The notes below the pieces were generated by a model. That model worked only from the letters and a program-made list of their open reading frames with translations. It was not told where the DNA came from and did no database searches. Below, piece after piece: positions 1-64,000 of a stretch of 64,000 nucleotides of DNA (position 1 is the stretch's first letter; every line of letters begins with the position of its first letter). Source of the DNA: Octopus bimaculoides (taxonomy: Eukaryota); contig NC_068991.1 of the NCBI RefSeq assembly GCF_001194135.2, positions 15,045,761-15,109,760 of the forward strand. Direction: 5' to 3'. The position numbers were made by a program, and so were the translations under genes.

Positions 1-45
1 TTAATGAAAAATGTGGCCCCCGTTTTTAAAAAAGATCCAATATGA

Positions 46-254
46 TTAACCGTTAAGCATTCAGATTATTTTGTCAAACGTATTGCTTTTTCATTCACAT
101 TGTTTTTTAACTTATCATGCATTATCTCACAGCTTTGAAATTTTGATGACGTGATTGTATATTTTTGGGGATGGCATTGAAGGGTAGGTGTGATAAGCTG
201 GATCTGGTTGGTTATTCAGGACGGTTATGGTTAGTTTAAATGCTAAAGGGTTCA
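46..254 (+). mobile_element. Copy of the ~215-bp TTAA-flanked MITE
   Basis: ttaaccgttaagcattcagatt...ttaaatgctaaaggg. Confidence 0.75.
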
Positions 255-642
255 GAAAGGATTTAAAAGCAAAAAAAAAAAAATTCACTGCTGTAAAGTC
301 TGTTCTGCACTTCTTTTTCAGGACAAGTAACGGTCCATTGATAAGCATGGAATCTTTAAAACAACTGACAGTGCCCTTTACTGAAGGGTTCAACTGAAAT
401 GTAGCACCCAAGGAACTTTTGCAAATCAAAGTTGCAACAAAGTCATAATCAGTTTGGTGGTCAGTAAGTGGTATTATACATTACAGTCTCTTGAAACTTG
501 ACAGAGTGATCAAAGAAGAAAAGTATTGCTAAGTAATTGACAAAAGGCACCAAAAACTGCAACTCTTGCGACCAGCAGGAGATCAATCCATAAGGACCCA
601 ATTTTCACCATAACAACATGCAACCATGTATTTCACAAAGGA

Positions 643-920
643 CGTTGCCAGTGCCGCTGGACTGGCTCCTGTGCAGGTGGCACGTAAAATACACCATTTT
701 GAGTGTGGCCGTTGCCAGTACCACCTGACTGGCCTTTTGTGCCGGTGGCACGTAAAAGCACCCACTATACTCTCGGAGTGGTTGGCGTTAGGAAGGGCAT
801 CCAGCTGTAGAAACTCTGCCAGATCAGATTGGAGCCTGGTGTAGCCATCTGGTTTCACCAGTCCTCAGTCAAATCGTCCAACCCATGCTAGCATGGAAAG
901 TGGACGTTAAACGATGATGA
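643..920 (+). mobile_element. Short copy of the RTE 3'-UTR repeat family
   Basis: Near-identical to 54700-54939, with (ATG)n tail. Confidence 0.85.
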
Positions 921-1158
921 AAGATGATTCTGCAAGAACCTACCTCACCCAGCTTATTCTCTAGACCATTTTCTCAGACTGATAATCCCTTTTTTTCAAG
1001 CATCTACATAACTTCTTGCAAAAAATCATCAACATTTAAGCAGTAGCAACAGCTCAAAGCTGCCTTTTAAAACATTTAATTCCAGAACTGTGTAAGTTTC
1101 AATGGTTTTTATATTTTTATTAAAAAAAGATATTTTCAACTTAGATATATTGCTTTAA

Positions 1159-1595
1159 CCCTTTAATATTATGAGTACTCTGTCAAATTTAATGCTTTTT
1201 GATTCACACTGTTTTGAAGTAATCATACATTATCTTGTAGCTGATGATGTGGTTGCTTATTTTTGGAATGACATTGTAGGGTAGGTGTGAGAGGCTGAAT
1301 ATGGCCAGTCTGAACATAAAACAAGTGGAATATTTGGGCCGGAAACAGCTGGTTTAAGTACTAACGGGTTAATCCTTTAGAACTAAAATTACTCTCAAAT
1401 GTAATACCTCTTTACTAAACTTGTTTTTAATTTATCGTGCATTATCTCAAAGCATTGAACTTTTGTTGACTGATGTTGTTTATTATTAGAATGACATTGT
1501 AGGGTAGGTGTGAAAAGCTGGTTGGATCCGGCCACTTTGAACACCAAACATTTAGAATATTTGAGCCAGATATGGCCAGTTTAAATGCTGAAGGG
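1159..1595 (+). mobile_element. Two head-to-tail copies of a ~215-bp TTAA-flanked MITE (TIR consensus CCCTTTAGCATT)
   Basis: Copies 1159-1368 and 1373-1595 share the TTAA at 1369-1372; outer TTAA at 1155-1158 and 1596-1599. Confidence 0.8.
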
Positions 1596-3129
1596 TTAAA
1601 GCTGACTGTTAAAAACTATAGTTATTTCTGCACCAACCTGATAAAGCAAAATAAAATATGCAAAGACAGGATTTAAACAGCACACTAAAAGGGGCCCAGA
1701 ATGTAAATGCTTTCTTTTTCTTTTCTTTAAATTATACTGAACATACAAATAGAAACAACAAAGGAACAAAACAATGAAAAAAAAAAATGGACAAATGTAG
1801 TGGAAAAAATACTATAAGAAAATAGTATATTAAAAGAAAAATAACTAATTACCAAATTTTATTCATTTATTTTTTTTCTTTATTTTTAGTATACTAATAT
1901 TGTACAGATTAGTTTACCGTCATGTATTCAAATTTTATACATACACATACATATATACACTAGATACCCTATATATCTATATACATAAATATATATGTAT
2001 ATTTGCATGTATGGTGTGTATGTGTGTGTGTGCATATTTATGTTTATATATTTATATCACCATCACCATTTTAACGTCCCTTTTCCATGCTAGCATGGGT
2101 TGGACAGTTTGACAGAATCTAACGAGCTTCAAGACTGCATTGAGCTCCAATATCAGCTTTAGCATGGTTCCTACAGACAGATGCCCTTTCTAGAGCCAAC
2201 CACTTTACAGGGTGTACTCGGTGCTTTTTCCAACAACACCAGCACTGGGGAAATTACCAAGTAACTTACTAGAATAGAAGAGCCCCCACCCACACTCTAC
2301 AGAGTAGGAGTCTATTTGAGAGAAAGGAAGTGGTTTTATGCCAGCTGTTGAAAGACTAAAGTATGATAGAGGGACAAGCAGAAGTCTTGCTACAGATGAG
2401 ACACATGGCTACCCTGCATGATATGAAGGTGGGTGGAAGTAACTGGAAAGAAGATAAAGATGGTGATGACAGGGTGTCAGAATATACTTTCAAAGTACAA
2501 GATGAATATAAAGAAGAGTACAGACAGATTAGGGGTGAAGGAAAGAGTGGGCGATTTCATATGAGTGTGAGAGAAAAGTAACAGATGATAGAGACAGAGG
2601 TAAGGGTGAATGTAGTGAGTAATGAATGAGGGTGAATAAGATTGATGATACAGAGATAGGGTGAGAGATATAAAAGTGGCTCAAGAAGGAGGTGACTTGT
2701 CATAGCCTCAGAAAGTAGTGGTATGATGTACAGAGTGTTTAGAGGGAGGCGTACAGTGACAGAGATAGTGATCAGATGTACATGAGAGTAGCTGCAGTGA
2801 ACTGGGTGACAGTGGGGAAGGGGCATTGGTGACAGGTAACAAGAGGGTGCATGAGAAAGATAGAAGAAACGAAAAGTGCTAAAGATGAGGTATGGCAGGC
2901 CCAAGATGTAGCTCAGAGAAAAAGGGAAAGTTAACAAAAGGCACAGAAAGGGGATGAACAGTGGAAAGGTGGAAAATAGCATGGGGGAAGGATGTTAATG
3001 AGAATAAGGAACAGATACTAATAGCCAAGTGGTTCCAGATGCAAAGGAGGCAAATGGTGGCCCTCAAATGGTTACAGCTGCTGAGTACCAAAGGAATAAG
3101 AGATGTGAAGAATGCTTGATGGAGGAAGA

Positions 3130-4201
3130 TTGCAAGTAGGGGCAGGACCCAGCATGTATAGGTATTAACATAATGCTTTTATGACCTGACTTTCAACGTG
3201 ACGAAAGGGTCTTCCCAAGCACAGAGAATCGCCAATCATCTTCATCCTTTTGTCATTTCCTCCATGAAGCTCAACATCCTGAGCTAAACCTTCACTATTT
3301 AGCTTAATGTCTTTTAGGGTCTCCCTCTTCCATAAGTTACATCCATTTTAAGTGCTGATCCCTTAAGTACTGATCAGCACTTCTTTACATAGCTGTCCTC
3401 ATCCATTCACATCACACAGCCAACCCAGTGCAGTTTTCTCTCTTGCATGTTACACCTAACTCCTTTAATGCCTTTTTTTTTTTGCCCCCTCAACACATTT
3501 GCACTTTGTCATACATGCACACTGATATTATTACACATCCAACAGAGTATATTAGCTTCATTCCTCTCTGGACTTCACATACCTTCTGCATTCAGGGCCC
3601 GCATCTCACTATCATGGAGCAACCACTGCTGCACACAAGCATCATACAATCTTCCTTTGACTCTGAAAGAGACCTTTTGTTACCAAGAGAGGGAATAGGG
3701 TCCTGTCTATCTTCCTAGCAACTAGAACTTTGGTTTTTGCTAGTTAATCTTAAGGCCCTTTGATTCCAGATTTTGCTTCTACACCTAGAATTCCTTTTCT
3801 ATTTCTACTACAGATTCATTGAATATCATCACTGTACCCAATGCTAAATCTCACCTTACTAACAGTACCCCAATATATACATGCCAGTACATGGCATGTA
3901 TGGCTTTCACAAGCTAGCTTCCTCAGAGAGCACCAGATCACAGAACAAAGGGTTCTGTCAAAGGCTCCTCCAGGTGGATGAATGCCAAATATAGTGGCTT
4001 ACTTTTAGCTAAATAATTCACTTGTAATTGTCTTACTAGAAAGATGGCATCAGTGGTACCTCTCCCTGGCACAAAACCAAACTGGAGCTCGTCTAATCTA
4101 ATTCCGTTCTTAATTGAGCTATAACTCTTCATTTTGACCTGTTCCGCTAATTTGATGTGTCTGAAATTATTCCTAGCTAAAGCAGCTCCTGTAAAAGTCA
4201 A
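3130..4201 (-). mobile_element. Degraded RTE-clade LINE fragments (RT domain and C-terminal part)
   Basis: 3938-4201 translates IRLDELQFGFVPGRGTTDAIFLVRQLQ..YLAKSKPLYLAF (RT motifs). 3130-3720 shows decayed C-terminal RTE-like sequence. Boundaries approximate. Confidence 0.75.
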
Positions 4202-4365
4202 CTAAAATATATAGACATAGATAATAAACATACACACAGAAAAATCACTTAAACATACACATCTATATACACATATATATATATTATACCCACACCCAGA
4301 CATACGCACACACATACACATATGCAAATGTCTTTAAAATGCTGCCATAGCCCAACACCAAATAA

Positions 4366-5395
4366 TTAACGGTGTCTTCCTATAGAAAGATTCCGGCAAA
4401 TAATGTCTCTCTTAATCTTGACGCTGTCGGGGAGTGGGGGCAAGTTGGTCACCGGTAGGGAATCATCCCCTTCGTCTTCGACTTCATATACCATGTACTC
4501 TTCACCAATGTCATCACAGCCAATACAGAAGTTATGTAGAACACACGCTAAGTGAATTATATCCACAATGGTGCTGAGATTCGTGGACTCAATGACCTTC
4601 AGTCTGCGGAACCGTCCATGGAGCAAGCCGAAGGCGCGCGTAATGACTTTCTGGACAGTCATCAGGCAACTGTTGTAATACTGTTGAGCGTCTGTCTTTG
4701 ACTCGGAGGTGTAAGGTGTGATCAACCAATCGAACAGAGGGAAGGCAGCATCACCAACCAAATGGTGCGAGTTGCACAAGTGTGCACCACGCTCCAGAAG
4801 GTGGCTATCAATGAGAGTTTGAAAGTCATGGAGACGACCAGCGTGTCCAGTTGAACAGAATATAAACCTCATATCCCGCTGGCAGGCAGCAATTAACTTC
4901 ACCGAGTAGTACCCGTTTTTATTGTAAAACTTCTCCCTATCATTGTCTAAAGCTTTCACCTGAATGTGTGTGGTGTCCAAAACACCAATGACATTCTTTA
5001 AATTACTCAGAGTCTCAAATTCTTGTGATATAATCTGCTTATCAGCGTCTTTCTCAGGCCATCGTATGAGATTCTCTTTTGACTTAGAAAGAAGAGCTTT
5101 CATTATTTTACTACGGCGATTAAGAAAAGACTCTTCAGTGATTGAAAAACGTTGACAGATTTCTGACAAAGTATCTTGGGAACCCATATACCATAGAACA
5201 GATAACAAACTTTTTTCCAAGGTCTCTGGTTGGCTCCCTCGTGCCATCTCAATTGCTTCAGGACACGTACGCAGGTAGCTGAACACTTTCCAAAACGTCA
5301 CAGACGACATCCGAAAGTTACTCTTGAAATCTGTCGACAACCATGAAGGTATATCCTCACTGTATTTTTTTAACTTCCGTCGATCGGCTTTGGAC
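4366..5395 (-). CDS. Harbinger/PIF transposase-derived protein (HARBI1-like, DDE_Tnp_4 fold), 342 codons plus stop after a phase-2 acceptor; probable terminal exon
   Basis: Uninterrupted ORF with family motifs FRMS, IGVLDTTHIQV, FYNKNGYYSVKLIAAC, GRLHD, LVGDAAFPLFDWLITPY, YN..L...KVITRAFGLLHGRFRRL and ACVLHNFC. Acceptor ttttttttcttctcaatatcag|GTCC at 5395; stop TAA at 4366-4368. Confidence 0.9.
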
Positions 5396-5568
5396 CTGAT
5401 ATTGAGAAGAAAAAAAAATTCGGATCGAAATACAGCAACAGGTGGAAGGAAAACTAAACTGAATGAAGAAGTACAGACAAATATCATTTAACATTTAAAA
5501 TAAAGAATGAGGCAGCTTGAATGGCAAACCAACAGCTCTCTACCAGATTAACTGCACTAGGATTAACA

Positions 5569-5636
<68 letters not shown>

Positions 5637-5833
5637 AGAGAAAGAGAAAGAAAGACAGCTAAAAAGGTAAAAAGATTCTTTTGATCGACACAAACATGTC
5701 ATAAAAGAACAAGGCAACTGACCATACGTATAGACAGAAACAAACTATCGCTAAGAACCTGTTGCTGAAATTTATCTAGGCCACACAGAAAGAGCTCTGT
5801 CTCTTAACTTTAAACTTCTATGATTGATATGGG

Positions 5834-6367
5834 NNNNNNNNNNNNNNNNNNNNNNNNNNNNNNNNNNNNNNNNNNNNNNNNNNNNNNNNNNNNNNNNNNN
5901 NNNNNNNNNNNNNNNNNNNNNNNNNNNNNNNNNNNNNNNNNNNNNNNNNNNNNNNNNNNNNNNNNNNNNNNNNNNNNNNNNNNNNNNNNNNNNNNNNNNN
6001 NNNNNNNNNNNNNNNNNNNNNNNNNNNNNNNNNNNNNNNNNNNNNNNNNNNNNNNNNNNNNNNNNNNNNNNNNNNNNNNNNNNNNNNNNNNNNNNNNNNN
6101 NNNNNNNNNNNNNNNNNNNNNNNNNNNNNNNNNNNNNNNNNNNNNNNNNNNNNNNNNNNNNNNNNNNNNNNNNNNNNNNNNNNNNNNNNNNNNNNNNNNN
6201 NNNNNNNNNNNNNNNNNNNNNNNNNNNNNNNNNNNNNNNNNNNNNNNNNNNNNNNNNNNNNNNNNNNNNNNNNNNNNNNNNNNNNNNNNNNNNNNNNNNN
6301 NNNNNNNNNNNNNNNNNNNNNNNNNNNNNNNNNNNNNNNNNNNNNNNNNNNNNNNNNNNNNNNNNNN
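5834..6367. other. Assembly gap directly upstream (minus sense) of the HARBI1-like exon; one of many N gaps, mostly at microsatellites
   Basis: Run of N. Confidence 0.99.
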
Positions 6368-6895
6368 TTTTTTTTTTTTTTTTTTTTTTGCTATCAAAAA
6401 TATTTTATCGCAATCAGAACAAAAATGAAACCATTCAAGCTAAAACCACACACACACACACACACACACGGCTAGAAGCTAAATCACGTTTCCAAGGCAG
6501 CAGCAATGATGCTCGTAAGTATTAAGTAGGCCATAAATACATTTACAAAGTTTAAATAATTGCACTACTTTCTACACAAAAGCCAATCAATATACTAACG
6601 CAGAAAACATTAGATTACACGGGGCTGATGAAGATGAAACTTAATTCGAGAGCAATGGGTATCTCTTAAAGGGAAATGAATGCACAATGGGTTAAAAATC
6701 TTAAAATTGAATTAAATGAAGTGAGAAGGGATGACTAACGAGTGTGTAGTAGTAGAATATGAAATAAAAACAATGAAAGACTATCTAAATAGTAATGAGA
6801 CGAAATGAGAGAATTTTGAATAGAGATTCAAAAAGAAAAAAAATAGAGGACGCGCTAAAAACAATTTATATTAAATAATTTTTTGACATTGAAAG

Positions 6896-7116
6896 CCTTT
6901 AGCATTCTGATTATTTTATCAAATATAATGCATATTTATTCGCATTGTTTTGAATTACTCATGCATTTATCTCAAAGGTTCAAGATTTTGATGGTGCGAC
7001 TGTTAACTTTTAGAAAGATATAGGATAAGTAGGAGAGGTTGACTCTGGCTGATTTGAATATAGAATCGGTAGAGTATTTGGGCTGGGTATGACCAGTTTA
7101 AATGTTAATGGGTTAA
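6896..7116 (+). mobile_element. Copy of the ~215-bp TTAA-flanked MITE
   Basis: cctttagcattctgatt...aaatgttaatgggttaa. Confidence 0.7.
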
Positions 7117-7334
7117 GGAGAATGATGGTTAGAACTAAGATAGATTACAAGGAACTGTTTAAAAAGAACAAAATTAGATTAATGCAGCCCAGCTAGAATA
7201 TTCCAGTTGAAAAACTTGGAAAACCTAACGTTACCAAAATAGTGAATCGATATCCAATGTAAGCACTTCACCTGCATGACTGACACAACCACAAGCTGGA
7301 TTCCCTTTCAACAATATCCTTATGTTGACTAATA

Positions 7335-7422
<88 letters not shown>

Positions 7423-7989
7423 ACGTGCGTATGTGGATGTGCGTGTGTGTGTTTATTGTTTTGTTTCAAATCACGGCCAAATATCCAAACATTATTTTCC
7501 CAGAAATAACTCCACTAAGTTACCAGAAAATAATGCTAAATAAAGTATGCTTTGAGGTAATGGCAAACCATATTCTCTCTTCCTTTATCAAAGGGACAGT
7601 TAATTCCTAAGGAAACAGTCGTGGCTCAGATGTCCATTCCCATGACTACATTTCATAGATCATGTCAAAATCTTTTGTAACAGTCAATGAATAATAAACA
7701 GAGTAACATATATATATATATACATATACATATATATATATATATATATAAAATTAAAAACAACAGCAATAAAATTACAAAAATTAATTCAACAAGCAAC
7801 CACATCCTAACTAATGCTCACAAAAGAATCATGCAAAATGATGGTAAAAGATTAATAGTCCATGTCAATTATTGGAACCTCCAACAGATTTTTAATTAGT
7901 GCCACATTTTAAACCATTTAATTAGTCCTTTATGTAGTTCAAATAGTCAAATAAAGAGATCCATTCAATCTTGAATATATATTAATATC

Positions 7990-8430
7990 ACCATTTTAAT
8001 TCTGTTTTCTCCATGCTTCCATGAGTAAGATGGTCCTTCTCTAGCACAACTTCTTAATACTTGTTGTAGTTCATCATCATCTCCTTCGTAAGGTCCACAA
8101 TTCTGAAATAAGCCTTCAGTTCTTTCCATGTCTTCCTTCAACTTTTTTCTTGAATCACTTAACACTTCTTTACGCAATTGCCATCTTCCATTGGCATTAC
8201 GCGTCTGCACCAGTGCAGTCTTCTCTCTTGCACACTACAACCAATTCCACTTAATCCTAATTTTTCTCTCAACTCATTTGTAAGCCACCATTCATGCACA
8301 CTTAACTAACATTACACATCCAAGGAAAAACATGTGTACTTCATTTCTTTTCAAGTCCAGCATATCCTCTACATTCAATGCCCAAGTTACATCGCTACAC
8401 ACTCTTTTGGAAGAATACAGAGCATGCAGA
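7990..8430 (-). mobile_element. RTE-like LINE C-terminal relic
   Basis: Similar to 3130-3600 (ALNVEDM vs ALNAEGM), with (CAT)n and ccatgc tail pieces. Confidence 0.5.
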
Positions 8431-9063
8431 AAATAGTTATGTATGTATGTATACATGTGTATGTGACAGAGATATATAGTGGTTACATATCCAAACTGAG
8501 GTTTCAATTTAATCAACATTTTGGTCAACTGCACACTGTGAACTGAGAAGAAAGATTTGCTGAAGGTGTAAATATGATCCCAGAGTTCTTGAACATCACC
8601 AGAACATCAGCTCAAGTTGTCACTGCTATATGGAGAAACACTACAGCATCTTTTCAGTATGTTTGGAAATAAAAGATCAAGAAGAGACTACCAGCATTAT
8701 ATGGGCAACAGTAAATGAAGCACCAGCATTTAGGAACAGATCTCATTTCAGTAACCTCTGTTTTATAGAGAAATCCCATATCAATCACCACCCTACTACA
8801 CCAATCCTCAACAGAACAAACAAATTTAATGACATTTGTCAGATATTTTTCAAAGAAAAAAAGACACTGACTGGTTATCTTAAACAAGTGACTTCAACAA
8901 TCACATAACATGAAGCGATAGCGATCACATTTTACAATGATTTCTTCTCAATTTGCCAATGTGTACAGTTGAGAAAAAGGGGCAACTGAACAAGACTGTG
9001 GTTCGGAAACATAAATCTGATTACCTTACATAAGAAAAAAATTATGCAAAACTCTAAGCTGTT

Positions 9064-9385
9064 CTACACAAAGTAATAATTACCACTTTTCAGTTTTATA
9101 TGAAAAAAAACAAAACAAAGTGTGTGTGAATATATAGAGAGAGGGACTAATGAAGACAAGAAAACAAGCATTGCATTATAAGGTAATGCCACATAATTAC
9201 AAAAAGAAACATTATCACTATGCCTGTGGTAACCAAACAATTTTGAACATTCAGAATTGATCGCTGACTGTAGACATTCTTCAAAATTCTTATGCAAAAA
9301 CTGTCTCTCCAAATAGTTGATTGAAGCAGCAAAATCTACAAACACCAATACAACAAAATCTAGAAAACCTAAATTTTTTTCATCC
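9064..9385 (-). CDS. Candidate terminal exon with a helical segment resembling the C-terminal half of a BEN domain (INYLERQFLHKNFEECLQSAINSECSKL)
   Basis: Frame is open from a phase-2 AG at 9385 (weak pyrimidine tract) or a phase-1 AG at 9335 to the stop at 9064, followed by about 500 nt of non-repeat UTR-like sequence. Domain resemblance is by eye only. Confidence 0.25.
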
Positions 9386-10355
9386 CTGCTTTTTAAAGAG
9401 AATCACCACAAGCTATTTCCCTTGTGCTGTTATTGGGCAGGGAGTTTCTTTTCATTTTCTTTTTTTTTTGTACATGCATGCAATTTTCTCTATATTTTTT
9501 TTCTTTCATATATACATGTAAATTCTTTCGGCAACTCCAAACTGCTCTCCATCAATTAATTATCCTAATTTTACATACCCACTTCAAAAAAACAGTTACA
9601 TTTTCAACCATGCATTTGTTAATTCCATGTCACCCAAGCAGCATCCACTAAGCTATTCAATTTTACTGCATGCTCAATGTATATGAAATGATATGTTCTA
9701 CTTTACATAATTGTCTAGAGATTGGCAACAAGAAACTTGAAATAACAATCTGTGAAGAATCTGCCAACCACATTTCACTAGCAAGGCATTGCTAGTGGCT
9801 GTGGTAGAAGACACTTGCCCAAGTAACCATGCAGTGAGTCACCACTGGGACCATGTGGTTTCAAAGCAAAGCTTGGTAATCACACATATACATTCACTTA
9901 TGTATATGTATACATGCACACACAATTTCTTTTCAAACGGGGGGGGGGACACTTCAGAGAGATTATAGTAACTTCTTAGAGCGGAGTTCATCATTTCACA
10001 TTGCTAGGTGACTACTACTCCCAGGTTCCGGCCTTCAGAAAAATACATTCAAAACATAACAAAAGAAAACAGAAGTGGAATATGTAAATTGTTAAGTGGA
10101 ACCTATGGAGAGTGAAATTAANNNNNNNNNNAGAGATTATAGTAACTTCTTAGTGCGGAGTTCATCATTTCACATTGCTAGGTGACTACTACTCCCAGGT
10201 TCCGGCCTTCAGAAAAATACATTCAAAACATAACAAAAGAAAACAGAAGTGGAATATGTAAATTGTTAAGTGGAACCTATGGAGAGTGAAATTAAATAGC
10301 ACAATGAGATCACTGCTAAATAATATCAACACTGAATGCAATTTTTCACGACTTT

Positions 10356-10386
<31 letters not shown>

Positions 10387-11227
10387 CAGCAGCAGCAGCA
10401 GCAGCAGCAGCTTGGCACACTTTCAACTCTGATAGACTAGATTTATGATCAAAGGCATTCCAGCCATGGCCAATCCCAAATACCCAAAAGGGTCCTTTTA
10501 TCCACAAGGAATTCTACAATATGAGGGATATATATAGCAATATCTTGTGGAAAGACAAGTAACAACCTAGAGGTTTCCACACTAACTTGCTGACATCCGA
10601 AACCAAAATAACAAATGATACTACTTTCTATTGCATAAATTCAGAGATGGATCAGATCCGAGATTATGGCATGCTGGAACTGAAAAACAAATTATATCAA
10701 CCTCAGCGCTAGTAGCCTAATATTTTATTCATCATCTTTCAAAAGGATAAAAAATAAAGTCAACCTCAGTTTATGTATATGTACATCAACTTTATATTGG
10801 AACTTTTTTCCCCCTGTATGTTTTCTAACTCTAACCTACTAGCTGGTACTTGTGTATTTTGATAAGCACATGGTGATCATTCTGTTTAAATAGATCAAAA
10901 ATAAATTGAAAAAAAAAAAAAATGGAAAAAAAAAAAAATGGAAAAAAAAAACAAAAGAAAAAATACAAGAAGAAAATGTACATAACTGCAATTATTTTCT
11001 TTAAATTGCAAACATGTAACTACCTACCCACAACTCTACTACTTCTACTACTACTACTACTACTACTACGACTACTAACACTACTACATTTTCGTTTATA
11101 GATGTCGCTAGCAGAGCACATTACTGAGAAACAGTGGACGAAACCAATGGCTAAAGTTTTAAAGGTAAAATCAAGAGACATCCATAGCAATTGGCTGAAC
11201 AAATACAACAAATAGCCAAACATATAT

Positions 11228-11265
<38 letters not shown>

Positions 11266-12084
11266 TGGAAAGAACAACAGTTGACAAAGAGACAGAGGAA
11301 AATGGTTCGAAATACTCTTTAGCACCACACAGCTAAAGACGGGTTAAGTTCTTTAAACCGCACATTTAAATCCCCCTTTTTTAAATTTTATTTTTTTATA
11401 TGACAAGAAGAAAATCTGGGCAGTATATAATAAACAACAGCATAGTGGAAAGAAGAAATACAGTATGCATGTGTGTGTGTGTATATATAAATATATACAT
11501 ACATATATATATAGATATACATATACATACACACATAAATGCACACACTACACTCATACTAAATTTGCATCAAGCAGCAATTCTACTAACATCTACTTGA
11601 AATTTAAAAAAAAACTTTTTTGTCAATAAAAAATTTTTTTGTTTTTTTTTTTCCATTTTGTTTTGTTTTGTTTGAATTTTTTTTTTTTTTTCAGTAACGA
11701 AAAGTAAAAGACAATAATAATTTATACAAACTTAGTGTCACTCGTAATTTACTCCTTTTTCAAGCTGCCCCATAGAATTAAATATATACAACACATGAAT
11801 GTAAAAAAAAAAAAAAAAAAAAANNNNNNNNNNNNNNNNNNNNNNNNNNNNNNNNNNNNNNNNNNNNNNNNNNNNNNNNNNNNNNNNNNNNNNNNNNNNN
11901 NNNNNNNNNNNNNNNNNNNNNNNNNNNNNNNNNNNNNNNNNNNNNNNNNNNNNNNNNNNNNNNNNNNNNNNNNNNNNNNNNNNNNNNNNNNNNNNNNNNN
12001 NNNNNNNNNNNNNNNNNNNNNNNNNNNNNNNNNNNNNNNNNNNNNNNNNNNNNNNNNNNNNNNNNNNNNNNNNNNNNNNNNNNN

Positions 12085-12121
<37 letters not shown>

Positions 12122-13101
12122 AGTTTATTCTTATTTTTCTTAAATATTTTTCTCTCCAAAAAATTTAAAAAACCTTATATGAAAAATAACTATATATAAA
12201 AATGTAATAAGAGCATAAAAAAATTGTGTATTTTAAAGGGTATATTTTTCATTAAAATTCCACAAATCACTAAAACAATTAAAAGAAATTCATTAAATGA
12301 TAAAATAAAAAAATTATTTAAAAATACTTTTTTTTGTTTATGTATTTATTTATTTATTTATTTATTTTAAAATACCAAAAATGAAGACTACTTAGAATAT
12401 ACAATGCTCTCAGTAAGAATTAAGTGCAGAGCGAGTACAGATACCGTTATCAAACACTCAAGGTTCCAGTAAGCAGATCTATTATTATTACCGTCATTGT
12501 GCATAATTATTGTTTCAGTTACACTCATAACAAATGCAGACCAGTTCCTCTTTCACATGAACAACAAAAGATACAAATACGACACGAAACGGAACAAAAA
12601 CAAAACAGCACTACAAGAAACAAAAACTGTGATAAAATACATTCGAATAACGTTGCTTAAGACTGGAATTAACAGAAGCTCTCAATATATCTATTGACTG
12701 TTTTTGCCAGCTTATTTCCATTGTAAGCAGAAAAATAATTATGTAATCTTTCGACAATTGAATGCATTTAATTAAGAGGCTGTCATTAATGATTTAAGTG
12801 GCTTTTACACACGAGTGGCATTGATAGGCTGACACTTTAATAAAAGAACACAGACCAGCATGGCTGTGTTGTTCAGCTTACTTTGCAATCATGTGGTTTC
12901 AGGTTCCATCCCACTGCATGACACCTAAAGGCAACTGTCCTCAACTATAGCCCTGAGCCAAGCTCTGCCCAGTGTTTCTTTAACTATGGCCTTGCGCTAA
13001 CCAATTCCTTGTAAGTGGAATTGGTAGATGTAACTGTAAAAAGTGTGTGTGTGTGTGCGCGCACACATATGTGTGTGCGTGTGTGTGCGCGCACACATAT
13101 G

Positions 13102-13169
<68 letters not shown>

Positions 13170-14559
13170 NNNNNNNNNNNNNNNNNNNNNNNNNNNNNNN
13201 NNNNNNNNNNNNNNNNNNNNNNNNNNNNNNNNNNNNNNNNNNNNNNNNNNNNNNNNNNNNNNNNNNNNNNNNNNNNNNNNNNNNNNNNNNNNNNNNNNNN
13301 NNNNNNNNNNNNNNNNNNNNNNNNNNNNNNNNNNNNNNNNNNNNNNNNNNNNNNNNNNNNNNNNNNNNNNNAAAAAAAAAAAAAAAACAGAAAAGAAAAG
13401 AAAACTATAAAAGTAAATTTAGCTGTTACTGAAAATGTTTGTTGATTATAAGAGCCATTCAGTCCATACCCGCCTGCAAAACGGACATTAAAAGGATGAT
13501 AATGATGATGATGATTAAGCAGTATTTAAAGACTTCTTGCTTTCTCCAAGCTATAATTTATTCATCATTATCTTTCCCCTGCCCCCACCATTTTTGAAGT
13601 CCATTTTTCCGGGTTTGCATGTCAGATGAAATCTGTTGAGGCTAAGTTTCTACAACTGGATGCCCTTCCTGTCACCAATCCTCACCTGTTTCCAAGTAAG
13701 ATTAATATTTCCCCCATGGCCAGTCATGCTTACATAGAAAACTGCACACAATCAACACTGCTTGTATGACAGTGAAGCTCAATTACAACTATCATGTGAC
13801 GTCAAGGCAATGGAACAAACACACATACATTTATGACTGGCTTCTTTTAGTTTACATCTACCAAATCCAATCACAGGGATTAGGTCAACCTACAGCTATA
13901 GTAGAAGAAACTTGCCCAATGTGACACAGTGAGACTGAACCCAAAACCATGCAATTGGGAAGCCAACTCCTTAACTACACAGCCATGCCTGCACCTATTT
14001 AAACACTCAGCCCTTTGAAACCATTAGTTAATTACACTGTGCTTCCATTGATGGATTTAAACACTGTCATGCTATCTACATGGCAACAGTCCAATGATTG
14101 ATGTTGGTAAAATTATAAAATGATTGACAAGTGTATTGAAACAGCATAAAAGAAGTGCTTTTGATCGGTGAAGGACACAAGTTGACAGGATCAACAGATT
14201 GATTCTTCTTCATGAGTCAATTGGGTGCAAGAAAACACAAGAGGCTAACAAGTCTTACTTTCTATCAGCAACACTTACAGATCATTTGAGAAAGTCGACC
14301 ACACAAATGTATTTTGTAAAAGTCAATAAACCGCCAAAGCAATGAAAGGGGGGGAAATATCAACAATAAAAAGACAAGGAAAATACAGGTAAAACATATC
14401 AAGAAAACAAAAAAAAAAATTGTGGGAGCATAAGAAGAGGAGAGATAGAGGGAGAATGTGCATGCATATACTAATCAGAATTATGCATTAAAAGTGTCTC
14501 ATAAGGAGTGACAAAAAAAAATGAATTATCAATAATTCAAATACAATTACACCTGGACA

Positions 14560-14595
<36 letters not shown>

Positions 14596-16098
14596 CATCT
14601 TTCATTCACCTCAACACATTATTTTCTCTGTCCATTTTTTTTTTTCCTCTTAATCCATTCTATCGAAGAGAGTAGATTCAAAACGTAAAAGACATTTCTA
14701 TTCTTCCCGAGCATTAAACTAATACACCTGCTTGTTGTTCCTACACCTGTCTTCGCCTTTTGCTTTCTGTAAATTTGAACTATACATACATATATGTGTG
14801 TGTGTGTGTGTGTGTGTGTATACACACACACACACACACAACCTTGATTTACAAATGCTTCTCATTATGAACAAGTGGTTTATGAACAATTTTTTAAACA
14901 TAAAACTTCTCGAGTGACATAAATGTTTCAAGTAACAAACACACAAGCTAGGAACAATGGTTGGCAACAAGCTAGAAGCATCAGCAAGATGGTCTCCACT
15001 GTATATTTATATTCAAAATGCTACTCAAATGAATAAACTGATTGCAATGTGTGTTCTCTCTAACCCAGAGGATAGGTAGGTACTGATGAAGCCCAAATTT
15101 CCTATAAATGAAGACCAAAACCTGCCCCTCTCCTCAACAAAAATAACATTACCCACAAGTGTCTGGTACTTTATCTGCCATAGTTATATCTCCTACATGT
15201 AGACTTGACAAACTGTAATGCAGTTTCACACAATAGATCATCAATCAGTCATGATTGTCTGATGATCCGTTTCATGAAACTCTAAATAACAGTTTGCAAA
15301 GTTTTTACAGCTTCAATAAAATACCATTTTACCCTACCTTTGGTATTAAAGGACTATATTTCCATCTTGTTTTGCACCTATGTGCTCACACCTATGTGTT
15401 TATGGGTGTGCATGAGTGTATGTGTGTGTTAAATATATATATATATATATATGTGTGTGTAGAGAGATATACACACAATTGTGTGCACATACTCCTGCAT
15501 ATTTATATGCACATTTAACTAACACAGTCTTACACAAAAACAGTGCAAGTTTGAAGAATTTTCAGTAAGAAATAAAAGTGCCACTACATGAAAATTATAT
15601 ATATATGGAAAAGAAAAGAAAAAAGCTATTCATATTTTCAAACAACATTGTGTTCAAAGAATCATTCCATGCTCTATTATTGTTATGGATTAAGTCTTAG
15701 AAGAAGCAAGGGGAAGAGAAAGAGAAGGGGTANNNNNNNNNNNNNNNNNNNNNNNNNNNNNNNNNNNNNNNNNNNNNNNNNNNNNNNNNNNNNNNNNNNN
15801 NNNNNNNNNNNNNNNNNNNNNNNNNNNNNNNNNNNNNNNNNNNNNNNNNNNNNNNNNNNNNNNNNNNNNNNNNNNNNNNNNNNNNNNNNNNNNNNNNNNN
15901 NNNNNNNNNNNNNNNNNNNNNNNNNNNNNNNNNNNNNNNNNNNNNNNNNNNNNNNNNNNNNNNNNNNNNNNNNNNNNNNNNNNNNNNNNNNNNNNNNNNN
16001 NNNNNNNNNNNNNNNNNNNNNNNNNNNNNNNNNNNNNNNNNNNNNNNNNNNNNNNNNNNNNNNNNNNNNNNNNNNNNNNNNNNNNNNNNNNNNNNNNN

Positions 16099-16142
<44 letters not shown>

Positions 16143-16145
16143 GTA

Positions 16146-16213
<68 letters not shown>

Positions 16214-16485
16214 AAGTAAATTATATTAAGATGAAATGAAAATACTAAAAAATTAAATGAAATGACAAAGCTATAAGGAGATCATTGTTTTGATAAATAT
16301 TACTTGAAACATGAGAATGTGAATGCAAAGAAAATATATAGATAACTAATGGTTGGTAGTGGAGAAGATGTATGTGAGAGAGGGGTGGGGAGAAATCAGT
16401 CTAAACTAAAAGCATATTTGTTTTCAAGAATGTATGTAGAATATCCTTCGAAGTCTTGTTAAACCCGATGTATATTTTTAAAAAA

Positions 16486-16597
16486 TCAGCCACTTAAGCT
16501 AAGAACATCATCATCATCTTCAATGTCATCTTCCTCATCATCATTGTCGTCATCTGTGCTATTGTCATCATGTATGCAAACATGCATATTTTCAATG
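16486..16597 (-). CDS. Candidate short acidic terminal exon (IENMHVCIHDDNSTDDDNDDEEDDIEDDDDVLSLSG*)
   Basis: Acceptor ttcttttaattaaactccaccag|C in phase 2, open to TGA. Could equally be a decayed (ATG)n retroposon tail. Confidence 0.22.
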
Positions 16598-17009
16598 CTG
16601 GTGGAGTTTAATTAAAAGAAACAAGCACTAAAAGAATACTTTCAAGTTTCTCAACGCTGAGTTTCCTATTTCATTTGTGAAACATGGTTACCAAATCTAA
16701 CATACTTCTTCCTCAACACACTGCTGCTGCTGCTGCTGTTGTTGTTAATCTTGCAAACCCTGAACAAGCAGACCTATAAATTGAGGGCCCTCTTGTTGTG
16801 ACCGCTAAGAATCATTTTCAGACATTATCTAATGCATTCCTTTGATAGCTTATTTTCTAAATATTGTGGAGTGTGGTTTGAAGATCTGCTTGCTATTTCT
16901 GGCAGGTCAAAAGATTGCACACACACACACACAGAGGTGCCATTAACCACTCGGTGGTTCTAGCAGGAAAGGAGTTGTCAGCATTGATTGGGTCCGAATC
17001 AACCCTTAA

Positions 17010-17229
17010 CCCTTTCGTTACTGTATTTATTTTGAGACGCTCTGTGTTTCTTTCAATTACTTTAAATATAACAAAGAATTTAGTAAAATAACTTAGTTAT
17101 CACTAAGCTAAGTTAGGAACATAAATTGTGACTAAGGTTTGGTGGAAGATTTTAATTCAAAATTTATGAAAGCAAGACATTTGTACTACAGAGCCAGAGG
17201 CGGTTTCAGCCGGGTTGGTAACGAAAGGG
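17010..17229. mobile_element. 220-bp piggyBac-type MITE
   Basis: 12-bp TIR CCCTTTCGTTAC / GTAACGAAAGGG flanked by TTAA on both sides (17006-17009, 17230-17233). Confidence 0.85.
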
Positions 17230-17298
17230 TTAATGAAGAATGAGTGCGATTAAAAGCAAAAAAACGTTCCCACCACAGAACATCCTGTTGTATTATTC

Positions 17299-17513
17299 TT
17301 GCCAGTACCCGCCTGACTGGCCCTCATGCCGGTGGCACGTAAAAGCACCCACTACACTCTCGGAGTGGTGTGGCGTTAGGAAGGGCATCCAGCTGTAGAA
17401 ACTCTGCCAAATCAGATTGGAGCCTGGTGTCGCCTCCTAGTCTACCAGTCCTCAGTCAAATCGTCCAACCCATGCTAGCATGGAAGGCGGACATTAAACG
17501 ATGATGATGATGA
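17299..17513 (+). mobile_element. Short copy of the RTE 3'-UTR repeat family
   Basis: Same consensus, (ATG)n tail. Confidence 0.85.
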
Positions 17514-18340
17514 GTAAGGTAGCGAGCATCCTGAATTCAAATGCTACTTAGGTAAACTTTGCCCTTTATCTTTTCGGTGTCAATAAAGCAAGTACTAGTC
17601 AAGTGCAGTGGTGGACGTAATCAACTTGCTCCCTGCCCACATCTATTGCTGGCCTTGTGTCAAAATTAGAATTAAAATAATTCAAGAATTGGCAGCTATT
17701 TCTGGTAAATTGAGAAAGCAGCAACCCTCACATTTGCTTTTGCCCATAGGTAGTCAGTCTTCTGTCATTAAACTCCATTTCTAGTATGCCTCTGACCAGC
17801 AATTCAACACTTGCTCATCCACACAGTATCAGCATCAATTCTATTATTCAGTATCAGCATCAATTCACATTATTTTCTCTACCATCCCCATCACCTACCA
17901 AATGCCTAGCTGTGTTAAGTTCTTTGTTATTACCATCACTCTTTCTCTCTCTCTCACACATACACACACACACAAAGAGAGGAACATAACACATAATGCT
18001 GAATGCAGTTGAATCATTCATCTCCAATCACATCTACTTTTCATTTTAATTTCTTTCAATCATAGGCTTGCAGTCATGTTGCGGTGCCACCCTGTAATGT
18101 TTAGTCAAACAAATCTAGACCCCAGTAACAATTTTTTTAAACTGGTACATATTCCATTGAACTCTTCTGAACAGTTAAATTACTGGGTCACAAACAAACC
18201 AACACCAGCTGTCAGGTGCTAGGGAAGAACAAACACGAAACAAAGACACTCACATACATATATATATTATTGGCTAAACTGGCAACATGACCATCCCCAA
18301 ATACAACAATATATATATATATTAAAACATAAGGTAAAAA

Positions 18341-18566
18341 CATTATTTACATTTGACGGATATTTGTCCTCATCTTGTTTGTTGTTAACACAACGTTTCG
18401 GCTGATATACCCTCCAGCCTTCGTCAGGTGTCTTGGGGAAATTTCGAACCTGGGTATATCAGCCGAAACGTTGTGTTAACAACAAACAAGATGAGGACAA
18501 ATATCCGTCAAATGTAAATAATGTAAATAACGTTAATAATTCCTCATCTCTTAAATATAGAACTGT
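18341..18566 (-). mobile_element. Penelope-like element remnant with a 72-bp inverted arm and 12-bp target-site duplication
   Basis: Perfect inverted repeat 18341-18412 / 18452-18523. ATAAGGTAAAAA at 18329-18340 and 18567-18578. Contains the CTGACGA...CGAAACGTT motif typical of PLE pseudo-LTRs. Confidence 0.75.
18387..18432 (-). ncRNA. Minimal type-I hammerhead ribozyme motif
   Basis: Minus strand reads GACAC-CUGACGA-A-GGCUG(10 nt)CAGCC-GAAAC-GUU-GUGUU: helix I 5 bp, helix II 5 bp, core intact, palindromic AACGUU helix III. Confidence 0.65.
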
Positions 18567-18983
18567 ATAAGGTAAAAAATCAGATATTAATTAATATCGA
18601 TTTATTACCAGGAAGCTAGCACCTTGAAAGAATCAAAGGGATTCAGAAAAAATATCTGAGATCTCAGGGGATTAATGTAGATGTGTATATATAACGACGA
18701 CCACTAAGTGGACAGTTAATGAGCTAGAAGAAGATCACATGTAATGTGTCTACTAAGACCTAATAGTTCTCAAATGAAATTCAGCGAAATACCAAACCGT
18801 ATGCGGGCATATATATATATATCTTACTAAAATTGACTTGAAACCATGGTACAGAATATAGATCGGTAATTGTTTTTATTTTTCATTCCCTTTCGAAATT
18901 ATCCCTACTTTTTGTGGTATGTAGTCTTGCTGCTATTTCTAGCGGGTTTCGATGTCCTATTACAGGCATCTCTGTATTTTAAA

Positions 18984-19023
<40 letters not shown>

Positions 19024-19617
19024 CACACACACACACACACAACAGGTTTCCATACAGTTTTGATTAGCCAAATTCCCTCAGAAGTACTGATTGGCCACAG
19101 TTTATGGTAGAAGAGACCCACAAAATACCATACAGTGGGACTGAGCCTGATAGCACATGGTTATAGAGCAGGCTCCTTGACCACAGTCATGCCTGAGCAG
19201 TTTCATTTCACCATGTTAGACTAGTCACAATTGCTGAGTTTACATGTTGTCAGTCGCCTATATATTATACTGTTATGAGTTGAACCATGCTATCAACTAG
19301 GATCAGCTGATAACAAGGTTCAGTCACACTCATTTATCAGTCAACAAAGCTGATAAAAGGAGAACGAGTCTGCAGACTAATTAGTCTGCAGACTAATTTG
19401 CAAAATGACAGCTAATTTGTTGCCTTCGTTATTTATATACATAACTTTGACTATTTTAGCAATTGTTTATTTTTTTGTTGTTGTTGTTGATTTTTGGTTT
19501 CCTTTTGAGGAATAATGATTCAATGACAACATTATCCAAAATGTGGTTTTATTTGTATGTAAATATATGTGTGTGTACGTAAATGTGTATTTATTTGTGT
19601 GTATGTAAATATATATT

Positions 19618-19900
19618 TGTGTCAGTGCCGCTGGACTGGCTCTTGTGCGGGTGGCACATAAATACACCATTTCGAGCATGGCCGTTGCCAGTAGCGCCTG
19701 ACTGGCCTTCGTGCCGGTGGCACGTAAAAGCACCCACTACACTCTCGGAGTGGTTGGCATTAGGAAGGGCATCTAGCTGTAGAAACTCTGCCAAATCAGA
19801 TTGGAGCCTAGTGTAGCCATCTGGTTTCACCAGTCCTCAGTCAAATCGTCCAACCCATGCTAGCATGGAAGGCGGACGTTAAACAATGATGATGATGATG
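19618..19900 (+). mobile_element. Short copy of the RTE 3'-UTR repeat family
   Basis: Same consensus with two internal subrepeats, (ATG)n tail. Confidence 0.85.
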
Positions 19901-22227
19901 TAGATATGTATTTATTTATGGTTGATGTTAGGAAGGGCACCCAGCCATAAAATCCCTGCCAAAACAGACACAGTAGCCTAAGGTAGTTTTTCTACCTGAC
20001 CGGCTCTTGGTCAACCATCCTACCCATACATGGAAGAAGGACCATTAAGCAATGATGATGATGACGATATATAGGCAAATCAAAAATAAAACTAAAAACA
20101 ACAAAATTCAAAAGGATGCACAGAGTAAAATGTATTAGGTTGACGCTCAGTTTAAGAATGGAAACAAGAGCGGGGTGTAAAGTTTTGAGCATGGCTCTTC
20201 ATCAGAAAGAGGAGGAGGAGGAGAAAGATCCAGAGAGCACATGTCTGATTACATGGCTGAAGCGACCAGAAATGGAGAAACACACACACACACACNNNNN
20301 NNNNNACATAACACATACGCACACATCATTGTCTTGTTTTAATGTCCACTTTTCCATGCTTGTATGGGTTAAAGAGTTTATTGAGGTTTATTTTCTCTGA
20401 CCAGATACCCTTCAGGTCACCAAAAAGCAAGGCAATATTTGCACCATGGTCAGACATTCTCACAGAATACTGGAAATGAATGACAGTTTGTAGGATAGCT
20501 GTAAAAGTGTGTGGCTATTATCAGTTTGTATGACAGCCACATGCTTTTACAACTATCACATAAGGTCAAGAGAAGCAGATGCTCACTAACACACACATAC
20601 ACAAATATATATAACTGGCTTCTGTTTCCTTCTACCAAATTCACTTACAAGGCATTGGTCAGTCCAGGTCTACAATACAAGACACTTGCCCTGGGTGTCA
20701 CACAGCCTTCAATAAATTTTGAAGAATTTGGTGGGAATCAGTAAAATGACATTTTTGTTAGTAGTTTGACATTTAGAATCTTGCAGATCTGAACAAAAAA
20801 GCTTAGACACTTAAAATAAGATATAGGGTGGAATAGGGTATCACAGAAGCAGTCTTGGACAGATTTGGTACTGACAGGGTGAAAACCATGGCAAACTATC
20901 CCTGAGATAAGAAGTTAGTCAATCAGACTATCAGATAAAATAAGTTAATGCAATAGGACAACATGGTGGATTGATTTACAAAAAAATAGCGACCAAATCT
21001 CCTTCAAATTACATACTTTAAAAATAATAATGCAGCTTTAAGGCTATTTAATTGAGAAAGCATTTTGCAGCTCTATGATTTTGGGTTCAATCTCACTGCA
21101 ATGCACCTTAAGCTCCCCCTAGGGCTTAGCAAGCTTGTTGTGCATGTGCCTGTGTGTATATATGCACATATGTACATGTGCATATGTGCACGTATACATT
21201 TGATTCTGCGTGTGCTCACGTTAACAGCACCTGAGCAGCACTGATGTCGTTTCTATTCCTGATAAACAAATCTGGCAGCTTGTCAGTTGAACGTGCATAA
21301 GCAGGGAATACAACAGCTTACTTGAAAACAGGTGTGGGTTGGCCAAAAAAAGGGACTTCTGGCCACAGAATATTTCCTCAAGAAAGTTCCATCGAACCCA
21401 TACCAAAATGGGGGGGGGGGTCAGCATAAAAACGATGATGATAACGATGCTGAGGAAGTTTGCCAGGTTAAGAAACATTAAAGTATATAACTAACCATAA
21501 TTCAATATTCAACAAACTCCAATAACAAATTAATTTTCAATACAAAGAACTTTTTCAAACAATTCATCTGCTTATTTACAAGATACAACAGACTTTTTTT
21601 TTTTTTTTTTGAAGAATCTTAATTTCATTATTAATTAAATCACATCAATTTACATTTTCAACTTACAATATTATTCTCCTCGTTTGAAAAACAAAAATAT
21701 CAAATTATAAATAATATGAATAATAAATGAATTAAAATAAAATGCATTAAACATGGAAAAGATTCCGTAATATATTCATTAACCAAATTATTCTAACGTC
21801 ATCAGCCTTAATGTTTCGTTTATCCCAGATTTCCATAGGTTACAGAAGAATCAATTATTAAAATACTTGAATTTACATTATTATACAAATGAAGAAGTTC
21901 TCAATGAAAACTCTCGAATGAGACATTCATGCGAACAAGATAAACAAACAAAAAAACGAATAGACACAACAACAACAACAACAATTGTTAAGTAGATGAT
22001 ATATATAAAACATGGTAGCCAGCCCATTGTGTAAACACACATGAAGAAAACAATGTAAGGCAAGAATAAATAAATATACTGAAAATCCAATAGTCAATAA
22101 AAGAATCAATTCCAACGTAACTCTAACTGAAACAAGCAACTTAATGTACTGCACAAAAACATTAGGCTGCAATCAAATCACTAGGAATTTCAGCTTTAGA
22201 GAACTTAAATATGTAGTGGATTATAAT

Positions 22228-22457
22228 TTAACCCTTCAGTATTCAGGTTATTCTATCAAATGTAATGCTTATTTATTTGCGTTGCTTTTGATTGATCACA
22301 CGTTATCCTGTGGCTTCAAGATTTCAATGATGTGACTGTTTATTTTTAGAATGACATTGAAGGATATAAGCATGAGAGGCCAGATCTGGTTTGGTTTGAA
22401 CATAAAACAAGTAGAATATTTCAGGGCCTGATATGGGGTGGTTTAAATAATAAAGGG
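22228..22457 (+). mobile_element. Copy of the ~215-bp TTAA-flanked MITE
   Basis: ttaacccttcagtattcagg...tttaaataataaaggg. Confidence 0.7.
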
Positions 22458-22739
22458 TACTTGAATGCGAAATATACATCATGTTAAACCAACAAGGGAA
22501 TCTCTACGTAGGTGATTTAGCTGCTACTACCAGCATCAAATTTGCAGTTGTTAAGAATGCTGGTTAAACATCCTGTGCCTGTTGGTTCAATTCTTTATAT
22601 TCTGAGTTCAAATCCTACTGAGATTAACCTTGCCTTTCATCTTTCCAGGGTCAATAATTACGTATCAATCCATGGCAATGGATTGACAAAACTGTTAGGG
22701 AGTCAGGCAAGATAGTTTGCAATATCTGTTCAAGATCTT

Positions 22740-23150
22740 TGTATACCGGCAGTAATGATTGTAACAATACTGGTGCTAAGCTGTATCACCCCAAAACAGC
22801 AGCATTTCCCTTGGATAAACATAGGTAGCATAGAGAGAGGGGAGACTTGCATTCATGTCGAACTGCCTTTTTTCCTCAAAACAATCTTGCCCAGATCTGA
22901 GCATATATGTATAGATGTATGGTCAACCTTGTCAAATGAAAACCAAGGCCCCTGAGAGTACCATCTGTGGTCTCTTATCAAACATGACCACTTTGTGCCA
23001 GTCTTTGCTGCCATGGCTGTCTCCCTAGCAGCTTTGATCAGCTGTTTGGGTTCCAAGCCAATCTTTTGCAGTAAACAATGTATTCATCTTGCTGGCTTCA
23101 ATGAGAATGAGATTGCATTCCTTTCTTTGGTCAAGTTGTGATATTTCTAG
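22740..23150 (-). mobile_element. Highly decayed CR1/L2-type reverse transcriptase relic
   Basis: FSFDKVDH resembles DFAKAFDKVDH; multiple stops and frameshifts. Confidence 0.4.
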
Positions 23151-24185
23151 CCACATTACACCTTGTACTGATGTGTAACATTAAGTAAAAGATCAGTTTG
23201 TACACATGAAGAGCCATACTGTCTATTTGACAGCCACAAGTACATTAGTGATAAATTAGTTTACTGACCTCCTACCCAAGCAATCGGTTGTGTTATAGAT
23301 AACTTGTCTGAGGTTAGACAATTGAACTATGAATAGTTAAGGCATTACAAATCAGACAAGACATCTAACCAAACACTAACATTTCCATCAAACATTAACC
23401 CAAACACACATTTTTACTCAACTGAAGTCGGGGTTGAAGAAGGACGAGCTTCACCAAGTTTAAAATGCCCAAGTCATGCCGTACGTCACAACTGGGCCCC
23501 TATACAAGCCCACCGAGAACTGATGGCAAACTACATTGTAGGAACTACAGATTCCTTTAACACAAGTTTTCACAAATTTATAGGAAAACAAGATTAGATT
23601 TTGAAACATCATTTCATTTGTAAATGATGAAAAAAATGAATTCAAGTAATTAATAAATGCTAATGAATTGTGCTGACAAGGAATTAACAGTCTGCTCTAT
23701 TATGTATATGGAGTTCATTTGAATGGAACTAATAAATAACTACCAAATTATTCTTCAAAAATTCTAAAGGAAAAAAAGATATGTTTACCAATCATCGATG
23801 TAATGCATTTAATTGTTTGAACATTGTCTCTCTCAATTCCAGTTGCAAAGATTTTTTTTTTTTAAAGAATGCCAGCTAAGTTGGTGAGGAAGAGGGTTTG
23901 ATTAAAAAAATTATAGATGCTTATTCAGAATGGGTGTGATAAGGTTAGAACAACTTCTGGCATTTCTGGTAACAACTTAATTTACCAGAACCCTGCAAAA
24001 TTGTGGGAAACTCAATCACTTGACTATGTTTTTTCCATTCTAAAATTGGTTAAGGGGAAAATAAAAACGAATTCTTAAGAGAACATTATTATGAACACTA
24101 GTACAAAAGTATCTTAGTTCTTGCACTCTAAATCACCATCATCAGCAGCAGCAGCAGCAGTAGTAGCAGTAGTAGAAGTAGTAGT

Positions 24186-24400
24186 AAGGTAGCAAGCTTG
24201 CAAAATTGTTAGCACATTGGACAAAATGCTTAACAACATTTGTTCTGACTCGTCAGATTACGAGTTTGAATTTCACCGAGGTCAACTTCACTTCATTCCA
24301 CCAGGGCCAACAAAATAAGGTACCAGTTAAGTACTTAGAGTCGAAGTAACTGACTTGCTCCTCCTCTCAAAATTGCTGGCGTTGTGCCAAAACTTGAAAC
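24186..24400 (+). mobile_element. Third SINE-like family (~210 bp)
   Basis: aaggtagcaagcttgc...gagtttgaatttcaccgaggtcaact...aaaattgctggc. Related copies at about 17515-17680, 22560-22680 and 10660-10760. Confidence 0.65.
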
Positions 24401-25407
24401 TTTCAAGGCAGAAGCTTCGTAACAGCTGCAATGTTAAGTGGTGGGTTACTGTTCAGATCAAGTTTATCTTTTAAACAAAGAACAAATTCCACTCCACCCG
24501 CTTTATGACTTAAATAAATAGGTAACATCTGGCTGTAAATGGTTCCCACACATTAGACCCCATGACATACTAGAAATAGCAGTTAAAAAGTGAATAACAA
24601 TCTTAACATGTTAACTGCCAAAACCTGTTACTTGAACTTACTAGTGACGCCATGTATTTCCAGTCATACCATATATTGTTTAATTACAAGGAAATGTCAA
24701 ATTTTTAGCATTTTTGCAATATGTCATAAGTAACCTCTAATATTTCGCTCTTATGTTATTTAAATATCCTGGAAACAATGTCAAAGATACACATTCAGAA
24801 ATCATTTCTATGCAGAAAAAAAAACAGAAGGCTCAGTTTGCTCTTAGAGAAAGTGTGCTGAATCTGAGGAGTAAAAACAGGTGAGGGTTGGCAACAGGAA
24901 GTTCATCCAATCATAAAATCTTGCCATATTAAAGCCCTGTGCAACCCAAACTAGCATAGTAAAACAAATATGAAACAAACAAACAAATGCTTATACAAAC
25001 AGGACTAACTCCCCATTCTTACAAATGTACAAGAATGTCCTTACAAAGTTTAATAAAGATTTGTATTTAAAAAACAATAGGAACATTCAATTCATTCATC
25101 ATCATTTTCATCAATTTGGATCTGCTATTTCATGTTGATAAGGATTTAATTCTCAACTTTATCTGTTCTTTTTCCCTGGCCATATGAAACAAATTTACAT
25201 TCAAAATTGTAAAATATATTTTGCACTAAAAAACAAAACTTATTTTCATTACACACACAATGATATGAACAATAAAAAATTCATCTCATTGTGGACAATA
25301 TTTTCCTAATACCATCAAAATCATTATAAATATTTTGATGCCTGTTTTATTCATGTTGATATGAGGAGACAGGCATATATGAGATACATGTAAATATAAA
25401 AGTCCAT

Positions 25408-25454
<47 letters not shown>

Positions 25455-26027
25455 TATGTGCACAAAATAGGGGTCATCACAAACACCACAGCACGCAACC
25501 CATCTAATAAATGCAATAATGGATACAGGAGAGAAGAGTCTCTTTAATCCTGTCACAGAAAACCTCTTGAATGTACGGCAAAATTCCTCTGGTATATTCA
25601 ATAACATGGTTGCTATTAGAAAGAATACCCAACCGACATGCTAGAATGAAGGAGGCGCAAAGGCCATATCATAGGCCATCAACCTATTTCTCTAAGCACA
25701 ACAAAACCAACTTTTTATAAAAATGAATCTTGTGACCTGAATCTGACATCTCTAAATTGGACACATCTGTGTACAATGTTATTTCCACACTTGACTGAAA
25801 TCTAAACAATAACACAATTCCCCTTTCAAATTAAACAAAATCTTTCAACAATAACCTATCAACTCACAGCCTACAAACATGCTTTCTTCCTATCCTCTTC
25901 TATCCCCTTTCCTATACATCTACTCCTTAGACATGCATACATACATGCCTAATTATCATTTCACACAGCTTCACATACCCCAGAAAAACAGCTTGCCAAA
26001 CACTATATAACTTGACATAAAAACAAA

Positions 26028-26062
<35 letters not shown>

Positions 26063-26072
26063 NNNNNNNNNN

Positions 26073-26117
<45 letters not shown>

Positions 26118-26651
26118 CTCTTTTTGCCTTCATCAGACAATCAAAACAAGGCAGCTAAGCTGAAACTTTCAAGTTAATGCCAACCTTTTCTATGTGAAAA
26201 AATGAAATACGATAGCCAACAGTAATGTATTGAGTGACACTCCAATTAACATTTGATTGTACTTTTGTAGCCATACATACAAAACAAGCATTGATATATG
26301 TCTGTGAGTGTGTATATGTGGCTGTGTTTGGATTTATAAACGTGAGGTAAAAAAATTTCAACATATGTATAGAATCAGGTTTATTTATTTGAAGCTCTAG
26401 CTTCCCCTCCATGAACACAATGGAAACAAACTTATGCAGAAGTGGAGGGAAGCTACAACTAAAAAGAGAATATATATTTACATACATTTGTATATATACA
26501 TACAAGCAGGTATGTATGTTCACTTTTTAGTTAAGCCCTCCACTATGTAGAGTGACCATTTTATATATATATATATTGCGATTTTGGATTTGGTTGGCGA
26601 GATTCTTTATGTGAGTTCGTGTGCAGAAGCATATTCTGTTGTGTCTGGCAA

Positions 26652-26890
26652 GAGTCATTCTCTTTTAGTGCCTTATAATTTAACATACTCACTGGTGAAA
26701 TTTCCACTCATTTACTTATTCATTTTCATAAAATTTTCGTTGTCTTGCAACCTTTTCAATAGATGTTGACTCAACAACTAGTGAAAATGTTGCAAGACGC
26801 AAAGAAAATTTTAGAAACATAAATAAGTAAATGCGTGGAAATTTCACCAGTGAGTATGTTAAATTATAAGACATTAAAAGAGAACGACTC
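26652..26890. repeat. Imperfect foldback with ~105-bp arms
   Basis: The core ttataatttaacatactcactggtgaaatttccac is perfectly inverted at about 26835-26870. Confidence 0.85.
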
Positions 26891-27249
26891 TCCCCTAAAT
26901 ATTTATATAAATATGCAAATATTCATATCTTAAGTTCTATTTTCCTGTTTGCATCACACCATACCTGTGAGCATGCATATGCATATATATATATATATAT
27001 ATATATATACTAGACGAAGAGCAAATGCAGTTACAAGATAAACATATACCTTAACAAGTTCACAACAGATCTGCAAATGGAACAACTACTGCCATCACGA
27101 TAGAAGGACTTCATGTGAGAGTGTGATGCTGTGCGTCGGAGCAGAACAGAACAGGAGAAAGGTGACTAGGTAGACAGACACACAAAAAAAAAATTTTTTT
27201 TTTCTTCTTTTTTTTTTGGGGTTTTTTTTTCGTTTTGAAATTTACTTAC

Positions 27250-27469
27250 CAATCAGAACTTGCAGGTCGTGGTGGCGGTGTGCCGTTCTTTGCCATGTCT
27301 GGCCAACTGTGTGAACTCATGTCGGAATGAGAACCTGGTGACATATCTACGTTGCTAGTTTGGGGACTGCGCTGTAGCATGTGCTGAATCTGACCTCGAA
27401 GGGCATTGAGTGGGGTTTTCTCAACAAGGTTCTCGGGAGTTTTAATACGACTCAACGCAGCAGTCCAAC
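27250..27469 (-). CDS. TRIM33: Internal coding exon of the same TIF1-like gene (Ser/Pro-rich linker: WTAALSRIKTPENLVEK...PPPRPASSD)
   Basis: 220-nt open frame with coding-like GC and CpG content. Acceptor ttttcttctttactccaaag|GT (phase 1); strong donor GATTG|gtaagt (phase 2). Same strand and downstream of the B-box exon; assignment to this gene is inferred from position. Confidence 0.75.
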
Positions 27470-28662
27470 CTTTGGAGTAAAGAAGAAAATATACCGCATG
27501 AGAAAAAAAACATAATTAATTACAATCAGAGATAAGCTAAAAATGTAAGCACACACACAAGTATATTATATGACAGCTGAGGGTGGGAGTTTCCTGTTTA
27601 TGTAGCATGCTTTGTGGCTCATTGTTCTTTTTGTTGTCACCATCCCATAAGTTATTTTTCCACACTTTTTTTATTGATCTCATCCTAATTGCAGCAATTT
27701 TCATTGAGTTTTATGTGCAAAGTATGCACAGGTATCATAATTTACTTGCGGTAAGTACCAGTTTTCTATGTGGGTGTTTAGGAAGATTTAATAACAGATG
27801 TGAGGTATAAATGTATACACGTGATAAATATACAAACGAGAGTGTTACCCATCATATGACAAGTAACTTTGGAAGTATACTTTTGTGACCACAGATAACA
27901 TCAGGAAATATAACCTACATACAATAATTATTATTTAGTTTATAGCATTTTCTTTGGTGTTTATACAAAATGTTAAAATTTATACTAATTTTCACCAGAA
28001 AAGTATTTATTGCCTTAAAATGAAATTAAGTAAAACAAAGGTGCAGACATGGCTATTAGCCACAGGCACAGCTACTAGGAACAGAAATGGGTGTGTATCT
28101 GTGGAGCATGTGGTCTCAGGTTCAGTCCCACAATATAGTACCTGGCTCCAGGCCAACCAAAACCTTGTTCTGCAAATTTGGGGGATGGAAACTGAAAGAA
28201 GCCCACTACATGTGGGGGATGGGGGAGACTTTGTCTTGACATTACATGATGGCTGTAAATGTGTGCCACTATCATACAGGAGTTATTCATTTCCAGTCTC
28301 CTGCGGAAATTGTGCCTGGCCACAGAAAACCTTGCTTGGAAACAAGAGAGGTTTGGGAGAAGACATCTAACTAGAGAAAATCTACCTCAATAAATTCCAT
28401 CTGACCCGTATTTAAGTACAGAAAAGTCATAGTGTCTGTGATATGCATCCATTAGTGGCTGAGTGGATAAGATGACATTGCTTTTCTTTGTTACAAAATA
28501 AAAATTCCTCCTTTGAATCCATTCTGACTATCCAGAAATTAGACAACTGATAACAATCAGAAATCAATCAAACCAAACAAAGCTTAGTCTAAATATAAAT
28601 ATGAACCCCTGTGATGCCAACACACCTGAGACCACTCTGATTCTGTGATACAAACTTTCTTT

Positions 28663-28880
28663 AGCATTTAAACTGGCCATATCCAATCCAAATATTCTAC
28701 CTGTTTTATGCTCAATTTGGCCAGATTTGGTCTCTTACATCTACTCGACAATGTCATACTAAAAATATACAATCGCATCATCAAAATCTCAAAGCTATGA
28801 GATAATGTATGGCTAATTCAAAACAATGAGAATAAATAATCATTACGTCTGGCAGAATAATTTGAATGCTAAATGGTTAT
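28663..28880 (-). mobile_element. Reverse copy of the ~215-bp MITE
   Basis: ttagcatttaaactggcc...tttgaatgctaaatggtta. Confidence 0.7.
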
Positions 28881-31800
28881 AGTGATCGAAATCAAAAACT
28901 TTCACCAAAATTTTCAAGTTAATTTATGCTCCAATAGCATGTGAGTGGATTTAGTAGAAAGAAACTGAAATAAGCCATGCATGTATGTATGCATATATGT
29001 CTGTATAGACAGACATGTGCGTGTGTTTGTGTGTTCCTTGTCTTGACATTGCATGAAAGTCGTAAATGAGTGTCACTGTGATACAAGCAGTGTCGCTTGT
29101 TTCCAATAGTTATTTTAGTAAATTCTTCATTATTTTCTAAATTAATTGAAACAAAGGCAATGTATTAGAAAATCACTATTTTTAAATCTCACAACATGAG
29201 ATATTCAGCAACAGTACTTTGTAGTAAAAATTGTTTGCCAACATAACACGGCAGTCCTGGTTTAGGACTAATGTTGCTGTAATTTAGCCCCAGGAGACAT
29301 CATCTCCAGTTGGCTATATGACACGATCTGTGTCCTTATATCCTTGTATTTTAGAATGAGGAAATCTAGCACCACCACCACCACCCCACCCCACCCAGCT
29401 CGAAACTATCTGTATATTGCTTGAAAACAGGTGAGGGTTGGCAACTGGAGAGCATCCAGCTATTGAAAATCTGAGCTGATACACCATCCGATTCATGCAA
29501 GCACGGAAAGGTGGACATTATAACAAAGATGACGATGATAGCACATAAAAAAACCATATTACTGAACAAGTTCATCTCTTTTTAAAGACAGAAAGGTGCT
29601 ATTTGAGGTGAATAATTTTGCTGCCATTTCATACAGGTCAAGTAACTATAGAGAGACTTTCTCACTCAAGATACACTATTACAATTAACAAAACAGCAGA
29701 AGATGATGCGACAGAAAATTTGTCATGCAATGAGTAATATGGTGTCCGAAATCTTATATAAACATCCCTGTTGTATTTTCAGCTTCAAATTTTGGCTAAC
29801 ATCTAAGTTATTACATTAAAATCTTTGCAGTTAATTCTCAACTTGTCAAACTTGTCTAGATCCTGGTAAAACTAACTATATGACTGGCAATCATACTATT
29901 CATAACTCGCCAGACTTATCAACAATCAAGAGAAAACCAGCCCTATTGCTGGCTACGATGCTATTCTTAACTTGCTAAACTTGGCTATAATTTTAATGTC
30001 TCTAGCCCTAGAGCTGACTACCATGCAATTCAGTTTACCAACATGAAATGAGATTACAGTCTCCTGACACTGCTGGTTGATTTAGGAAATAACACTTTAC
30101 ATAACGGGAACACAAATGATTCAAATTAATTAATTAAGTCAACCATCAGAGAGATTAGTAGTTTATGCAAGAACTATTGCACTTTGAGGTCTAATCGTAA
30201 AAACATAACCAATAATTTAAAGAGACATATCAAATTTTCATCATCATCATCAGTTAAAATCCACTTTCCATGTTGGCATGGAATGGATGGTTCTTTTTCC
30301 AAATCTAAAGGGTCCAAGAACTACATCATGCCCCAGTATCTGCTTTGGAACAGTTTCTACTGCTGGATGCCCTTCCTAATACCAACCACTTTACAGTGTG
30401 TGCTGGCTGCTTTTCTCTTGCCACTGGCACGAGTGAAGACATCAGGTAGTTCGCGAGACTATGAAACCCAAGGTCTGGGGGGGGGGTTAGATTAGGAGAC
30501 GAAAGGTTAAGGTATGAGAGAAAGGGTTGGAACGGACCAGGTTCTCGCTACATGGCTACACACACATTTAGGAGTAAGAATGAATCAGTAGTAGCTGCAA
30601 AGAGATAAATAGTGGCAATACCATGGCAGGTGACACCTNNNNNNNNNNNNNNNNNNNNNNNNNNNNNNNNNNNNNNNNNNNNNNNNNNNNNNNNNNNNNN
30701 NNNNNNNNNNNNNNNNNNNNNNNNNNNNNNNNNNNNNNNNNNNNNNNNNNNNNNNNNNNNNNNNNNNNNNNNNNNNNNNNNNNNNNNNNNNNNNNNNNNN
30801 NNNNNNNNNNNNNNNNNNNNNNNNNNNNNNNNNNNNNNNNNNNNNNNNNNNNNNNNNNNNNNNNNNNNNNNNNNNNNNNNNNNNNNNNNNNNNNNNNNNN
30901 NNNNNNNNNNNNNNNNNNNNNNNNNNNNNNNNNNNNNNNNNNNNNNNNNNNNNNNNNNNNNNNNNNNNNNNNNNNNNNNNNNNNNNNNNNNNNNNNNNNN
31001 NNNNNNNNNNNNNNNNNNNNNNNNNNNNNNNNNNNNNNNNNNNNNNNNNNNNNNNNNNNNNNNNNNNNNNNNNNNNNNNNNNNNNNNNNNNNNNNNNNNN
31101 NNNNNNNNNNNNNNNNNNNNNNNNNNNNNNNNNNNNNNNNNNNNNNNNNNNNNNNNNNNNNNNNNNNNNNNNNNNNNNNNNNNNNNNNNNNNNNNNNNNN
31201 NNNNNNNNNNNNNNNNNNNNNNNNNNNNNNNNNNNNNNNNNNNNNNNNNNNNNTATATATATATATATGTATGTATGTATGTATATATAAACAAATTAGA
31301 GCAAAGGGAAAGTTTCAATATTGTTAAATTTCACCAAAAACTTCAAAAGCAAATAGATTTTTAAATAAATGCGAAACCAACAACTTTTACACACACACGC
31401 CCCTATTTTGAATTTTTTAGGCATTTCTTTACAGTATTTTTAAATATGTGAAATTGGAGATGATATAAAAACACTATCATTAAGAGTGGTATTGAACGAG
31501 ATGAAAATTTATTTATATTTTTAAAATGAAATTTTTAAAAAAAAAAATTGGAGTTCTATATCTTCTGCATGAAAAATATATTTAAATAACAAAAAAAAAA
31601 AACCATGCTCAGAAACAGAATTTTTACAATGATATAAATAATAAATATAACAAGTACAATAATAATGATAATAAAATCAAGATAACATCAATGCTTCTAT
31701 TATTAGTAGTGGTAGTAGCTGTGACAGCAATCATTCTGACAGACGTCAACTTTCTCACAAGTGTTCATTCATATATATGCACATGTATATACATACATAT

Positions 31801-31925
31801 GAAAACATGTATACATATGTATATACATATACATATAAGTATGTATTTGTACGCACATCTAAGTACAGGCATAAATGCATATATACATGTGTATACATAA
31901 GTACATATGCATACATATATGCATA

Positions 31926-31977
<52 letters not shown>

Positions 31978-32560
31978 NNNNNNNNNNNNNNNNNNNNNNN
32001 NNNNNNNNNNNNNNNNNNNNNNNNNNNNNNNNNNNNNNNNNNNNNNNNNNNNNNNNNNNNNNNNNNNNNNNNNNNNNNNNNNNNNNNNNNNNNNNNNNNN
32101 NNNNNNNNNNNNNNNNNNNNNNNNNNNNNNNNNNNNNNNNNNNNNNNNNNNNNNNNNNNNNNNNNNNNNNNNNNNNNNNNNNNNNNNNNNNNNNNNNNNN
32201 NNNNNNNNNNNNNNNNNNNNNNNNNNNNNNNNNNNNNNNNNNNNNNNNNNNNNNNNNNNNNNNNNNNNNNNNNNNNNNNNNNNNNNNNNNNNNNNNNNNN
32301 NNNNNNNNNNNNNNNNNNNNNNNNNNNNNNNNNNNNNNNNNNNNNNNNNNNNNNNNNNNNNNNNNNNNNNNNNNNNNNNNNNNNNNNNNNNNNNNNNNNN
32401 NNNNNNNNNNNNNNNNNNNNNNNNNNNNNNNNNNNNNNNNNNNNNNNNNNNNNNNNNNNNNNNNNNNNNNNNNNNNNNNNNNNNNNNNNNNNNNNNNNNN
32501 NNNNNNNNNNNNNNNNNNNNNNNNNNNNNNNNNNNNNNNNNNNNNNNNNNNNNNNNNNNN

Positions 32561-32746
32561 TATTCTTTTACTTGTTTCAGTCATTTGACTGCAGCCATGC
32601 TGGAGCGCCACCTTTAGGCAAGCAAATCGACCCCAGGACTTATTCTTTGCAAGCCTAGTACTTATTCTATCAGTTTCTTTTGCCGAACCGCTAAGTTACA
32701 GGGATGTAAATACACCAGTATCGGTTGTCAAGTGACGTTGGAGGGA

Positions 32747-32790
<44 letters not shown>

Positions 32791-32890
32791 TGATGGGCTT
32801 CTGTCAGTTTCTGTCTACCAAATCCACTCACAAAGCTTTGGTCAGCCCAAGGTGCCATGAAGTGGGACTGAACCCAGAACCATGTGGAAA
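32561..32890 (-). mobile_element. Reverse, partly deleted copy of the second SINE family
   Basis: cttttacttgtttcagtcatttgactgc...aaatccactcacaaagctttggtc. Confidence 0.75.
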
Positions 32891-33402
32891 CAGATATGGG
32901 CTGGTGACAGATAGGGCATCTGGCAAAAGAAAATTTGCCTCAAACTCTGTCCGACTCATGCAAGCATGGAAAAGTGGATGTTAAAATGATGATAATGGCT
33001 AATGATGTGTTGGCTTTCTCAAAGACAAAAAACAGTTTTCATGTTTCATAGGCTTTTGTATTTTTCCATGATTCTTTACTAAATATTTTTGTAACCTTAC
33101 CGTGGATACTTCATTATACCAGTTGTGCATTCACATTGTATTCAATTTATTTTAAATGCAGTCAATATTTTCCCCGATTTTTTTTTTTTTTTTTTGGTTA
33201 ATTCATTTAGGAACTAAAAATATTATAGTTAGAGTATTGCTGCCCATTCCCTTATTTTTTTGTATAAAGCTCTGCTTTATTATTGCAAATTTCTAGTATC
33301 TTGAACCAATTTAAATGGACAACATAATGTACGTACGTACGTATGTATGTATGTATGTATGTATGTATTTTATAAATATGTGTTATAGTTAAACAAACTA
33401 TA

Positions 33403-33997
33403 GGCGCAGGAGTGGCTGTGTGGTAAGTAGCTTGCTTACCAACCACATGGTTCCAGGTTCATTCCCACTGAGTGGCACCTTGGGCAAGTGTCTTCTACTA
33501 TAGCTTTGGGCCGACCAAAGCCTTGTGAGTGGATTTGGTAGACGGAAACTGAAAGAAGCCCGTCGTATATATGTATATATATATATATATATATATNNNN
33601 NNNNNNNNNNNNNNNNNNNNNNNNNNNNNNNNNNNNNNNNNNNNNNNNNNNNNNNNNNNNNNNNNNNNNNNNNNNNNNNNNNNNNNNNNNNNNNNNNNNN
33701 NNNNNNNNNNNNNNNNNNNNNNNNNNNNNNNNNNNNNNNNNNNNNNNNNNNNNNNNNNNNNNNNNNNNNNNNNNNNNNNNNNNNNNNNNNNNNNNNNNNN
33801 NNNNNNNNNNNNNNNNNNNNNNNNNNNNNNNNNNNNNNNNNNNNNNNNNNNNNNNNNNNNNNNNNNNNNNNNNNNNNNNNNNNNNNNNNNNNNNNNNNNN
33901 NNNNNNGGCTTCCAAAGAATAAGTTCTGGGGTCGATTTGCTCGACTAAAAGCAGTGCTCCAGCATGGCTGCAGTCAAATGACTGAAACAAGTAAAAG
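33403..33997 (+). mobile_element. Second tRNA-derived SINE family (central TA/TG microsatellite, here gapped)
   Basis: Head GGCGCAGGAGTGGCTGTGTGG...GGTTCATTCCC; tail GCAGTCAAATGACTGAAACAAGTAAAAG. Confidence 0.85.
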
Positions 33998-34397
33998 GAA
34001 AAAAAAAACAAAAAAAAAACTAGCTATATCATTAGCTGATGATCCTGCAGATATTTACTTATGTAAATTTTAATAGGTGAAACCATGGTACGTAGGTTAA
34101 TCATTTTTTTTTCTATTTAGTTTTTTTCATTTGTCTTGCCCTTTTACAGTCTGTTGTGTCGCTAATTTTTTACTGAGAACATATTTTTTCGTGGTTAGAT
34201 GATTCGGCATCTATTTCTAGCATATAGGAATCCACTTTTGCTGGTCATTCCTCTTATTTTTGTACATCATTAATGACATAGAAAGAGAGATACTCAAATG
34301 TAAAAATGAAGAGTGATTCCATTAGCAATTTTTTCCACCATTAACATGCCACAGTTTCACAAGCCTACTTCGAAATTGTTACAACAGAAATATTCTT

Positions 34398-34450
<53 letters not shown>

Positions 34451-34877
34451 CACACACATTACATATACACACACAGGGAGAGAGAGAGAGAGAGAGAGAC
34501 AGACGTATACATATAAATACATGCAGAATTTAAAATTATCAGACAATGAAATTAAAACACAAATATATATAATCAAGAAGATAATAAAAATTCATTTGTA
34601 AATTTTAAAAATTTAAGGTTTATATATATATATATGTAGAATATGTAATAAAATTTGTATATATAAGTTCATGGATTAGAAAAGAAAAAAACATAGCAAG
34701 CAAACAGATTATTAAATTTTTTTTTTATATGTCTTTTTTTATATTTAACCTTCAAACAATATCTACAGTATTGTCAGATATCTAAAACTTGCAATAAATC
34801 TATATTATTTAGGTTTTGGAAGTCCACGCACTATACACCGTACACACATACTAAGATGTACACACACGCATACATAC

Positions 34878-34949
34878 ATCTTAGTAGCCCACAGATTGCT
34901 GGACTCAGCTGGGTTCTCGTTTCCAGTCAGGGAGCCTCCTATTTCTCCA
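34878..34949 (-). CDS. Candidate 72-nt symmetric (phase 2-2) cassette exon: (S)GEIGGSLTGNENPAESSNLWATK
   Basis: Acceptor ctgcttgtattgaaatag|T and donor AAGAT|gtatgt. Open in the frame continuing from the 38335 donor; GC-richer than its flanks. Confidence 0.45.
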
Positions 34950-35310
34950 CTATTTCAATACAAGCAGATACATTTCAGTTTTAGAATTGGTCCAAACAAA
35001 TTTCAGTTTTTAAAAGAAAATAATAAATTATGGTAATGAGAATAGTAATAAATTATAAATGTTAATTTATAATTGAAAAAAAAAAAATACAAGTGACTAT
35101 AAATTTAAATATGCTTCAATTGTATTTCATAATTCTAAAGAAATTTTTCTGTTCTTTCAATGAAGAAGCATTTCTGTCTGGATATTATATATAATACACA
35201 AGCATGCACACTCGCTTCTTAACCACGTGGTTTCAAGTTCAGTCCCATGGGTGTCTTCTAATGTAGCCCAGTTAATGGAAACTGCAAGAAACCTGTCATA
35301 CATGTATGGA

Positions 35311-35416
<106 letters not shown>

Positions 35417-37128
35417 TGTCTGTCTGTCTCTGAATGTGAACTTGCAACTGTGCTTAAAATCTTAAATTCCCACAATTGTCTCTAGTTGAGTGAAACAGTG
35501 GCACTATCAAGATTCCTTGTTGAGATCATGACCAGCCATTGTGGTCTTTCAAAGACCACTGGAATAAAAGGAAAAAATATCCCACACTTGAAAGACAGGT
35601 AAAGGATTAGGGACACAGCAACTGGACATAAAATCCTGCCTTGAATGGCGAGATGGTAAAAAAAAGGACATTTAACAAATAAATATATGAAAATATGTCC
35701 AGCCATGGGGAGAATATTGCCCTGCTTGAAAACAGGTGAATGCTAGCCACAGGAAGGGCACCCAACCATAGATCACCTTCAAAGAATTCTATGTGATCTA
35801 TCAAAGTATGGTAAAGTGGACACTGAACAGATTGATGTATATGCAAATATAGATGGATGGACAGGAGTGGTTAGAGTGTCTATGAATATAAACAGTTTCC
35901 TCATTGGACTTTCAGTAAGGATGGTACTTGCCCATCCTCAGGTCTAGGATTATGTCCAGGATGTCAACCTTTGTCAAAACGGGTGGTAACTGTTACGGTT
36001 AAGCTGAATTCTTTGAAGATCTATGTCAGACCTCCTTACACCCTGTGGCATAGCCATTTTATATAACTTGAAACTGCTGAAGTGTCATCCCTATACAGAG
36101 CTTAACTATGATGGGGAAATAACACAATAAGGTCATATAAATATAATATACTAATATTATATTACATATTATATTAATATATTATATCATAATATATAAA
36201 CATATATTATATTACATTATAGTTGTTTTTTTGTACTGAAACTGAAGCTGAGTGTCTCACAACTCAAGTTGCATGTTGCTACAATTTTTAGGCAATACCA
36301 TATCCTCTACAACATATCAAGCACTCCCTTCTCATTCATTCAACACAAAACAAAACAAAACACGTATGTACAAAGAATAATTTGCTTTCTCAGCAGCACT
36401 GAAGTTGAAAACATCAGTTATACAAATTATTTTTTATCTTACTTTGCTTCTGGGAGTATTTATGTTTTTTTTTTGTTTTGTTTTGTTTTTTTTACAAAAA
36501 TTAAAATATCTAATAAATACAAAATTATTTTTGTTGGATAAAATAAAACTACAAAATTAAATAAAAACAATTTTCAAATCTTGTTATTTTCATACATTTT
36601 CTGGGAGGCGGGTGGGGGGGGGGCAAGTTAGCTCTGATCAAGCAGACCTCAGACTTACAATCAAAGACTTATCGTGCTATGACCATTTCATATTTTTCTC
36701 TAAGCACTTGTGTTTGTTTGTCACCCCGGACTTCATCAACGAATGCATCCAACTTCTGAAGATACATGATATGATTTGAGGTACACTGAGCTGCTATTTT
36801 TAATGGTCAGAACTACCACATAGAGGACCTATCATAAAGGGGAGAGATTAAATCCAATAGCAAATGAACCAATATTAGAATTTTAATTATCATTAAAAAG
36901 ATACAGTTCTAATATATTTCCATTTGTGACTCTTTTCAGGCCTTGTGAATAGTTGGCTTTGTTATCATGTTTCTTGACTATGCTTGTAATTTAGTTTACC
37001 TCTTGGTTTAGTTGGTCAGTTGGCTGCTTTGTTTTTTTTGTTGTTCCCCTCCCCCACAAGCATGGTTGTGTGGCTAAGTATTCTTTGCGACAAAATGGTT
37101 TCAGGTTCAACTGTACTGCAACAGCACT

Positions 37129-37366
37129 TTAAACCTTTTGATACCAATCCGCCTGAGACTGCCCTTGGTTAGTTTTATGATATAAGCTTCATGCTTAAAA
37201 GTGATCCCGGTTATTAAAAACTCCCCATCAAAATTTCATGTTAATTTATACTCCAAACACCAACTTATAATGGCAATATTATTTTACTAAATTCTTCGTG
37301 ATTTTCAAAATTAATTGAAACACAGTGAGTGTTTTCAAACAGAAAAATGGTAACAAAGGGAGTTAA
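37129..37366. mobile_element. Diverged related TTAA-type MITE
   Basis: ttaaaccttttgatacc...ggtaacaaagggagttaa. The internal sequence recurs at about 28890-29240 and 60330-60640. Confidence 0.6.
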
Positions 37367-37611
37367 ATGTCTTCTACAATAGCTTCGGGTTGGCCAATGC
37401 CTTGCGAGTGAGTCTGGTAGATAGAAATTGTGTGGAAGTCGTGTGTGTGTGTGTGTGTGTGTGTGTGTTCTATTTTTTAATTATTATAAATCTCCCACCG
37501 AGGAGGGAGCCAGTTTGCAACAAAGATACAAGGCTCTATCTTTGGGATGTAGTTAATACAAACAAATTCACATTTGGAACTTGAGAAAAAGTCTTGCATA
37601 TTTTTACTGTT

Positions 37612-38090
37612 CCACTCAGATTGTACTTGTACGAATAAGCCGGTCGATTTCTCTTTCTGAAAATCCCAGTTTATCCAGATTCTCCTTTAAGCATTTACTA
37701 ACAAAACCTAGCGCTCCAATTATTATTGGTATGAATATGTATTCATAGTTTGGATATAGAGGGTGCAGGTTTCGAAGCCGATGTTCAAAGATATCCTCTT
37801 TTTCTTTGATTTTCAAAGAAATATTTATATCTGCAGGGCAGCTGACCTCTATGATGGTACATACTTTTGCCCCTTCTGTCCCAAACAACAATATCCTGCC
37901 TGTTATGTTTACATCTGACAGAAGTTTTGATGGAAATATATTCCACCAGTATTCTTTGAGTTGGTGTTTATGAATGTATTCCATAAAAGAGGGATTTTTA
38001 GACAGTCTTTTTTGCGGATGGCATTGTAAATTTTTTTAGCAATGTATATGACGTGTGTCCGAGTGTTTGCTCTACTGCCACCAACCTGAC
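37612..38090 (-). mobile_element. Relic of a restriction-like endonuclease (RLE) non-LTR retrotransposon (R4/NeSL/CRE-type C-terminus)
   Basis: CTIIEVSCPADINISLKIKEKE...L..LYPNYEYIFIPIIIGALG matches the PD-(D/E)xK-type RLE tail. An upstream frame gives HV.YIAKKIYNAIRKKDC. Frameshifted. Confidence 0.75.
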
Positions 38091-38334
38091 CGCCAGTGTC
38101 AGTTTCTTCAACAAAAGTTGAGTAACTTCAGCAAAATAAACCAATACAATAAGAACCAGACTTTGAAAAAGAAAAAGAAGTACTGGGCTCAATTTATTCA
38201 GCTAAACCCCCTCAAAGTTGGATCCCAGCATGGCTGAAGCAAGCACAGATTTAAGATGTAATGCATATTTTTTTTTTGTTTTTGTTTTTTTTGGAGAGTG
38301 GGGTATCTGTTAATGATAAGAGAAATGCACTTAC

Positions 38335-38519
38335 CTAGGGTGTGTGGAAAATTGTCCAGCAGGAACACCAGATGGTGGGTAATAAACAGAGTTAGTCTTG
38401 ACAAGGGCGTTCGCATTAAGACTGCTACTAGGTCCATTTGACAAGGTCTTAGACACTTGGGGACCATTACTACTAGATCCACTACTTGATTGAAGATTAT
38501 TTAAAGAAGAAATTTGCTG

Positions 38520-38573
<54 letters not shown>

Positions 38574-38596
38574 TTGCTGCTGCTGCTGTTGCTGTT

Positions 38597-38627
<31 letters not shown>

Positions 38628-39763
38628 CTGCTGCTGCTGTTGAGTTTTCCTCTGCATTTCATGCAGCTTTTGCATGAGTATTCGCTGGTGGTCTGTCGAT
38701 ATGGGACCAACGTAGTAGCGATTGTCCAGTGGCTGTCCGCTGGTAGCCTTAGTGATAACGGGACTGCTGCCCTCCTGACCCTGGTTTGAAGAGGCGGAGG
38801 CTGCGGCGGCTGCGGCAGCGACCATCATCGGGAGCTTACCGTAATGCCGGCCATCAATTTGTAGCGAGCCCAGAGATTTGATGGCAACTACAAGGTCATC
38901 AATATTATATGTAAACTGGATGTCGACTTTATGATTTGGGTGAGGGACGCGCAAGGGCGAGTCAATTAATTTCTTCAAATTCTTCTTCATGTAATTTTTG
39001 GTATACAACAGCGACAGGCTGCTGCCAGTCTTAATGGCATCTTCCACAAAAGCGACACAGTGTGTTGTCCTGTCATCCAAGTAGTTCACTTCGTTGGTCA
39101 GCTTTACCAAGTGGTCCTTCTTTTGCCGACAGGCAAAATCTAATTCAGACATAACGTTCTTCAGCCGCCTCATCACCTCTTGGGTTATCTTCTCCCCGAG
39201 GCTCTTGATTTCATAGACGACGATCTGCTCCCGATCCCGGATGTCTGTGTGTCTCTGTTTGAGAAGTTGCCTAGCTTGCTTTATCTGCCCCTGCTTTTCT
39301 TTAGCTTTCATCAACAGCTGATTAAGAATCTGCTTCTCCTTGTTGGATGCCTCGTGCACAAATAAGTACTTGTGTTCTTTATGTTCAAGAAGCTGGCAGT
39401 CTCGGCAGGTTACCTTGTCACAGGTTTCACAGAATAACTTAAGGGGTTCCTGCTTGTGCAATTTACAATAGACAGTCTTTTCACTGCTGATGTTCTGATT
39501 ACGAATTGCCTCCTCCTTTGTGACCACCGTGTGGTCCTTAGTAACTCGGACTCTTTTGTGCGCTTGCACACATTGCTTGCACAGCCATTCTCCACAGTCT
39601 CCACAGAAGGATGTAGCTGAGTCACCCTCCTCACATGCAGTACACAAAAAACTGACATCTTCAGTCTCTTCATTAGAATTGATTTTACTCTCCAGGTAGA
39701 ATTCGTTGTTTATGATAGCTGCTCCTGGGAATTCCATGGAACATGTTGGACATTTCAAACAGT
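38335..39763 (-). CDS. TRIM33: Internal coding exon of a TIF1-family (TRIM24/TRIM33/bonus-like) E3 ligase/co-regulator: RING C-terminal CPxC, B-box1, B-box2, coiled coil, Ala- and Gln-rich low-complexity region
   Basis: ORF 38331-39800 contains LKCPTC, B-box1 CTACEEGDSATSFCGDCGEWLCKQCVQAHKRVRVTKDH and B-box2 CKLHKQEPLKLFCETCDKVTCRDCQLLEHKEHKY, closely matching TIF1 consensus from memory. Acceptor ttttgtcttttcag|AC at 39763 (phase 1); donor CCTAG|gtaagt at 38335 (phase 2). The symbol is a family-level label, not a TRIM24 vs TRIM33 orthology call. Confidence 0.92.
38514..38642 (-). repeat. Coding CAG/CAA repeat: Q10-H-Q-H-Q30
   Basis: Counted directly from ctg/ttg triplets on the plus strand, in frame with the TIF1 exon. 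Confidence 0.95.
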
Positions 39764-39932
39764 CTGAAAAGACAAAAAAGAAAAAAACTTCAATTAACAA
39801 ACAAATAATTTTATTTATCTAAATTATGTTTATAGATATATGTACAGGATTCAATGAGTATGGCTCTTAAATACACACTAACAGATTAAGAAACTTTTTC
39901 ACCAACAGATGCCCTCAGTCCCAATAATAGAT

Positions 39933-40153
39933 ACATCTTCAAAACAGCACAACAGACAGGTAGACCATTACACCATACACAGACATTCACTCGCAATGTT
40001 TCTAGGCTATCATATCATAGACACATAGAGGAAAATATTCTAACATCTTCAAAATACCACAACGGACAGGTAGACCATTACACCATTCACAGACATTTAC
40101 TTGCACCGTTTCTAGGCTATCCATATCATAGAGACATAGACGAAAATATTCAA
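39933..40153 (+). repeat. 110-bp tandem duplication, two diverged copies
   Basis: acatcttcaaaa...gacaggtagaccattacacca...gaaaatattc starts at 39933 and at 40043. Confidence 0.85.
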
Positions 40154-40796
40154 ACACAATATTTTAAGTCTTAAATTATTGTAGCACTTTCTTGATGTAA
40201 ATCTTTCAGTCCTGTTAGAAATTAGAGATTTTTAAGGAAAACACAAGAACTGCATGAGTTTAGATGACACTTGGTGACAGGGTGTAATGCATGTTGGTAT
40301 GCAATCAAGAATGTGGTCTTTAGTAGTAGCCCTGCTACTGTCACCTGCGCAAATAGATTAAATAAGTTGATTACAAGAAGTTCTTTTATGAAACGAGACT
40401 AAACTTTTTATTTTCTCACTGTGGAGAGAGCTTAGATTTTAGTTTTCAGTCTAAGGCCATAGCACTTCTTGAAGTTCAGTTATGTGTTGCTGAAGACTCC
40501 ATGACAGCTGTAGTTACTTAACAATACAGGCACAATTTCAAAGACATGAATATGACAGTGTGGATATGGAGTTGCATAACTACATGGTCCCAAGTTCTGT
40601 CTCATTCTGTGGCACCTCAAGCAAGTGCTTTCCACTGTAGCCTCACACTGAGCAAAACAAATTTTCAAGAAGAGGGAGAATGAAAATGTTTTTTACAAAG
40701 AAGTACAAAATGAAGAAAATAATATATAAAAAAAAATAATATATAAAAAAACCCCATGCTAGCATGGAAAGCGGACGTTAAACAATGATGATGATG

Positions 40797-41188
40797 ATTA
40801 TATTGTCTTTGAGCTTTTAAAGTTCAATGGTAGTCCAGGTATATAATGGTTGGGAAAATAAGGTTGCATGAGAATTGAGATTTGTGTTAGGTTTAAAAAA
40901 AGAGAAAAGGGACTAAAAGTTTGTGTTAAGCAGGAAGTATGGTGTCAAAACAGGAAGTGTGTGTGTAAGGGGAGACATCTTTTTAGTTGGAGTTATGAAC
41001 TCTTTTTCAACAGGAAGTCTACACACACTTCCTGTTTTGACACCATACTTCCTGCTTAACACAAACTTTTAGCACCTTTTCTCTTTTTTTAAACCTAACA
41101 CAAATCTCAATTCTCATGCATCCTTATTTTTCCAACCATTATATACATGGATTACCATTGAACTTTAAAAGCTCAAAGACAATATAAT
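40797..41188. repeat. Foldback element with ~170-bp inverted arms and ~52-nt spacer
   Basis: 40797-40967 is the reverse complement of 41020-41188 with few mismatches. Confidence 0.9.
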
Positions 41189-41780
41189 GTATTGGTATAT
41201 TTATTTTNNNNNNNNNNNNNNNNNNNNNNNNNNNNNNNNNNNNNNNNNNNNNNNNNNNNNNNNNNNNNNNNNNNNNNNNNNNNNNNNNNNNNNNNNNNNN
41301 NNNNNNNNNNNNNNNNNNNNNNNNNNNNNNNNNNNNNNNNNNNNNNNNNNNNNNNNNNNNNNNNNNNNNNNNNNNNNNNNNNNNNNNNNNNNNNNNNNNN
41401 NNNNNNNNNNNNNNNNNNNNNNNNNNNNNNNNNNNNNNNNNNNNNNNNNNNNNNNNNNNNNNNNNNNNNNNNNNNNNNNNNNNNNNNNNNNNNNNNNNNN
41501 NNNNNNNNNNNNNNNNNNNNNNNNNNNNNNNNNNNNNNNNNNNNNNNNNNNNNNNNNNNNNNNNNNNNNNNNNNNNNNNNNNNNNNNNNNNNNNNNNNNN
41601 NNNNNNNNNNNNNNNNNNNNNNNNNNNNNNNNNNNNNNNNNNNNNNNNNNNNNNNNNNNNNNNNNNNNNNNNNNNNNNNNNNNNNNNNNNNNNNNNNNNN
41701 NNNNNNNNNNNNNNNNNNNNNNNNNNNNNNNNNNNNNNNNNNNNNNNNNNATATTATATATATATATATATATATTATAT

Positions 41781-42162
41781 GTGGCTGTGTGGTAAGTAGC
41801 TTGCTTACCAACCACATGGTTCCAGATTCATTCCCACTGTGTGGCACCTTGGGCAAGTGTCTTCTCGGGCTAACCAAAGCCTTGTGAGTGGATTTGGTAG
41901 ACGGAAGCTGAAGGAAGTCCGTCGTATATATGTATACAAAAATGTATGTGCGTGTATATGTTTGTGTGTCTGTGTTTGTCCCCCCCACCATCGCTTGACA
42001 ACCAATGGTGGTGTGTTTACGTCCCTGTAACTTAGCGGTTCGGCAAAAGAGACCGATAGAATAAGTACTAAGCTTACAAAGAATAAGTCCTGGGGTCGAT
42101 TTGCTCGACTAAAGGCAGTGCTCCAGCATGGCTGCAGTCAAATGACTGAAACAAGTAAAAGA
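41781..42162 (+). mobile_element. Copy of the second SINE family
   Basis: Same head and tail as 33403-33997. Confidence 0.85.
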
Positions 42163-42224
42163 GTCTACATAAATGTTGAACGATGAAAATGAGTGCTGGT
42201 GGACATAATTTTTTTATTTGTGGA

Positions 42225-42350
42225 TTAAGGCTACCATTGGTTTCGTGTTAAGAAAAGTAGGAAAATATCCTACTGTTTTAACAATTTTTCAAATTAAGAC
42301 ACCAGGATATTTTCTTGCTTTTCTTAACATGAAACCAATGGTAGACTTAA
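42225..42350. repeat. Imperfect foldback with ~57-bp arms
   Basis: ctaccattggtttcgtgttaagaaaag / cttttcttaacatgaaaccaatggtag. Confidence 0.8.
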
Positions 42351-42669
42351 TTCATATATATAACAGTATCAACTAGACTTTCAGATACTGTTACACACCA
42401 CATCTTTTTTATTTACCTGTAATTTTTAATTTAGCTCAAATGTGTGGCAAGTTTTGATTAATTAGTATTGTGAGTCATTATTATATGCATTTTTATGTAT
42501 TTATGTGCATTTATTTCATTTAATTGATTGTGTGTATATTTCGTTTTCTAGTTTTCTTCGAAAGTAAATTCCAGTATTTCATTCTGTTTCACTCGTCTTA
42601 TATGCACTAACACTTTAGTGTTCATATGGTTAAATGTTACATGTTATGCTTACTGATTCAAATTCCATC

Positions 42670-42980
42670 ATCATTTAACATCCTTTTGAATTAATCATGC
42701 TTATTTTGTAGCTTTATTTTTTGATGTGGTTGTTTATTTGCAGAATGACATTGTGGGGTAAGTGCGACATGCCAGATCTGGCCAGCCTAAACATATGACA
42801 AGTAGAATATTTGGGCTGGATATAGCCAGTTTAACATTTTGGCATTCAGATTATTTTGTCAAATGTAATGCTTATTTATTCACAGTTTTGAATTAATCAT
42901 GCATTATCTTATAGCTTTCAGATTTTGATGATGTGTTTATATCATATTTAAATGACATTGTAACATAGGTGTAATGTCTG
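42670..42980 (+). mobile_element. Two adjacent partial copies of the ~215-bp MITE
   Basis: The internal consensus gaattaatcatgc...aatgacattgt occurs twice. Confidence 0.65.
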
Positions 42981-43241
42981 TCTACACATTGGGCCTGCAT
43001 TTCTTCAATATAATACTTTTTCAAGGGGTTATGTACTTTTGTCAGATGTCACTTTGTCAAACATCTTTTCGTCCAACATCTTTTAGTCCGATGATTTTTT
43101 TTGTCCAACGACAGATCCTATCAATAAAATTCTCAATGATTATTTGATTTTGATGTTCACCTTTTTTTCTAAAGAGTTTATTTTAAATTGGACAAAAAGT
43201 GGTTGGACACAAAAAAATCATTGGACAAAAAGATGTGGACA

Positions 43242-43300
43242 GAGTGACTTTGGACCGAGTGACTTTGGGCCGAGTGACTTTGGGCCGAGTGACTTTGGAC
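43242..43300 (+). repeat. 15-bp minisatellite GAGTGACTTTGG(A/G)CC x4
   Basis: Read directly from the sequence. Confidence 0.9.
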
Positions 43301-44314
43301 GAAAAGTTGGGTCATGCTTTTTCAAAATAGCTTCCCCTGATTCCTCTTTCAACACAACTTTATTTTATGGGCTGTTATTTCCATAAAAGCTAAAACGAAA
43401 AGAACTTCTTGAAAATTACTCGAACCTAAAAATACATTTATATATACACACTCACGATGACTTGCATATCTATTTTTAATGTGATCTAGAAAATTCAAAC
43501 ATGAATATGCTATTTGTTGTCACAGGAGAACAACTCTTTATGACAAACGCATGTTTGTAAGAAAGTCCCAAACAAAGCAAGAAATCATTTAGTGTAAAGG
43601 ATTATTGGGAAGGAGAAATTAAGACAAAAGGAATAAATTTACTTTAGATTTGAAAGAGTTCAGGTCATAAGAATGAGGAAAACAATGAGATGAAAGAGAG
43701 TTCCGAAGTCTGGCAGTTTGAGGGAAAAAAGCCACAATTGTAGATTTCCTTATTCATCAAAGCCCAATATTGATTAACAAAATTCATATCCATTCCATTT
43801 TGTTTTTTGTCTATTCGTTGTTATGAATGGATTATAATAATTTCTGACAGATGCATGGCCATGCATTTCAGATAGAATAGTTGTTTAAAATGATTTCTGT
43901 TCTCCAACCAATGTTTTCATCAACCCTTGAAGGGTAAAAGATAATGTTGATCTCAGTGAGATCTGAGCTCTTCTGAGTTCAAATCCTACTGAGATCAACA
44001 GGATTGTGATGAAAAAAAATAATTGATTGTGCTCCTGCATGGTTCTTTGACCTACTGTAACCAAATCTCCCTAAAACCACGGTTAACTATGTCAGAAAAA
44101 AAAAAGCCAGATTGAATAATGCGGTTCTGGGATACAGTAAATCTCAGGAAAAAAAGCACTGTGAAGTCATGATTAGAATGCATTTGATCATTTATCTGCT
44201 TAATCGCTTTTAAACTACAATAACATCAAGGAATAGTAAAATACAATTTTTTTCAATGAGATTGGCAGCTGTGAAAAATGTGAAAATTCTATAGCAAGAC
44301 AATTAATCATAATG

Positions 44315-44570
44315 ATATTTAGCATCCTCTTTCCATGCTGGCATGGGCTGGAAGGTCTGACCTAGAGCTAGCAAGCAGGGAGCTGTCCAGACTCCAATTG
44401 CCTGTTGTGGTATGGTTTCTACGGCTGGATGCCCTTCCTAACGCCAACCACTTAACAGAGTGTGCTAGGTGCTTTTTATGTGCCACCGGCATGGGTCCAT
44501 TTACACAGCACCAACACAGGAGAATTAACACGGCAAAGGCACGGGTGCTTTTTAAGTGGCACCAGCATCT
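44315..44570 (-). mobile_element. Diverged minus-strand copy of an RTE-tail repeat
   Basis: ttccatgctggcatggg...ggatgcccttcctaacgccaacc is the reverse complement of the family tail. Confidence 0.7.
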
Positions 44571-45102
44571 GAAAGGACAAGCCTGTAATGTGTGGAAGAC
44601 AGCGGTTTTACTTAGCTCAACGTGTCTGTCTTATCAAATACAGAAAATCCCTACATCTCCCAGTCCCTTGTCGTTTCCTCAGATCCTTTCTCACCACTTT
44701 CTCCCACATCTTCCTGGGTTGACCCCTTTAACATGTACCCTCGACAATTACAGCTTGTACTTCTTTACGCAGCTGTCCTCATCCATAAGCAGTGTGTGCG
44801 TGTGTGTGTTTTAGATACATACATATATACACACACACATATATACATACAGATATATATATACACACACGCATACATACATACATATATATATTTATTA
44901 TAGAAGGAAAGGGGAAAAAATCCGGCTCCAACATGTAAGAATATATCAAAAAACGTTTTTTTGCATATTCTTACATGTTGGAGCATTTTTTCATGTTTCC
45001 TTATTTAACTTATATATATAATTATCATTTTAGTATAATTTAACAAGGTTTGTAGCATGTTGGCCACTTGATATTATTTACATGATTTTATCCTTGTTTC
45101 TA

Positions 45103-45156
<54 letters not shown>

Positions 45157-45377
45157 TATAATATATATAACAAAAAANNNNNNNNNNNNNNNNNNNNNNN
45201 NNNNNNNNNNNNNNNNNNNNNNNNNNNNNNNNNNNNNNNNNNNNNNNNNNNNNNNNNNNNNNNNNNNNNNNNNNNNNNNNNNNNNNNNNNNNNNNNNNNN
45301 NNNNNNNNNNNNNNNNNNNNNNNNNNNNNNNNNNNNNNNNNNNNNNNNNNNNNNNNNNNNNNNNNNNNNNNNNNNNN

Positions 45378-45423
<46 letters not shown>

Positions 45424-45637
45424 TAAAATTTATATGCATATATTTACATTAAAAACTATATGTATATATTTACATTAGAATCTATATGTATATATTTACG
45501 TTAAAATATTTATCTATATATTTACGTTAAAATATTTATCTATATATATTTACATGAAAACCTATATATATATATATATATTTTACATAAAAACTTTTGT
45601 TTTGCATAAAAAACATACTTTACATAAAAAATATATA

Positions 45638-45925
45638 TCATCATCATCATCGTATAATGTCCCTTTTCCATGCTGGCATGGGATGGACGGTTTGACAGAT
45701 CTAAAAAGCCAGTGGTTGCACCAAGCACCAATCTGATCTGGCAATATTTCTACAGCAGGATGCCCTTCCTAACGCCAACCACTCTGAGAGAGTAGTGGGT
45801 GCTTTTTATGTGCTGCTGGCACAGGAGCCAGTCATGTGGGTCTGGCATCGATCATGTTTGGATAGTGCTTTTTACGTGCTACCAGCACAGGAGCCAGTCA
45901 GGCGGACTTGGCATCGACCATGTTC
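45638..45925 (-). mobile_element. Diverged minus-strand copy of an RTE-tail repeat
   Basis: (CAT)n followed by ttttccatgctggcatgg...ggatgcccttcctaacgccaaccactctgagag. Confidence 0.7.
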
Positions 45926-47474
45926 AGTATTAGTTTCACAGCTGGCTACTCTGTCTAAATTCAACTATTTTGCAATATACATAGTTACGGTGTAGAAGAT
46001 GACTAATAAAAGAAATACTGAAACAGCTTGGTAGAAGCTCTTCAAACCAGCCCAGAAAAGAATTCAAAAATTCAATGAAGATTACAACAAAGCTTTTCAA
46101 CCCTAGACATTAGAATCAGAACAAGGAGGAGGAGGAGGAAGAGGAAGGAGTGCTCATATTTTGGTACCACGTCTATGAGAAAGCTTCTACATGGTTGCTT
46201 AACTTGGTAAAAGCACCAGCTAAGATTCCTTCAAGTCACACTAAATCATGTAAACTACTGAATTATAAACTGGACAATATAGTCTCTGATGTACAAAACT
46301 GATAGAATGGTCAAAGCTGGAATACTTTTAGACAATACATCCACTCATTACATCCACACACACACACACACACACACACAGTGGGCTTCTATATCTGCTT
46401 GGTCAGCCCTAGGTGATAGAAGAAGGTACCTGCTTATGATGCCTCAAATTAGGACTAAACCTAAAACCATAAGGTTAGGAAGCAAACTTCTTAAACACAA
46501 GCCATGCCAGCACCAAAGGAAAGGAGAGAGAAAACATTGATGATAATATAAATAAAACAGCATAAGGAAATACCAAGCATTGGAAATAAAACAAAAACTC
46601 ATATGTTGGGTAAAATTAGAAACAATGCTTTGATGTTAACTTAGGCCAGGCAAGAGAACAATCCCAGCCTCTCCAAATGACAAACAGGACTGAAACTACA
46701 TATTGTTTATATCTAAATCAACATCTTGATCCAAACCTCATTATTACGGAAACAATAAATGTTACTATTTCAGAAAATAAACTTTTGTCTCTGTCGTGGA
46801 GTGAACCGACACACCCACACGACTGTCAGTGGACTGGACTTAGTCTATAAACAGATGAGCCAGTAAGTCGAACTGTGAGAGCAATAGTCTTGTTGTTGAT
46901 TCTGTGATTGAGTATTGGATTGATATTGTGCGAATGGTTATAATAAGATAACTGACATAAGATAATCATTGCTGATTGGGTGCTACTCTGGCATGTGACC
47001 TACACCCTAAAGGGAGATTACTTCAGGTTACTCTTTAGTTTACTTCTCAATTTCTAAAAAGACTTCGTTGACTACAGATTTTTTTACAATAAATTTCTTT
47101 GTACATACTTAGCATTGTAAATGAGTTTTTCAAAATTCTTACTATTTCAATAATAATAAAACCATATTTCATTTATGTCTTAGTAAATAACAATAATAAA
47201 AAACCAAGAATAAACAATATAATAATTAGAATAAGTGCATAGATCACACCAAGTTTGGTAGCTGCGAGTTTTGCAACGTAAAGAAACTAAAAACTAACCT
47301 AAAGTAATCACCCGTTGTAGATCACACAACAAAGTAGCAGTGCTTATTGTTACATTTGGTATTGTGATATATAATATCATAACTGACAATATAATAGTCA
47401 CCTAACATCAGTTTAAAACACTTTAATACATTCTGATTACTTACTTTTATGTAAATTAGAACTCGTCATAAAAA

Positions 47475-48392
47475 TGTGGTGGTATTTTGAAGTTCCTGGA
47501 CTAGTTCTGTAGTACGCCAACAGATGGCAGCAAACAATTGCATATGCAGTTAGAGCTGGCAGTGATCTTCATGAGGCAGTGTGCTGAGTGACATTGCTGC
47601 GTTTACTTCACAAGTTGTGAAATTTGTGCTTTAGTGATCACATGTATGCTGTAGCCTGTGATTTTTGTCATGGACAGGAACAAAGCGCCAACGTGAAATT
47701 TTGCGTTAAACTTGGGGAAGTCTGATACAAAAACATTGAGCAGGCTTCAGCAGGCTTATGGCAATGGGTCATACGCCATGTTTTAAGTGACATGAGTACT
47801 TCAAAGGCAGAAGAGCATCTCTGGAAGATGATGAGCAATCTGGATGACCTGTCATGAGTGACACCTCCAGAAACATGGTATTATGCATCGGGAATTCATT
47901 CCCCAGGGCCAGACTGTCAATCAAGAGTTCTACTGCAACGTTTTACAGTGTTTCATGGGGGGGGGGCATTTTGTGATAGCAACTGGATCTGTGGAGCGCA
48001 AAGAATTGAATTCTTCATGGCAACAATGCATCGTCAACAAGGTCTCCTCACTTGTGAGTTTCTCGCCAAAAACCACATGGTATCGCTTCTGCACCCACCC
48101 TATTCACCAGATTTAGCCCCTGTGGACTTTCAACTTTTCCCCCAAGATGAAAATGCAGCTCAAACGTCACTGTTTTAACACCATTGTCAAGACCTAGAGC
48201 GAATCACAGAAGGTCCTTGACTCACTTACGGACAATGACTTCCAAGACGGATTTCCAAAAATGGTAGGAATGCTGGGACCAGTGTATTGTTGTGCAAGGT
48301 GACTATTTCAAAAAGAGACGATGTTAAAACTTATGTAAATAAACTATTTCTTATTAAACATAACTAGTCCAGGAACTTTCTGATACTTCATA
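47475..48392 (+). mobile_element. Internally deleted mariner (Tc1/mariner) transposon relic
   Basis: 17-bp inverted core AAGTTCCTGGACTAGTT (47490-47506) / AACTAGTCCAGGAACTT (48362-48378). Fragments EQSANVKFCVKLGKS...LQQAYG and HPPYSPDLAPVDFQLFP. Confidence 0.85.
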
Positions 48393-48747
48393 CCGTCTGC
48401 AAGAAACTGAAATGTTTTCAGTAAGAAAAGATTTTTTTATCAAACAAGGTTTTTTTCAAAGACAAAAGCCCTATTCACATTTAACAGTTTTAGCATGTAA
48501 ACCAACTATATCTGGCTCAAGCATTCTACCTGCTTTATGTTCAATCCAACCAGATCTGGCCTCTCATACCTATCTTACAATGTCATTCTAAACAAACAAT
48601 CACATCATTGAAATCATGAAGCTATGAGAAAAATCAAGATTTTCTTTTTGTAAACAGTGATACAGACAGACACACATGCATATATACACAAACATACACA
48701 CAAAACACACATTCATGTTATCATTAAACTAAATATGGTCACAAAGA

Positions 48748-48787
<40 letters not shown>

Positions 48788-49169
48788 GAGAGAGACGGAC
48801 AGAGGGAAAAAGAGAGAAAGAGGCCATCACTAGACATTCTAATATGCTGATTCCAAGAAACTAACAAAACACTGTGGGACTGGGAAGACTAACAACAGAA
48901 GACATCTTGCCCAAAGTGTTACACAAGAGAACTGAACATAGAGCTATGTGGTCTACACAGCCAGGTCTACAAAAATCAATGTCAAAATCTGTAGAAATAC
49001 TGAATACTTCTTTTAAAGTCGACCACTAGAAAGTATTGACTGATAAGTTCATGATAAGTTTAAAAAGACAAAAACCAAAGAAATAAAAATAAGTAGGACA
49101 TATAAGACCAAATGGAAAAGCAACTTCATCAGTTTTCCAACAAGACTCAAAATTTTCAAGTCCCTGATA

Positions 49170-49500
49170 ACTTCAATCCTTCTGTAATTGGTATGAGAGC
49201 TGAACTCTTACAGCTGACACAACACAAAGAAGCCAGGCATTTGAGCACATGTGTTTCAGATTGTTACACATCTCATGCGCAGCACAAAACAAATATCTGG
49301 TCAAGCAGCAAGCCATCAAATTTGACAACAGACAGGAACGACTCCTTGCACAGATAACAAGACAGAAAGTTTGCCTGGTATGGTCACATAACTCACCACA
49401 ACTCCCTGTCCAAGGACCATCGTTCAGAGTTACAATTGAGGGAGAGCAAAAAAGATAGGTAGATAGAAAAAAAGCTGGTATGACAACATCAAGGACCTGA
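49170..49500 (+). mobile_element. RTE/BovB-like LINE ORF C-terminal relic
   Basis: Frameshifted LLAQITRQK..WSH......VTIEGEQKR.GR.KKSWYDNIKD resembles RTE C-termini. Confidence 0.6.
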
Positions 49501-49648
49501 TATGTCACAACACCGTAACTTTGCTATGTATAATAGAAAAGAACAATAGTTATGGCTAACCGCTAAAATGTCAAGAGTAGCATGCCAATGACAGGCAGCA
49601 AACAGTTGCGAGAGAACCTGAGGATGATATTCTAAATATAACATTTGG

Positions 49649-49987
49649 TGCCAGTACTGCCTGACTGGCCTTCATAGGATTTTCGAGCGAGATCGTTGCC
49701 AGTGCCCCTGGACTGGCTCCTGTGCGGGTGGCACATAAAATACACCATTTTGAGCGTGGCCTTTGCCAGTACCGCCTGACTGGCCTTCGTGCGGGTGGCA
49801 CGTAAAAAGCACCCACTACACTCTCTGAGTGGTTGGCGTTAGGAAGGGCATCCAGCTGTTGAAACTCTGCCAAATCAGATTGGAGCCTGGTGTTGCCATC
49901 CGGTTTCACCAGTCCTCAGTCAAATCGTCCAACCCATGCTAGCATGGAAAGCAGACGTTAAACGATGATGATGATGATGATGATGAT
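49649..49987 (+). mobile_element. Short copy of the RTE 3'-UTR repeat family
   Basis: Same consensus with internal subrepeats, (ATG)n tail. Confidence 0.85.
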
Positions 49988-50613
49988 GTTATCTGTGCTT
50001 GAATTTATAGACAAGATGTTTAAGCTGCTTAGCAACCAGCATCTATGGAAATAGCTTTCAAGAAGAACTCATCTGTGATTAAAAGAAGGCATCCAATTAG
50101 CGTTTCTTAACCTGTCAACTAAGAAATTTATTGGAGAAAAATTTGTTACCTCATTACCGTCATTGCTATTATCATCGTTAAATTTAATATGGTCACAAAA
50201 ATGGTGTTCCTATGCACACACGTGTATGCGTGCATGTGTCAGTGTGTCAAAGGGTGTCGCTTGACACACTTAGGTTTGCTGATCCCATCACACAAGCAAT
50301 CAAGAGACCAAGTGGCAGTATGAGAATTGATATGAGAGTGAATTGAAGGCTGAAGAGGGATGTAGGTTAATCAAATTGGTAGAGAATAACAAGCGATACA
50401 GAGAAAGAGTGGCAGGAAGAGAATTTTAAAAAATTGATGAGATATTTCATAAATTAACAAAGTCAACAAGGAGTTACATTTCAAGACAACCAATCAAATG
50501 CAAAAAGATGTCATTAAGTGTCACGTACTACTGTTCAGCTAACCAATCAAAGTCTAGATTGGATATTATGAAGATTAAGGAAAACTCAAGGAAAAGTGTG
50601 TGTCTCTACATAG

Positions 50614-50767
50614 AGGCATGAACATGGCTATGGGGTTAAGGAGATTACTTCCCAATCATGTGGTCTTGGATTCAGTCCCAGTGTGTGGCACCTTGGGCAA
50701 GAGTCTTCCACTATAGCTCTGGGCCAACTAAAGCCCATGTTGTGTGTGTGTGTGTGTGTTTGAGTGT

Positions 50768-50845
<78 letters not shown>

Positions 50846-51045
50846 ATATTGTTTGTCTCTCACCATCATTTAACCAGTGTCAGTTTGTTTACATCCCGGT
50901 AGAGTAGCAGTTCAGCGAAAGAAGCCAATAGAATAAGTACCAAACTTAAGAAATATGTACTGGGGGTCAATTTGTTTGACTAAACCTTTCAAGGCGGTGC
51001 CCCAGCATGGCTGCAGTCCAATGACTGAAACAAGCAAACGATAAA
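50614..51045 (+). mobile_element. Diverged copy of the second SINE family
   Basis: Same architecture with a (TG)n centre. Confidence 0.75.
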
Positions 51046-51360
51046 CAAGAAAGAATGTTGTAATACAGGAATTATCACAATAAATATTCTTATTCAGAAA
51101 TATTTGTTTGCACCATATCTGAGCAGTTAAAACAGAAGACAGCTTGGTGCTATGAAACTATGAAGCAATCATGACAGTTAATTTTTGAGTGTTTGCATTA
51201 CAGGTGAAAAGCAGCAGAAGGTTAAGATACGAACATATATGCAAACAATTACACTGAGACACAACATATATACTGAGTTTATACACAGGAACAGATAACC
51301 AGCCGTTTATTTCTTTTATCACAGTCAAGAAATAAGCTTTACAAATCTTCCAAAAGTCAT

Positions 51361-51524
51361 AGGCGAAAGATAGGGTTGTGTGGTAAGAAACTTTCTTCCC
51401 AACCACATGGTTCTAGGTTCAGTCCCACTGCATGGCACCTTGGGCAAGTGTGTTCTATTGCCTCGGGCTGATCAAAGCTTTGTGAGTGAATTTGTAGATG
51501 GAAACTGAAAGAAGTCCAATATAT

Positions 51525-51574
<50 letters not shown>

Positions 51575-52240
51575 NNNNNNNNNNNNNNNNNNNNNNNNNN
51601 NNNNNNNNNNNNNNNNNNNNNNNNNNNNNNNNNNNNNNNNNNNNNNNNNNNNNNNNNNNNNNNNNNNNNNNNNNNNNNNNNNNNNNNNNNNNNNNNNNNN
51701 NNNNNNNNNNNNNNNNNNNNNNNNNNNNNNNNNNNNNNNNNNNNNNNNNNNNNNNNNNNNNNNNNNNNNNNNNNNNNNNNNNNNNNNNNNNNNNNNNNNN
51801 NNNNNNNNNNNNNNNNNNNNNNNNNNNNNNNNNNNNNNNNNNNNNNNNNNNNNNNNNNNNNNNNNNNNNNNNNNNNNNNNNNNNNNNNNNNNNNNNNNNN
51901 NNNNNNNNNNNNNNNNNNNNNNNNNNNNNNNNNNNNNNNNNNNNNNNNNNNNNNNNNNNNNNNNNNNNNNNNNNNNNNNNNNNNNNNNNNNNNNNNNNNN
52001 NNNNNNNNNNNNNNNTATATATATATATATTGTATGTGTTTGTATGTCTATGTTTGTACCCCACCACCAGTGTTGGTGTGTTTACATCCTTGTAACTTAG
52101 CGATCTGACAAAGAGAATGATAGAATAGTTACCAGGCTTGCAAAGAAAACAAAAAAGTACTGGTGTTGATTCATTTAGGTCAAAGTTATTCAAAATGTTG
52201 CCCCCAGCATGGCCACAGTCTAAAGACTGAATCAAGATAA
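51361..52240 (+). mobile_element. Diverged copy of the second SINE family spanning an assembly gap
   Basis: Head at 51361-51520, tail at 52030-52240. Confidence 0.7.
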
Positions 52241-52509
52241 ATGATAGACAAAAAAAAAATTATACAAAACATTAACAGGGCAACTGAACTGCTGCTAAGC
52301 ACAGGTGGGTGGAATCCTTCAACAATGGCAGCATAATTTTAACCAAGAAAGTCTCACATTAGCATCCAGCAAAAAGGTTAACAACCTGTAATCATATTTT
52401 TTTTAAATTATCAGCAGTTTGCATAAACCAGTTTCCCCATTGTCAAAGCATGTGAATGTGTGTGTAGGAGGTACACTTTATATACATGTGTGTATATGCA
52501 TAAACATTT

Positions 52510-52898
52510 GTTGTTTGTTGGCACTCCATTACTTACGACATCGAGGGTTCCAGTTGATCCGATCAACGGAACAGCCTGCTTGTGAAATTAACGTGCAAGT
52601 GGCTGAGCATTCCACAGACACTTGTACCCTTAACGTAGTTCTCGGGGGGATATTCAGCATGACACAGTGTGACAAGGCTGACCCTTTGAATTACAGGCAC
52701 AACAGAAACAGGAAGTAAGAATGAGAGAAAGTTGTGGTTAAAGAGTACAGCAGTGCTCGCCACCATCCCCTGCCGGAGCCTCGGGGAGCTTTAGGTGTTT
52801 TCGCTCAATAAACACACACTACGCTCGGTCTGGGAATCGAAACCGCGATCCTATGACCGCGAGTCTGCTGCCCTAACCACTGGGCCATTGCACCTCCA
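52510..52898 (-). mobile_element. Full-length copy of the same tRNA-derived SINE with 11-bp TSD
   Basis: Reverse complement of 57617-58002. TSD CATAAACATTT at 52499-52509 and 52899-52909. Confidence 0.9.
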
Positions 52899-53345
52899 CA
52901 TAAACATTTATATACACATATATACACACATATACATGGTGGAGGCTTAATCATTTCAACATCTAATGTTCCGTGCTTTCATAGGTCAGACAAAATTTGA
53001 TGGAGCAGAATTTGTACAGTCAGATGTTCTTCCAGTCACCAACCTTCACCTCTTTCCAAGCAAAGAAGTAATTTCTGTACATGATAAATGTACAAAAAGA
53101 AGAAAAAAAGAATCTCAACAAAACAAAGGAGCAATTTCAAAAGTGATCTTGTAAAAATCAACCAGAGGTGCTTCAACGGTATGGCAAATACAGGACCTAC
53201 AGATTTACTACTATCAACTTTTGGTATGGAAGGCCAGAATGTAAACCTTTCATTATCTGAATATGAGCATAAAATAAAACAGTTCTGTTCTTCAAACACC
53301 TCAATTAGAAGTAAAATACTTTAAATATCCAAAATATTATTTCAG

Positions 53346-53508
53346 TTGCAGCGTGGAAGGTGTTTATAAGCCATTTAAAATAACACACAAAGACCGATAG
53401 ATTCACTTCAACATTTAAATCTAATTTGTCAAAATTTAAATGTTGAAGTGAATCTATCGGTCTTTGTGTGTTATTTTAAATGGCTTATAAACACCTTCCA
53501 TGCTGCAA
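53346..53508. repeat. Near-perfect foldback with 75-bp arms and 13-nt loop
   Basis: 53346-53420 vs 53434-53508, one mismatch seen. Confidence 0.9.
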
Positions 53509-53741
53509 TTGCTTTCGTTCCAACACACGATTTCAGATCAGGTCACTTGCTATGCAAGTACATCTCCGTAATTATTTCAGTTATTTAATGCAAAGATAAA
53601 ATCAACAAATAATCAAGAAGCCTAATACATAAACACTGTCATTATTAAAATACGAACATAAACTGAAGATATTTAAATTTAAGTATTCCATGACGAAAGT
53701 GGTTACATTCTGGACTGGGTTTTTTTTGTTTCTTTTTTTCT

Positions 53742-53789
<48 letters not shown>

Positions 53790-54242
53790 CCTTCCATACT
53801 GAAGTTTGATAGCACTAATTTCATGGGATGCATGTTTGCTTATTGAGCCAATATTAATATAATTAAACAGCTTCTATGTGCAGGCATGGCAGCAGTTAAG
53901 AAGGTTGGTCGTGAGTTCAGTCTCACTGCATGGACCTCGAATAAATGTCTTCTATAGCTGCAAGCCAACCAAAGCCATCAGTGGATTTGGCAGCATGTGT
54001 GCATGCATGGGTTTGTATATATATCCTTGCCTTGACATCATGTGATTGTTGTAAACAAGCACCACCATCATACAAGCTATGTTATGGTTCCCAGTCTTCT
54101 GTGGGAACCATGTTTGATGATGGGAAACAGGTGGGGACTGACAACAGGAAGAGCATCCAGCCACATAAAATTTACTTCAACAAATCCCGTCGGACCCATG
54201 CAAACATGGAAAAGTGGACATCAAATGATGATGATGAACGAT

Positions 54243-54939
54243 GGGCCTCACCGAGGCGATGACTTCTGACTGAGACCTTTGGAAATATGCTGTGCGTGAG
54301 AAGACCCAGCAAGCCAAGTGAGACCCAAATCCAAGGACTCTGCCAGAGGTGTAGCCAGCCCACTTATGCGTACCTTTCCTTCATTGGACACTAAACTCTG
54401 CTTGCAAGGACCTGTTGAGGCAAGTGAAATCAAAATCGAACTAAATTCGACGACAGGCACCCATTCCAATGTCGTCTCCTTCATTGGACACTAAACTCGG
54501 CTTGCAAAGACCTGTTGGAGCAAGCGAAAGTGAAATCATGATGGCACCTGTGCCCAGCATTGCCTTCCTGGCACTTGTGCCAGTGGCACGTGTAAAGACA
54601 TTCGAGCGAGATCGTTGCCAGTGCCGCNNNNNNNNNNNNNNNNNNNNNNNNNNNNNNNNNNNNNNNNNNNNNNNNNNNNNNNNNNNGCGGGTGGCACGTA
54701 AAATACACCATTTTGAGCATGGCCGTTGCCAGTACCGCCTGACTGGCCCACGTGCCGGTGGCACGTAAAAGCACCCACTACACTCTCGGAGTGGTTGGCG
54801 TTAGGAAGGGCATCCAGCTGTAGAAACTCTGCCAAATCAGATTGGAGCCTGGTGCAGCAATCTGGTTCACCAGTCCTCAGTCAAATCATCCAACCCATGC
54901 TAGCATGGAAAGCGGACGTTAAACGATGATGATGATGAT
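54243..54939 (+). mobile_element. 5'-truncated RTE LINE 3' end: ORF C-terminus, long 3' UTR with internal tandem duplications, (ATG)n tail
   Basis: One frame reads LTEAMTSD*DLWKYAVREKTQQAK*. A roughly 100-bp duplication lies at about 54375-54540, then the shared GTGCCGGTGGCACGTAAAAGCACC...GGACGTTAAACGATGATG tail. Confidence 0.7.
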
Positions 54940-57616
54940 CTAGCTTAAAAGCCACACTGTGTGAACTTTTTAGCTGGCTCCTGTGGCCCAAAACTGAAAA
55001 GAGCTAAATAGCATGACTACATGTACAATCACTATATGACCCAGTGGTGTTTGATCAGAGGTTAAGGACGGATGAGAATTAATTCTGTAACACAATCAAT
55101 TTCTATTGTTCCAGTCCCAAGTTGAATTCTAACTGTTGGCCAATTTGTCCCAAATTTCTTACCTCGACATAAAATTAACGAAGTGAATGTCATGGTTAGA
55201 ACTCTTTTGTATTATCACCTTATATTTCTGCTTTCTATCCTGGCATGGGTAGGAAGGGTTGTCAAGGTCCATGTTATTTACGAGGAGCTACTGCTCTCAG
55301 AGACCAGTACTCGTTAGTAATTTGGTTTGGTTTTGATGGTCACTTGCCATTCTTATCACTAATCACTTTACAGAATGTACTACGAGCATTTTCTTATGGC
55401 ACTAGAAATAGAAAGGTTTATAAGTTCTAGACAAAACACGACTAAAGGGACCTCTCAGCCCTCTACTTTCTCTGCTTATTTGCCAACCATTTTAGTGTGT
55501 ACCAGATATGTATGAAGTGGGGGGTGGGGGCAACAGCACAAGGAAACAAAAACCTGTCCAACCACTGAGCTATTTTGTTCAAATGCCTGGGTTGGAAACC
55601 AGAAGAACATCCAGCCATCGAAAATTTACCTCAAAAAAGTTTTGTCTCACCTAACATTAAATCAATGCTGATGAGAAGTTTAATGTATTATCACTTTCAT
55701 ATAAAAAAAAAAATAACACTGTTAAAGTGATTCAAAATCCTTTCTTACAAATCAGTTAACATTTGGTTCACATGTTTAAAAAGTGCACCAGTGTATGAAT
55801 AAATACAGTAAACTAGCCTTGGTTCTTTTGCTTGTTGTGGTGACTGCAACCATAATAACAACAGCATAATGGTTAGTATATAGTTTATGATAATGATTGT
55901 GAACTTGAACCAAACGTTGCTCTTTTACAAGCAGTGCATGAAGCAGATTGTTGGTAACCAGTAAGCTACCTTAGCTTTGCTTCTCTCAACATACTACATA
56001 AAATCCTAAGTCTGCAGTCAGGTGGACACTAGATCACAAGCAACAGGTGAACCAATACTAGGCCAGATAGAAATAGCAGCTAAATTTATCTCAGATCACA
56101 CCTATCACCTAAAATATAACAATCTGCTTAAAAATAACAAACAAATGTTCCTCAAATCACCTCAGAGAAAGGATTGGGAAGAACGGATTACTGTGGGTCT
56201 GAATACTCAGAAATAGATGAGATGGTCATGGTTAGAATACCTTTTTATGATATAGGTTTGCTCAACGATGACAACAATAACGCTAACCCTAACTCTAACC
56301 TGGAGCTAAACAATAATGTCAAAAATAGGGGGTGTTTTATTTAACCACCCTACCAAGGTCAAGTAACATGAATTGCTTGAAACCTAACACCACAGAGGAC
56401 TAAGTACAGACTAACAAATTCTTTGTAAGAATTCTGTGAATTTCACGGCAGGAAATTACCATCACATGCTGTTTAATGACTCATTCCTGTTTACTCCAAC
56501 AAGATTCTTCAGCACATTTCAAGAAATAAAGTTCCAGTAACTACTGATACATTTCCAACCTAAAAGTTCTTGAATGAATTTTGGCACTTGGCATTCAAGA
56601 CCATTTCATATGTTTGTAGGTCATAGCAGTATATACAACTGATACTCAAACCAGGTGAGCTATAGAGCTAAAAAGATTAATAACGATTACATCTATCAAC
56701 CACACCTCCATCATCATCATTTAAGGTTCGTTTTCCATGTTGGCATGGGTTGGAAGATTTGGCAGGAGCTGGCATTACTGTGTGGGAAGCACAGATGTGG
56801 ATGTGTGGTTTAGAAGCTTGCTTCCCAACCATGTGGTCTTGGGTTTTGGTCTCATTGCAGAGCACTTTAACCAAGCGATTTTACCAGGGCTGTGGAGTCA
56901 AAACAAAAACACTTTGACTCCTCTACTATTGGCACCTCTGACTCCAACTCCTCTTTAAGTAGTTGATTGTGGTACATGTCTCATAAGGCATATGCATAAG
57001 CTTGTACTTTTGAATAGGCCTATATGTTATAATTGGGTTTATATTAAAGAATAAAGATATTGTGATTCGGAATCGGTATAGTTTTACTGACTCCGACTCC
57101 AGCTACTCCTTAATTGCTTCCAAATCCGACTCCACATCCCTGCTTTTTTTACAATACCTGCAGATTGACCAGATTGGCCTTGTAGATAGATTTAGTAGAC
57201 AGAAACTGAAAAAAGACTGTTATGAGAGAGAGAGAGATGGGGGGGGGGGGGTACCCTTGCCTCAAAATTATGTGATGTTTGTAAACAAACATCATTATCA
57301 TACAAATGATGTTCGTTTCCAGTCTTCCATCGGAAATATGACTGGAAACATGTGAGTGTTGGTAATAGTAAAGGCATCTGGTTGAAGAAAATGTTCCTCA
57401 ATAAATTTCATATGACCCATGCAAACATGGAAAAAAGACTTCAAAAACAATGATAATGGTGATGATATTTATGTTTGTGTGTGGATATTTATATTACCTT
57501 TGCATGGAAAACTGCCAACGTATCACCTATAGCTAACTCTTCATCTTTAAAGACAAGTGTAATATTAAAAAAAAAAAGCCACTACTTGAAAAATAGGTAT
57601 GGGTTAATAACAAGAG

Positions 57617-58002
57617 TGTGGAGGTACAATGGCCCAGTGGTTAGGGCAGCGGACTCACGGTCGTAGGATCGCGGTTTCGATTCCCAAGACCGGGCGTTGT
57701 GAGTGTTTATTGAGCGAAAACACCTAAAAGCTCCACGAGGCTCCGGCAGGGAATGGTGGCGAACCCTGCTGTACTCTTTCACCACAACTTTCTCTCATTC
57801 TTTCTTCCTGTTGTGCCTGTAATTCAAAGGGTCAGCGTCAGCCTTGTCACACTGTGTCACGCTGAATATCCCCCGAAAACTACGTTAAGGGTACACGTGT
57901 CTGTGGAGTGCTCAACCACTTGCACGTTAATTTCACAAGCAGGCTGTTCCGTTGATTGGATCAATTGGAACCCTTGACGTCGTAAGCGACGGAGTGCCAA
58001 AC
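57617..58002 (+). mobile_element. Full-length tRNA-derived SINE (~390 bp, CAA-type tail) with 11-bp TSD
   Basis: A-box TGGCCCAGTGG and B-box GGTTTCGATTCC. TSD AATAACAAGAG at 57606-57616 and 58003-58013. Confidence 0.9.
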
Positions 58003-58414
58003 AATAACAAGAGGAGGACAATGCCTAAATAAGTATTTCTCCAAACCATGCTGGCATGGAAAAATGGACATAGAAGAAACAAAACAAATTATGCGCTTTA
58101 AATGTCAACCATGACTGTTCCATGATGTAAACATTTCAGGTGCCATTTCTGATCTTGGACCAAGTCATTTCCTTCTTTTCTTATCAACTAAGGGCCCAGC
58201 ATCAACAAAGGGTAAAATCAGGCAGAGGCAAGTCAATTTACCTGCCCGGATCCAGCAGTGACTGTAGAACAACCAGCCATAGAAACCATATGCCACGACA
58301 GACAACTGGAGTCTGGACAGCTCCCCGACTCGCCAGTTCCTGTCAAGCTACCAAACCCATGCCAGCATGGAAAACGGATGTATGATGATGATGATGATGA
58401 TGATGATGGTGGTG

Positions 58415-58448
<34 letters not shown>

Positions 58449-58449
<1 letters not shown>

Positions 58450-58660
58450 GGTAGTAAGATGGTACAATTGTTAGAACGGTGGACGAAATGTTTAGCAGTA
58501 TTTTGCCCATCGCTATGTTCTGAGTTCCAATTCCGCTGTGGTCGACTTCACTTTCATCCTTCTGGGGTTCGATAAAATAAGTACCAGTAAAACACTGAGG
58601 TTCATGAAATTGACTTATCCCCTCCCCAAAAATTGCTGCCCTTGTGGCAAAATTTGAAAC
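58449..58660 (+). mobile_element. Copy of the third SINE-like family
   Basis: aaggtagt...ctgagttccaattccgctgtggtcgact...aaaattgctgcccttgtggcaaaatttgaaa. Confidence 0.65.
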
Positions 58661-58879
58661 CGTCATCATCATTATCATCACCATAATAATAATAATAATA
58701 ATAATAATAAGCAGTGAATACAGTAGATTGGCGGAAATCATAATAGTGCCAGACAAGATACACTGCAGTATTTGTTCTGATATTTGAACATAAACTTTGC
58801 TGCATTTGAACTCAGAAGATAAAGAATTGTCCATAGATACCACGAAGCACTTTGTTCGATGGTCTAATGATTCTGCAAA

Positions 58880-59150
58880 TCCAGTAATGATTTCCAATAG
58901 TGAGAGAGCCAGCAGTACAGCAAAACTTCCAGTGGCCTGAGCATGTCCAAGAAATGGTAACATAAAAGAATCTAATGGAGACAAATAATACTTTACTCAC
59001 AACTATCTGGTGGTACAAGAAATCGGAGTTAGGCCCTGAATGAGATACAGGGATTAAACACAACTTGAGATTAAATACAGATATCCAGAGATGGATCACT
59101 GCAGTTCAAGACAAAAACCTATGGAGGAGAGTGATCTACTTTGATGCTGA
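58880..59150 (+). mobile_element. RTE-like LINE ORF C-terminal relic
   Basis: Decayed KLQWPEHVQEM...RP.MRYRD-type sequence. Confidence 0.45.
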
Positions 59151-59940
59151 TGGCAATATTTAGAGTTATCACTCATATAATTTTAGAAAATTAGATAGAA
59201 TAATGTCATGGCATCTGTTCCAGTCTCTGTGCTCGAGTTCAAATCCACTTTGCCTTTTGTTCTTGAGAGTTGATTAAAAGAAAAAAAACATACTTAGGAA
59301 GGGCATTGGCATTGGCATTAGAAACTCTGTCAAATCAGAATGGAGCCTGGTGTAGCCATCTGGTTTCACCAGACCTCAGTCAAATCGTCCAGCCCATGCT
59401 AGCATGGAAAGCGGACGTTAAACGATGATGATGATGATCAAGGATGTGGATTGGTTGAAACGCTGTAAGATCTGGCCTGATGTCACACAACATGTGCCCA
59501 GTTCTGTGCCTTCTGGTAGCAACATCAGCGACAACACTATTGGCCCTAAAGCACCAGCTTTTCCAACGGACAACATCAGTAGTGTGGAAAGAGACTTGCA
59601 TGACTGTAACTTCTGGTCATTCTCAAAATGTCTTGCCTAATCTACACGTATGCAGATGCATGGTCCACTTTGACCAACAGAAGCCCCTAACTGGCTGAGA
59701 ATTTCAAAATCATAGTAAGTTACCAGTTTCTCTGATCCTTAGATAGTAACATACGTGATTTTTGTCAATTTATTCGTTCAAGCCCACAATGAAAATGCTT
59801 CGTTCAACAGCAGATTCTCATTAAGACACAACTTGAGCAAGATTGTAAAATATCCAGAGTTGTCTCCCATACTTCCAAAATTCATCTTACTTCAGCTTTT
59901 TTGTTACATGCTTTTTATATCTTTATCACTCAATTACATT

Positions 59941-59971
<31 letters not shown>

Positions 59972-60878
59972 ACAGGTGGTATTTCAAACTCATCTAACTT
60001 ATGAATAATTCTACCTAAATATACATTTCTGTAGCAATTCTATTTCTAACATCATGACCAAGTTATTTTGGGAAAATTTACAGCTTTGACAAGTATCTCA
60101 CTATCATGGTTTCTCTATATTGTATATTACTAGCAATGGTCTTGATTTCAGCTCACAATGACACTTTGCCCAAATGACTTCTACTGTAACCTCAAGGTCG
60201 ACCCAAATCATGGGAATGAAACTGGGTAAAAAGACACTATCGGAAAACCTAGCAAATGAAACTATAACAAACGAATTGTAATTTCTCAATCCTTACTTTC
60301 TTTAGTCTAGCAGGCTCACAGAATTATCCCATTTTGATACCAACCAGCTTCGGTTCTAACAACACGAACTTCCTGCTTTAAAACGATCTTAAAACCTATC
60401 AAAATTTCATGTCACCCCAAACATCTACTAAATAATGACAAGGTTATTTCACTAAATTCTTCATTTTCAAAATTACTTGAAACAAGAGCTGTGTATTCCA
60501 GCAGAAATATGAGAAGCAAAGTCTTAAAATGATCAACATTAAAACTGTACATCAAAATTTCATGTTATGTTCTAAACACCAGCTTAATAATGACAAAGTT
60601 ATTTTTTACAAAATTTTTCATTATTTTCAAAATTAATTGAAACGAGGGCTGGGGAACAAAACGACTAACCTAGCCAAGAGTTCAGTGATTCAGAAGTTTA
60701 CTCATCAACGCTGTTCTGTGTCAATGATTAAGACGGGGGAACATCTGCTCCCCAACCACCTGATTCCGGCAGCCCAAACAGGCACCATGAAGCTGAAACA
60801 GCTAACTTGTCACTCAAAGCAGCAACAGGAAACATCATCATTTGGCTGCAGTAGCAGACATTTCCAATCCTCTTTCAT

Positions 60879-61265
60879 GTTGTTGTTGGCACTTCATCGC
60901 TTACGACGTCGAGGGTTCCAGTTGATCCGATCAACGGAACAGCCTGCTCGTGAAATTAACGTGCAAGTGGCTGAGCACTCCACAGACAAGTGTACCCTTA
61001 ACGTAGTTCTCGGGGATATTCAGCGTGACACAGTGTGACAAGGCTGACCCTTTGAATTACAGGCACAACAGAAACAGGAAGTAAGAGTGAGAGAAAGTTG
61101 TGGTGAAAGAGTACAGCGGGGTTCGCCACCATCCCCTGCCGGAGCCTCGTGGAGTTTTTAGGTGTTTTCGCTCAATAAACACTCACAGCGCCCTGTCTGG
61201 GAATCGAAACCGCGATCCTATGACCGCGAGGCCGCTGCCCTAACCACTGGGCTATTGCGCCTCCA
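60879..61265 (-). mobile_element. Full-length copy of the same tRNA-derived SINE
   Basis: Reverse complement of 57617-58002. Near-perfect 10-bp TSD CCT(C/T)TTTCAT. Confidence 0.9.
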
Positions 61266-61837
61266 CCCTTTTTCATACTCTTTGCAGATTTCATCATCAA
61301 CTGTGGTCCCATAGACAATTAGCACTCATCATCATGAAAAAAATGGAAACCGAGCAGAATTTTTGAGCTCAGAACATGGAGACAGAATAGATGCCAAAGG
61401 AAATCTCTCTGAAACTCTAACAATTCTACAAATTCTGAGCCCTAAACTGGTAATTTATCAACCACAAATAAAAAAATAAAGTTGGCTGCAGCGGAATTTG
61501 AATTCAGAGAGCAAGGGGCCCGGAATAACTGCCACAGAGCTTCCCATCAAATGCTCTGTTTCAGTTAATTCACCACCTTTAGCAAGCAGCAGCACTGAAG
61601 ACTTAGCTTCTGGCACTTGTTAGATTCAACTTTTACTTTTCCTTGAGGTACAATCAACGAAGGAACTTTTTACATGGTCACTTGACATGACAGTAATTAC
61701 AACTAAAATCTCCCACAAATCCCATCCTACTGTTTAAAATAAATGAAAGGAAACATTATATGAAGACTAAGGAAGGATTCGGTTCCAGATACACCATCTA
61801 ATGCTTGCAGTTCATTCTAAGAAAAATTGATTATTTC

Positions 61838-62025
61838 TTGTTTAGGCACAAGGCCAGCAAATTTGAGGCATAGGGATGTTGATTACAGCAACTCCAGTGC
61901 TCTACTGGCACTTATTATATCAACCCTGAAAGAATGAAAGGCAAAGTCAACCTCAGTGGTATTTGAACTCAGAATGTGAAGAAGTGCTGCTAAGTATTTT
62001 GTGCAGTGAGTAAAGGATTCTGTCA
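61838..62025 (-). mobile_element. Reverse copy of the third SINE-like family
   Basis: Reverse complement of the 58449-58660 consensus. Confidence 0.6.
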
Positions 62026-63095
62026 GCTGGCCACTGCCTTCATCTATGAAAAGATGATGACAAACAGACATCAACTTGAAGCAATTCCAAGGTTGATTAC
62101 GAATCAAAGTGTTTCTCTTGGGGAGATGGCATGGCATGGCACTACACAAGTTAGTAAAAACTGACAACAGATGGTTCAATAGGTAGAGCAAATAAAAGAA
62201 TAAGGAGTACTGGGATCAGATTTAAACTACAGACTATGTAGCTATTCAAGCCAGTTATTATTTTAGCATTTAGTAGCTTCACATTGTAAAACACACCTTA
62301 TATGTTTCCAGAACAACAATTATGAGAGCCATCTTGTGGTCACTCGACTCAGTAGCAACCAAACCAATGACGGAGCCTCTATGTGGTCATTGACCCACTA
62401 GAAACAGTGGCTAAATCTACTTCAAACTACATTCTGCTACCTTTAATAAAAAAAAATTTTTTTTTTTATAAACAAGAACACATTGGATAAAGTAGTCACC
62501 GAAATACAAAGCCTGAAGAAAGATGGGATAACCATGAATAGGATGCTTTCATCATAGGTCTTCTCGTTAAGGCTGATCTTTGGAAATAAAATAGTTCAGC
62601 AGAAAGCCTCTGAGATGAAGTCAATGGGGTCATATCTCACTGAATTGCTATTTTATGAACTGCATCAAGTTACATGATATTCCCAAAGCTAAGGCGCCAA
62701 CCACAAGGAAATTGCAACCTGCTTTGATTATTTGATCTTTTTATATGTTACAGTTGACCCCTGCCAACTGCATATCATATCAATTACATTTGGCAACAAC
62801 TTTGATATTGAACTTGAACTAATCAAGGTGACAATATTAAACCTTTAATGTTGACAATCTTGCACTTGTCTGGGTCACTTGATCCCATTCAAGTGCTACT
62901 CCTGAGCACACCAGCATAAACCATTGATATTTAATTAACACTGGCCAAGATGAGGGGGCTCATTCATATGCTACAGCTAGCACATTAATATAAACTATAA
63001 ACATTAAAGACTGACCGAGAGAGGTGACGGCAACAATCCTGCACTCATTAGAGCCACTTGATCTCGTTCATGTACTACAGCTGACCACACCAGTG

Positions 63096-63318
63096 TAACC
63101 CAACGGGTTATCAGTCTGATTACTGTCAAATGTAATGGTTATTTATTTACGTTGTTTGGGATTATCATTATCTCAAAGCTTTAGAATTCTGATGATGTAA
63201 CTACATTTTTAGAATGCCACTGTAGGATAGGCATGAGCGGCTAGATCTAGCTGATTTAAACATAGAACAAATAGAATATTAGGGCTGGACACAGCCAGTT
63301 TAAATGCTAAAGAGTTAA
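63096..63318 (+). mobile_element. Copy of the ~215-bp MITE
   Basis: Internal consensus and 3' end ttaaatgctaaagagttaa. Confidence 0.65.
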
Positions 63319-63460
63319 GCTATAAAGATTTAACACTAACCAATTTGAGGTGACAATAGCAATCCTGAAGCTGTTTGGACAACTCGACCACATTTATGTG
63401 CTACAACTGACCACACCTAGCATGTGTATAGCCATCTTCATGAACAACTAACTCTTAAAC

Positions 63461-63790
63461 AAGTTGTTCTCAACCAGGGTTCACATGGTTCTTCAGGGGT
63501 TCAATTAAGACCTTTGTTGTTAAAATTTATGAGCAATAAATTGATCATAATTCTACAATACAGAAAATATTTTTAACAGTTTTATTATAATTCTTAATAT
63601 TCAATTATAAATATATATATAATAAGATTTTATGGTTATGAAGGTCTATCAGAATGAAACAGGAATCAAGGAGGTCCGTAAAAAAAAATTGAGGACCTGT
63701 CTTAAACCAGGGCTGGCCAACCTGAGGCCCGCGGGCCACATGCAGCCCGCAGATTTTTATCTTGCGGCCTACTTGATACTTTCTTGAAAT
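63461..63790 (+). mobile_element. Decayed hAT-type MITE followed by a hAT/Charlie-like 5' terminus
   Basis: caagttgttctcaacc...ttgaggacctg, then CAGGGCTGGCCAACCTGAGGCCCGCGGGCCACATGCAGCCC from 63708. Confidence 0.5.
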
Positions 63791-63840
63791 GGATTTTGTT
63801 ACACAAATATTTTAAAAACTTCATCAAAAATTAAAGATTT

Positions 63841-63947
63841 GACTGAGGACTGGTGAAACCAGATGGCTACACCAGGCTCCAATCTGATTTGGCAGAGTTT
63901 CTACAGCTGGATGCCCTTCCTAACGTCAACCACTCCGAGAGTGTAGT
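63841..63947 (-). mobile_element. Internal fragment of the RTE 3'-UTR repeat
   Basis: Reverse complement of GAGTGGTTG(A/G)CGTTAGGAAGGGCATCCAGCTGTAGAAACTCTGCC...CCTCAGTC. Confidence 0.85.
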
Positions 63948-64000
63948 AATGTAATGAAAAGTAAAAAAGAAAGATACTACTGTTTTTGTAGCAATAATAT

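What the first reader, a model, noticed from the sequence alone, without database searches (positions are those of the whole stretch)
4366..27250. Harbinger transposase ORF placed as an in-frame alternative 3' terminal exon of a TIF1/TRIM33 gene (candidate RBCC-transposase chimera)
Seen: the intact HARBI1-like ORF is on the same strand as the TIF1 exons, lies downstream of them, and starts at a textbook acceptor (T-rich tract, aatatcag|G at 5395) in phase 2. Both clear upstream donors are also phase 2 (GAT TG|gtaagt at 27250; CCT AG|gtaagt at 38335). Splicing therefore gives ...SSD-W-SKADRRK or ...THP-R-SKADRRK followed by 342 open codons. The 30 codons upstream of the acceptor read like intron, and the first in-frame ATG after it (FRMSS) would cut into the conserved region. 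Established: intronic transposase capture by alternative splicing is known from CSB-PGBD3; Harbinger proteins have been domesticated as chromatin factors (HARBI1, plant ALP1, HDP1); TIF1 proteins normally end in PHD-bromo. Inference: one isoform swaps the PHD-bromo reader for a transposase fold, giving a TRIM scaffold with a new partner-binding or targeting module. I do not know of a description of this fusion but cannot search for one.
Basis: partly seen in the sequence, partly recalled or inferred. Interest (0 to 1): 0.92.

Follow-up and report, generated by a model that had tools for sequence, protein, structure and literature searches.

The report
Cephalopod TIF1 gene ending in transposase
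In octopus and cuttlefish, a gene of the TIF1/TRIM chromatin-regulator family is spliced onto an old, catalytically disabled Harbinger transposase as its last coding exon, a long-conserved host-transposon fusion protein that does not seem to have been described.

Summary
The window is Octopus bimaculoides (CM046611.1). An intact DDE_Tnp_4 (Harbinger) ORF starts at a phase-2 acceptor at 5395, and phase-2 donors lie at 27250 and 38335.

The predicted junction 27250>5395 (SSD-W-SKADRRK) is already the RefSeq model XP_014777370.1, named 'putative nuclease HARBI1'. A spliced cuttlefish RNA contig joins the 3' end of the RBCC-exon homologue, a Q/P-rich middle exon, the 74-aa linker exon and the Harbinger exon in one open frame. 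All three junctions map to GT-AG introns in a cuttlefish genome.

The transposase exon is single-copy, lacks TIRs and is under strong purifying selection (omega 0.05). Both lineages have lost the third catalytic residue (E>T).

So this is a real, ancient TIF1-RBCC::Harbinger fusion, not a young transposon. Three things are not shown:
- That the exon is 'alternative'. No PHD or bromodomain exon was found within about 44 kb in octopus or 32 kb in cuttlefish.
- The direct 38335>5395 splice.
- The octopus middle exon, which probably lies in an assembly gap.

Function is inferred. It is a new member of the host-transposase fusion class, of moderate to high interest.

The parts
38335..39763 (-). Large TIF1-type exon (1429 nt). 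It holds the last CxxC of the RING, B-box 1 (Trim66 type), B-box 2, the coiled coil, a poly-Q tract and the conserved VKTNSVYYPPSGVP motif. Acceptor AG is at 39765-39764 and donor GT at 38334-38333. It enters in phase 1 and leaves in phase 2.
   Evidence: Pfam zf-B_box E=2.8e-15 (two stretches) and zf-B_box_Trim66. It is 35-44% identical over about 300 aa to TIF1-alpha/TRIM33 proteins. Its 3' end aligns to the 5' end of cuttlefish RNA contig L010. Coordinates.
30639..33906 (-). Expected position of a missing Q/P-rich middle exon of about 242 nt (phase 2 in, phase 1 out). It is not present in readable sequence. Three assembly gaps lie here: 30639-31253, 31978-32560 and 33597-33906.
   Evidence: The exon is present in cuttlefish mRNA L010 (nt 270-511) and in the cuttlefish genome (L011 about 5136-5384), 4.6 kb upstream of the linker exon. 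tblastn and an ORF scan found no counterpart in the window. Its location inside a gap is inference.
27250..27469 (-). 74-aa linker exon (220 nt): (G)WTAALSRIKTPENLVEKTPLNALRGQIQHMLQRSPQTSNVDMSPGSHSDMSSHSWPDMAKNGTPPPRPASSD(W). Acceptor AG is at 27471-27470 and donor GT at 27249-27248.
   Evidence: It is 77% identical to the cuttlefish exon, with pN 0.128 against saturated pS 0.755. It is part of RefSeq XP_014777370.1 and of RNA contig L010.
5396..27249 (-). Intron of 21.9 kb between the linker exon and the Harbinger exon. It contains seven assembly gaps.
   Evidence: The junction is defined by XP_014777370.1. The homologous cuttlefish intron is 10.6 kb with GT-AG ends. tblastx found no conserved coding block inside it.
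5396..5470 (-). Conserved intronic element of about 75 nt ending in the polypyrimidine tract and the CAG acceptor.
   Evidence: It is alignable between octopus and cuttlefish although synonymous sites are saturated. A 6-7 nt indel in the poly-T shows it is non-coding. The introns flanking the linker exon and the 3' UTR are not alignable.
4366..5395 (-). Harbinger (PIF/Harbinger, DDE_Tnp_4) transposase-derived 3' terminal coding exon: 342 codons plus the stop at 4368-4366. The N-terminal helical (HTH-like) part covers about codons 1-130. The DDE_Tnp_4 core runs from about 4980 to 4531.
   Evidence: Pfam E=9.5e-27. It is identical to residues 45-386 of XP_014777370.1 and 76% identical to the cuttlefish orthologue. 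The AlphaFold2 model has pLDDT 92.3. omega is 0.053 against a sister Octopus species.
4639..4641 (-). Codon 252 (ACG, Thr) at the position of the third catalytic residue (Glu) of the DDE triad. D140 (4975-4977) and D215 (4750-4752) are retained. The neighbouring conserved Lys is His (4618-4620).
   Evidence: Alignment of 94 relatives gives E in 69, T in 0, and K in 84 at the neighbouring site. Octopus and cuttlefish both have T and H.

Best explanation
The HARBI1-like ORF is not a free transposon. It is the last coding exon of a TIF1-family tripartite-motif gene.

**Shown**
- The transcript runs from the RBCC exon (39763..38335), through a Q/P-rich middle exon and the 74-aa linker exon (27469..27250), into the Harbinger exon (5395..4366).
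- The reconstructed order of the protein is (RING) - B-box1 - B-box2 - coiled coil - polyQ/linker - Harbinger HTH plus RNase-H-like core.
- The arrangement predates the octopus/cuttlefish split. From memory of published estimates, that split is about 250-300 My old.
- The gene is single-copy and under purifying selection.
- The transposase module has lost the catalytic Glu (D-D-T).

**Inferred**
- A Harbinger element inserted downstream of the linker exon of an ancestral canonical TIF1 gene. It was captured through an acceptor just upstream of its ORF.
- The fold was kept for binding, not for cutting DNA.
- The most likely mode of action is as follows. The RBCC part supplies oligomerisation and E3 ligase or co-repressor scaffolding. 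The dead transposase supplies DNA targeting or partner targeting. The likely route is the Harbinger-typical interaction with a Myb/SANT (NAIF1/ALP2-like) protein. This would stand in place of, or alongside, histone reading by PHD-bromo.
- Whether the exon is the sole terminal exon or an alternative one is unresolved.
For: - **Junction in octopus.** XP_014777370.1 reads ...PASSDW|SKADRRK, which is 27250>5395, and its C-terminal 342 aa are identical to the window.
- **Chimeric mRNA in cuttlefish.** Logan contig L010 (SRR25158145) is open from base 1. It contains polyQ...VKTNSVYYPPSGVPPGQF (homologous to window 38543-38346), then an 80-aa exon, then the linker exon, then the Harbinger ORF and its stop.
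- **Splice sites.** All three L010 junctions map to GT-AG introns of 4.6 and 10.6 kb in a cuttlefish genome contig, in the same order and strand.
- **Translation must come from upstream.** The 28 codons before the first Met are conserved as protein. In cuttlefish there is no in-frame ATG between the upstream stop and the acceptor. Poly-T length varies between contigs.
- **Selection.** dN/dS is 0.053 against a sister Octopus species (dS 0.118). Against cuttlefish, pN is 0.149 and pS is 0.78.
- **Copy number.** Only one lineage above 36% identity exists among 1.84 billion representatives. There are two 90% clusters and no TIRs.
- **Catalysis.** E>T and K>H are shared by both lineages.
- **Fold.** The module is predicted to fold well, with pLDDT 92.3.
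- **TIF1 identity.** Two B-boxes including the Trim66 type. The best named hits are TIF1-alpha and TRIM33. The VKTN..Y.PPSG motif is shared with a canonical TIF1 locus that carries a PHD exon.
Against: - No single sequence was seen that runs from the B-boxes to the transposase. L010 starts in the polyQ tract, and the RefSeq model starts at an internal Met of the linker exon.
- The octopus middle exon is missing from the assembly, so the octopus reading frame from 38335 to 27469 is not verified.
- No full-length chimera appears in the protein collections searched.
- RNA evidence is one assembled contig plus one computational gene model. The sample types of the other Logan contigs, all unspliced, are unknown.
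- The first half of the RING was not found in the window.
- Function is entirely inferred.
Confidence: 0.8

Rival explanations
1. Alternative-exon version. The same gene also makes a canonical TIF1 isoform with PHD-bromodomain exons lying more than 10 kb downstream of the Harbinger exon. The Harbinger exon is a regulated alternative terminal exon, as in CSB-PGBD3.
For: - Capture by splicing necessarily starts as an alternative isoform (established model, from memory: Cosby et al. 2021).
- A 75-nt intronic block before the acceptor is conserved. Third-codon-position identity is 0.73 in the first 30 codons, against about 0.3-0.5 in most other blocks and 0.57 at most. Both are typical of regulated exons.
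- Cephalopod introns here are 10-22 kb, so distant exons are plausible.
- The closest non-cephalopod homologue has a PHD exon.
Against: - No PHD or bromodomain exon was found in 38 kb of window downstream of the RBCC exon plus 5.6 kb beyond it, or within 10 kb after the cuttlefish Harbinger exon.
- The same query detects the PHD exon in L021 at E=1e-16.
- No NCBI gene model spans the locus.
- No protein carrying the linker exon with another continuation was found.
Confidence: 0.4
2. Replacement version. The Harbinger exon is the only 3' end of this gene. The PHD-bromo module was lost from this locus, possibly retained in a paralogue.
For: All searches for PHD or bromodomain exons and for alternative continuations were negative. 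The positive control succeeded in L021.
Against: - Only 10 kb downstream could be examined, and the octopus sequence has gaps.
- Conserved intronic and exonic nucleotide constraint at the acceptor suggests regulation.
- TIF1 proteins are generally important, so complete loss would be unexpected unless a paralogue exists. That could not be tested.
Confidence: 0.4
3. Separate gene. The Harbinger-ending transcript starts at a promoter inside or after the RBCC exon. It encodes only a Q-rich N-terminus plus transposase, with no RBCC, so there is no true TRIM-transposase chimera.
For: The RefSeq model begins at Met in the linker exon. L010 does not reach the B-boxes. No full-length chimera is in the databases.
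Against: - L010 is open to its first base, and it breaks in a CAG/CAA repeat where assemblers typically stop.
- In octopus the homologous segment is in one uninterrupted exon with the B-boxes.
- No conserved initiator Met is present in the shared region.
- The RefSeq start is explained by the assembly gap that hides the middle exon.
Confidence: 0.1
4. Incidental intronic insertion of a young or active Harbinger transposon whose frame and acceptor match by chance, or an assembly or annotation artefact.
For: Phase match alone has a 1/3 chance. AG after a T-run is common in AT-rich introns. The window has many gaps.
Against: - The orthologue sits at the syntenic position in cuttlefish, with the junction conserved.
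- omega is 0.05.
- It is a single lineage with no TIRs.
- The catalytic Glu is lost.
- A spliced RNA contig has three GT-AG junctions.
Confidence: 0.02

Closest known systems
CSB-PGBD3 (ERCC6-piggyBac transposase fusion, primates)
   Same: A whole DNA-transposase ORF lies downstream of host exons. It is joined by a 3' splice site just upstream of the ORF and acts as the terminal exon. The result is a fusion of the host N-terminus with an entire transposase, conserved under purifying selection.
   Different: The transposase superfamily differs (piggyBac versus PIF/Harbinger), as does the host gene (SWI/SNF ATPase versus TIF1 RBCC). The age is about 43 My versus coleoid-wide. In CSB-PGBD3 the parental isoform is known to coexist; here that is unresolved.
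Host-transposase fusion genes of tetrapods (e.g. KRABINER, SETMAR, POGK; Cosby et al. 2021, cited from memory)
   Same: Birth by splice capture of a transposase ORF by upstream host exons. The transposase module is reused for targeting.
   Different: Those cases mostly fuse KRAB, SCAN, SET or BTB domains to transposase DNA-binding domains. Many act by recruiting TRIM28, itself a TIF1 protein. Here the TIF1-type scaffold is itself fused to the transposase. It is in a mollusc and uses a Harbinger element.
Domesticated Harbinger transposases: vertebrate HARBI1 (partner NAIF1), plant ALP1/ALP2 and HDP1/HDP2
   Same: A single-copy, syntenic, selected DDE_Tnp_4 gene. As in ALP1, the catalytic triad is degenerate. 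A role in a chromatin complex is plausible.
   Different: Those are stand-alone proteins. This one is a C-terminal module of an RBCC protein. It is only about 30% identical to proteins named HARBI1, and orthology to vertebrate HARBI1 was not tested. The RefSeq name rests on similarity only. HARBI1 keeps the DDE triad.
TIF1 subfamily of TRIM proteins (TRIM24, TRIM28, TRIM33, TRIM66; Drosophila Bonus)
   Same: B-box1 plus B-box2 plus coiled coil with 35-44% identity. It has the Trim66-type B-box and a conserved linker motif shared with a canonical invertebrate TIF1 locus.
   Different: The defining C-terminal PHD-bromodomain was not found. The known 3' end is a transposase domain.

Membership tests
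TIF1 subfamily of TRIM proteins | Two B-boxes (B1 and B2) followed by a coiled coil | tested here: met
   Pfam zf-B_box (two stretches) and zf-B_box_Trim66. Alignment of about 300 aa to TIF1-alpha/TRIM33 proteins.
TIF1 subfamily of TRIM proteins | N-terminal RING finger (absent in TRIM66) | tested here: inconclusive
   Only the last CxxC (CPTC) is at the start of exon 39763..38335. No first half was found by tblastn or a regex scan up to 64000. It may lie beyond the window or in a gap.
TIF1 subfamily of TRIM proteins | C-terminal PHD finger plus bromodomain | tested here: not met
   No hit in the window, in 5.6 kb beyond it, or in 32 kb of the cuttlefish locus. The positive control in L021 succeeded. 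Exons farther than 10 kb downstream are not excluded.
PIF/Harbinger transposon (autonomous element) | DDE_Tnp_4 transposase domain | tested here: met
   E=9.5e-27.
PIF/Harbinger transposon (autonomous element) | Intact D-D-E catalytic triad | tested here: not met
   D140 and D215 are kept. E is replaced by T252 in octopus and cuttlefish. 69 of 94 relatives have E and none has T.
PIF/Harbinger transposon (autonomous element) | Terminal inverted repeats with a 3-bp target-site duplication, and multiple copies | tested here: not met
   Only microsatellite-derived inverted repeats occur around the ORF. There is one conserved lineage in the protein libraries. Homology to cuttlefish ends at the stop codon and 75 nt upstream of the acceptor.
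PIF/Harbinger transposon (autonomous element) | Second ORF encoding a Myb/SANT-like DNA-binding protein | not tested
   No dedicated search was made. No conserved block besides the two exons appears in the octopus-cuttlefish tblastx comparison.
Host-transposase fusion gene (splice capture) | Chimeric spliced transcript joining host exons to the transposase ORF in frame | tested here: met
   L010 RNA contig with three GT-AG junctions. RefSeq XP_014777370.1. Phases verified.
Host-transposase fusion gene (splice capture) | Orthologous, syntenic conservation and purifying selection on the transposase part | tested here: met
   Same exon order and strand in the cuttlefish genome. omega 0.053. pN 0.149 against pS 0.78.
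Host-transposase fusion gene (splice capture) | Coexisting parental (non-fusion) isoform | tested here: inconclusive
   No alternative continuation of the linker exon was found and no PHD-bromo exons are nearby. There is indirect nucleotide-level constraint at the acceptor.
Vertebrate HARBI1 orthologue | Orthology (closer to HARBI1 than to Harbinger transposases in general), stand-alone gene, intact DDE | tested here: not met
   It is about 30% identical to proteins named HARBI1, no closer than to anonymous Harbinger transposases at 31-36%. It is not stand-alone, and the DDE triad is broken. No phylogeny was run.

The most novel reading that the evidence does not exclude
Coleoid cephalopods would carry a one-polypeptide analogue of the tetrapod KRAB-ZNF/TRIM28 system. 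A TIF1-type E3 ligase or co-repressor scaffold would be targeted directly to DNA by a fused, catalytically dead Harbinger transposase. The targets could be Harbinger-TIR-derived sites scattered through the genome. Targeting could be direct or through a Myb/SANT partner. The transposase may have replaced the PHD-bromodomain reader altogether. The 3' splice site would be controlled by a deeply conserved RNA element spanning the intron-exon boundary.
Probability: 0.15. Interest if true: 0.85.

Novelty: new member of a known kind. Interest (0 to 1): 0.62.

Why it matters
Host-transposase fusions are a recognised route to new regulators, but they are documented mainly in tetrapods. This case is an old, selected fusion shared by octopus and cuttlefish, in molluscs. 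It joins two families that each have known chromatin roles.

TIF1 proteins include TRIM28, the co-repressor that silences transposons in vertebrates. Domesticated Harbinger transposases include HARBI1, ALP1 and HDP1.

The finding also corrects the current annotation. The RefSeq entry 'putative nuclease HARBI1' is probably a fragment of a protein of roughly 1000 aa or more. It probably does not work as a nuclease, because the catalytic Glu is missing.

It gives a concrete test system for how a dead transposase can retarget an E3 or co-repressor scaffold. It may bear on cephalopod-specific gene regulation.

Tried and rejected
1. **Middle exon in octopus.** tblastn with relaxed settings, an ORF/composition scan and tblastx against the cuttlefish locus found nothing readable. 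I attribute this to the gaps at 30.6-33.9 kb.
2. **PHD, bromodomain and RING exons.** I searched the window, L020 and the cuttlefish loci and found nothing.
3. **Proteins containing the linker exon.** A profile search found only a genomic ORF fragment. It gave no evidence for or against other isoforms beyond that.
4. **RBCC search.** It returned no cephalopod orthologue and no protein longer than about 650 aa. The collection evidently does not expose full-length TIF1 proteins, so absence of a full-length chimera there is weak evidence.
5. **Own start codon.** ATG at 5487 (MIFVCTSS...) was rejected as the start. It is not conserved in cuttlefish, where the frame upstream of the acceptor has a stop, no ATG and a variable poly-T.
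6. **RNA hairpin.** A pairing of the intronic poly-U/CUUC with the exonic GGAAG...AAAAAAA around the 3' splice site is predicted. However, z-scores are -0.7 and -1.3 and there is no covariation. It is not supported.
7. **Structural neighbours.** There is no sequence match in the PDB and no significant Foldseek hit. The best are Mos1, Metnase and HIV integrase at E of 0.04 or higher.
8. **TIR search.** Only microsatellite artefacts were found.
9. **Literature.** Six full-text searches and one paper read found no description of a TRIM/TIF1-Harbinger fusion. The library lacks most subscription papers.
10. **Pfam on five other window ORFs.** No hits.

Full report
**What is there.** The window is Octopus bimaculoides chromosome CM046611.1 (GCA_001194135.2). 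Locus L020, fetched through the RefSeq protein, is 100% identical and has the same gaps. On the minus strand an intact ORF (4366..5487) matches Pfam DDE_Tnp_4 at E=9.5e-27.
- Acceptor CAG|G, with first exon base 5395, in phase 2.
- Donor TG|GTAAGT, with last exon base 27250, in phase 2.
- Donor AG|GTAAGT, with last exon base 38335, in phase 2.

The exon ending at 27250 starts at 27469 (220 nt). The large upstream exon spans 39763..38335 (1429 nt). It carries two B-boxes, including the Trim66/TIF1 type, and a coiled coil. It is 35-44% identical to TIF1-alpha/TRIM33 proteins.

**Assembly gaps.** All gaps inside the finding's range lie in the 5396..27249 intron, and neither exon contains N.
- A Logan contig from a closely related Octopus species (L001, 96% nucleotide identity) is colinear across the 5834-6367 gap. 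It shows no exon-like content there.
- A gap-free cuttlefish genome contig shows the same exon order and strand.

Frame continuity across the gaps is therefore not an issue for the 27250>5395 junction.

**The decisive evidence.** The 90% cluster of the ORF contains XP_014777370.1, 'putative nuclease HARBI1 [Octopus bimaculoides]', 386 aa. It reads MLQRSPQTSN...PASSDW|SKADRRK, which is exactly the predicted 27250>5395 junction.

The cuttlefish cluster also contains Acanthosepion pharaonis CAE1312692.1. One of its members is a 409-aa product from Logan contig L010 (SRR25158145). The contig's frame 0 is open from its first base and reads, in order:
- a polyQ tract and VKTNSVYYPPSGVPPGQFTQPQ|R;
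- an 80-aa Q/P-rich exon;
- G|WTATLNRMKTP...PASSD|W;
- SKDDRRK and the rest of the transposase, then a stop.

Its 5' part is homologous to the 3' end of the octopus RBCC exon (window 38543-38346, motif VKTNSVYYPPSGVPAGQF). It ends at the same phase-2 Arg codon. All three junctions map to canonical GT-AG introns of 4.6 and 10.6 kb in a cuttlefish genome contig (ENA ERZ21867824).

A spliced mRNA therefore joins the TIF1 exon homologue to the Harbinger exon in a decapodiform. The same terminal junction is modelled in an octopod.

**The ORF must be translated from upstream.**
- The 28 codons before the first Met (FRM) are 83% identical between octopus and cuttlefish.
- In cuttlefish the frame upstream of the acceptor has a stop and no ATG.
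- The poly-T length differs among contigs, which shifts the frame.
- The octopus ATG at 5487 is not conserved.

**Not a young transposon.**
- An exhaustive HMMER scan of 1.84 billion representatives found only one cluster above 36% identity. The word-indexed search found just two 90% clusters, one octopus and one cuttlefish.
- No TIRs flank the ORF.
- dN/dS against the sister Octopus species is 0.053 (dS 0.118). Against cuttlefish, pN is 0.149 while pS is saturated at 0.78. The linker exon behaves the same way.
- The third catalytic residue of the DDE triad is Thr in both lineages (codon 252, 4639-4641). Of 94 relatives, 69 have Glu and none has Thr. The adjacent conserved Lys is His.
- The module is still predicted to fold with high confidence: pLDDT 92.3, with N-terminal helices plus an alpha/beta core. 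No solved structure is close to it.

**What is not established.**

*The octopus middle exon.* The 38335 donor (phase 2) cannot join the 27469 acceptor (phase 1) in frame. The cuttlefish mRNA shows that a 242-nt exon lies between them. I could not find that exon in readable octopus sequence. It most likely sits in one of the gaps at 30639-31253, 31978-32560 or 33597-33906. This would also explain why the RefSeq model starts at an internal Met.

*The direct splice.* 38335>5395 would be in frame but has no support.

*'Alternative exon' and 'swap of PHD-bromo'.*
- No PHD, bromodomain or RING-first-half exon was detected in the window, in 5.6 kb beyond its start, or in 32 kb of cuttlefish locus.
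- tblastx finds only the linker exon and the Harbinger exon conserved between the two species.
- The same query readily finds a PHD exon 8 kb after the RBCC exon in the closest non-cephalopod homologue (L021). That locus also carries an LVKTNNIYFPPSGL exon. So the cephalopod gene descends from a canonical TIF1 gene, and the negative result is meaningful.
- No NCBI gene spans the locus. No protein with the linker exon and a different continuation was found.
- On the other side, about 75 nt of intron before the acceptor are conserved between octopus and cuttlefish, while other introns and the 3' UTR are unalignable.
- Third-codon-position identity is 0.73 in the first 30 codons, against 0.30-0.57 elsewhere. 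That pattern is typical of regulated exons.
- A hairpin across the 3' splice site is predicted but not statistically supported.
- I therefore leave the alternative and sole-terminal-exon versions at roughly equal odds.

**Mechanism.**

*Shown:* the gene architecture, the splicing, the conservation, and the loss of the catalytic Glu.

*Inferred:*
- A Harbinger element landed downstream of the linker exon of an ancestral TIF1 gene before the octopod/decapodiform split.
- It was captured by an acceptor just upstream of its ORF, and it was kept as a binding module.
- This rests on analogy with HARBI1-NAIF1, ALP1-ALP2/PRC2 and HDP1-HDP2. Established knowledge, cited from memory, is that Harbinger transposases depend on a Myb/SANT partner for DNA targeting.
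- The most likely role is to recruit a DNA-binding partner or DNA itself to an oligomeric RBCC E3 or co-repressor scaffold.

**Comparison and novelty.** The closest mechanistic parallel is CSB-PGBD3 and, more generally, the tetrapod host-transposase fusions. The closest relatives of the two halves are TIF1/TRIM24-33-66 and the domesticated Harbinger genes.

It fails membership as an autonomous Harbinger element, because it has no intact DDE triad, no TIRs and no extra copies. As seen here, it also lacks the PHD-bromo hallmark of TIF1. The RefSeq name 'nuclease HARBI1' is similarity-based and probably misleading.

Other Harbinger fusions exist in the libraries (Myb-, THAP- and DUF6589-), but none with B-boxes. 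Full-text searches found no description of this fusion.

I rate it a new member of a known kind, with interest 0.62.

Noticed in passing
window 5305-5470 (-); L012 about 9840-10007; L003 689-864: A block of about 165 nt spans the Harbinger-exon acceptor: 75 nt of intron plus the first 30 codons or so. It is conserved at nucleotide level between octopus and cuttlefish, with third-position identity of 0.73. Other introns, the 3' UTR and other synonymous sites are not conserved. It may be a splicing-control element. A predicted poly-U:poly-A hairpin is not statistically supported.
   Followed up: partly
window 30639-33906 (three gaps): An exon of about 242 nt is required to keep the frame between 38335 and 27469. 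It is present in cuttlefish but absent from the readable octopus assembly. RefSeq XP_014777370.1 is therefore probably a 5'-truncated model.
   Followed up: partly
L021 10001-20841 (ENA ERZ24900295 ctg5550l, organism not identified): This is the closest non-cephalopod RBCC homologue (43% identity). It has the canonical layout: RBCC exon, an LVKTNNIYFPPSGL exon at 12589-12630, and PHD-finger exons at 19249-19413 and 20740-20841. It has no Harbinger exon within 10 kb.
   Followed up: partly
L012 about 9940 (cuttlefish genome ENA ERZ21867824): The A-run in AAGTTAAAAAAATAC is one base shorter than in all the short Logan contigs (L003, L013, L015-L019). This creates a frameshift after SKDDRRKLK. 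It is probably a homopolymer error in the assembly rather than a real disruption.
   Followed up: partly
window about 38510-38670 (-): A long CAG/CAA-encoded polyglutamine tract of more than 40 Q, with a few H, lies in the TIF1 exon after the coiled coil. The cuttlefish mRNA also has polyQ here and in the middle exon.
   Followed up: no
window 19467-19830, 44319-44814, 49571-49909, 54441-54835: Several copies of one interspersed repeat occur on both strands. Recurring pseudo-ORF text includes ...LDALPNANHSESVVGAF.... One copy has no Pfam match.
   Followed up: partly
window 47858-48178 (+) and 3938-4201 (-): Two short ORFs have motifs that, by eye, resemble a mariner-type transposase (HPPYSPDLAPVDFQLFP) and a LINE reverse transcriptase (FGFVPGRGTTDAIF). 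The latter lies just downstream of the Harbinger exon. Neither has a Pfam hit at E<=0.01.
   Followed up: partly
proteins P0111, P0200, P0184 (one search hits): Other Harbinger-domain proteins carry N-terminal fusions: Myb_DNA-bind_4, THAP and DUF6589. None has B-boxes.
   Followed up: partly

What the first reader, a model, noticed from the sequence alone, without database searches (positions are those of the whole stretch)
4639..4977. Transposase keeps its three acidic Asp positions but has Thr at the catalytic Glu: candidate domesticated pseudo-nuclease
Seen: Asp in VLDTTH (4975-4977), LHD (4825-4827) and VGD (4750-4752) is retained, but the family motif IE(R/K)AFG reads ITRAFG (ACG at 4639-4641). 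GAG to ACG needs two substitutions. The ORF has no stop or frameshift over 1 kb, while every other element-derived coding relic here (mariner, RTE, RLE, CR1-like) is broken. Established: plant ALP1 is a Harbinger derivative reported to have lost catalytic residues and to act through protein interactions. Inference: the fold is under selection but catalysis is not.
Basis: partly seen in the sequence, partly recalled or inferred. Interest (0 to 1): 0.72.

Follow-up and report, generated by a model that had tools for sequence, protein, structure and literature searches.

The report
Dead Harbinger transposase fused to TRIM33-like gene
An octopus gene ends in a transposon-derived nuclease domain that has lost a key catalytic residue yet has been kept almost unchanged in octopus and cuttlefish, where it is spliced onto a TRIM33-like chromatin-regulator gene; this is a new example of a jumping gene recruited as a host protein module.

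Summary
Window 4366-5487 (-) holds a full-length DDE_Tnp_4 (PIF/Harbinger transposase) domain. The three family-conserved Asp are kept. The catalytic Glu is Thr (ACG, 4639-4641), and the flanking signature R(3)E(6)K reads Q..T..H.

The Thr is not a private mutation. Five further lineages (a second Octopus sample and four cuttlefish-type sequences, two placed in Acanthosepion) carry the identical peptide VQKVITRAFGLLHGRF, with three different Thr codons. dN/dS is 0.03-0.09 in every unsaturated pair, and there are no indels in 999 nt.

No terminal inverted repeats flank the ORF and the window holds no second copy. The window is Octopus bimaculoides, where RefSeq calls the product 'putative nuclease HARBI1'.

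The 'ORF' is really the last exon (5395-4366) of a spliced gene. A cuttlefish mRNA contig joins it in frame to a penultimate exon (window 27469-27250, across a 21.9-kb intron). Further upstream the contig reaches the 3' tail of a TRIM33/TIF1-like exon with B-boxes, coiled coil and polyQ (39763-38335). All three map on the same strand, in order, with canonical splice sites.

Best reading: a host-transposase fusion older than the octopus-cuttlefish split, in which a dead Harbinger domain takes the place of the usual PHD-bromodomain. The biochemical role is inferred, not shown. It is a new member of a known kind.

The parts
4366..5395 (-). Terminal coding exon (342 codons plus stop). It holds the N-terminal helical/HTH region and the complete DDE_Tnp_4 domain of a PIF/Harbinger transposase.
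   Evidence: Pfam match. 100% identical to RefSeq XP_014777370.1 from SKADRRKL onward. The cuttlefish mRNA L010 joins the genomic sequence exactly here. dN/dS 0.03-0.09 and no indels across six lineages. AF2 pLDDT 93.
4639..4641 (-). Thr283 codon (ACG) at the catalytic Glu position.
   Evidence: The column is Glu in 113/149 homologues. Thr in all six cephalopod lineages, encoded as ACG, ACA or ACC.
4651..4653 (-). Gln279 codon at the conserved Arg of the R(3)E motif.
   Evidence: The column is Arg in 128/149. The signature D..K..D..D..P..R(3)E is described in PMC4122938.
4618..4620 (-). His290 codon at the conserved Lys of E(6)K.
   Evidence: The column is Lys in 131/149. Only the window and its cuttlefish relative P0002 combine Q, T and H.
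4975..4977 (-). Asp171, the first catalytic Asp (VLDTTH), retained.
4825..4827 (-). Asp221 (GRLHD), a family-conserved Asp, retained.
4750..4752 (-). Asp246 (VGDAAF, the D-x-x-Y/F motif), probably the second catalytic Asp, retained.
   Evidence: Its assignment as the second triad residue rests on my knowledge of the IS5-type D(1)G(Y/F) motif.
5396..5464 (-). 3' end of the intron: conserved block, T-run and AG acceptor.
   Evidence: About 80% identical between octopus and cuttlefish although synonymous sites are saturated. A 7-nt length difference in the T-run shows it is non-coding.
5396..27249 (-). Intron of 21,854 nt, with N gaps and repeat relics.
   Evidence: GT at 27249-27248 and AG at 5397-5396. 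The junction is confirmed by the RefSeq protein and by L010.
27250..27469 (-). Penultimate coding exon (GWTAALSRIKTPEN...RPASSDW). The RefSeq Met is at 27380.
   Evidence: tblastn of the RefSeq N-terminus gives 100%, and of the cuttlefish mRNA 77%. Canonical acceptor and donor. The 30 codons upstream of the RefSeq Met show pS 0.77 against pN 0.19.
38335..39763 (-). Internal exon of a TRIM33/TIF1-like protein: end of RING, B-box 1, B-box 2, coiled coil, polyQ and a tail ending in VKTNSVYYPPSGVPAGQFS.
   Evidence: Pfam zf-B_box E = 2.7e-15. 36-43% identity to TRIM33-like proteins. Canonical acceptor and donor. The tail matches aa 51-86 of the cuttlefish mRNA that continues into the transposase exon.

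Best explanation
The finding is the last exon of a cephalopod host gene. It was captured from a PIF/Harbinger transposon before octopuses and cuttlefish diverged.

The exon keeps the transposase's helical N-terminal region and its RNase-H-like DDE_Tnp_4 fold under strong purifying selection. The R(3)E(6)K part of the active site has been rewritten to Q(3)T(6)H. It is therefore most likely not a DDE nuclease any more (inferred).

The exon is spliced in frame to upstream host exons. In cuttlefish mRNA, and by colinearity in the octopus genome, these belong to a TRIM33/TIF1-like gene (B-box 1, B-box 2, coiled coil, Q-rich linker). The dead transposase domain thus sits where this family normally carries its PHD-bromodomain chromatin reader.

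Proposed working (inferred, not shown): the domain is a non-catalytic binding module. It would bind DNA, or a Myb/MADF-type partner as in HARBI1-NAIF1 and ALP1-ALP2, and so target the oligomerising RBCC part of the protein.
For: Domain and active site:
- Full-length DDE_Tnp_4 match.
- Glu, Arg and Lys columns replaced and the three Asp kept, judged against 148 homologues.
- The family signature D..K..D..D..P..R(3)E is given in PMC4122938.

Fixation and selection:
- The identical 16-residue ex-catalytic helix occurs in six lineages, while 11 of its 16 codons differ synonymously between octopus and cuttlefish. Thr is ACG, ACA or ACC.
- dN/dS is 0.05 (octopus pair) and 0.03-0.09 (cuttlefish pairs). 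For octopus against cuttlefish, pN is 0.15 and pS 0.8. Fisher p ranges from 1e-7 to 1e-90. There are no indels in 999 nt.

Not a transposon copy:
- No TIRs apart from microsatellite matches.
- No second copy in the window.
- Octopus-cuttlefish homology stops at the stop codon and at the intron's 3' end.

Gene structure:
- RefSeq XP_014777370.1 (O. bimaculoides) is identical to the exon and carries an upstream exon found at 27380-27249.
- L020 shows the window is GCA_001194135.2, chromosome CM046611.1.

Fusion:
- L010 (Logan SRR25158145) is 99.8% identical to A. esculentum genomic contigs from the acceptor onward and absent from them upstream of it, so it is spliced.
- Its ORF is open from base 1 (587 codons plus stop). 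It maps in order on the window's minus strand to 38450-38346, 27470-27249 and 5394-4369.
- All exon borders in the window are canonical.
- The codons upstream of the RefSeq Met evolve like coding sequence.

Fold: AF2 pLDDT 93, pTM 0.92.
Against: - No octopus transcript was available. The RefSeq model starts inside the penultimate exon, so a stand-alone isoform may exist or even dominate.
- The cuttlefish contig reaches only the polyQ tail of the TRIM-like exon, not the B-boxes.
- Residues 87-170 of that mRNA could not be located in the window. Three N gaps lie in the interval.
- No RING, PHD or bromodomain exon was found in the window or in 5.6 kb beyond it. The full architecture, and whether a PHD-bromo isoform exists, are therefore unknown.
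- One genomic contig (L011) has a 1-nt shorter A-run at the exon start. This is either a long-read error or a real frameshift.
- No Myb/MADF partner gene was seen nearby (by eye only).
- All three Asp are strictly conserved, so residual metal binding or activity is not excluded.
- PDB fold matches to DDE transposases are not significant (best E = 0.026).
- The last protein search found no database protein carrying both B-box and DDE_Tnp_4.
Confidence: 0.7

Rival explanations
1. It is a stand-alone domesticated HARBI1-like gene, as in the RefSeq model (386 aa starting at Met 27380). On this view it is not part of the TRIM33-like gene, and the cuttlefish contig is a read-through (conjoined) transcript or an assembly chimera.
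For: RefSeq XP_014777370.1 starts in the penultimate exon. Only one spliced contig, from one run, supports the link. The middle part of that mRNA was not found in the octopus window. No database protein with both domain types was found.
Against: The contig's ORF is open in one frame across every junction for 587 codons. Its three mapped pieces lie in the same order and on the same strand in another order of cephalopods. The TRIM-like exon ends in a consensus donor, AG|GTAAGT, and so must splice onward. The 30 codons upstream of the RefSeq Met show pS 0.77 against pN 0.19. The penultimate exon has a proper acceptor.
Confidence: 0.2
2. It is still an active nuclease or recombinase with a non-canonical site, for example three Asp (D171, D221, D246) acting as a DDD-type triad with Thr in a supporting role.
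For: All three Asp are invariant in six lineages, and the surrounding motifs are the most conserved parts of the protein. DDD triads exist in other transposase superfamilies (my own knowledge).
Against: Glu is replaced, and so are its conserved partners Arg and Lys. According to the ALP1 paper, mutating a single triad residue of the Ping transposase drastically reduces transposition (PMC4671723). D221 is conserved in the active family members too, where Glu is still required. No transposon ends are present.
Confidence: 0.08
3. It is a transposon copy, either a neutral relic or part of an active family, that merely happens to be intact.
For: It has a transposase domain, lies in a repeat-rich region and sits next to LINE relics. 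About 24% of homologue clusters also lack the Glu, so dead copies are common.
Against: dN/dS is 0.03-0.09 and there are no indels. There are no TIRs and only one sequence per lineage in the searches. The splice site and upstream exon are conserved. Sequence similarity between octopus and cuttlefish is confined to the coding part.
Confidence: 0.02

Closest known systems
ALP1 (and ALP2) of Arabidopsis, domesticated PIF/Harbinger transposases associated with PRC2
   Same: Both are Harbinger transposase-derived host proteins conserved over long times. Both have non-conservative substitutions in the DDE triad (ALP1 reads DGA for DDE; PMC4671723). [quoted passage not shown] ALP1 acts through protein interactions.
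   Different: ALP1 lost the second Asp and the Glu, whereas here both Asp are kept and Arg, Glu and Lys are replaced. ALP1 is a stand-alone protein, whereas this one is spliced to upstream host exons. The lineages differ (plants versus cephalopods), so the origins are surely independent. No interaction data exist here.
HARBI1 of vertebrates (with its partner NAIF1)
   Same: Both are Harbinger transposase-derived single-copy host genes of about 350 aa with the same domain layout. RefSeq gives the octopus protein this name.
   Different: HARBI1 is reported to keep the DDE triad and is predicted to be a nuclease (my own knowledge; it is mentioned in PMC4671723). The cephalopod protein has Q..T..H. 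Identity to any non-cephalopod homologue is at most about 38%. Orthology was not tested by phylogeny.
Insect domesticated PIF genes (DPLG, APLG, LPLG, BPLG)
   Same: The same criteria are met: purifying selection (their dN/dS is 0.04-0.33), no TIRs or TSDs, single copy, and a conserved two-exon structure in some (PMC9710019).
   Different: Those are stand-alone genes, often co-domesticated with an adjacent MADF gene. No MADF gene was seen here, and the exon is fused to a TRIM-like gene.
Host-transposase fusion genes (SETMAR, PGBD3-CSB, KRABINER and the 94 tetrapod cases)
   Same: The transposase sits in its own exon and is joined by splicing to host exons. [quoted passage not shown] The fusion is then kept by selection (bioRxiv 10.1101/2020.05.07.082677).
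   Different: Those cases are in tetrapods, mostly capture DNA-binding domains and are mostly fused to KRAB. Here nearly the whole Harbinger transposase is captured, the host part is a TIF1-type B-box/coiled-coil protein, and the clade is Cephalopoda.
TRIM33/TIF1 family (TRIM24, 28, 33, 66)
   Same: The upstream exon aligns at 36-43% identity over B-box 1, B-box 2 and the coiled coil with TRIM33-like proteins of chiton, scallop, spiders, hemichordates and vertebrates.
   Different: Family members end in a PHD finger and bromodomain. No such exons occur in the window. The cuttlefish mRNA continues into the transposase domain instead.

Membership tests
PIF/Harbinger transposase (Pfam DDE_Tnp_4, PF13359) | Sequence match to the family profile above the curated cut-off | tested here: met
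   94 bits against a cut-off of 24.8, covering profile positions 1-158 of 158.
PIF/Harbinger transposase (Pfam DDE_Tnp_4, PF13359) | Intact catalytic signature D..D..D..R(3)E (DDE triad) | tested here: not met
   The three Asp are present. Arg is Gln279, Glu is Thr283 and the following Lys is His290.
PIF/Harbinger transposase (Pfam DDE_Tnp_4, PF13359) | Terminal inverted repeats and a 3-bp target-site duplication around the element | tested here: not met
   The only inverted repeats in 2500-9500 are microsatellite matches. Homology to the cuttlefish sequence ends at the stop codon.
PIF/Harbinger transposase (Pfam DDE_Tnp_4, PF13359) | Second gene for a Myb/SANT/MADF DNA-binding protein within the element | tested here: inconclusive
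   No such ORF was seen by eye in six-frame translations of 1-4365 and in ORFs of 5488-14000. No profile search of these stretches was run.
Domesticated PIF/Harbinger gene (criteria of PMC9710019) | Purifying selection on the coding sequence | tested here: met
   dN/dS is 0.03-0.09 in all unsaturated pairs. Octopus against cuttlefish gives pN 0.15 and pS 0.8. No indels.
Domesticated PIF/Harbinger gene (criteria of PMC9710019) | Orthologues in distantly related species at a conserved locus | tested here: met
   Found in O. bimaculoides, a second Octopus sample, A. esculentum, A. pharaonis and two further lineages. Locus conservation is shown only through the shared upstream exons. Flanking-gene synteny could not be tested.
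Domesticated PIF/Harbinger gene (criteria of PMC9710019) | Single copy, with no related copies in the genome | tested here: inconclusive
   No second copy in the 64-kb window and one sequence per lineage in the protein collection. Whole genomes could not be searched.
Domesticated PIF/Harbinger gene (criteria of PMC9710019) | Expression | tested here: met
   A spliced mRNA contig, L010, comes from run SRR25158145. No octopus transcript was seen.
Host-transposase fusion gene (Cosby et al.) | Transposase domain in an exon separate from the host-domain exons, joined in frame in a transcript | tested here: met
   L010 is one open frame through the tail of the TRIM-like exon, a linker, the penultimate exon and the DDE exon. 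The B-boxes themselves are not on the contig. In octopus they lie in the same exon as the matched tail.
Host-transposase fusion gene (Cosby et al.) | Parental (non-fusion) transcript present or lost | not testable with these tools
   No transcriptome search was available. No PHD or bromodomain exon occurs in the window or in 5.6 kb downstream.
TIF1/TRIM33 family | B-box 1, B-box 2 and coiled coil | tested here: met
   Pfam zf-B_box (two stretches) and zf-B_box_Trim66. Aligns with residues 55-473 of a chiton TRIM33-like protein.
TIF1/TRIM33 family | N-terminal RING finger | tested here: inconclusive
   Only the last Cys pair (CPTC) is in the exon. No C3HC4 pattern occurs in 39764-64000. It may lie outside the window.
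TIF1/TRIM33 family | C-terminal PHD finger and bromodomain | tested here: not met
   tblastn with six TRIM33-like proteins finds only the B-box/coiled-coil exon in the window and nothing in L020. The cuttlefish mRNA ends in DDE_Tnp_4.

The most novel reading that the evidence does not exclude
In coleoid cephalopods, a Harbinger transposase exon replaced the PHD-bromodomain chromatin reader of a TIF1/TRIM33-type co-regulator at the very same splice junction.

The penultimate exon ends ...SSDW. In 142 of 147 family members (E/D)D(W/Y) directly precedes the first Cys of the PHD finger.

On this reading the dead transposase now targets the RBCC scaffold to DNA, either directly or through a Myb/MADF partner. 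A histone-mark reader would thus have become a sequence-directed regulator, kept for a time I estimate (own knowledge) at more than about 250 million years.
Probability: 0.25. Interest if true: 0.75.

Novelty: new member of a known kind. Interest (0 to 1): 0.55.

Why it matters
Domesticated transposases and host-transposase fusions are a recognised route to new regulators. Nearly all worked examples come from vertebrates, insects and plants.

This would be an old example in cephalopods, conserved between octopus and cuttlefish. It has an unusual pairing: a TIF1-type B-box/coiled-coil protein carrying a nearly complete but catalytically disabled Harbinger transposase instead of its histone-reading module.

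It offers a clean natural experiment on what a transposase fold is kept for once catalysis is gone, because the ex-active-site helix is the most conserved part. It also flags a RefSeq model ('putative nuclease HARBI1') that is probably both misnamed in function and truncated at its 5' end.

Tried and rejected
- PDB sequence search with the ORF found nothing relevant.
- Foldseek of the AF2 model against the PDB gave DDE transposases (ISCth4, Mos1, Metnase, Tn5, Sleeping Beauty) at the top, but none was significant, so I do not use it as proof of fold.
- An exact look-up of the 373-aa ORF found nothing, because the ATG-initiated ORF is not a real product.
- The TRIM-like exon was used to identify the organism. 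No close relative appeared, probably because polyQ words swamped the candidate list.
- The organism was instead identified through the 90% cluster members and through L020, which is identical to the window.
- A conceptual octopus fusion protein used as query returned only TRIM33-family proteins. It did not even return the known cuttlefish and octopus DDE proteins, so that negative result says little.
- tblastn for the Q/P-rich middle of the cuttlefish mRNA in the window found only polyQ noise.
- Pattern and tblastn searches for RING, PHD and bromodomain exons were negative.
- I considered a sequencing error or private mutation for the Thr. This is rejected because three synonymous Thr codons occur across lineages.
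- I considered a neutral relic. This is rejected by dN/dS and the absence of indels.
Full report
**1. The observation**

On the minus strand the window has an open frame from 5487 to 4366 (373 codons). Pfam DDE_Tnp_4, the transposase domain of PIF/Harbinger elements, matches residues 170-319 over its whole length (E = 9.5e-27, 94 bits, cut-off 24.8).

- Asp171, GAC, 4977-4975
- Asp221, GAC, 4827-4825
- Asp246, GAT, 4752-4750
- Thr283, ACG, 4641-4639

I aligned the exon with 148 homologues from an exhaustive HMMER search, one representative per 50%-identity cluster, and counted the columns:
- The Thr column is Glu in 113 of 149 sequences.
- The column four residues before it is Arg in 128. The window has Gln279.
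- The column seven residues after it is Lys in 131. The window has His290.
- The three Asp columns are Asp in 133, 132 and 140.

[quoted passage not shown] The window fits its residues in order as D171, K197, D221, D246, P258, then Q279 and T283 in place of R and E. The D171-K197, D221-D246, D246-P258, P258-Q279 and Q279-T283 spacings fit the printed values; K197-D221 is 23 residues against the printed 29.

The source does not let me tell which of D221 and D246 is counted in the triad. From my knowledge of the IS5-type D-x-G-Y/F motif I take D246. Both are retained, so the conclusion does not depend on this choice.

About a quarter of the homologue clusters (36 of 149) also lack the Glu. A missing Glu is therefore not remarkable by itself in this family.

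**2. Whether the Thr is fixed and the sequence is under selection**

The first protein search found two close clusters, and their members were then listed. Cluster 1 contains XP_014777370.1, 'putative nuclease HARBI1 [Octopus bimaculoides]'. It is 100% identical to the window from SKADRRKL to the end. The locus fetched for it, L020, is base-for-base the reverse complement of window 1-37380. The window is therefore O. bimaculoides GCA_001194135.2, chromosome CM046611.1.

A second Octopus-like sample (Logan SRR11869391 and SRR11869384) is 99% identical in protein.

Cluster 2 (75-77% identical) holds:
- Contigs from runs that include ERR12945500, which a cuttlefish genome paper identifies as Acanthosepion esculentum reads.
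- CAE1312692.1 of Acanthosepion pharaonis.
- A group of five Logan runs.
- A more divergent ENA contig.

All six lineages have exactly VQKVITRAFGLLHGRF. Between octopus and cuttlefish 11 of these 16 codons differ, all synonymously. Thr is ACG in Octopus, ACA in Acanthosepion and ACC in the ENA lineage.

Nei-Gojobori estimates:
- dN/dS is 0.05 for the two Octopus sequences (24 synonymous and 5 non-synonymous differences).
- dN/dS is 0.03-0.09 among the four cuttlefish-type lineages.
- Octopus against cuttlefish gives pN 0.15 with pS about 0.8 (saturated).
- Fisher p ranges from 1e-7 to 1e-90.
- There is not one indel in 999 nt in any of the six.

**3. Whether it is a transposon copy**

- Inverted repeats around the ORF are only microsatellite matches.
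- tblastn finds no second copy in the window.
- Similarity between octopus and cuttlefish DNA runs from about 70 nt upstream of the exon to the stop codon and not beyond.

**4. Gene structure**

The first 31 codons of the 'ORF' are intron. There is a T-run followed by AG. The octopus and cuttlefish sequences differ there by 7 nt in length. The cuttlefish sequence has no ATG in that stretch. Downstream of the AG the differences are synonymous.

The RefSeq protein has 44 further N-terminal residues. tblastn places them at 27380-27249 (100%). By the GT-AG rule the donor is GATTG|gtaagt, so that exon ends at 27250. The acceptor is atcag|G, so the last exon starts at 5395. The intron is 21,854 nt.

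About 65 nt of the intron's 3' end are roughly 80% conserved between octopus and cuttlefish, although synonymous sites are saturated. This suggests selection on the splicing of this exon.

**5. The fusion**

One member of cluster 2 (P0281, 409 aa) comes from a 1797-nt Logan contig of run SRR25158145 (L010). From nt 734 on it is 99.8% identical to A. esculentum genomic contigs. Its first 733 nt are absent from them. It is therefore a spliced mRNA.

Its reading frame is open from the first base (587 codons plus stop). The ATG chosen by the gene caller is internal. Mapped on the window, three pieces lie in order on the minus strand:
- aa 51-86 at 38450-38346 (69% identity, E = 7e-10)
- aa 171-245 at 27470-27249 (77%)
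- aa 246-587 at 5394-4369 (76%)

The first piece is the 3' tail of the large exon 39763-38335. That exon encodes two B-boxes (Pfam E = 2.7e-15), a coiled coil and a long polyQ. It aligns at 36-43% identity with TRIM33/TIF1-like proteins from chiton to vertebrates. It has a canonical acceptor (ttttcag|AC) and a consensus donor (CCTAG|gtaagt) 11 nt after the matched tail. It is therefore an internal exon that must splice onward.

The penultimate exon has its own acceptor (ccaaag|GTTGG). The 30 codons between that acceptor and the RefSeq Met show pS 0.77 against pN 0.19 versus cuttlefish. They therefore evolve as coding sequence, which means the octopus reading frame continues upstream of the annotated start.

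Taken together, the DDE exon is the terminal exon of a TRIM33/TIF1-like gene in cuttlefish, and very probably in octopus.

What is missing:
- Residues 87-170 of the mRNA (Q/P-rich) were not found in the window. Three N gaps lie in the interval.
- The contig does not reach the B-boxes.
- No octopus transcript was available.
- No database protein with both domain types was retrieved. That last search also failed to return the known close relatives, so it is uninformative.

**6. What the transposase domain replaced**

TRIM33-like proteins of other molluscs and of deuterostomes end in a PHD finger and bromodomain. tblastn with six of them finds only the B-box/coiled-coil exon in the window, and nothing in the 5.6 kb beyond its left end.

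In 142 of 147 retrieved family members the three residues before the first Cys of the PHD finger are (E/D)D(W/Y). The cephalopod penultimate exon ends ...RPASSDW at its donor. This was noticed after the fact and is a short motif. It does suggest that the donor which once joined the PHD exon now joins the transposase exon.

Homologous transposases have a median of 34 more residues N-terminal to the point where the cephalopod exon begins, and their C-termini coincide with its end. [quoted passage not shown]

**7. How it probably works**

Shown:
- The fold-encoding sequence, including the N-terminal helical region and the former active-site helix, is under strong purifying selection.
- AlphaFold2 with the 149-sequence alignment gives a confident model (pLDDT 93, pTM 0.92). 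It has helices at the N-terminus, a beta-sheet core and a long helix carrying Thr.

Inferred:
- With Arg, Glu and Lys of the catalytic helix replaced, DDE-type catalysis is most likely lost. The ALP1 paper notes that mutating one triad residue of the rice Ping transposase drastically lowers transposition (PMC4671723).
- The domain then serves as a binding module, either for DNA or for a Myb/MADF-type partner. Harbinger transposases need such a partner, and HARBI1-NAIF1 and ALP1-ALP2 retain one.
- Attached to an oligomerising RBCC scaffold, it would stand in for a histone reader.

I could not inspect the model's coordinates. The PDB fold matches are DDE transposases but are not significant. No partner gene was seen next to the exon.

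The strict retention of all three Asp leaves open some metal binding or a non-canonical activity.

**8. Comparison with what is known**

It meets the published criteria for a domesticated PIF/Harbinger gene (PMC9710019). It resembles ALP1 in having a disabled triad, although different residues are affected (DGA in ALP1). It differs from vertebrate HARBI1, whose name it carries in RefSeq, in lacking the Glu. Orthology to HARBI1 was not tested.

In being spliced to host exons it belongs with host-transposase fusions such as SETMAR, PGBD3-CSB and KRABINER. It differs from them in the clade, the host partner (TIF1-type) and the captured part (nearly the whole Harbinger transposase).

Full-text searches found no paper describing a TRIM33-Harbinger fusion or a cephalopod Harbinger domestication. 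The library is incomplete, so this is absence in the library only.

**9. Verdict**

The more interesting point lies outside its coordinates: the exon is the C-terminal module of a larger, conserved, probably chimeric gene.

It is a new member of a known kind. Confidence:
- About 0.9 that it is a domesticated domain with a disabled triad.
- About 0.7 for the TRIM33-like fusion.
- About 0.3 for the proposed role.

Noticed in passing
window 38335-39763 (-): Large internal exon of a TRIM33/TIF1-like protein (B-box 1, B-box 2, coiled coil, a polyQ run of about 45 Q) with canonical splice sites. It turned out to belong to the same transcript as the finding.
   Followed up: yes
window 27381-27469 (-): The 30 codons upstream of the RefSeq start codon of XP_014777370.1 are conserved as protein with cuttlefish (pS 0.77, pN 0.19). 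The RefSeq model is probably truncated at its 5' end.
   Followed up: partly
window about 3300-4201 (-) and about 7968-8606 (-): LINE (RTE-like) reverse-transcriptase relics with many in-frame stops, one directly downstream of the stop codon of the DDE exon and one inside the 21.9-kb intron. They gave no Pfam hit as short ORFs and were recognised by motif (FGFVPGRGTTDAIF).
   Followed up: partly
window 37616-37984 (-): Intact 122-aa ORF (…IIEVSCPADINI…IGALGFVSKCL…) that looks like the C-terminal module of a retroelement protein. It has no Pfam match. It lies in the intron just 3' of the TRIM-like exon.
   Followed up: no
L011:9880-9960 (ENA ERZ21867824 ctg120922l): The A-run in GTTAAAAAAATACAG at the start of the DDE exon is one base shorter than in all other lineages, shifting the frame relative to the upstream exon. 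The remaining 332 codons are intact. This is either a long-read homopolymer error or a lineage in which the fusion frame is broken.
   Followed up: partly
window 5396-5464 (-), L003:700-772: An intronic block (AGTyTTCCTTCCACCTG…GTATTTCGATC) just upstream of the polypyrimidine tract is conserved between octopus and cuttlefish although neutral sites are saturated. It may be a branch-point or splicing-regulatory element.
   Followed up: partly
window 27250-27260 (-): The penultimate exon ends …SSDW. In 142/147 TRIM33/TIF1-like proteins (E/D)D(W/Y) immediately precedes the PHD finger's first Cys. This hints that the transposase exon took over the old PHD splice junction.
   Followed up: partly
window, 14 N runs (e.g. 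5834-6367, 30639-31253, 31978-32560, 33597-33906): Assembly gaps, mostly flanked by (TG)n, (TA)n or (CT)n microsatellites. Three of them lie where the missing middle exon(s) of the gene would be expected.
   Followed up: no
alignment A2 (homologues P0005-P0150): 36 of 149 cluster representatives of this transposase family lack the catalytic Glu, carrying Q, D, K, T, N and other residues instead. Many may be decayed copies, but some could be further domestications.
   Followed up: no
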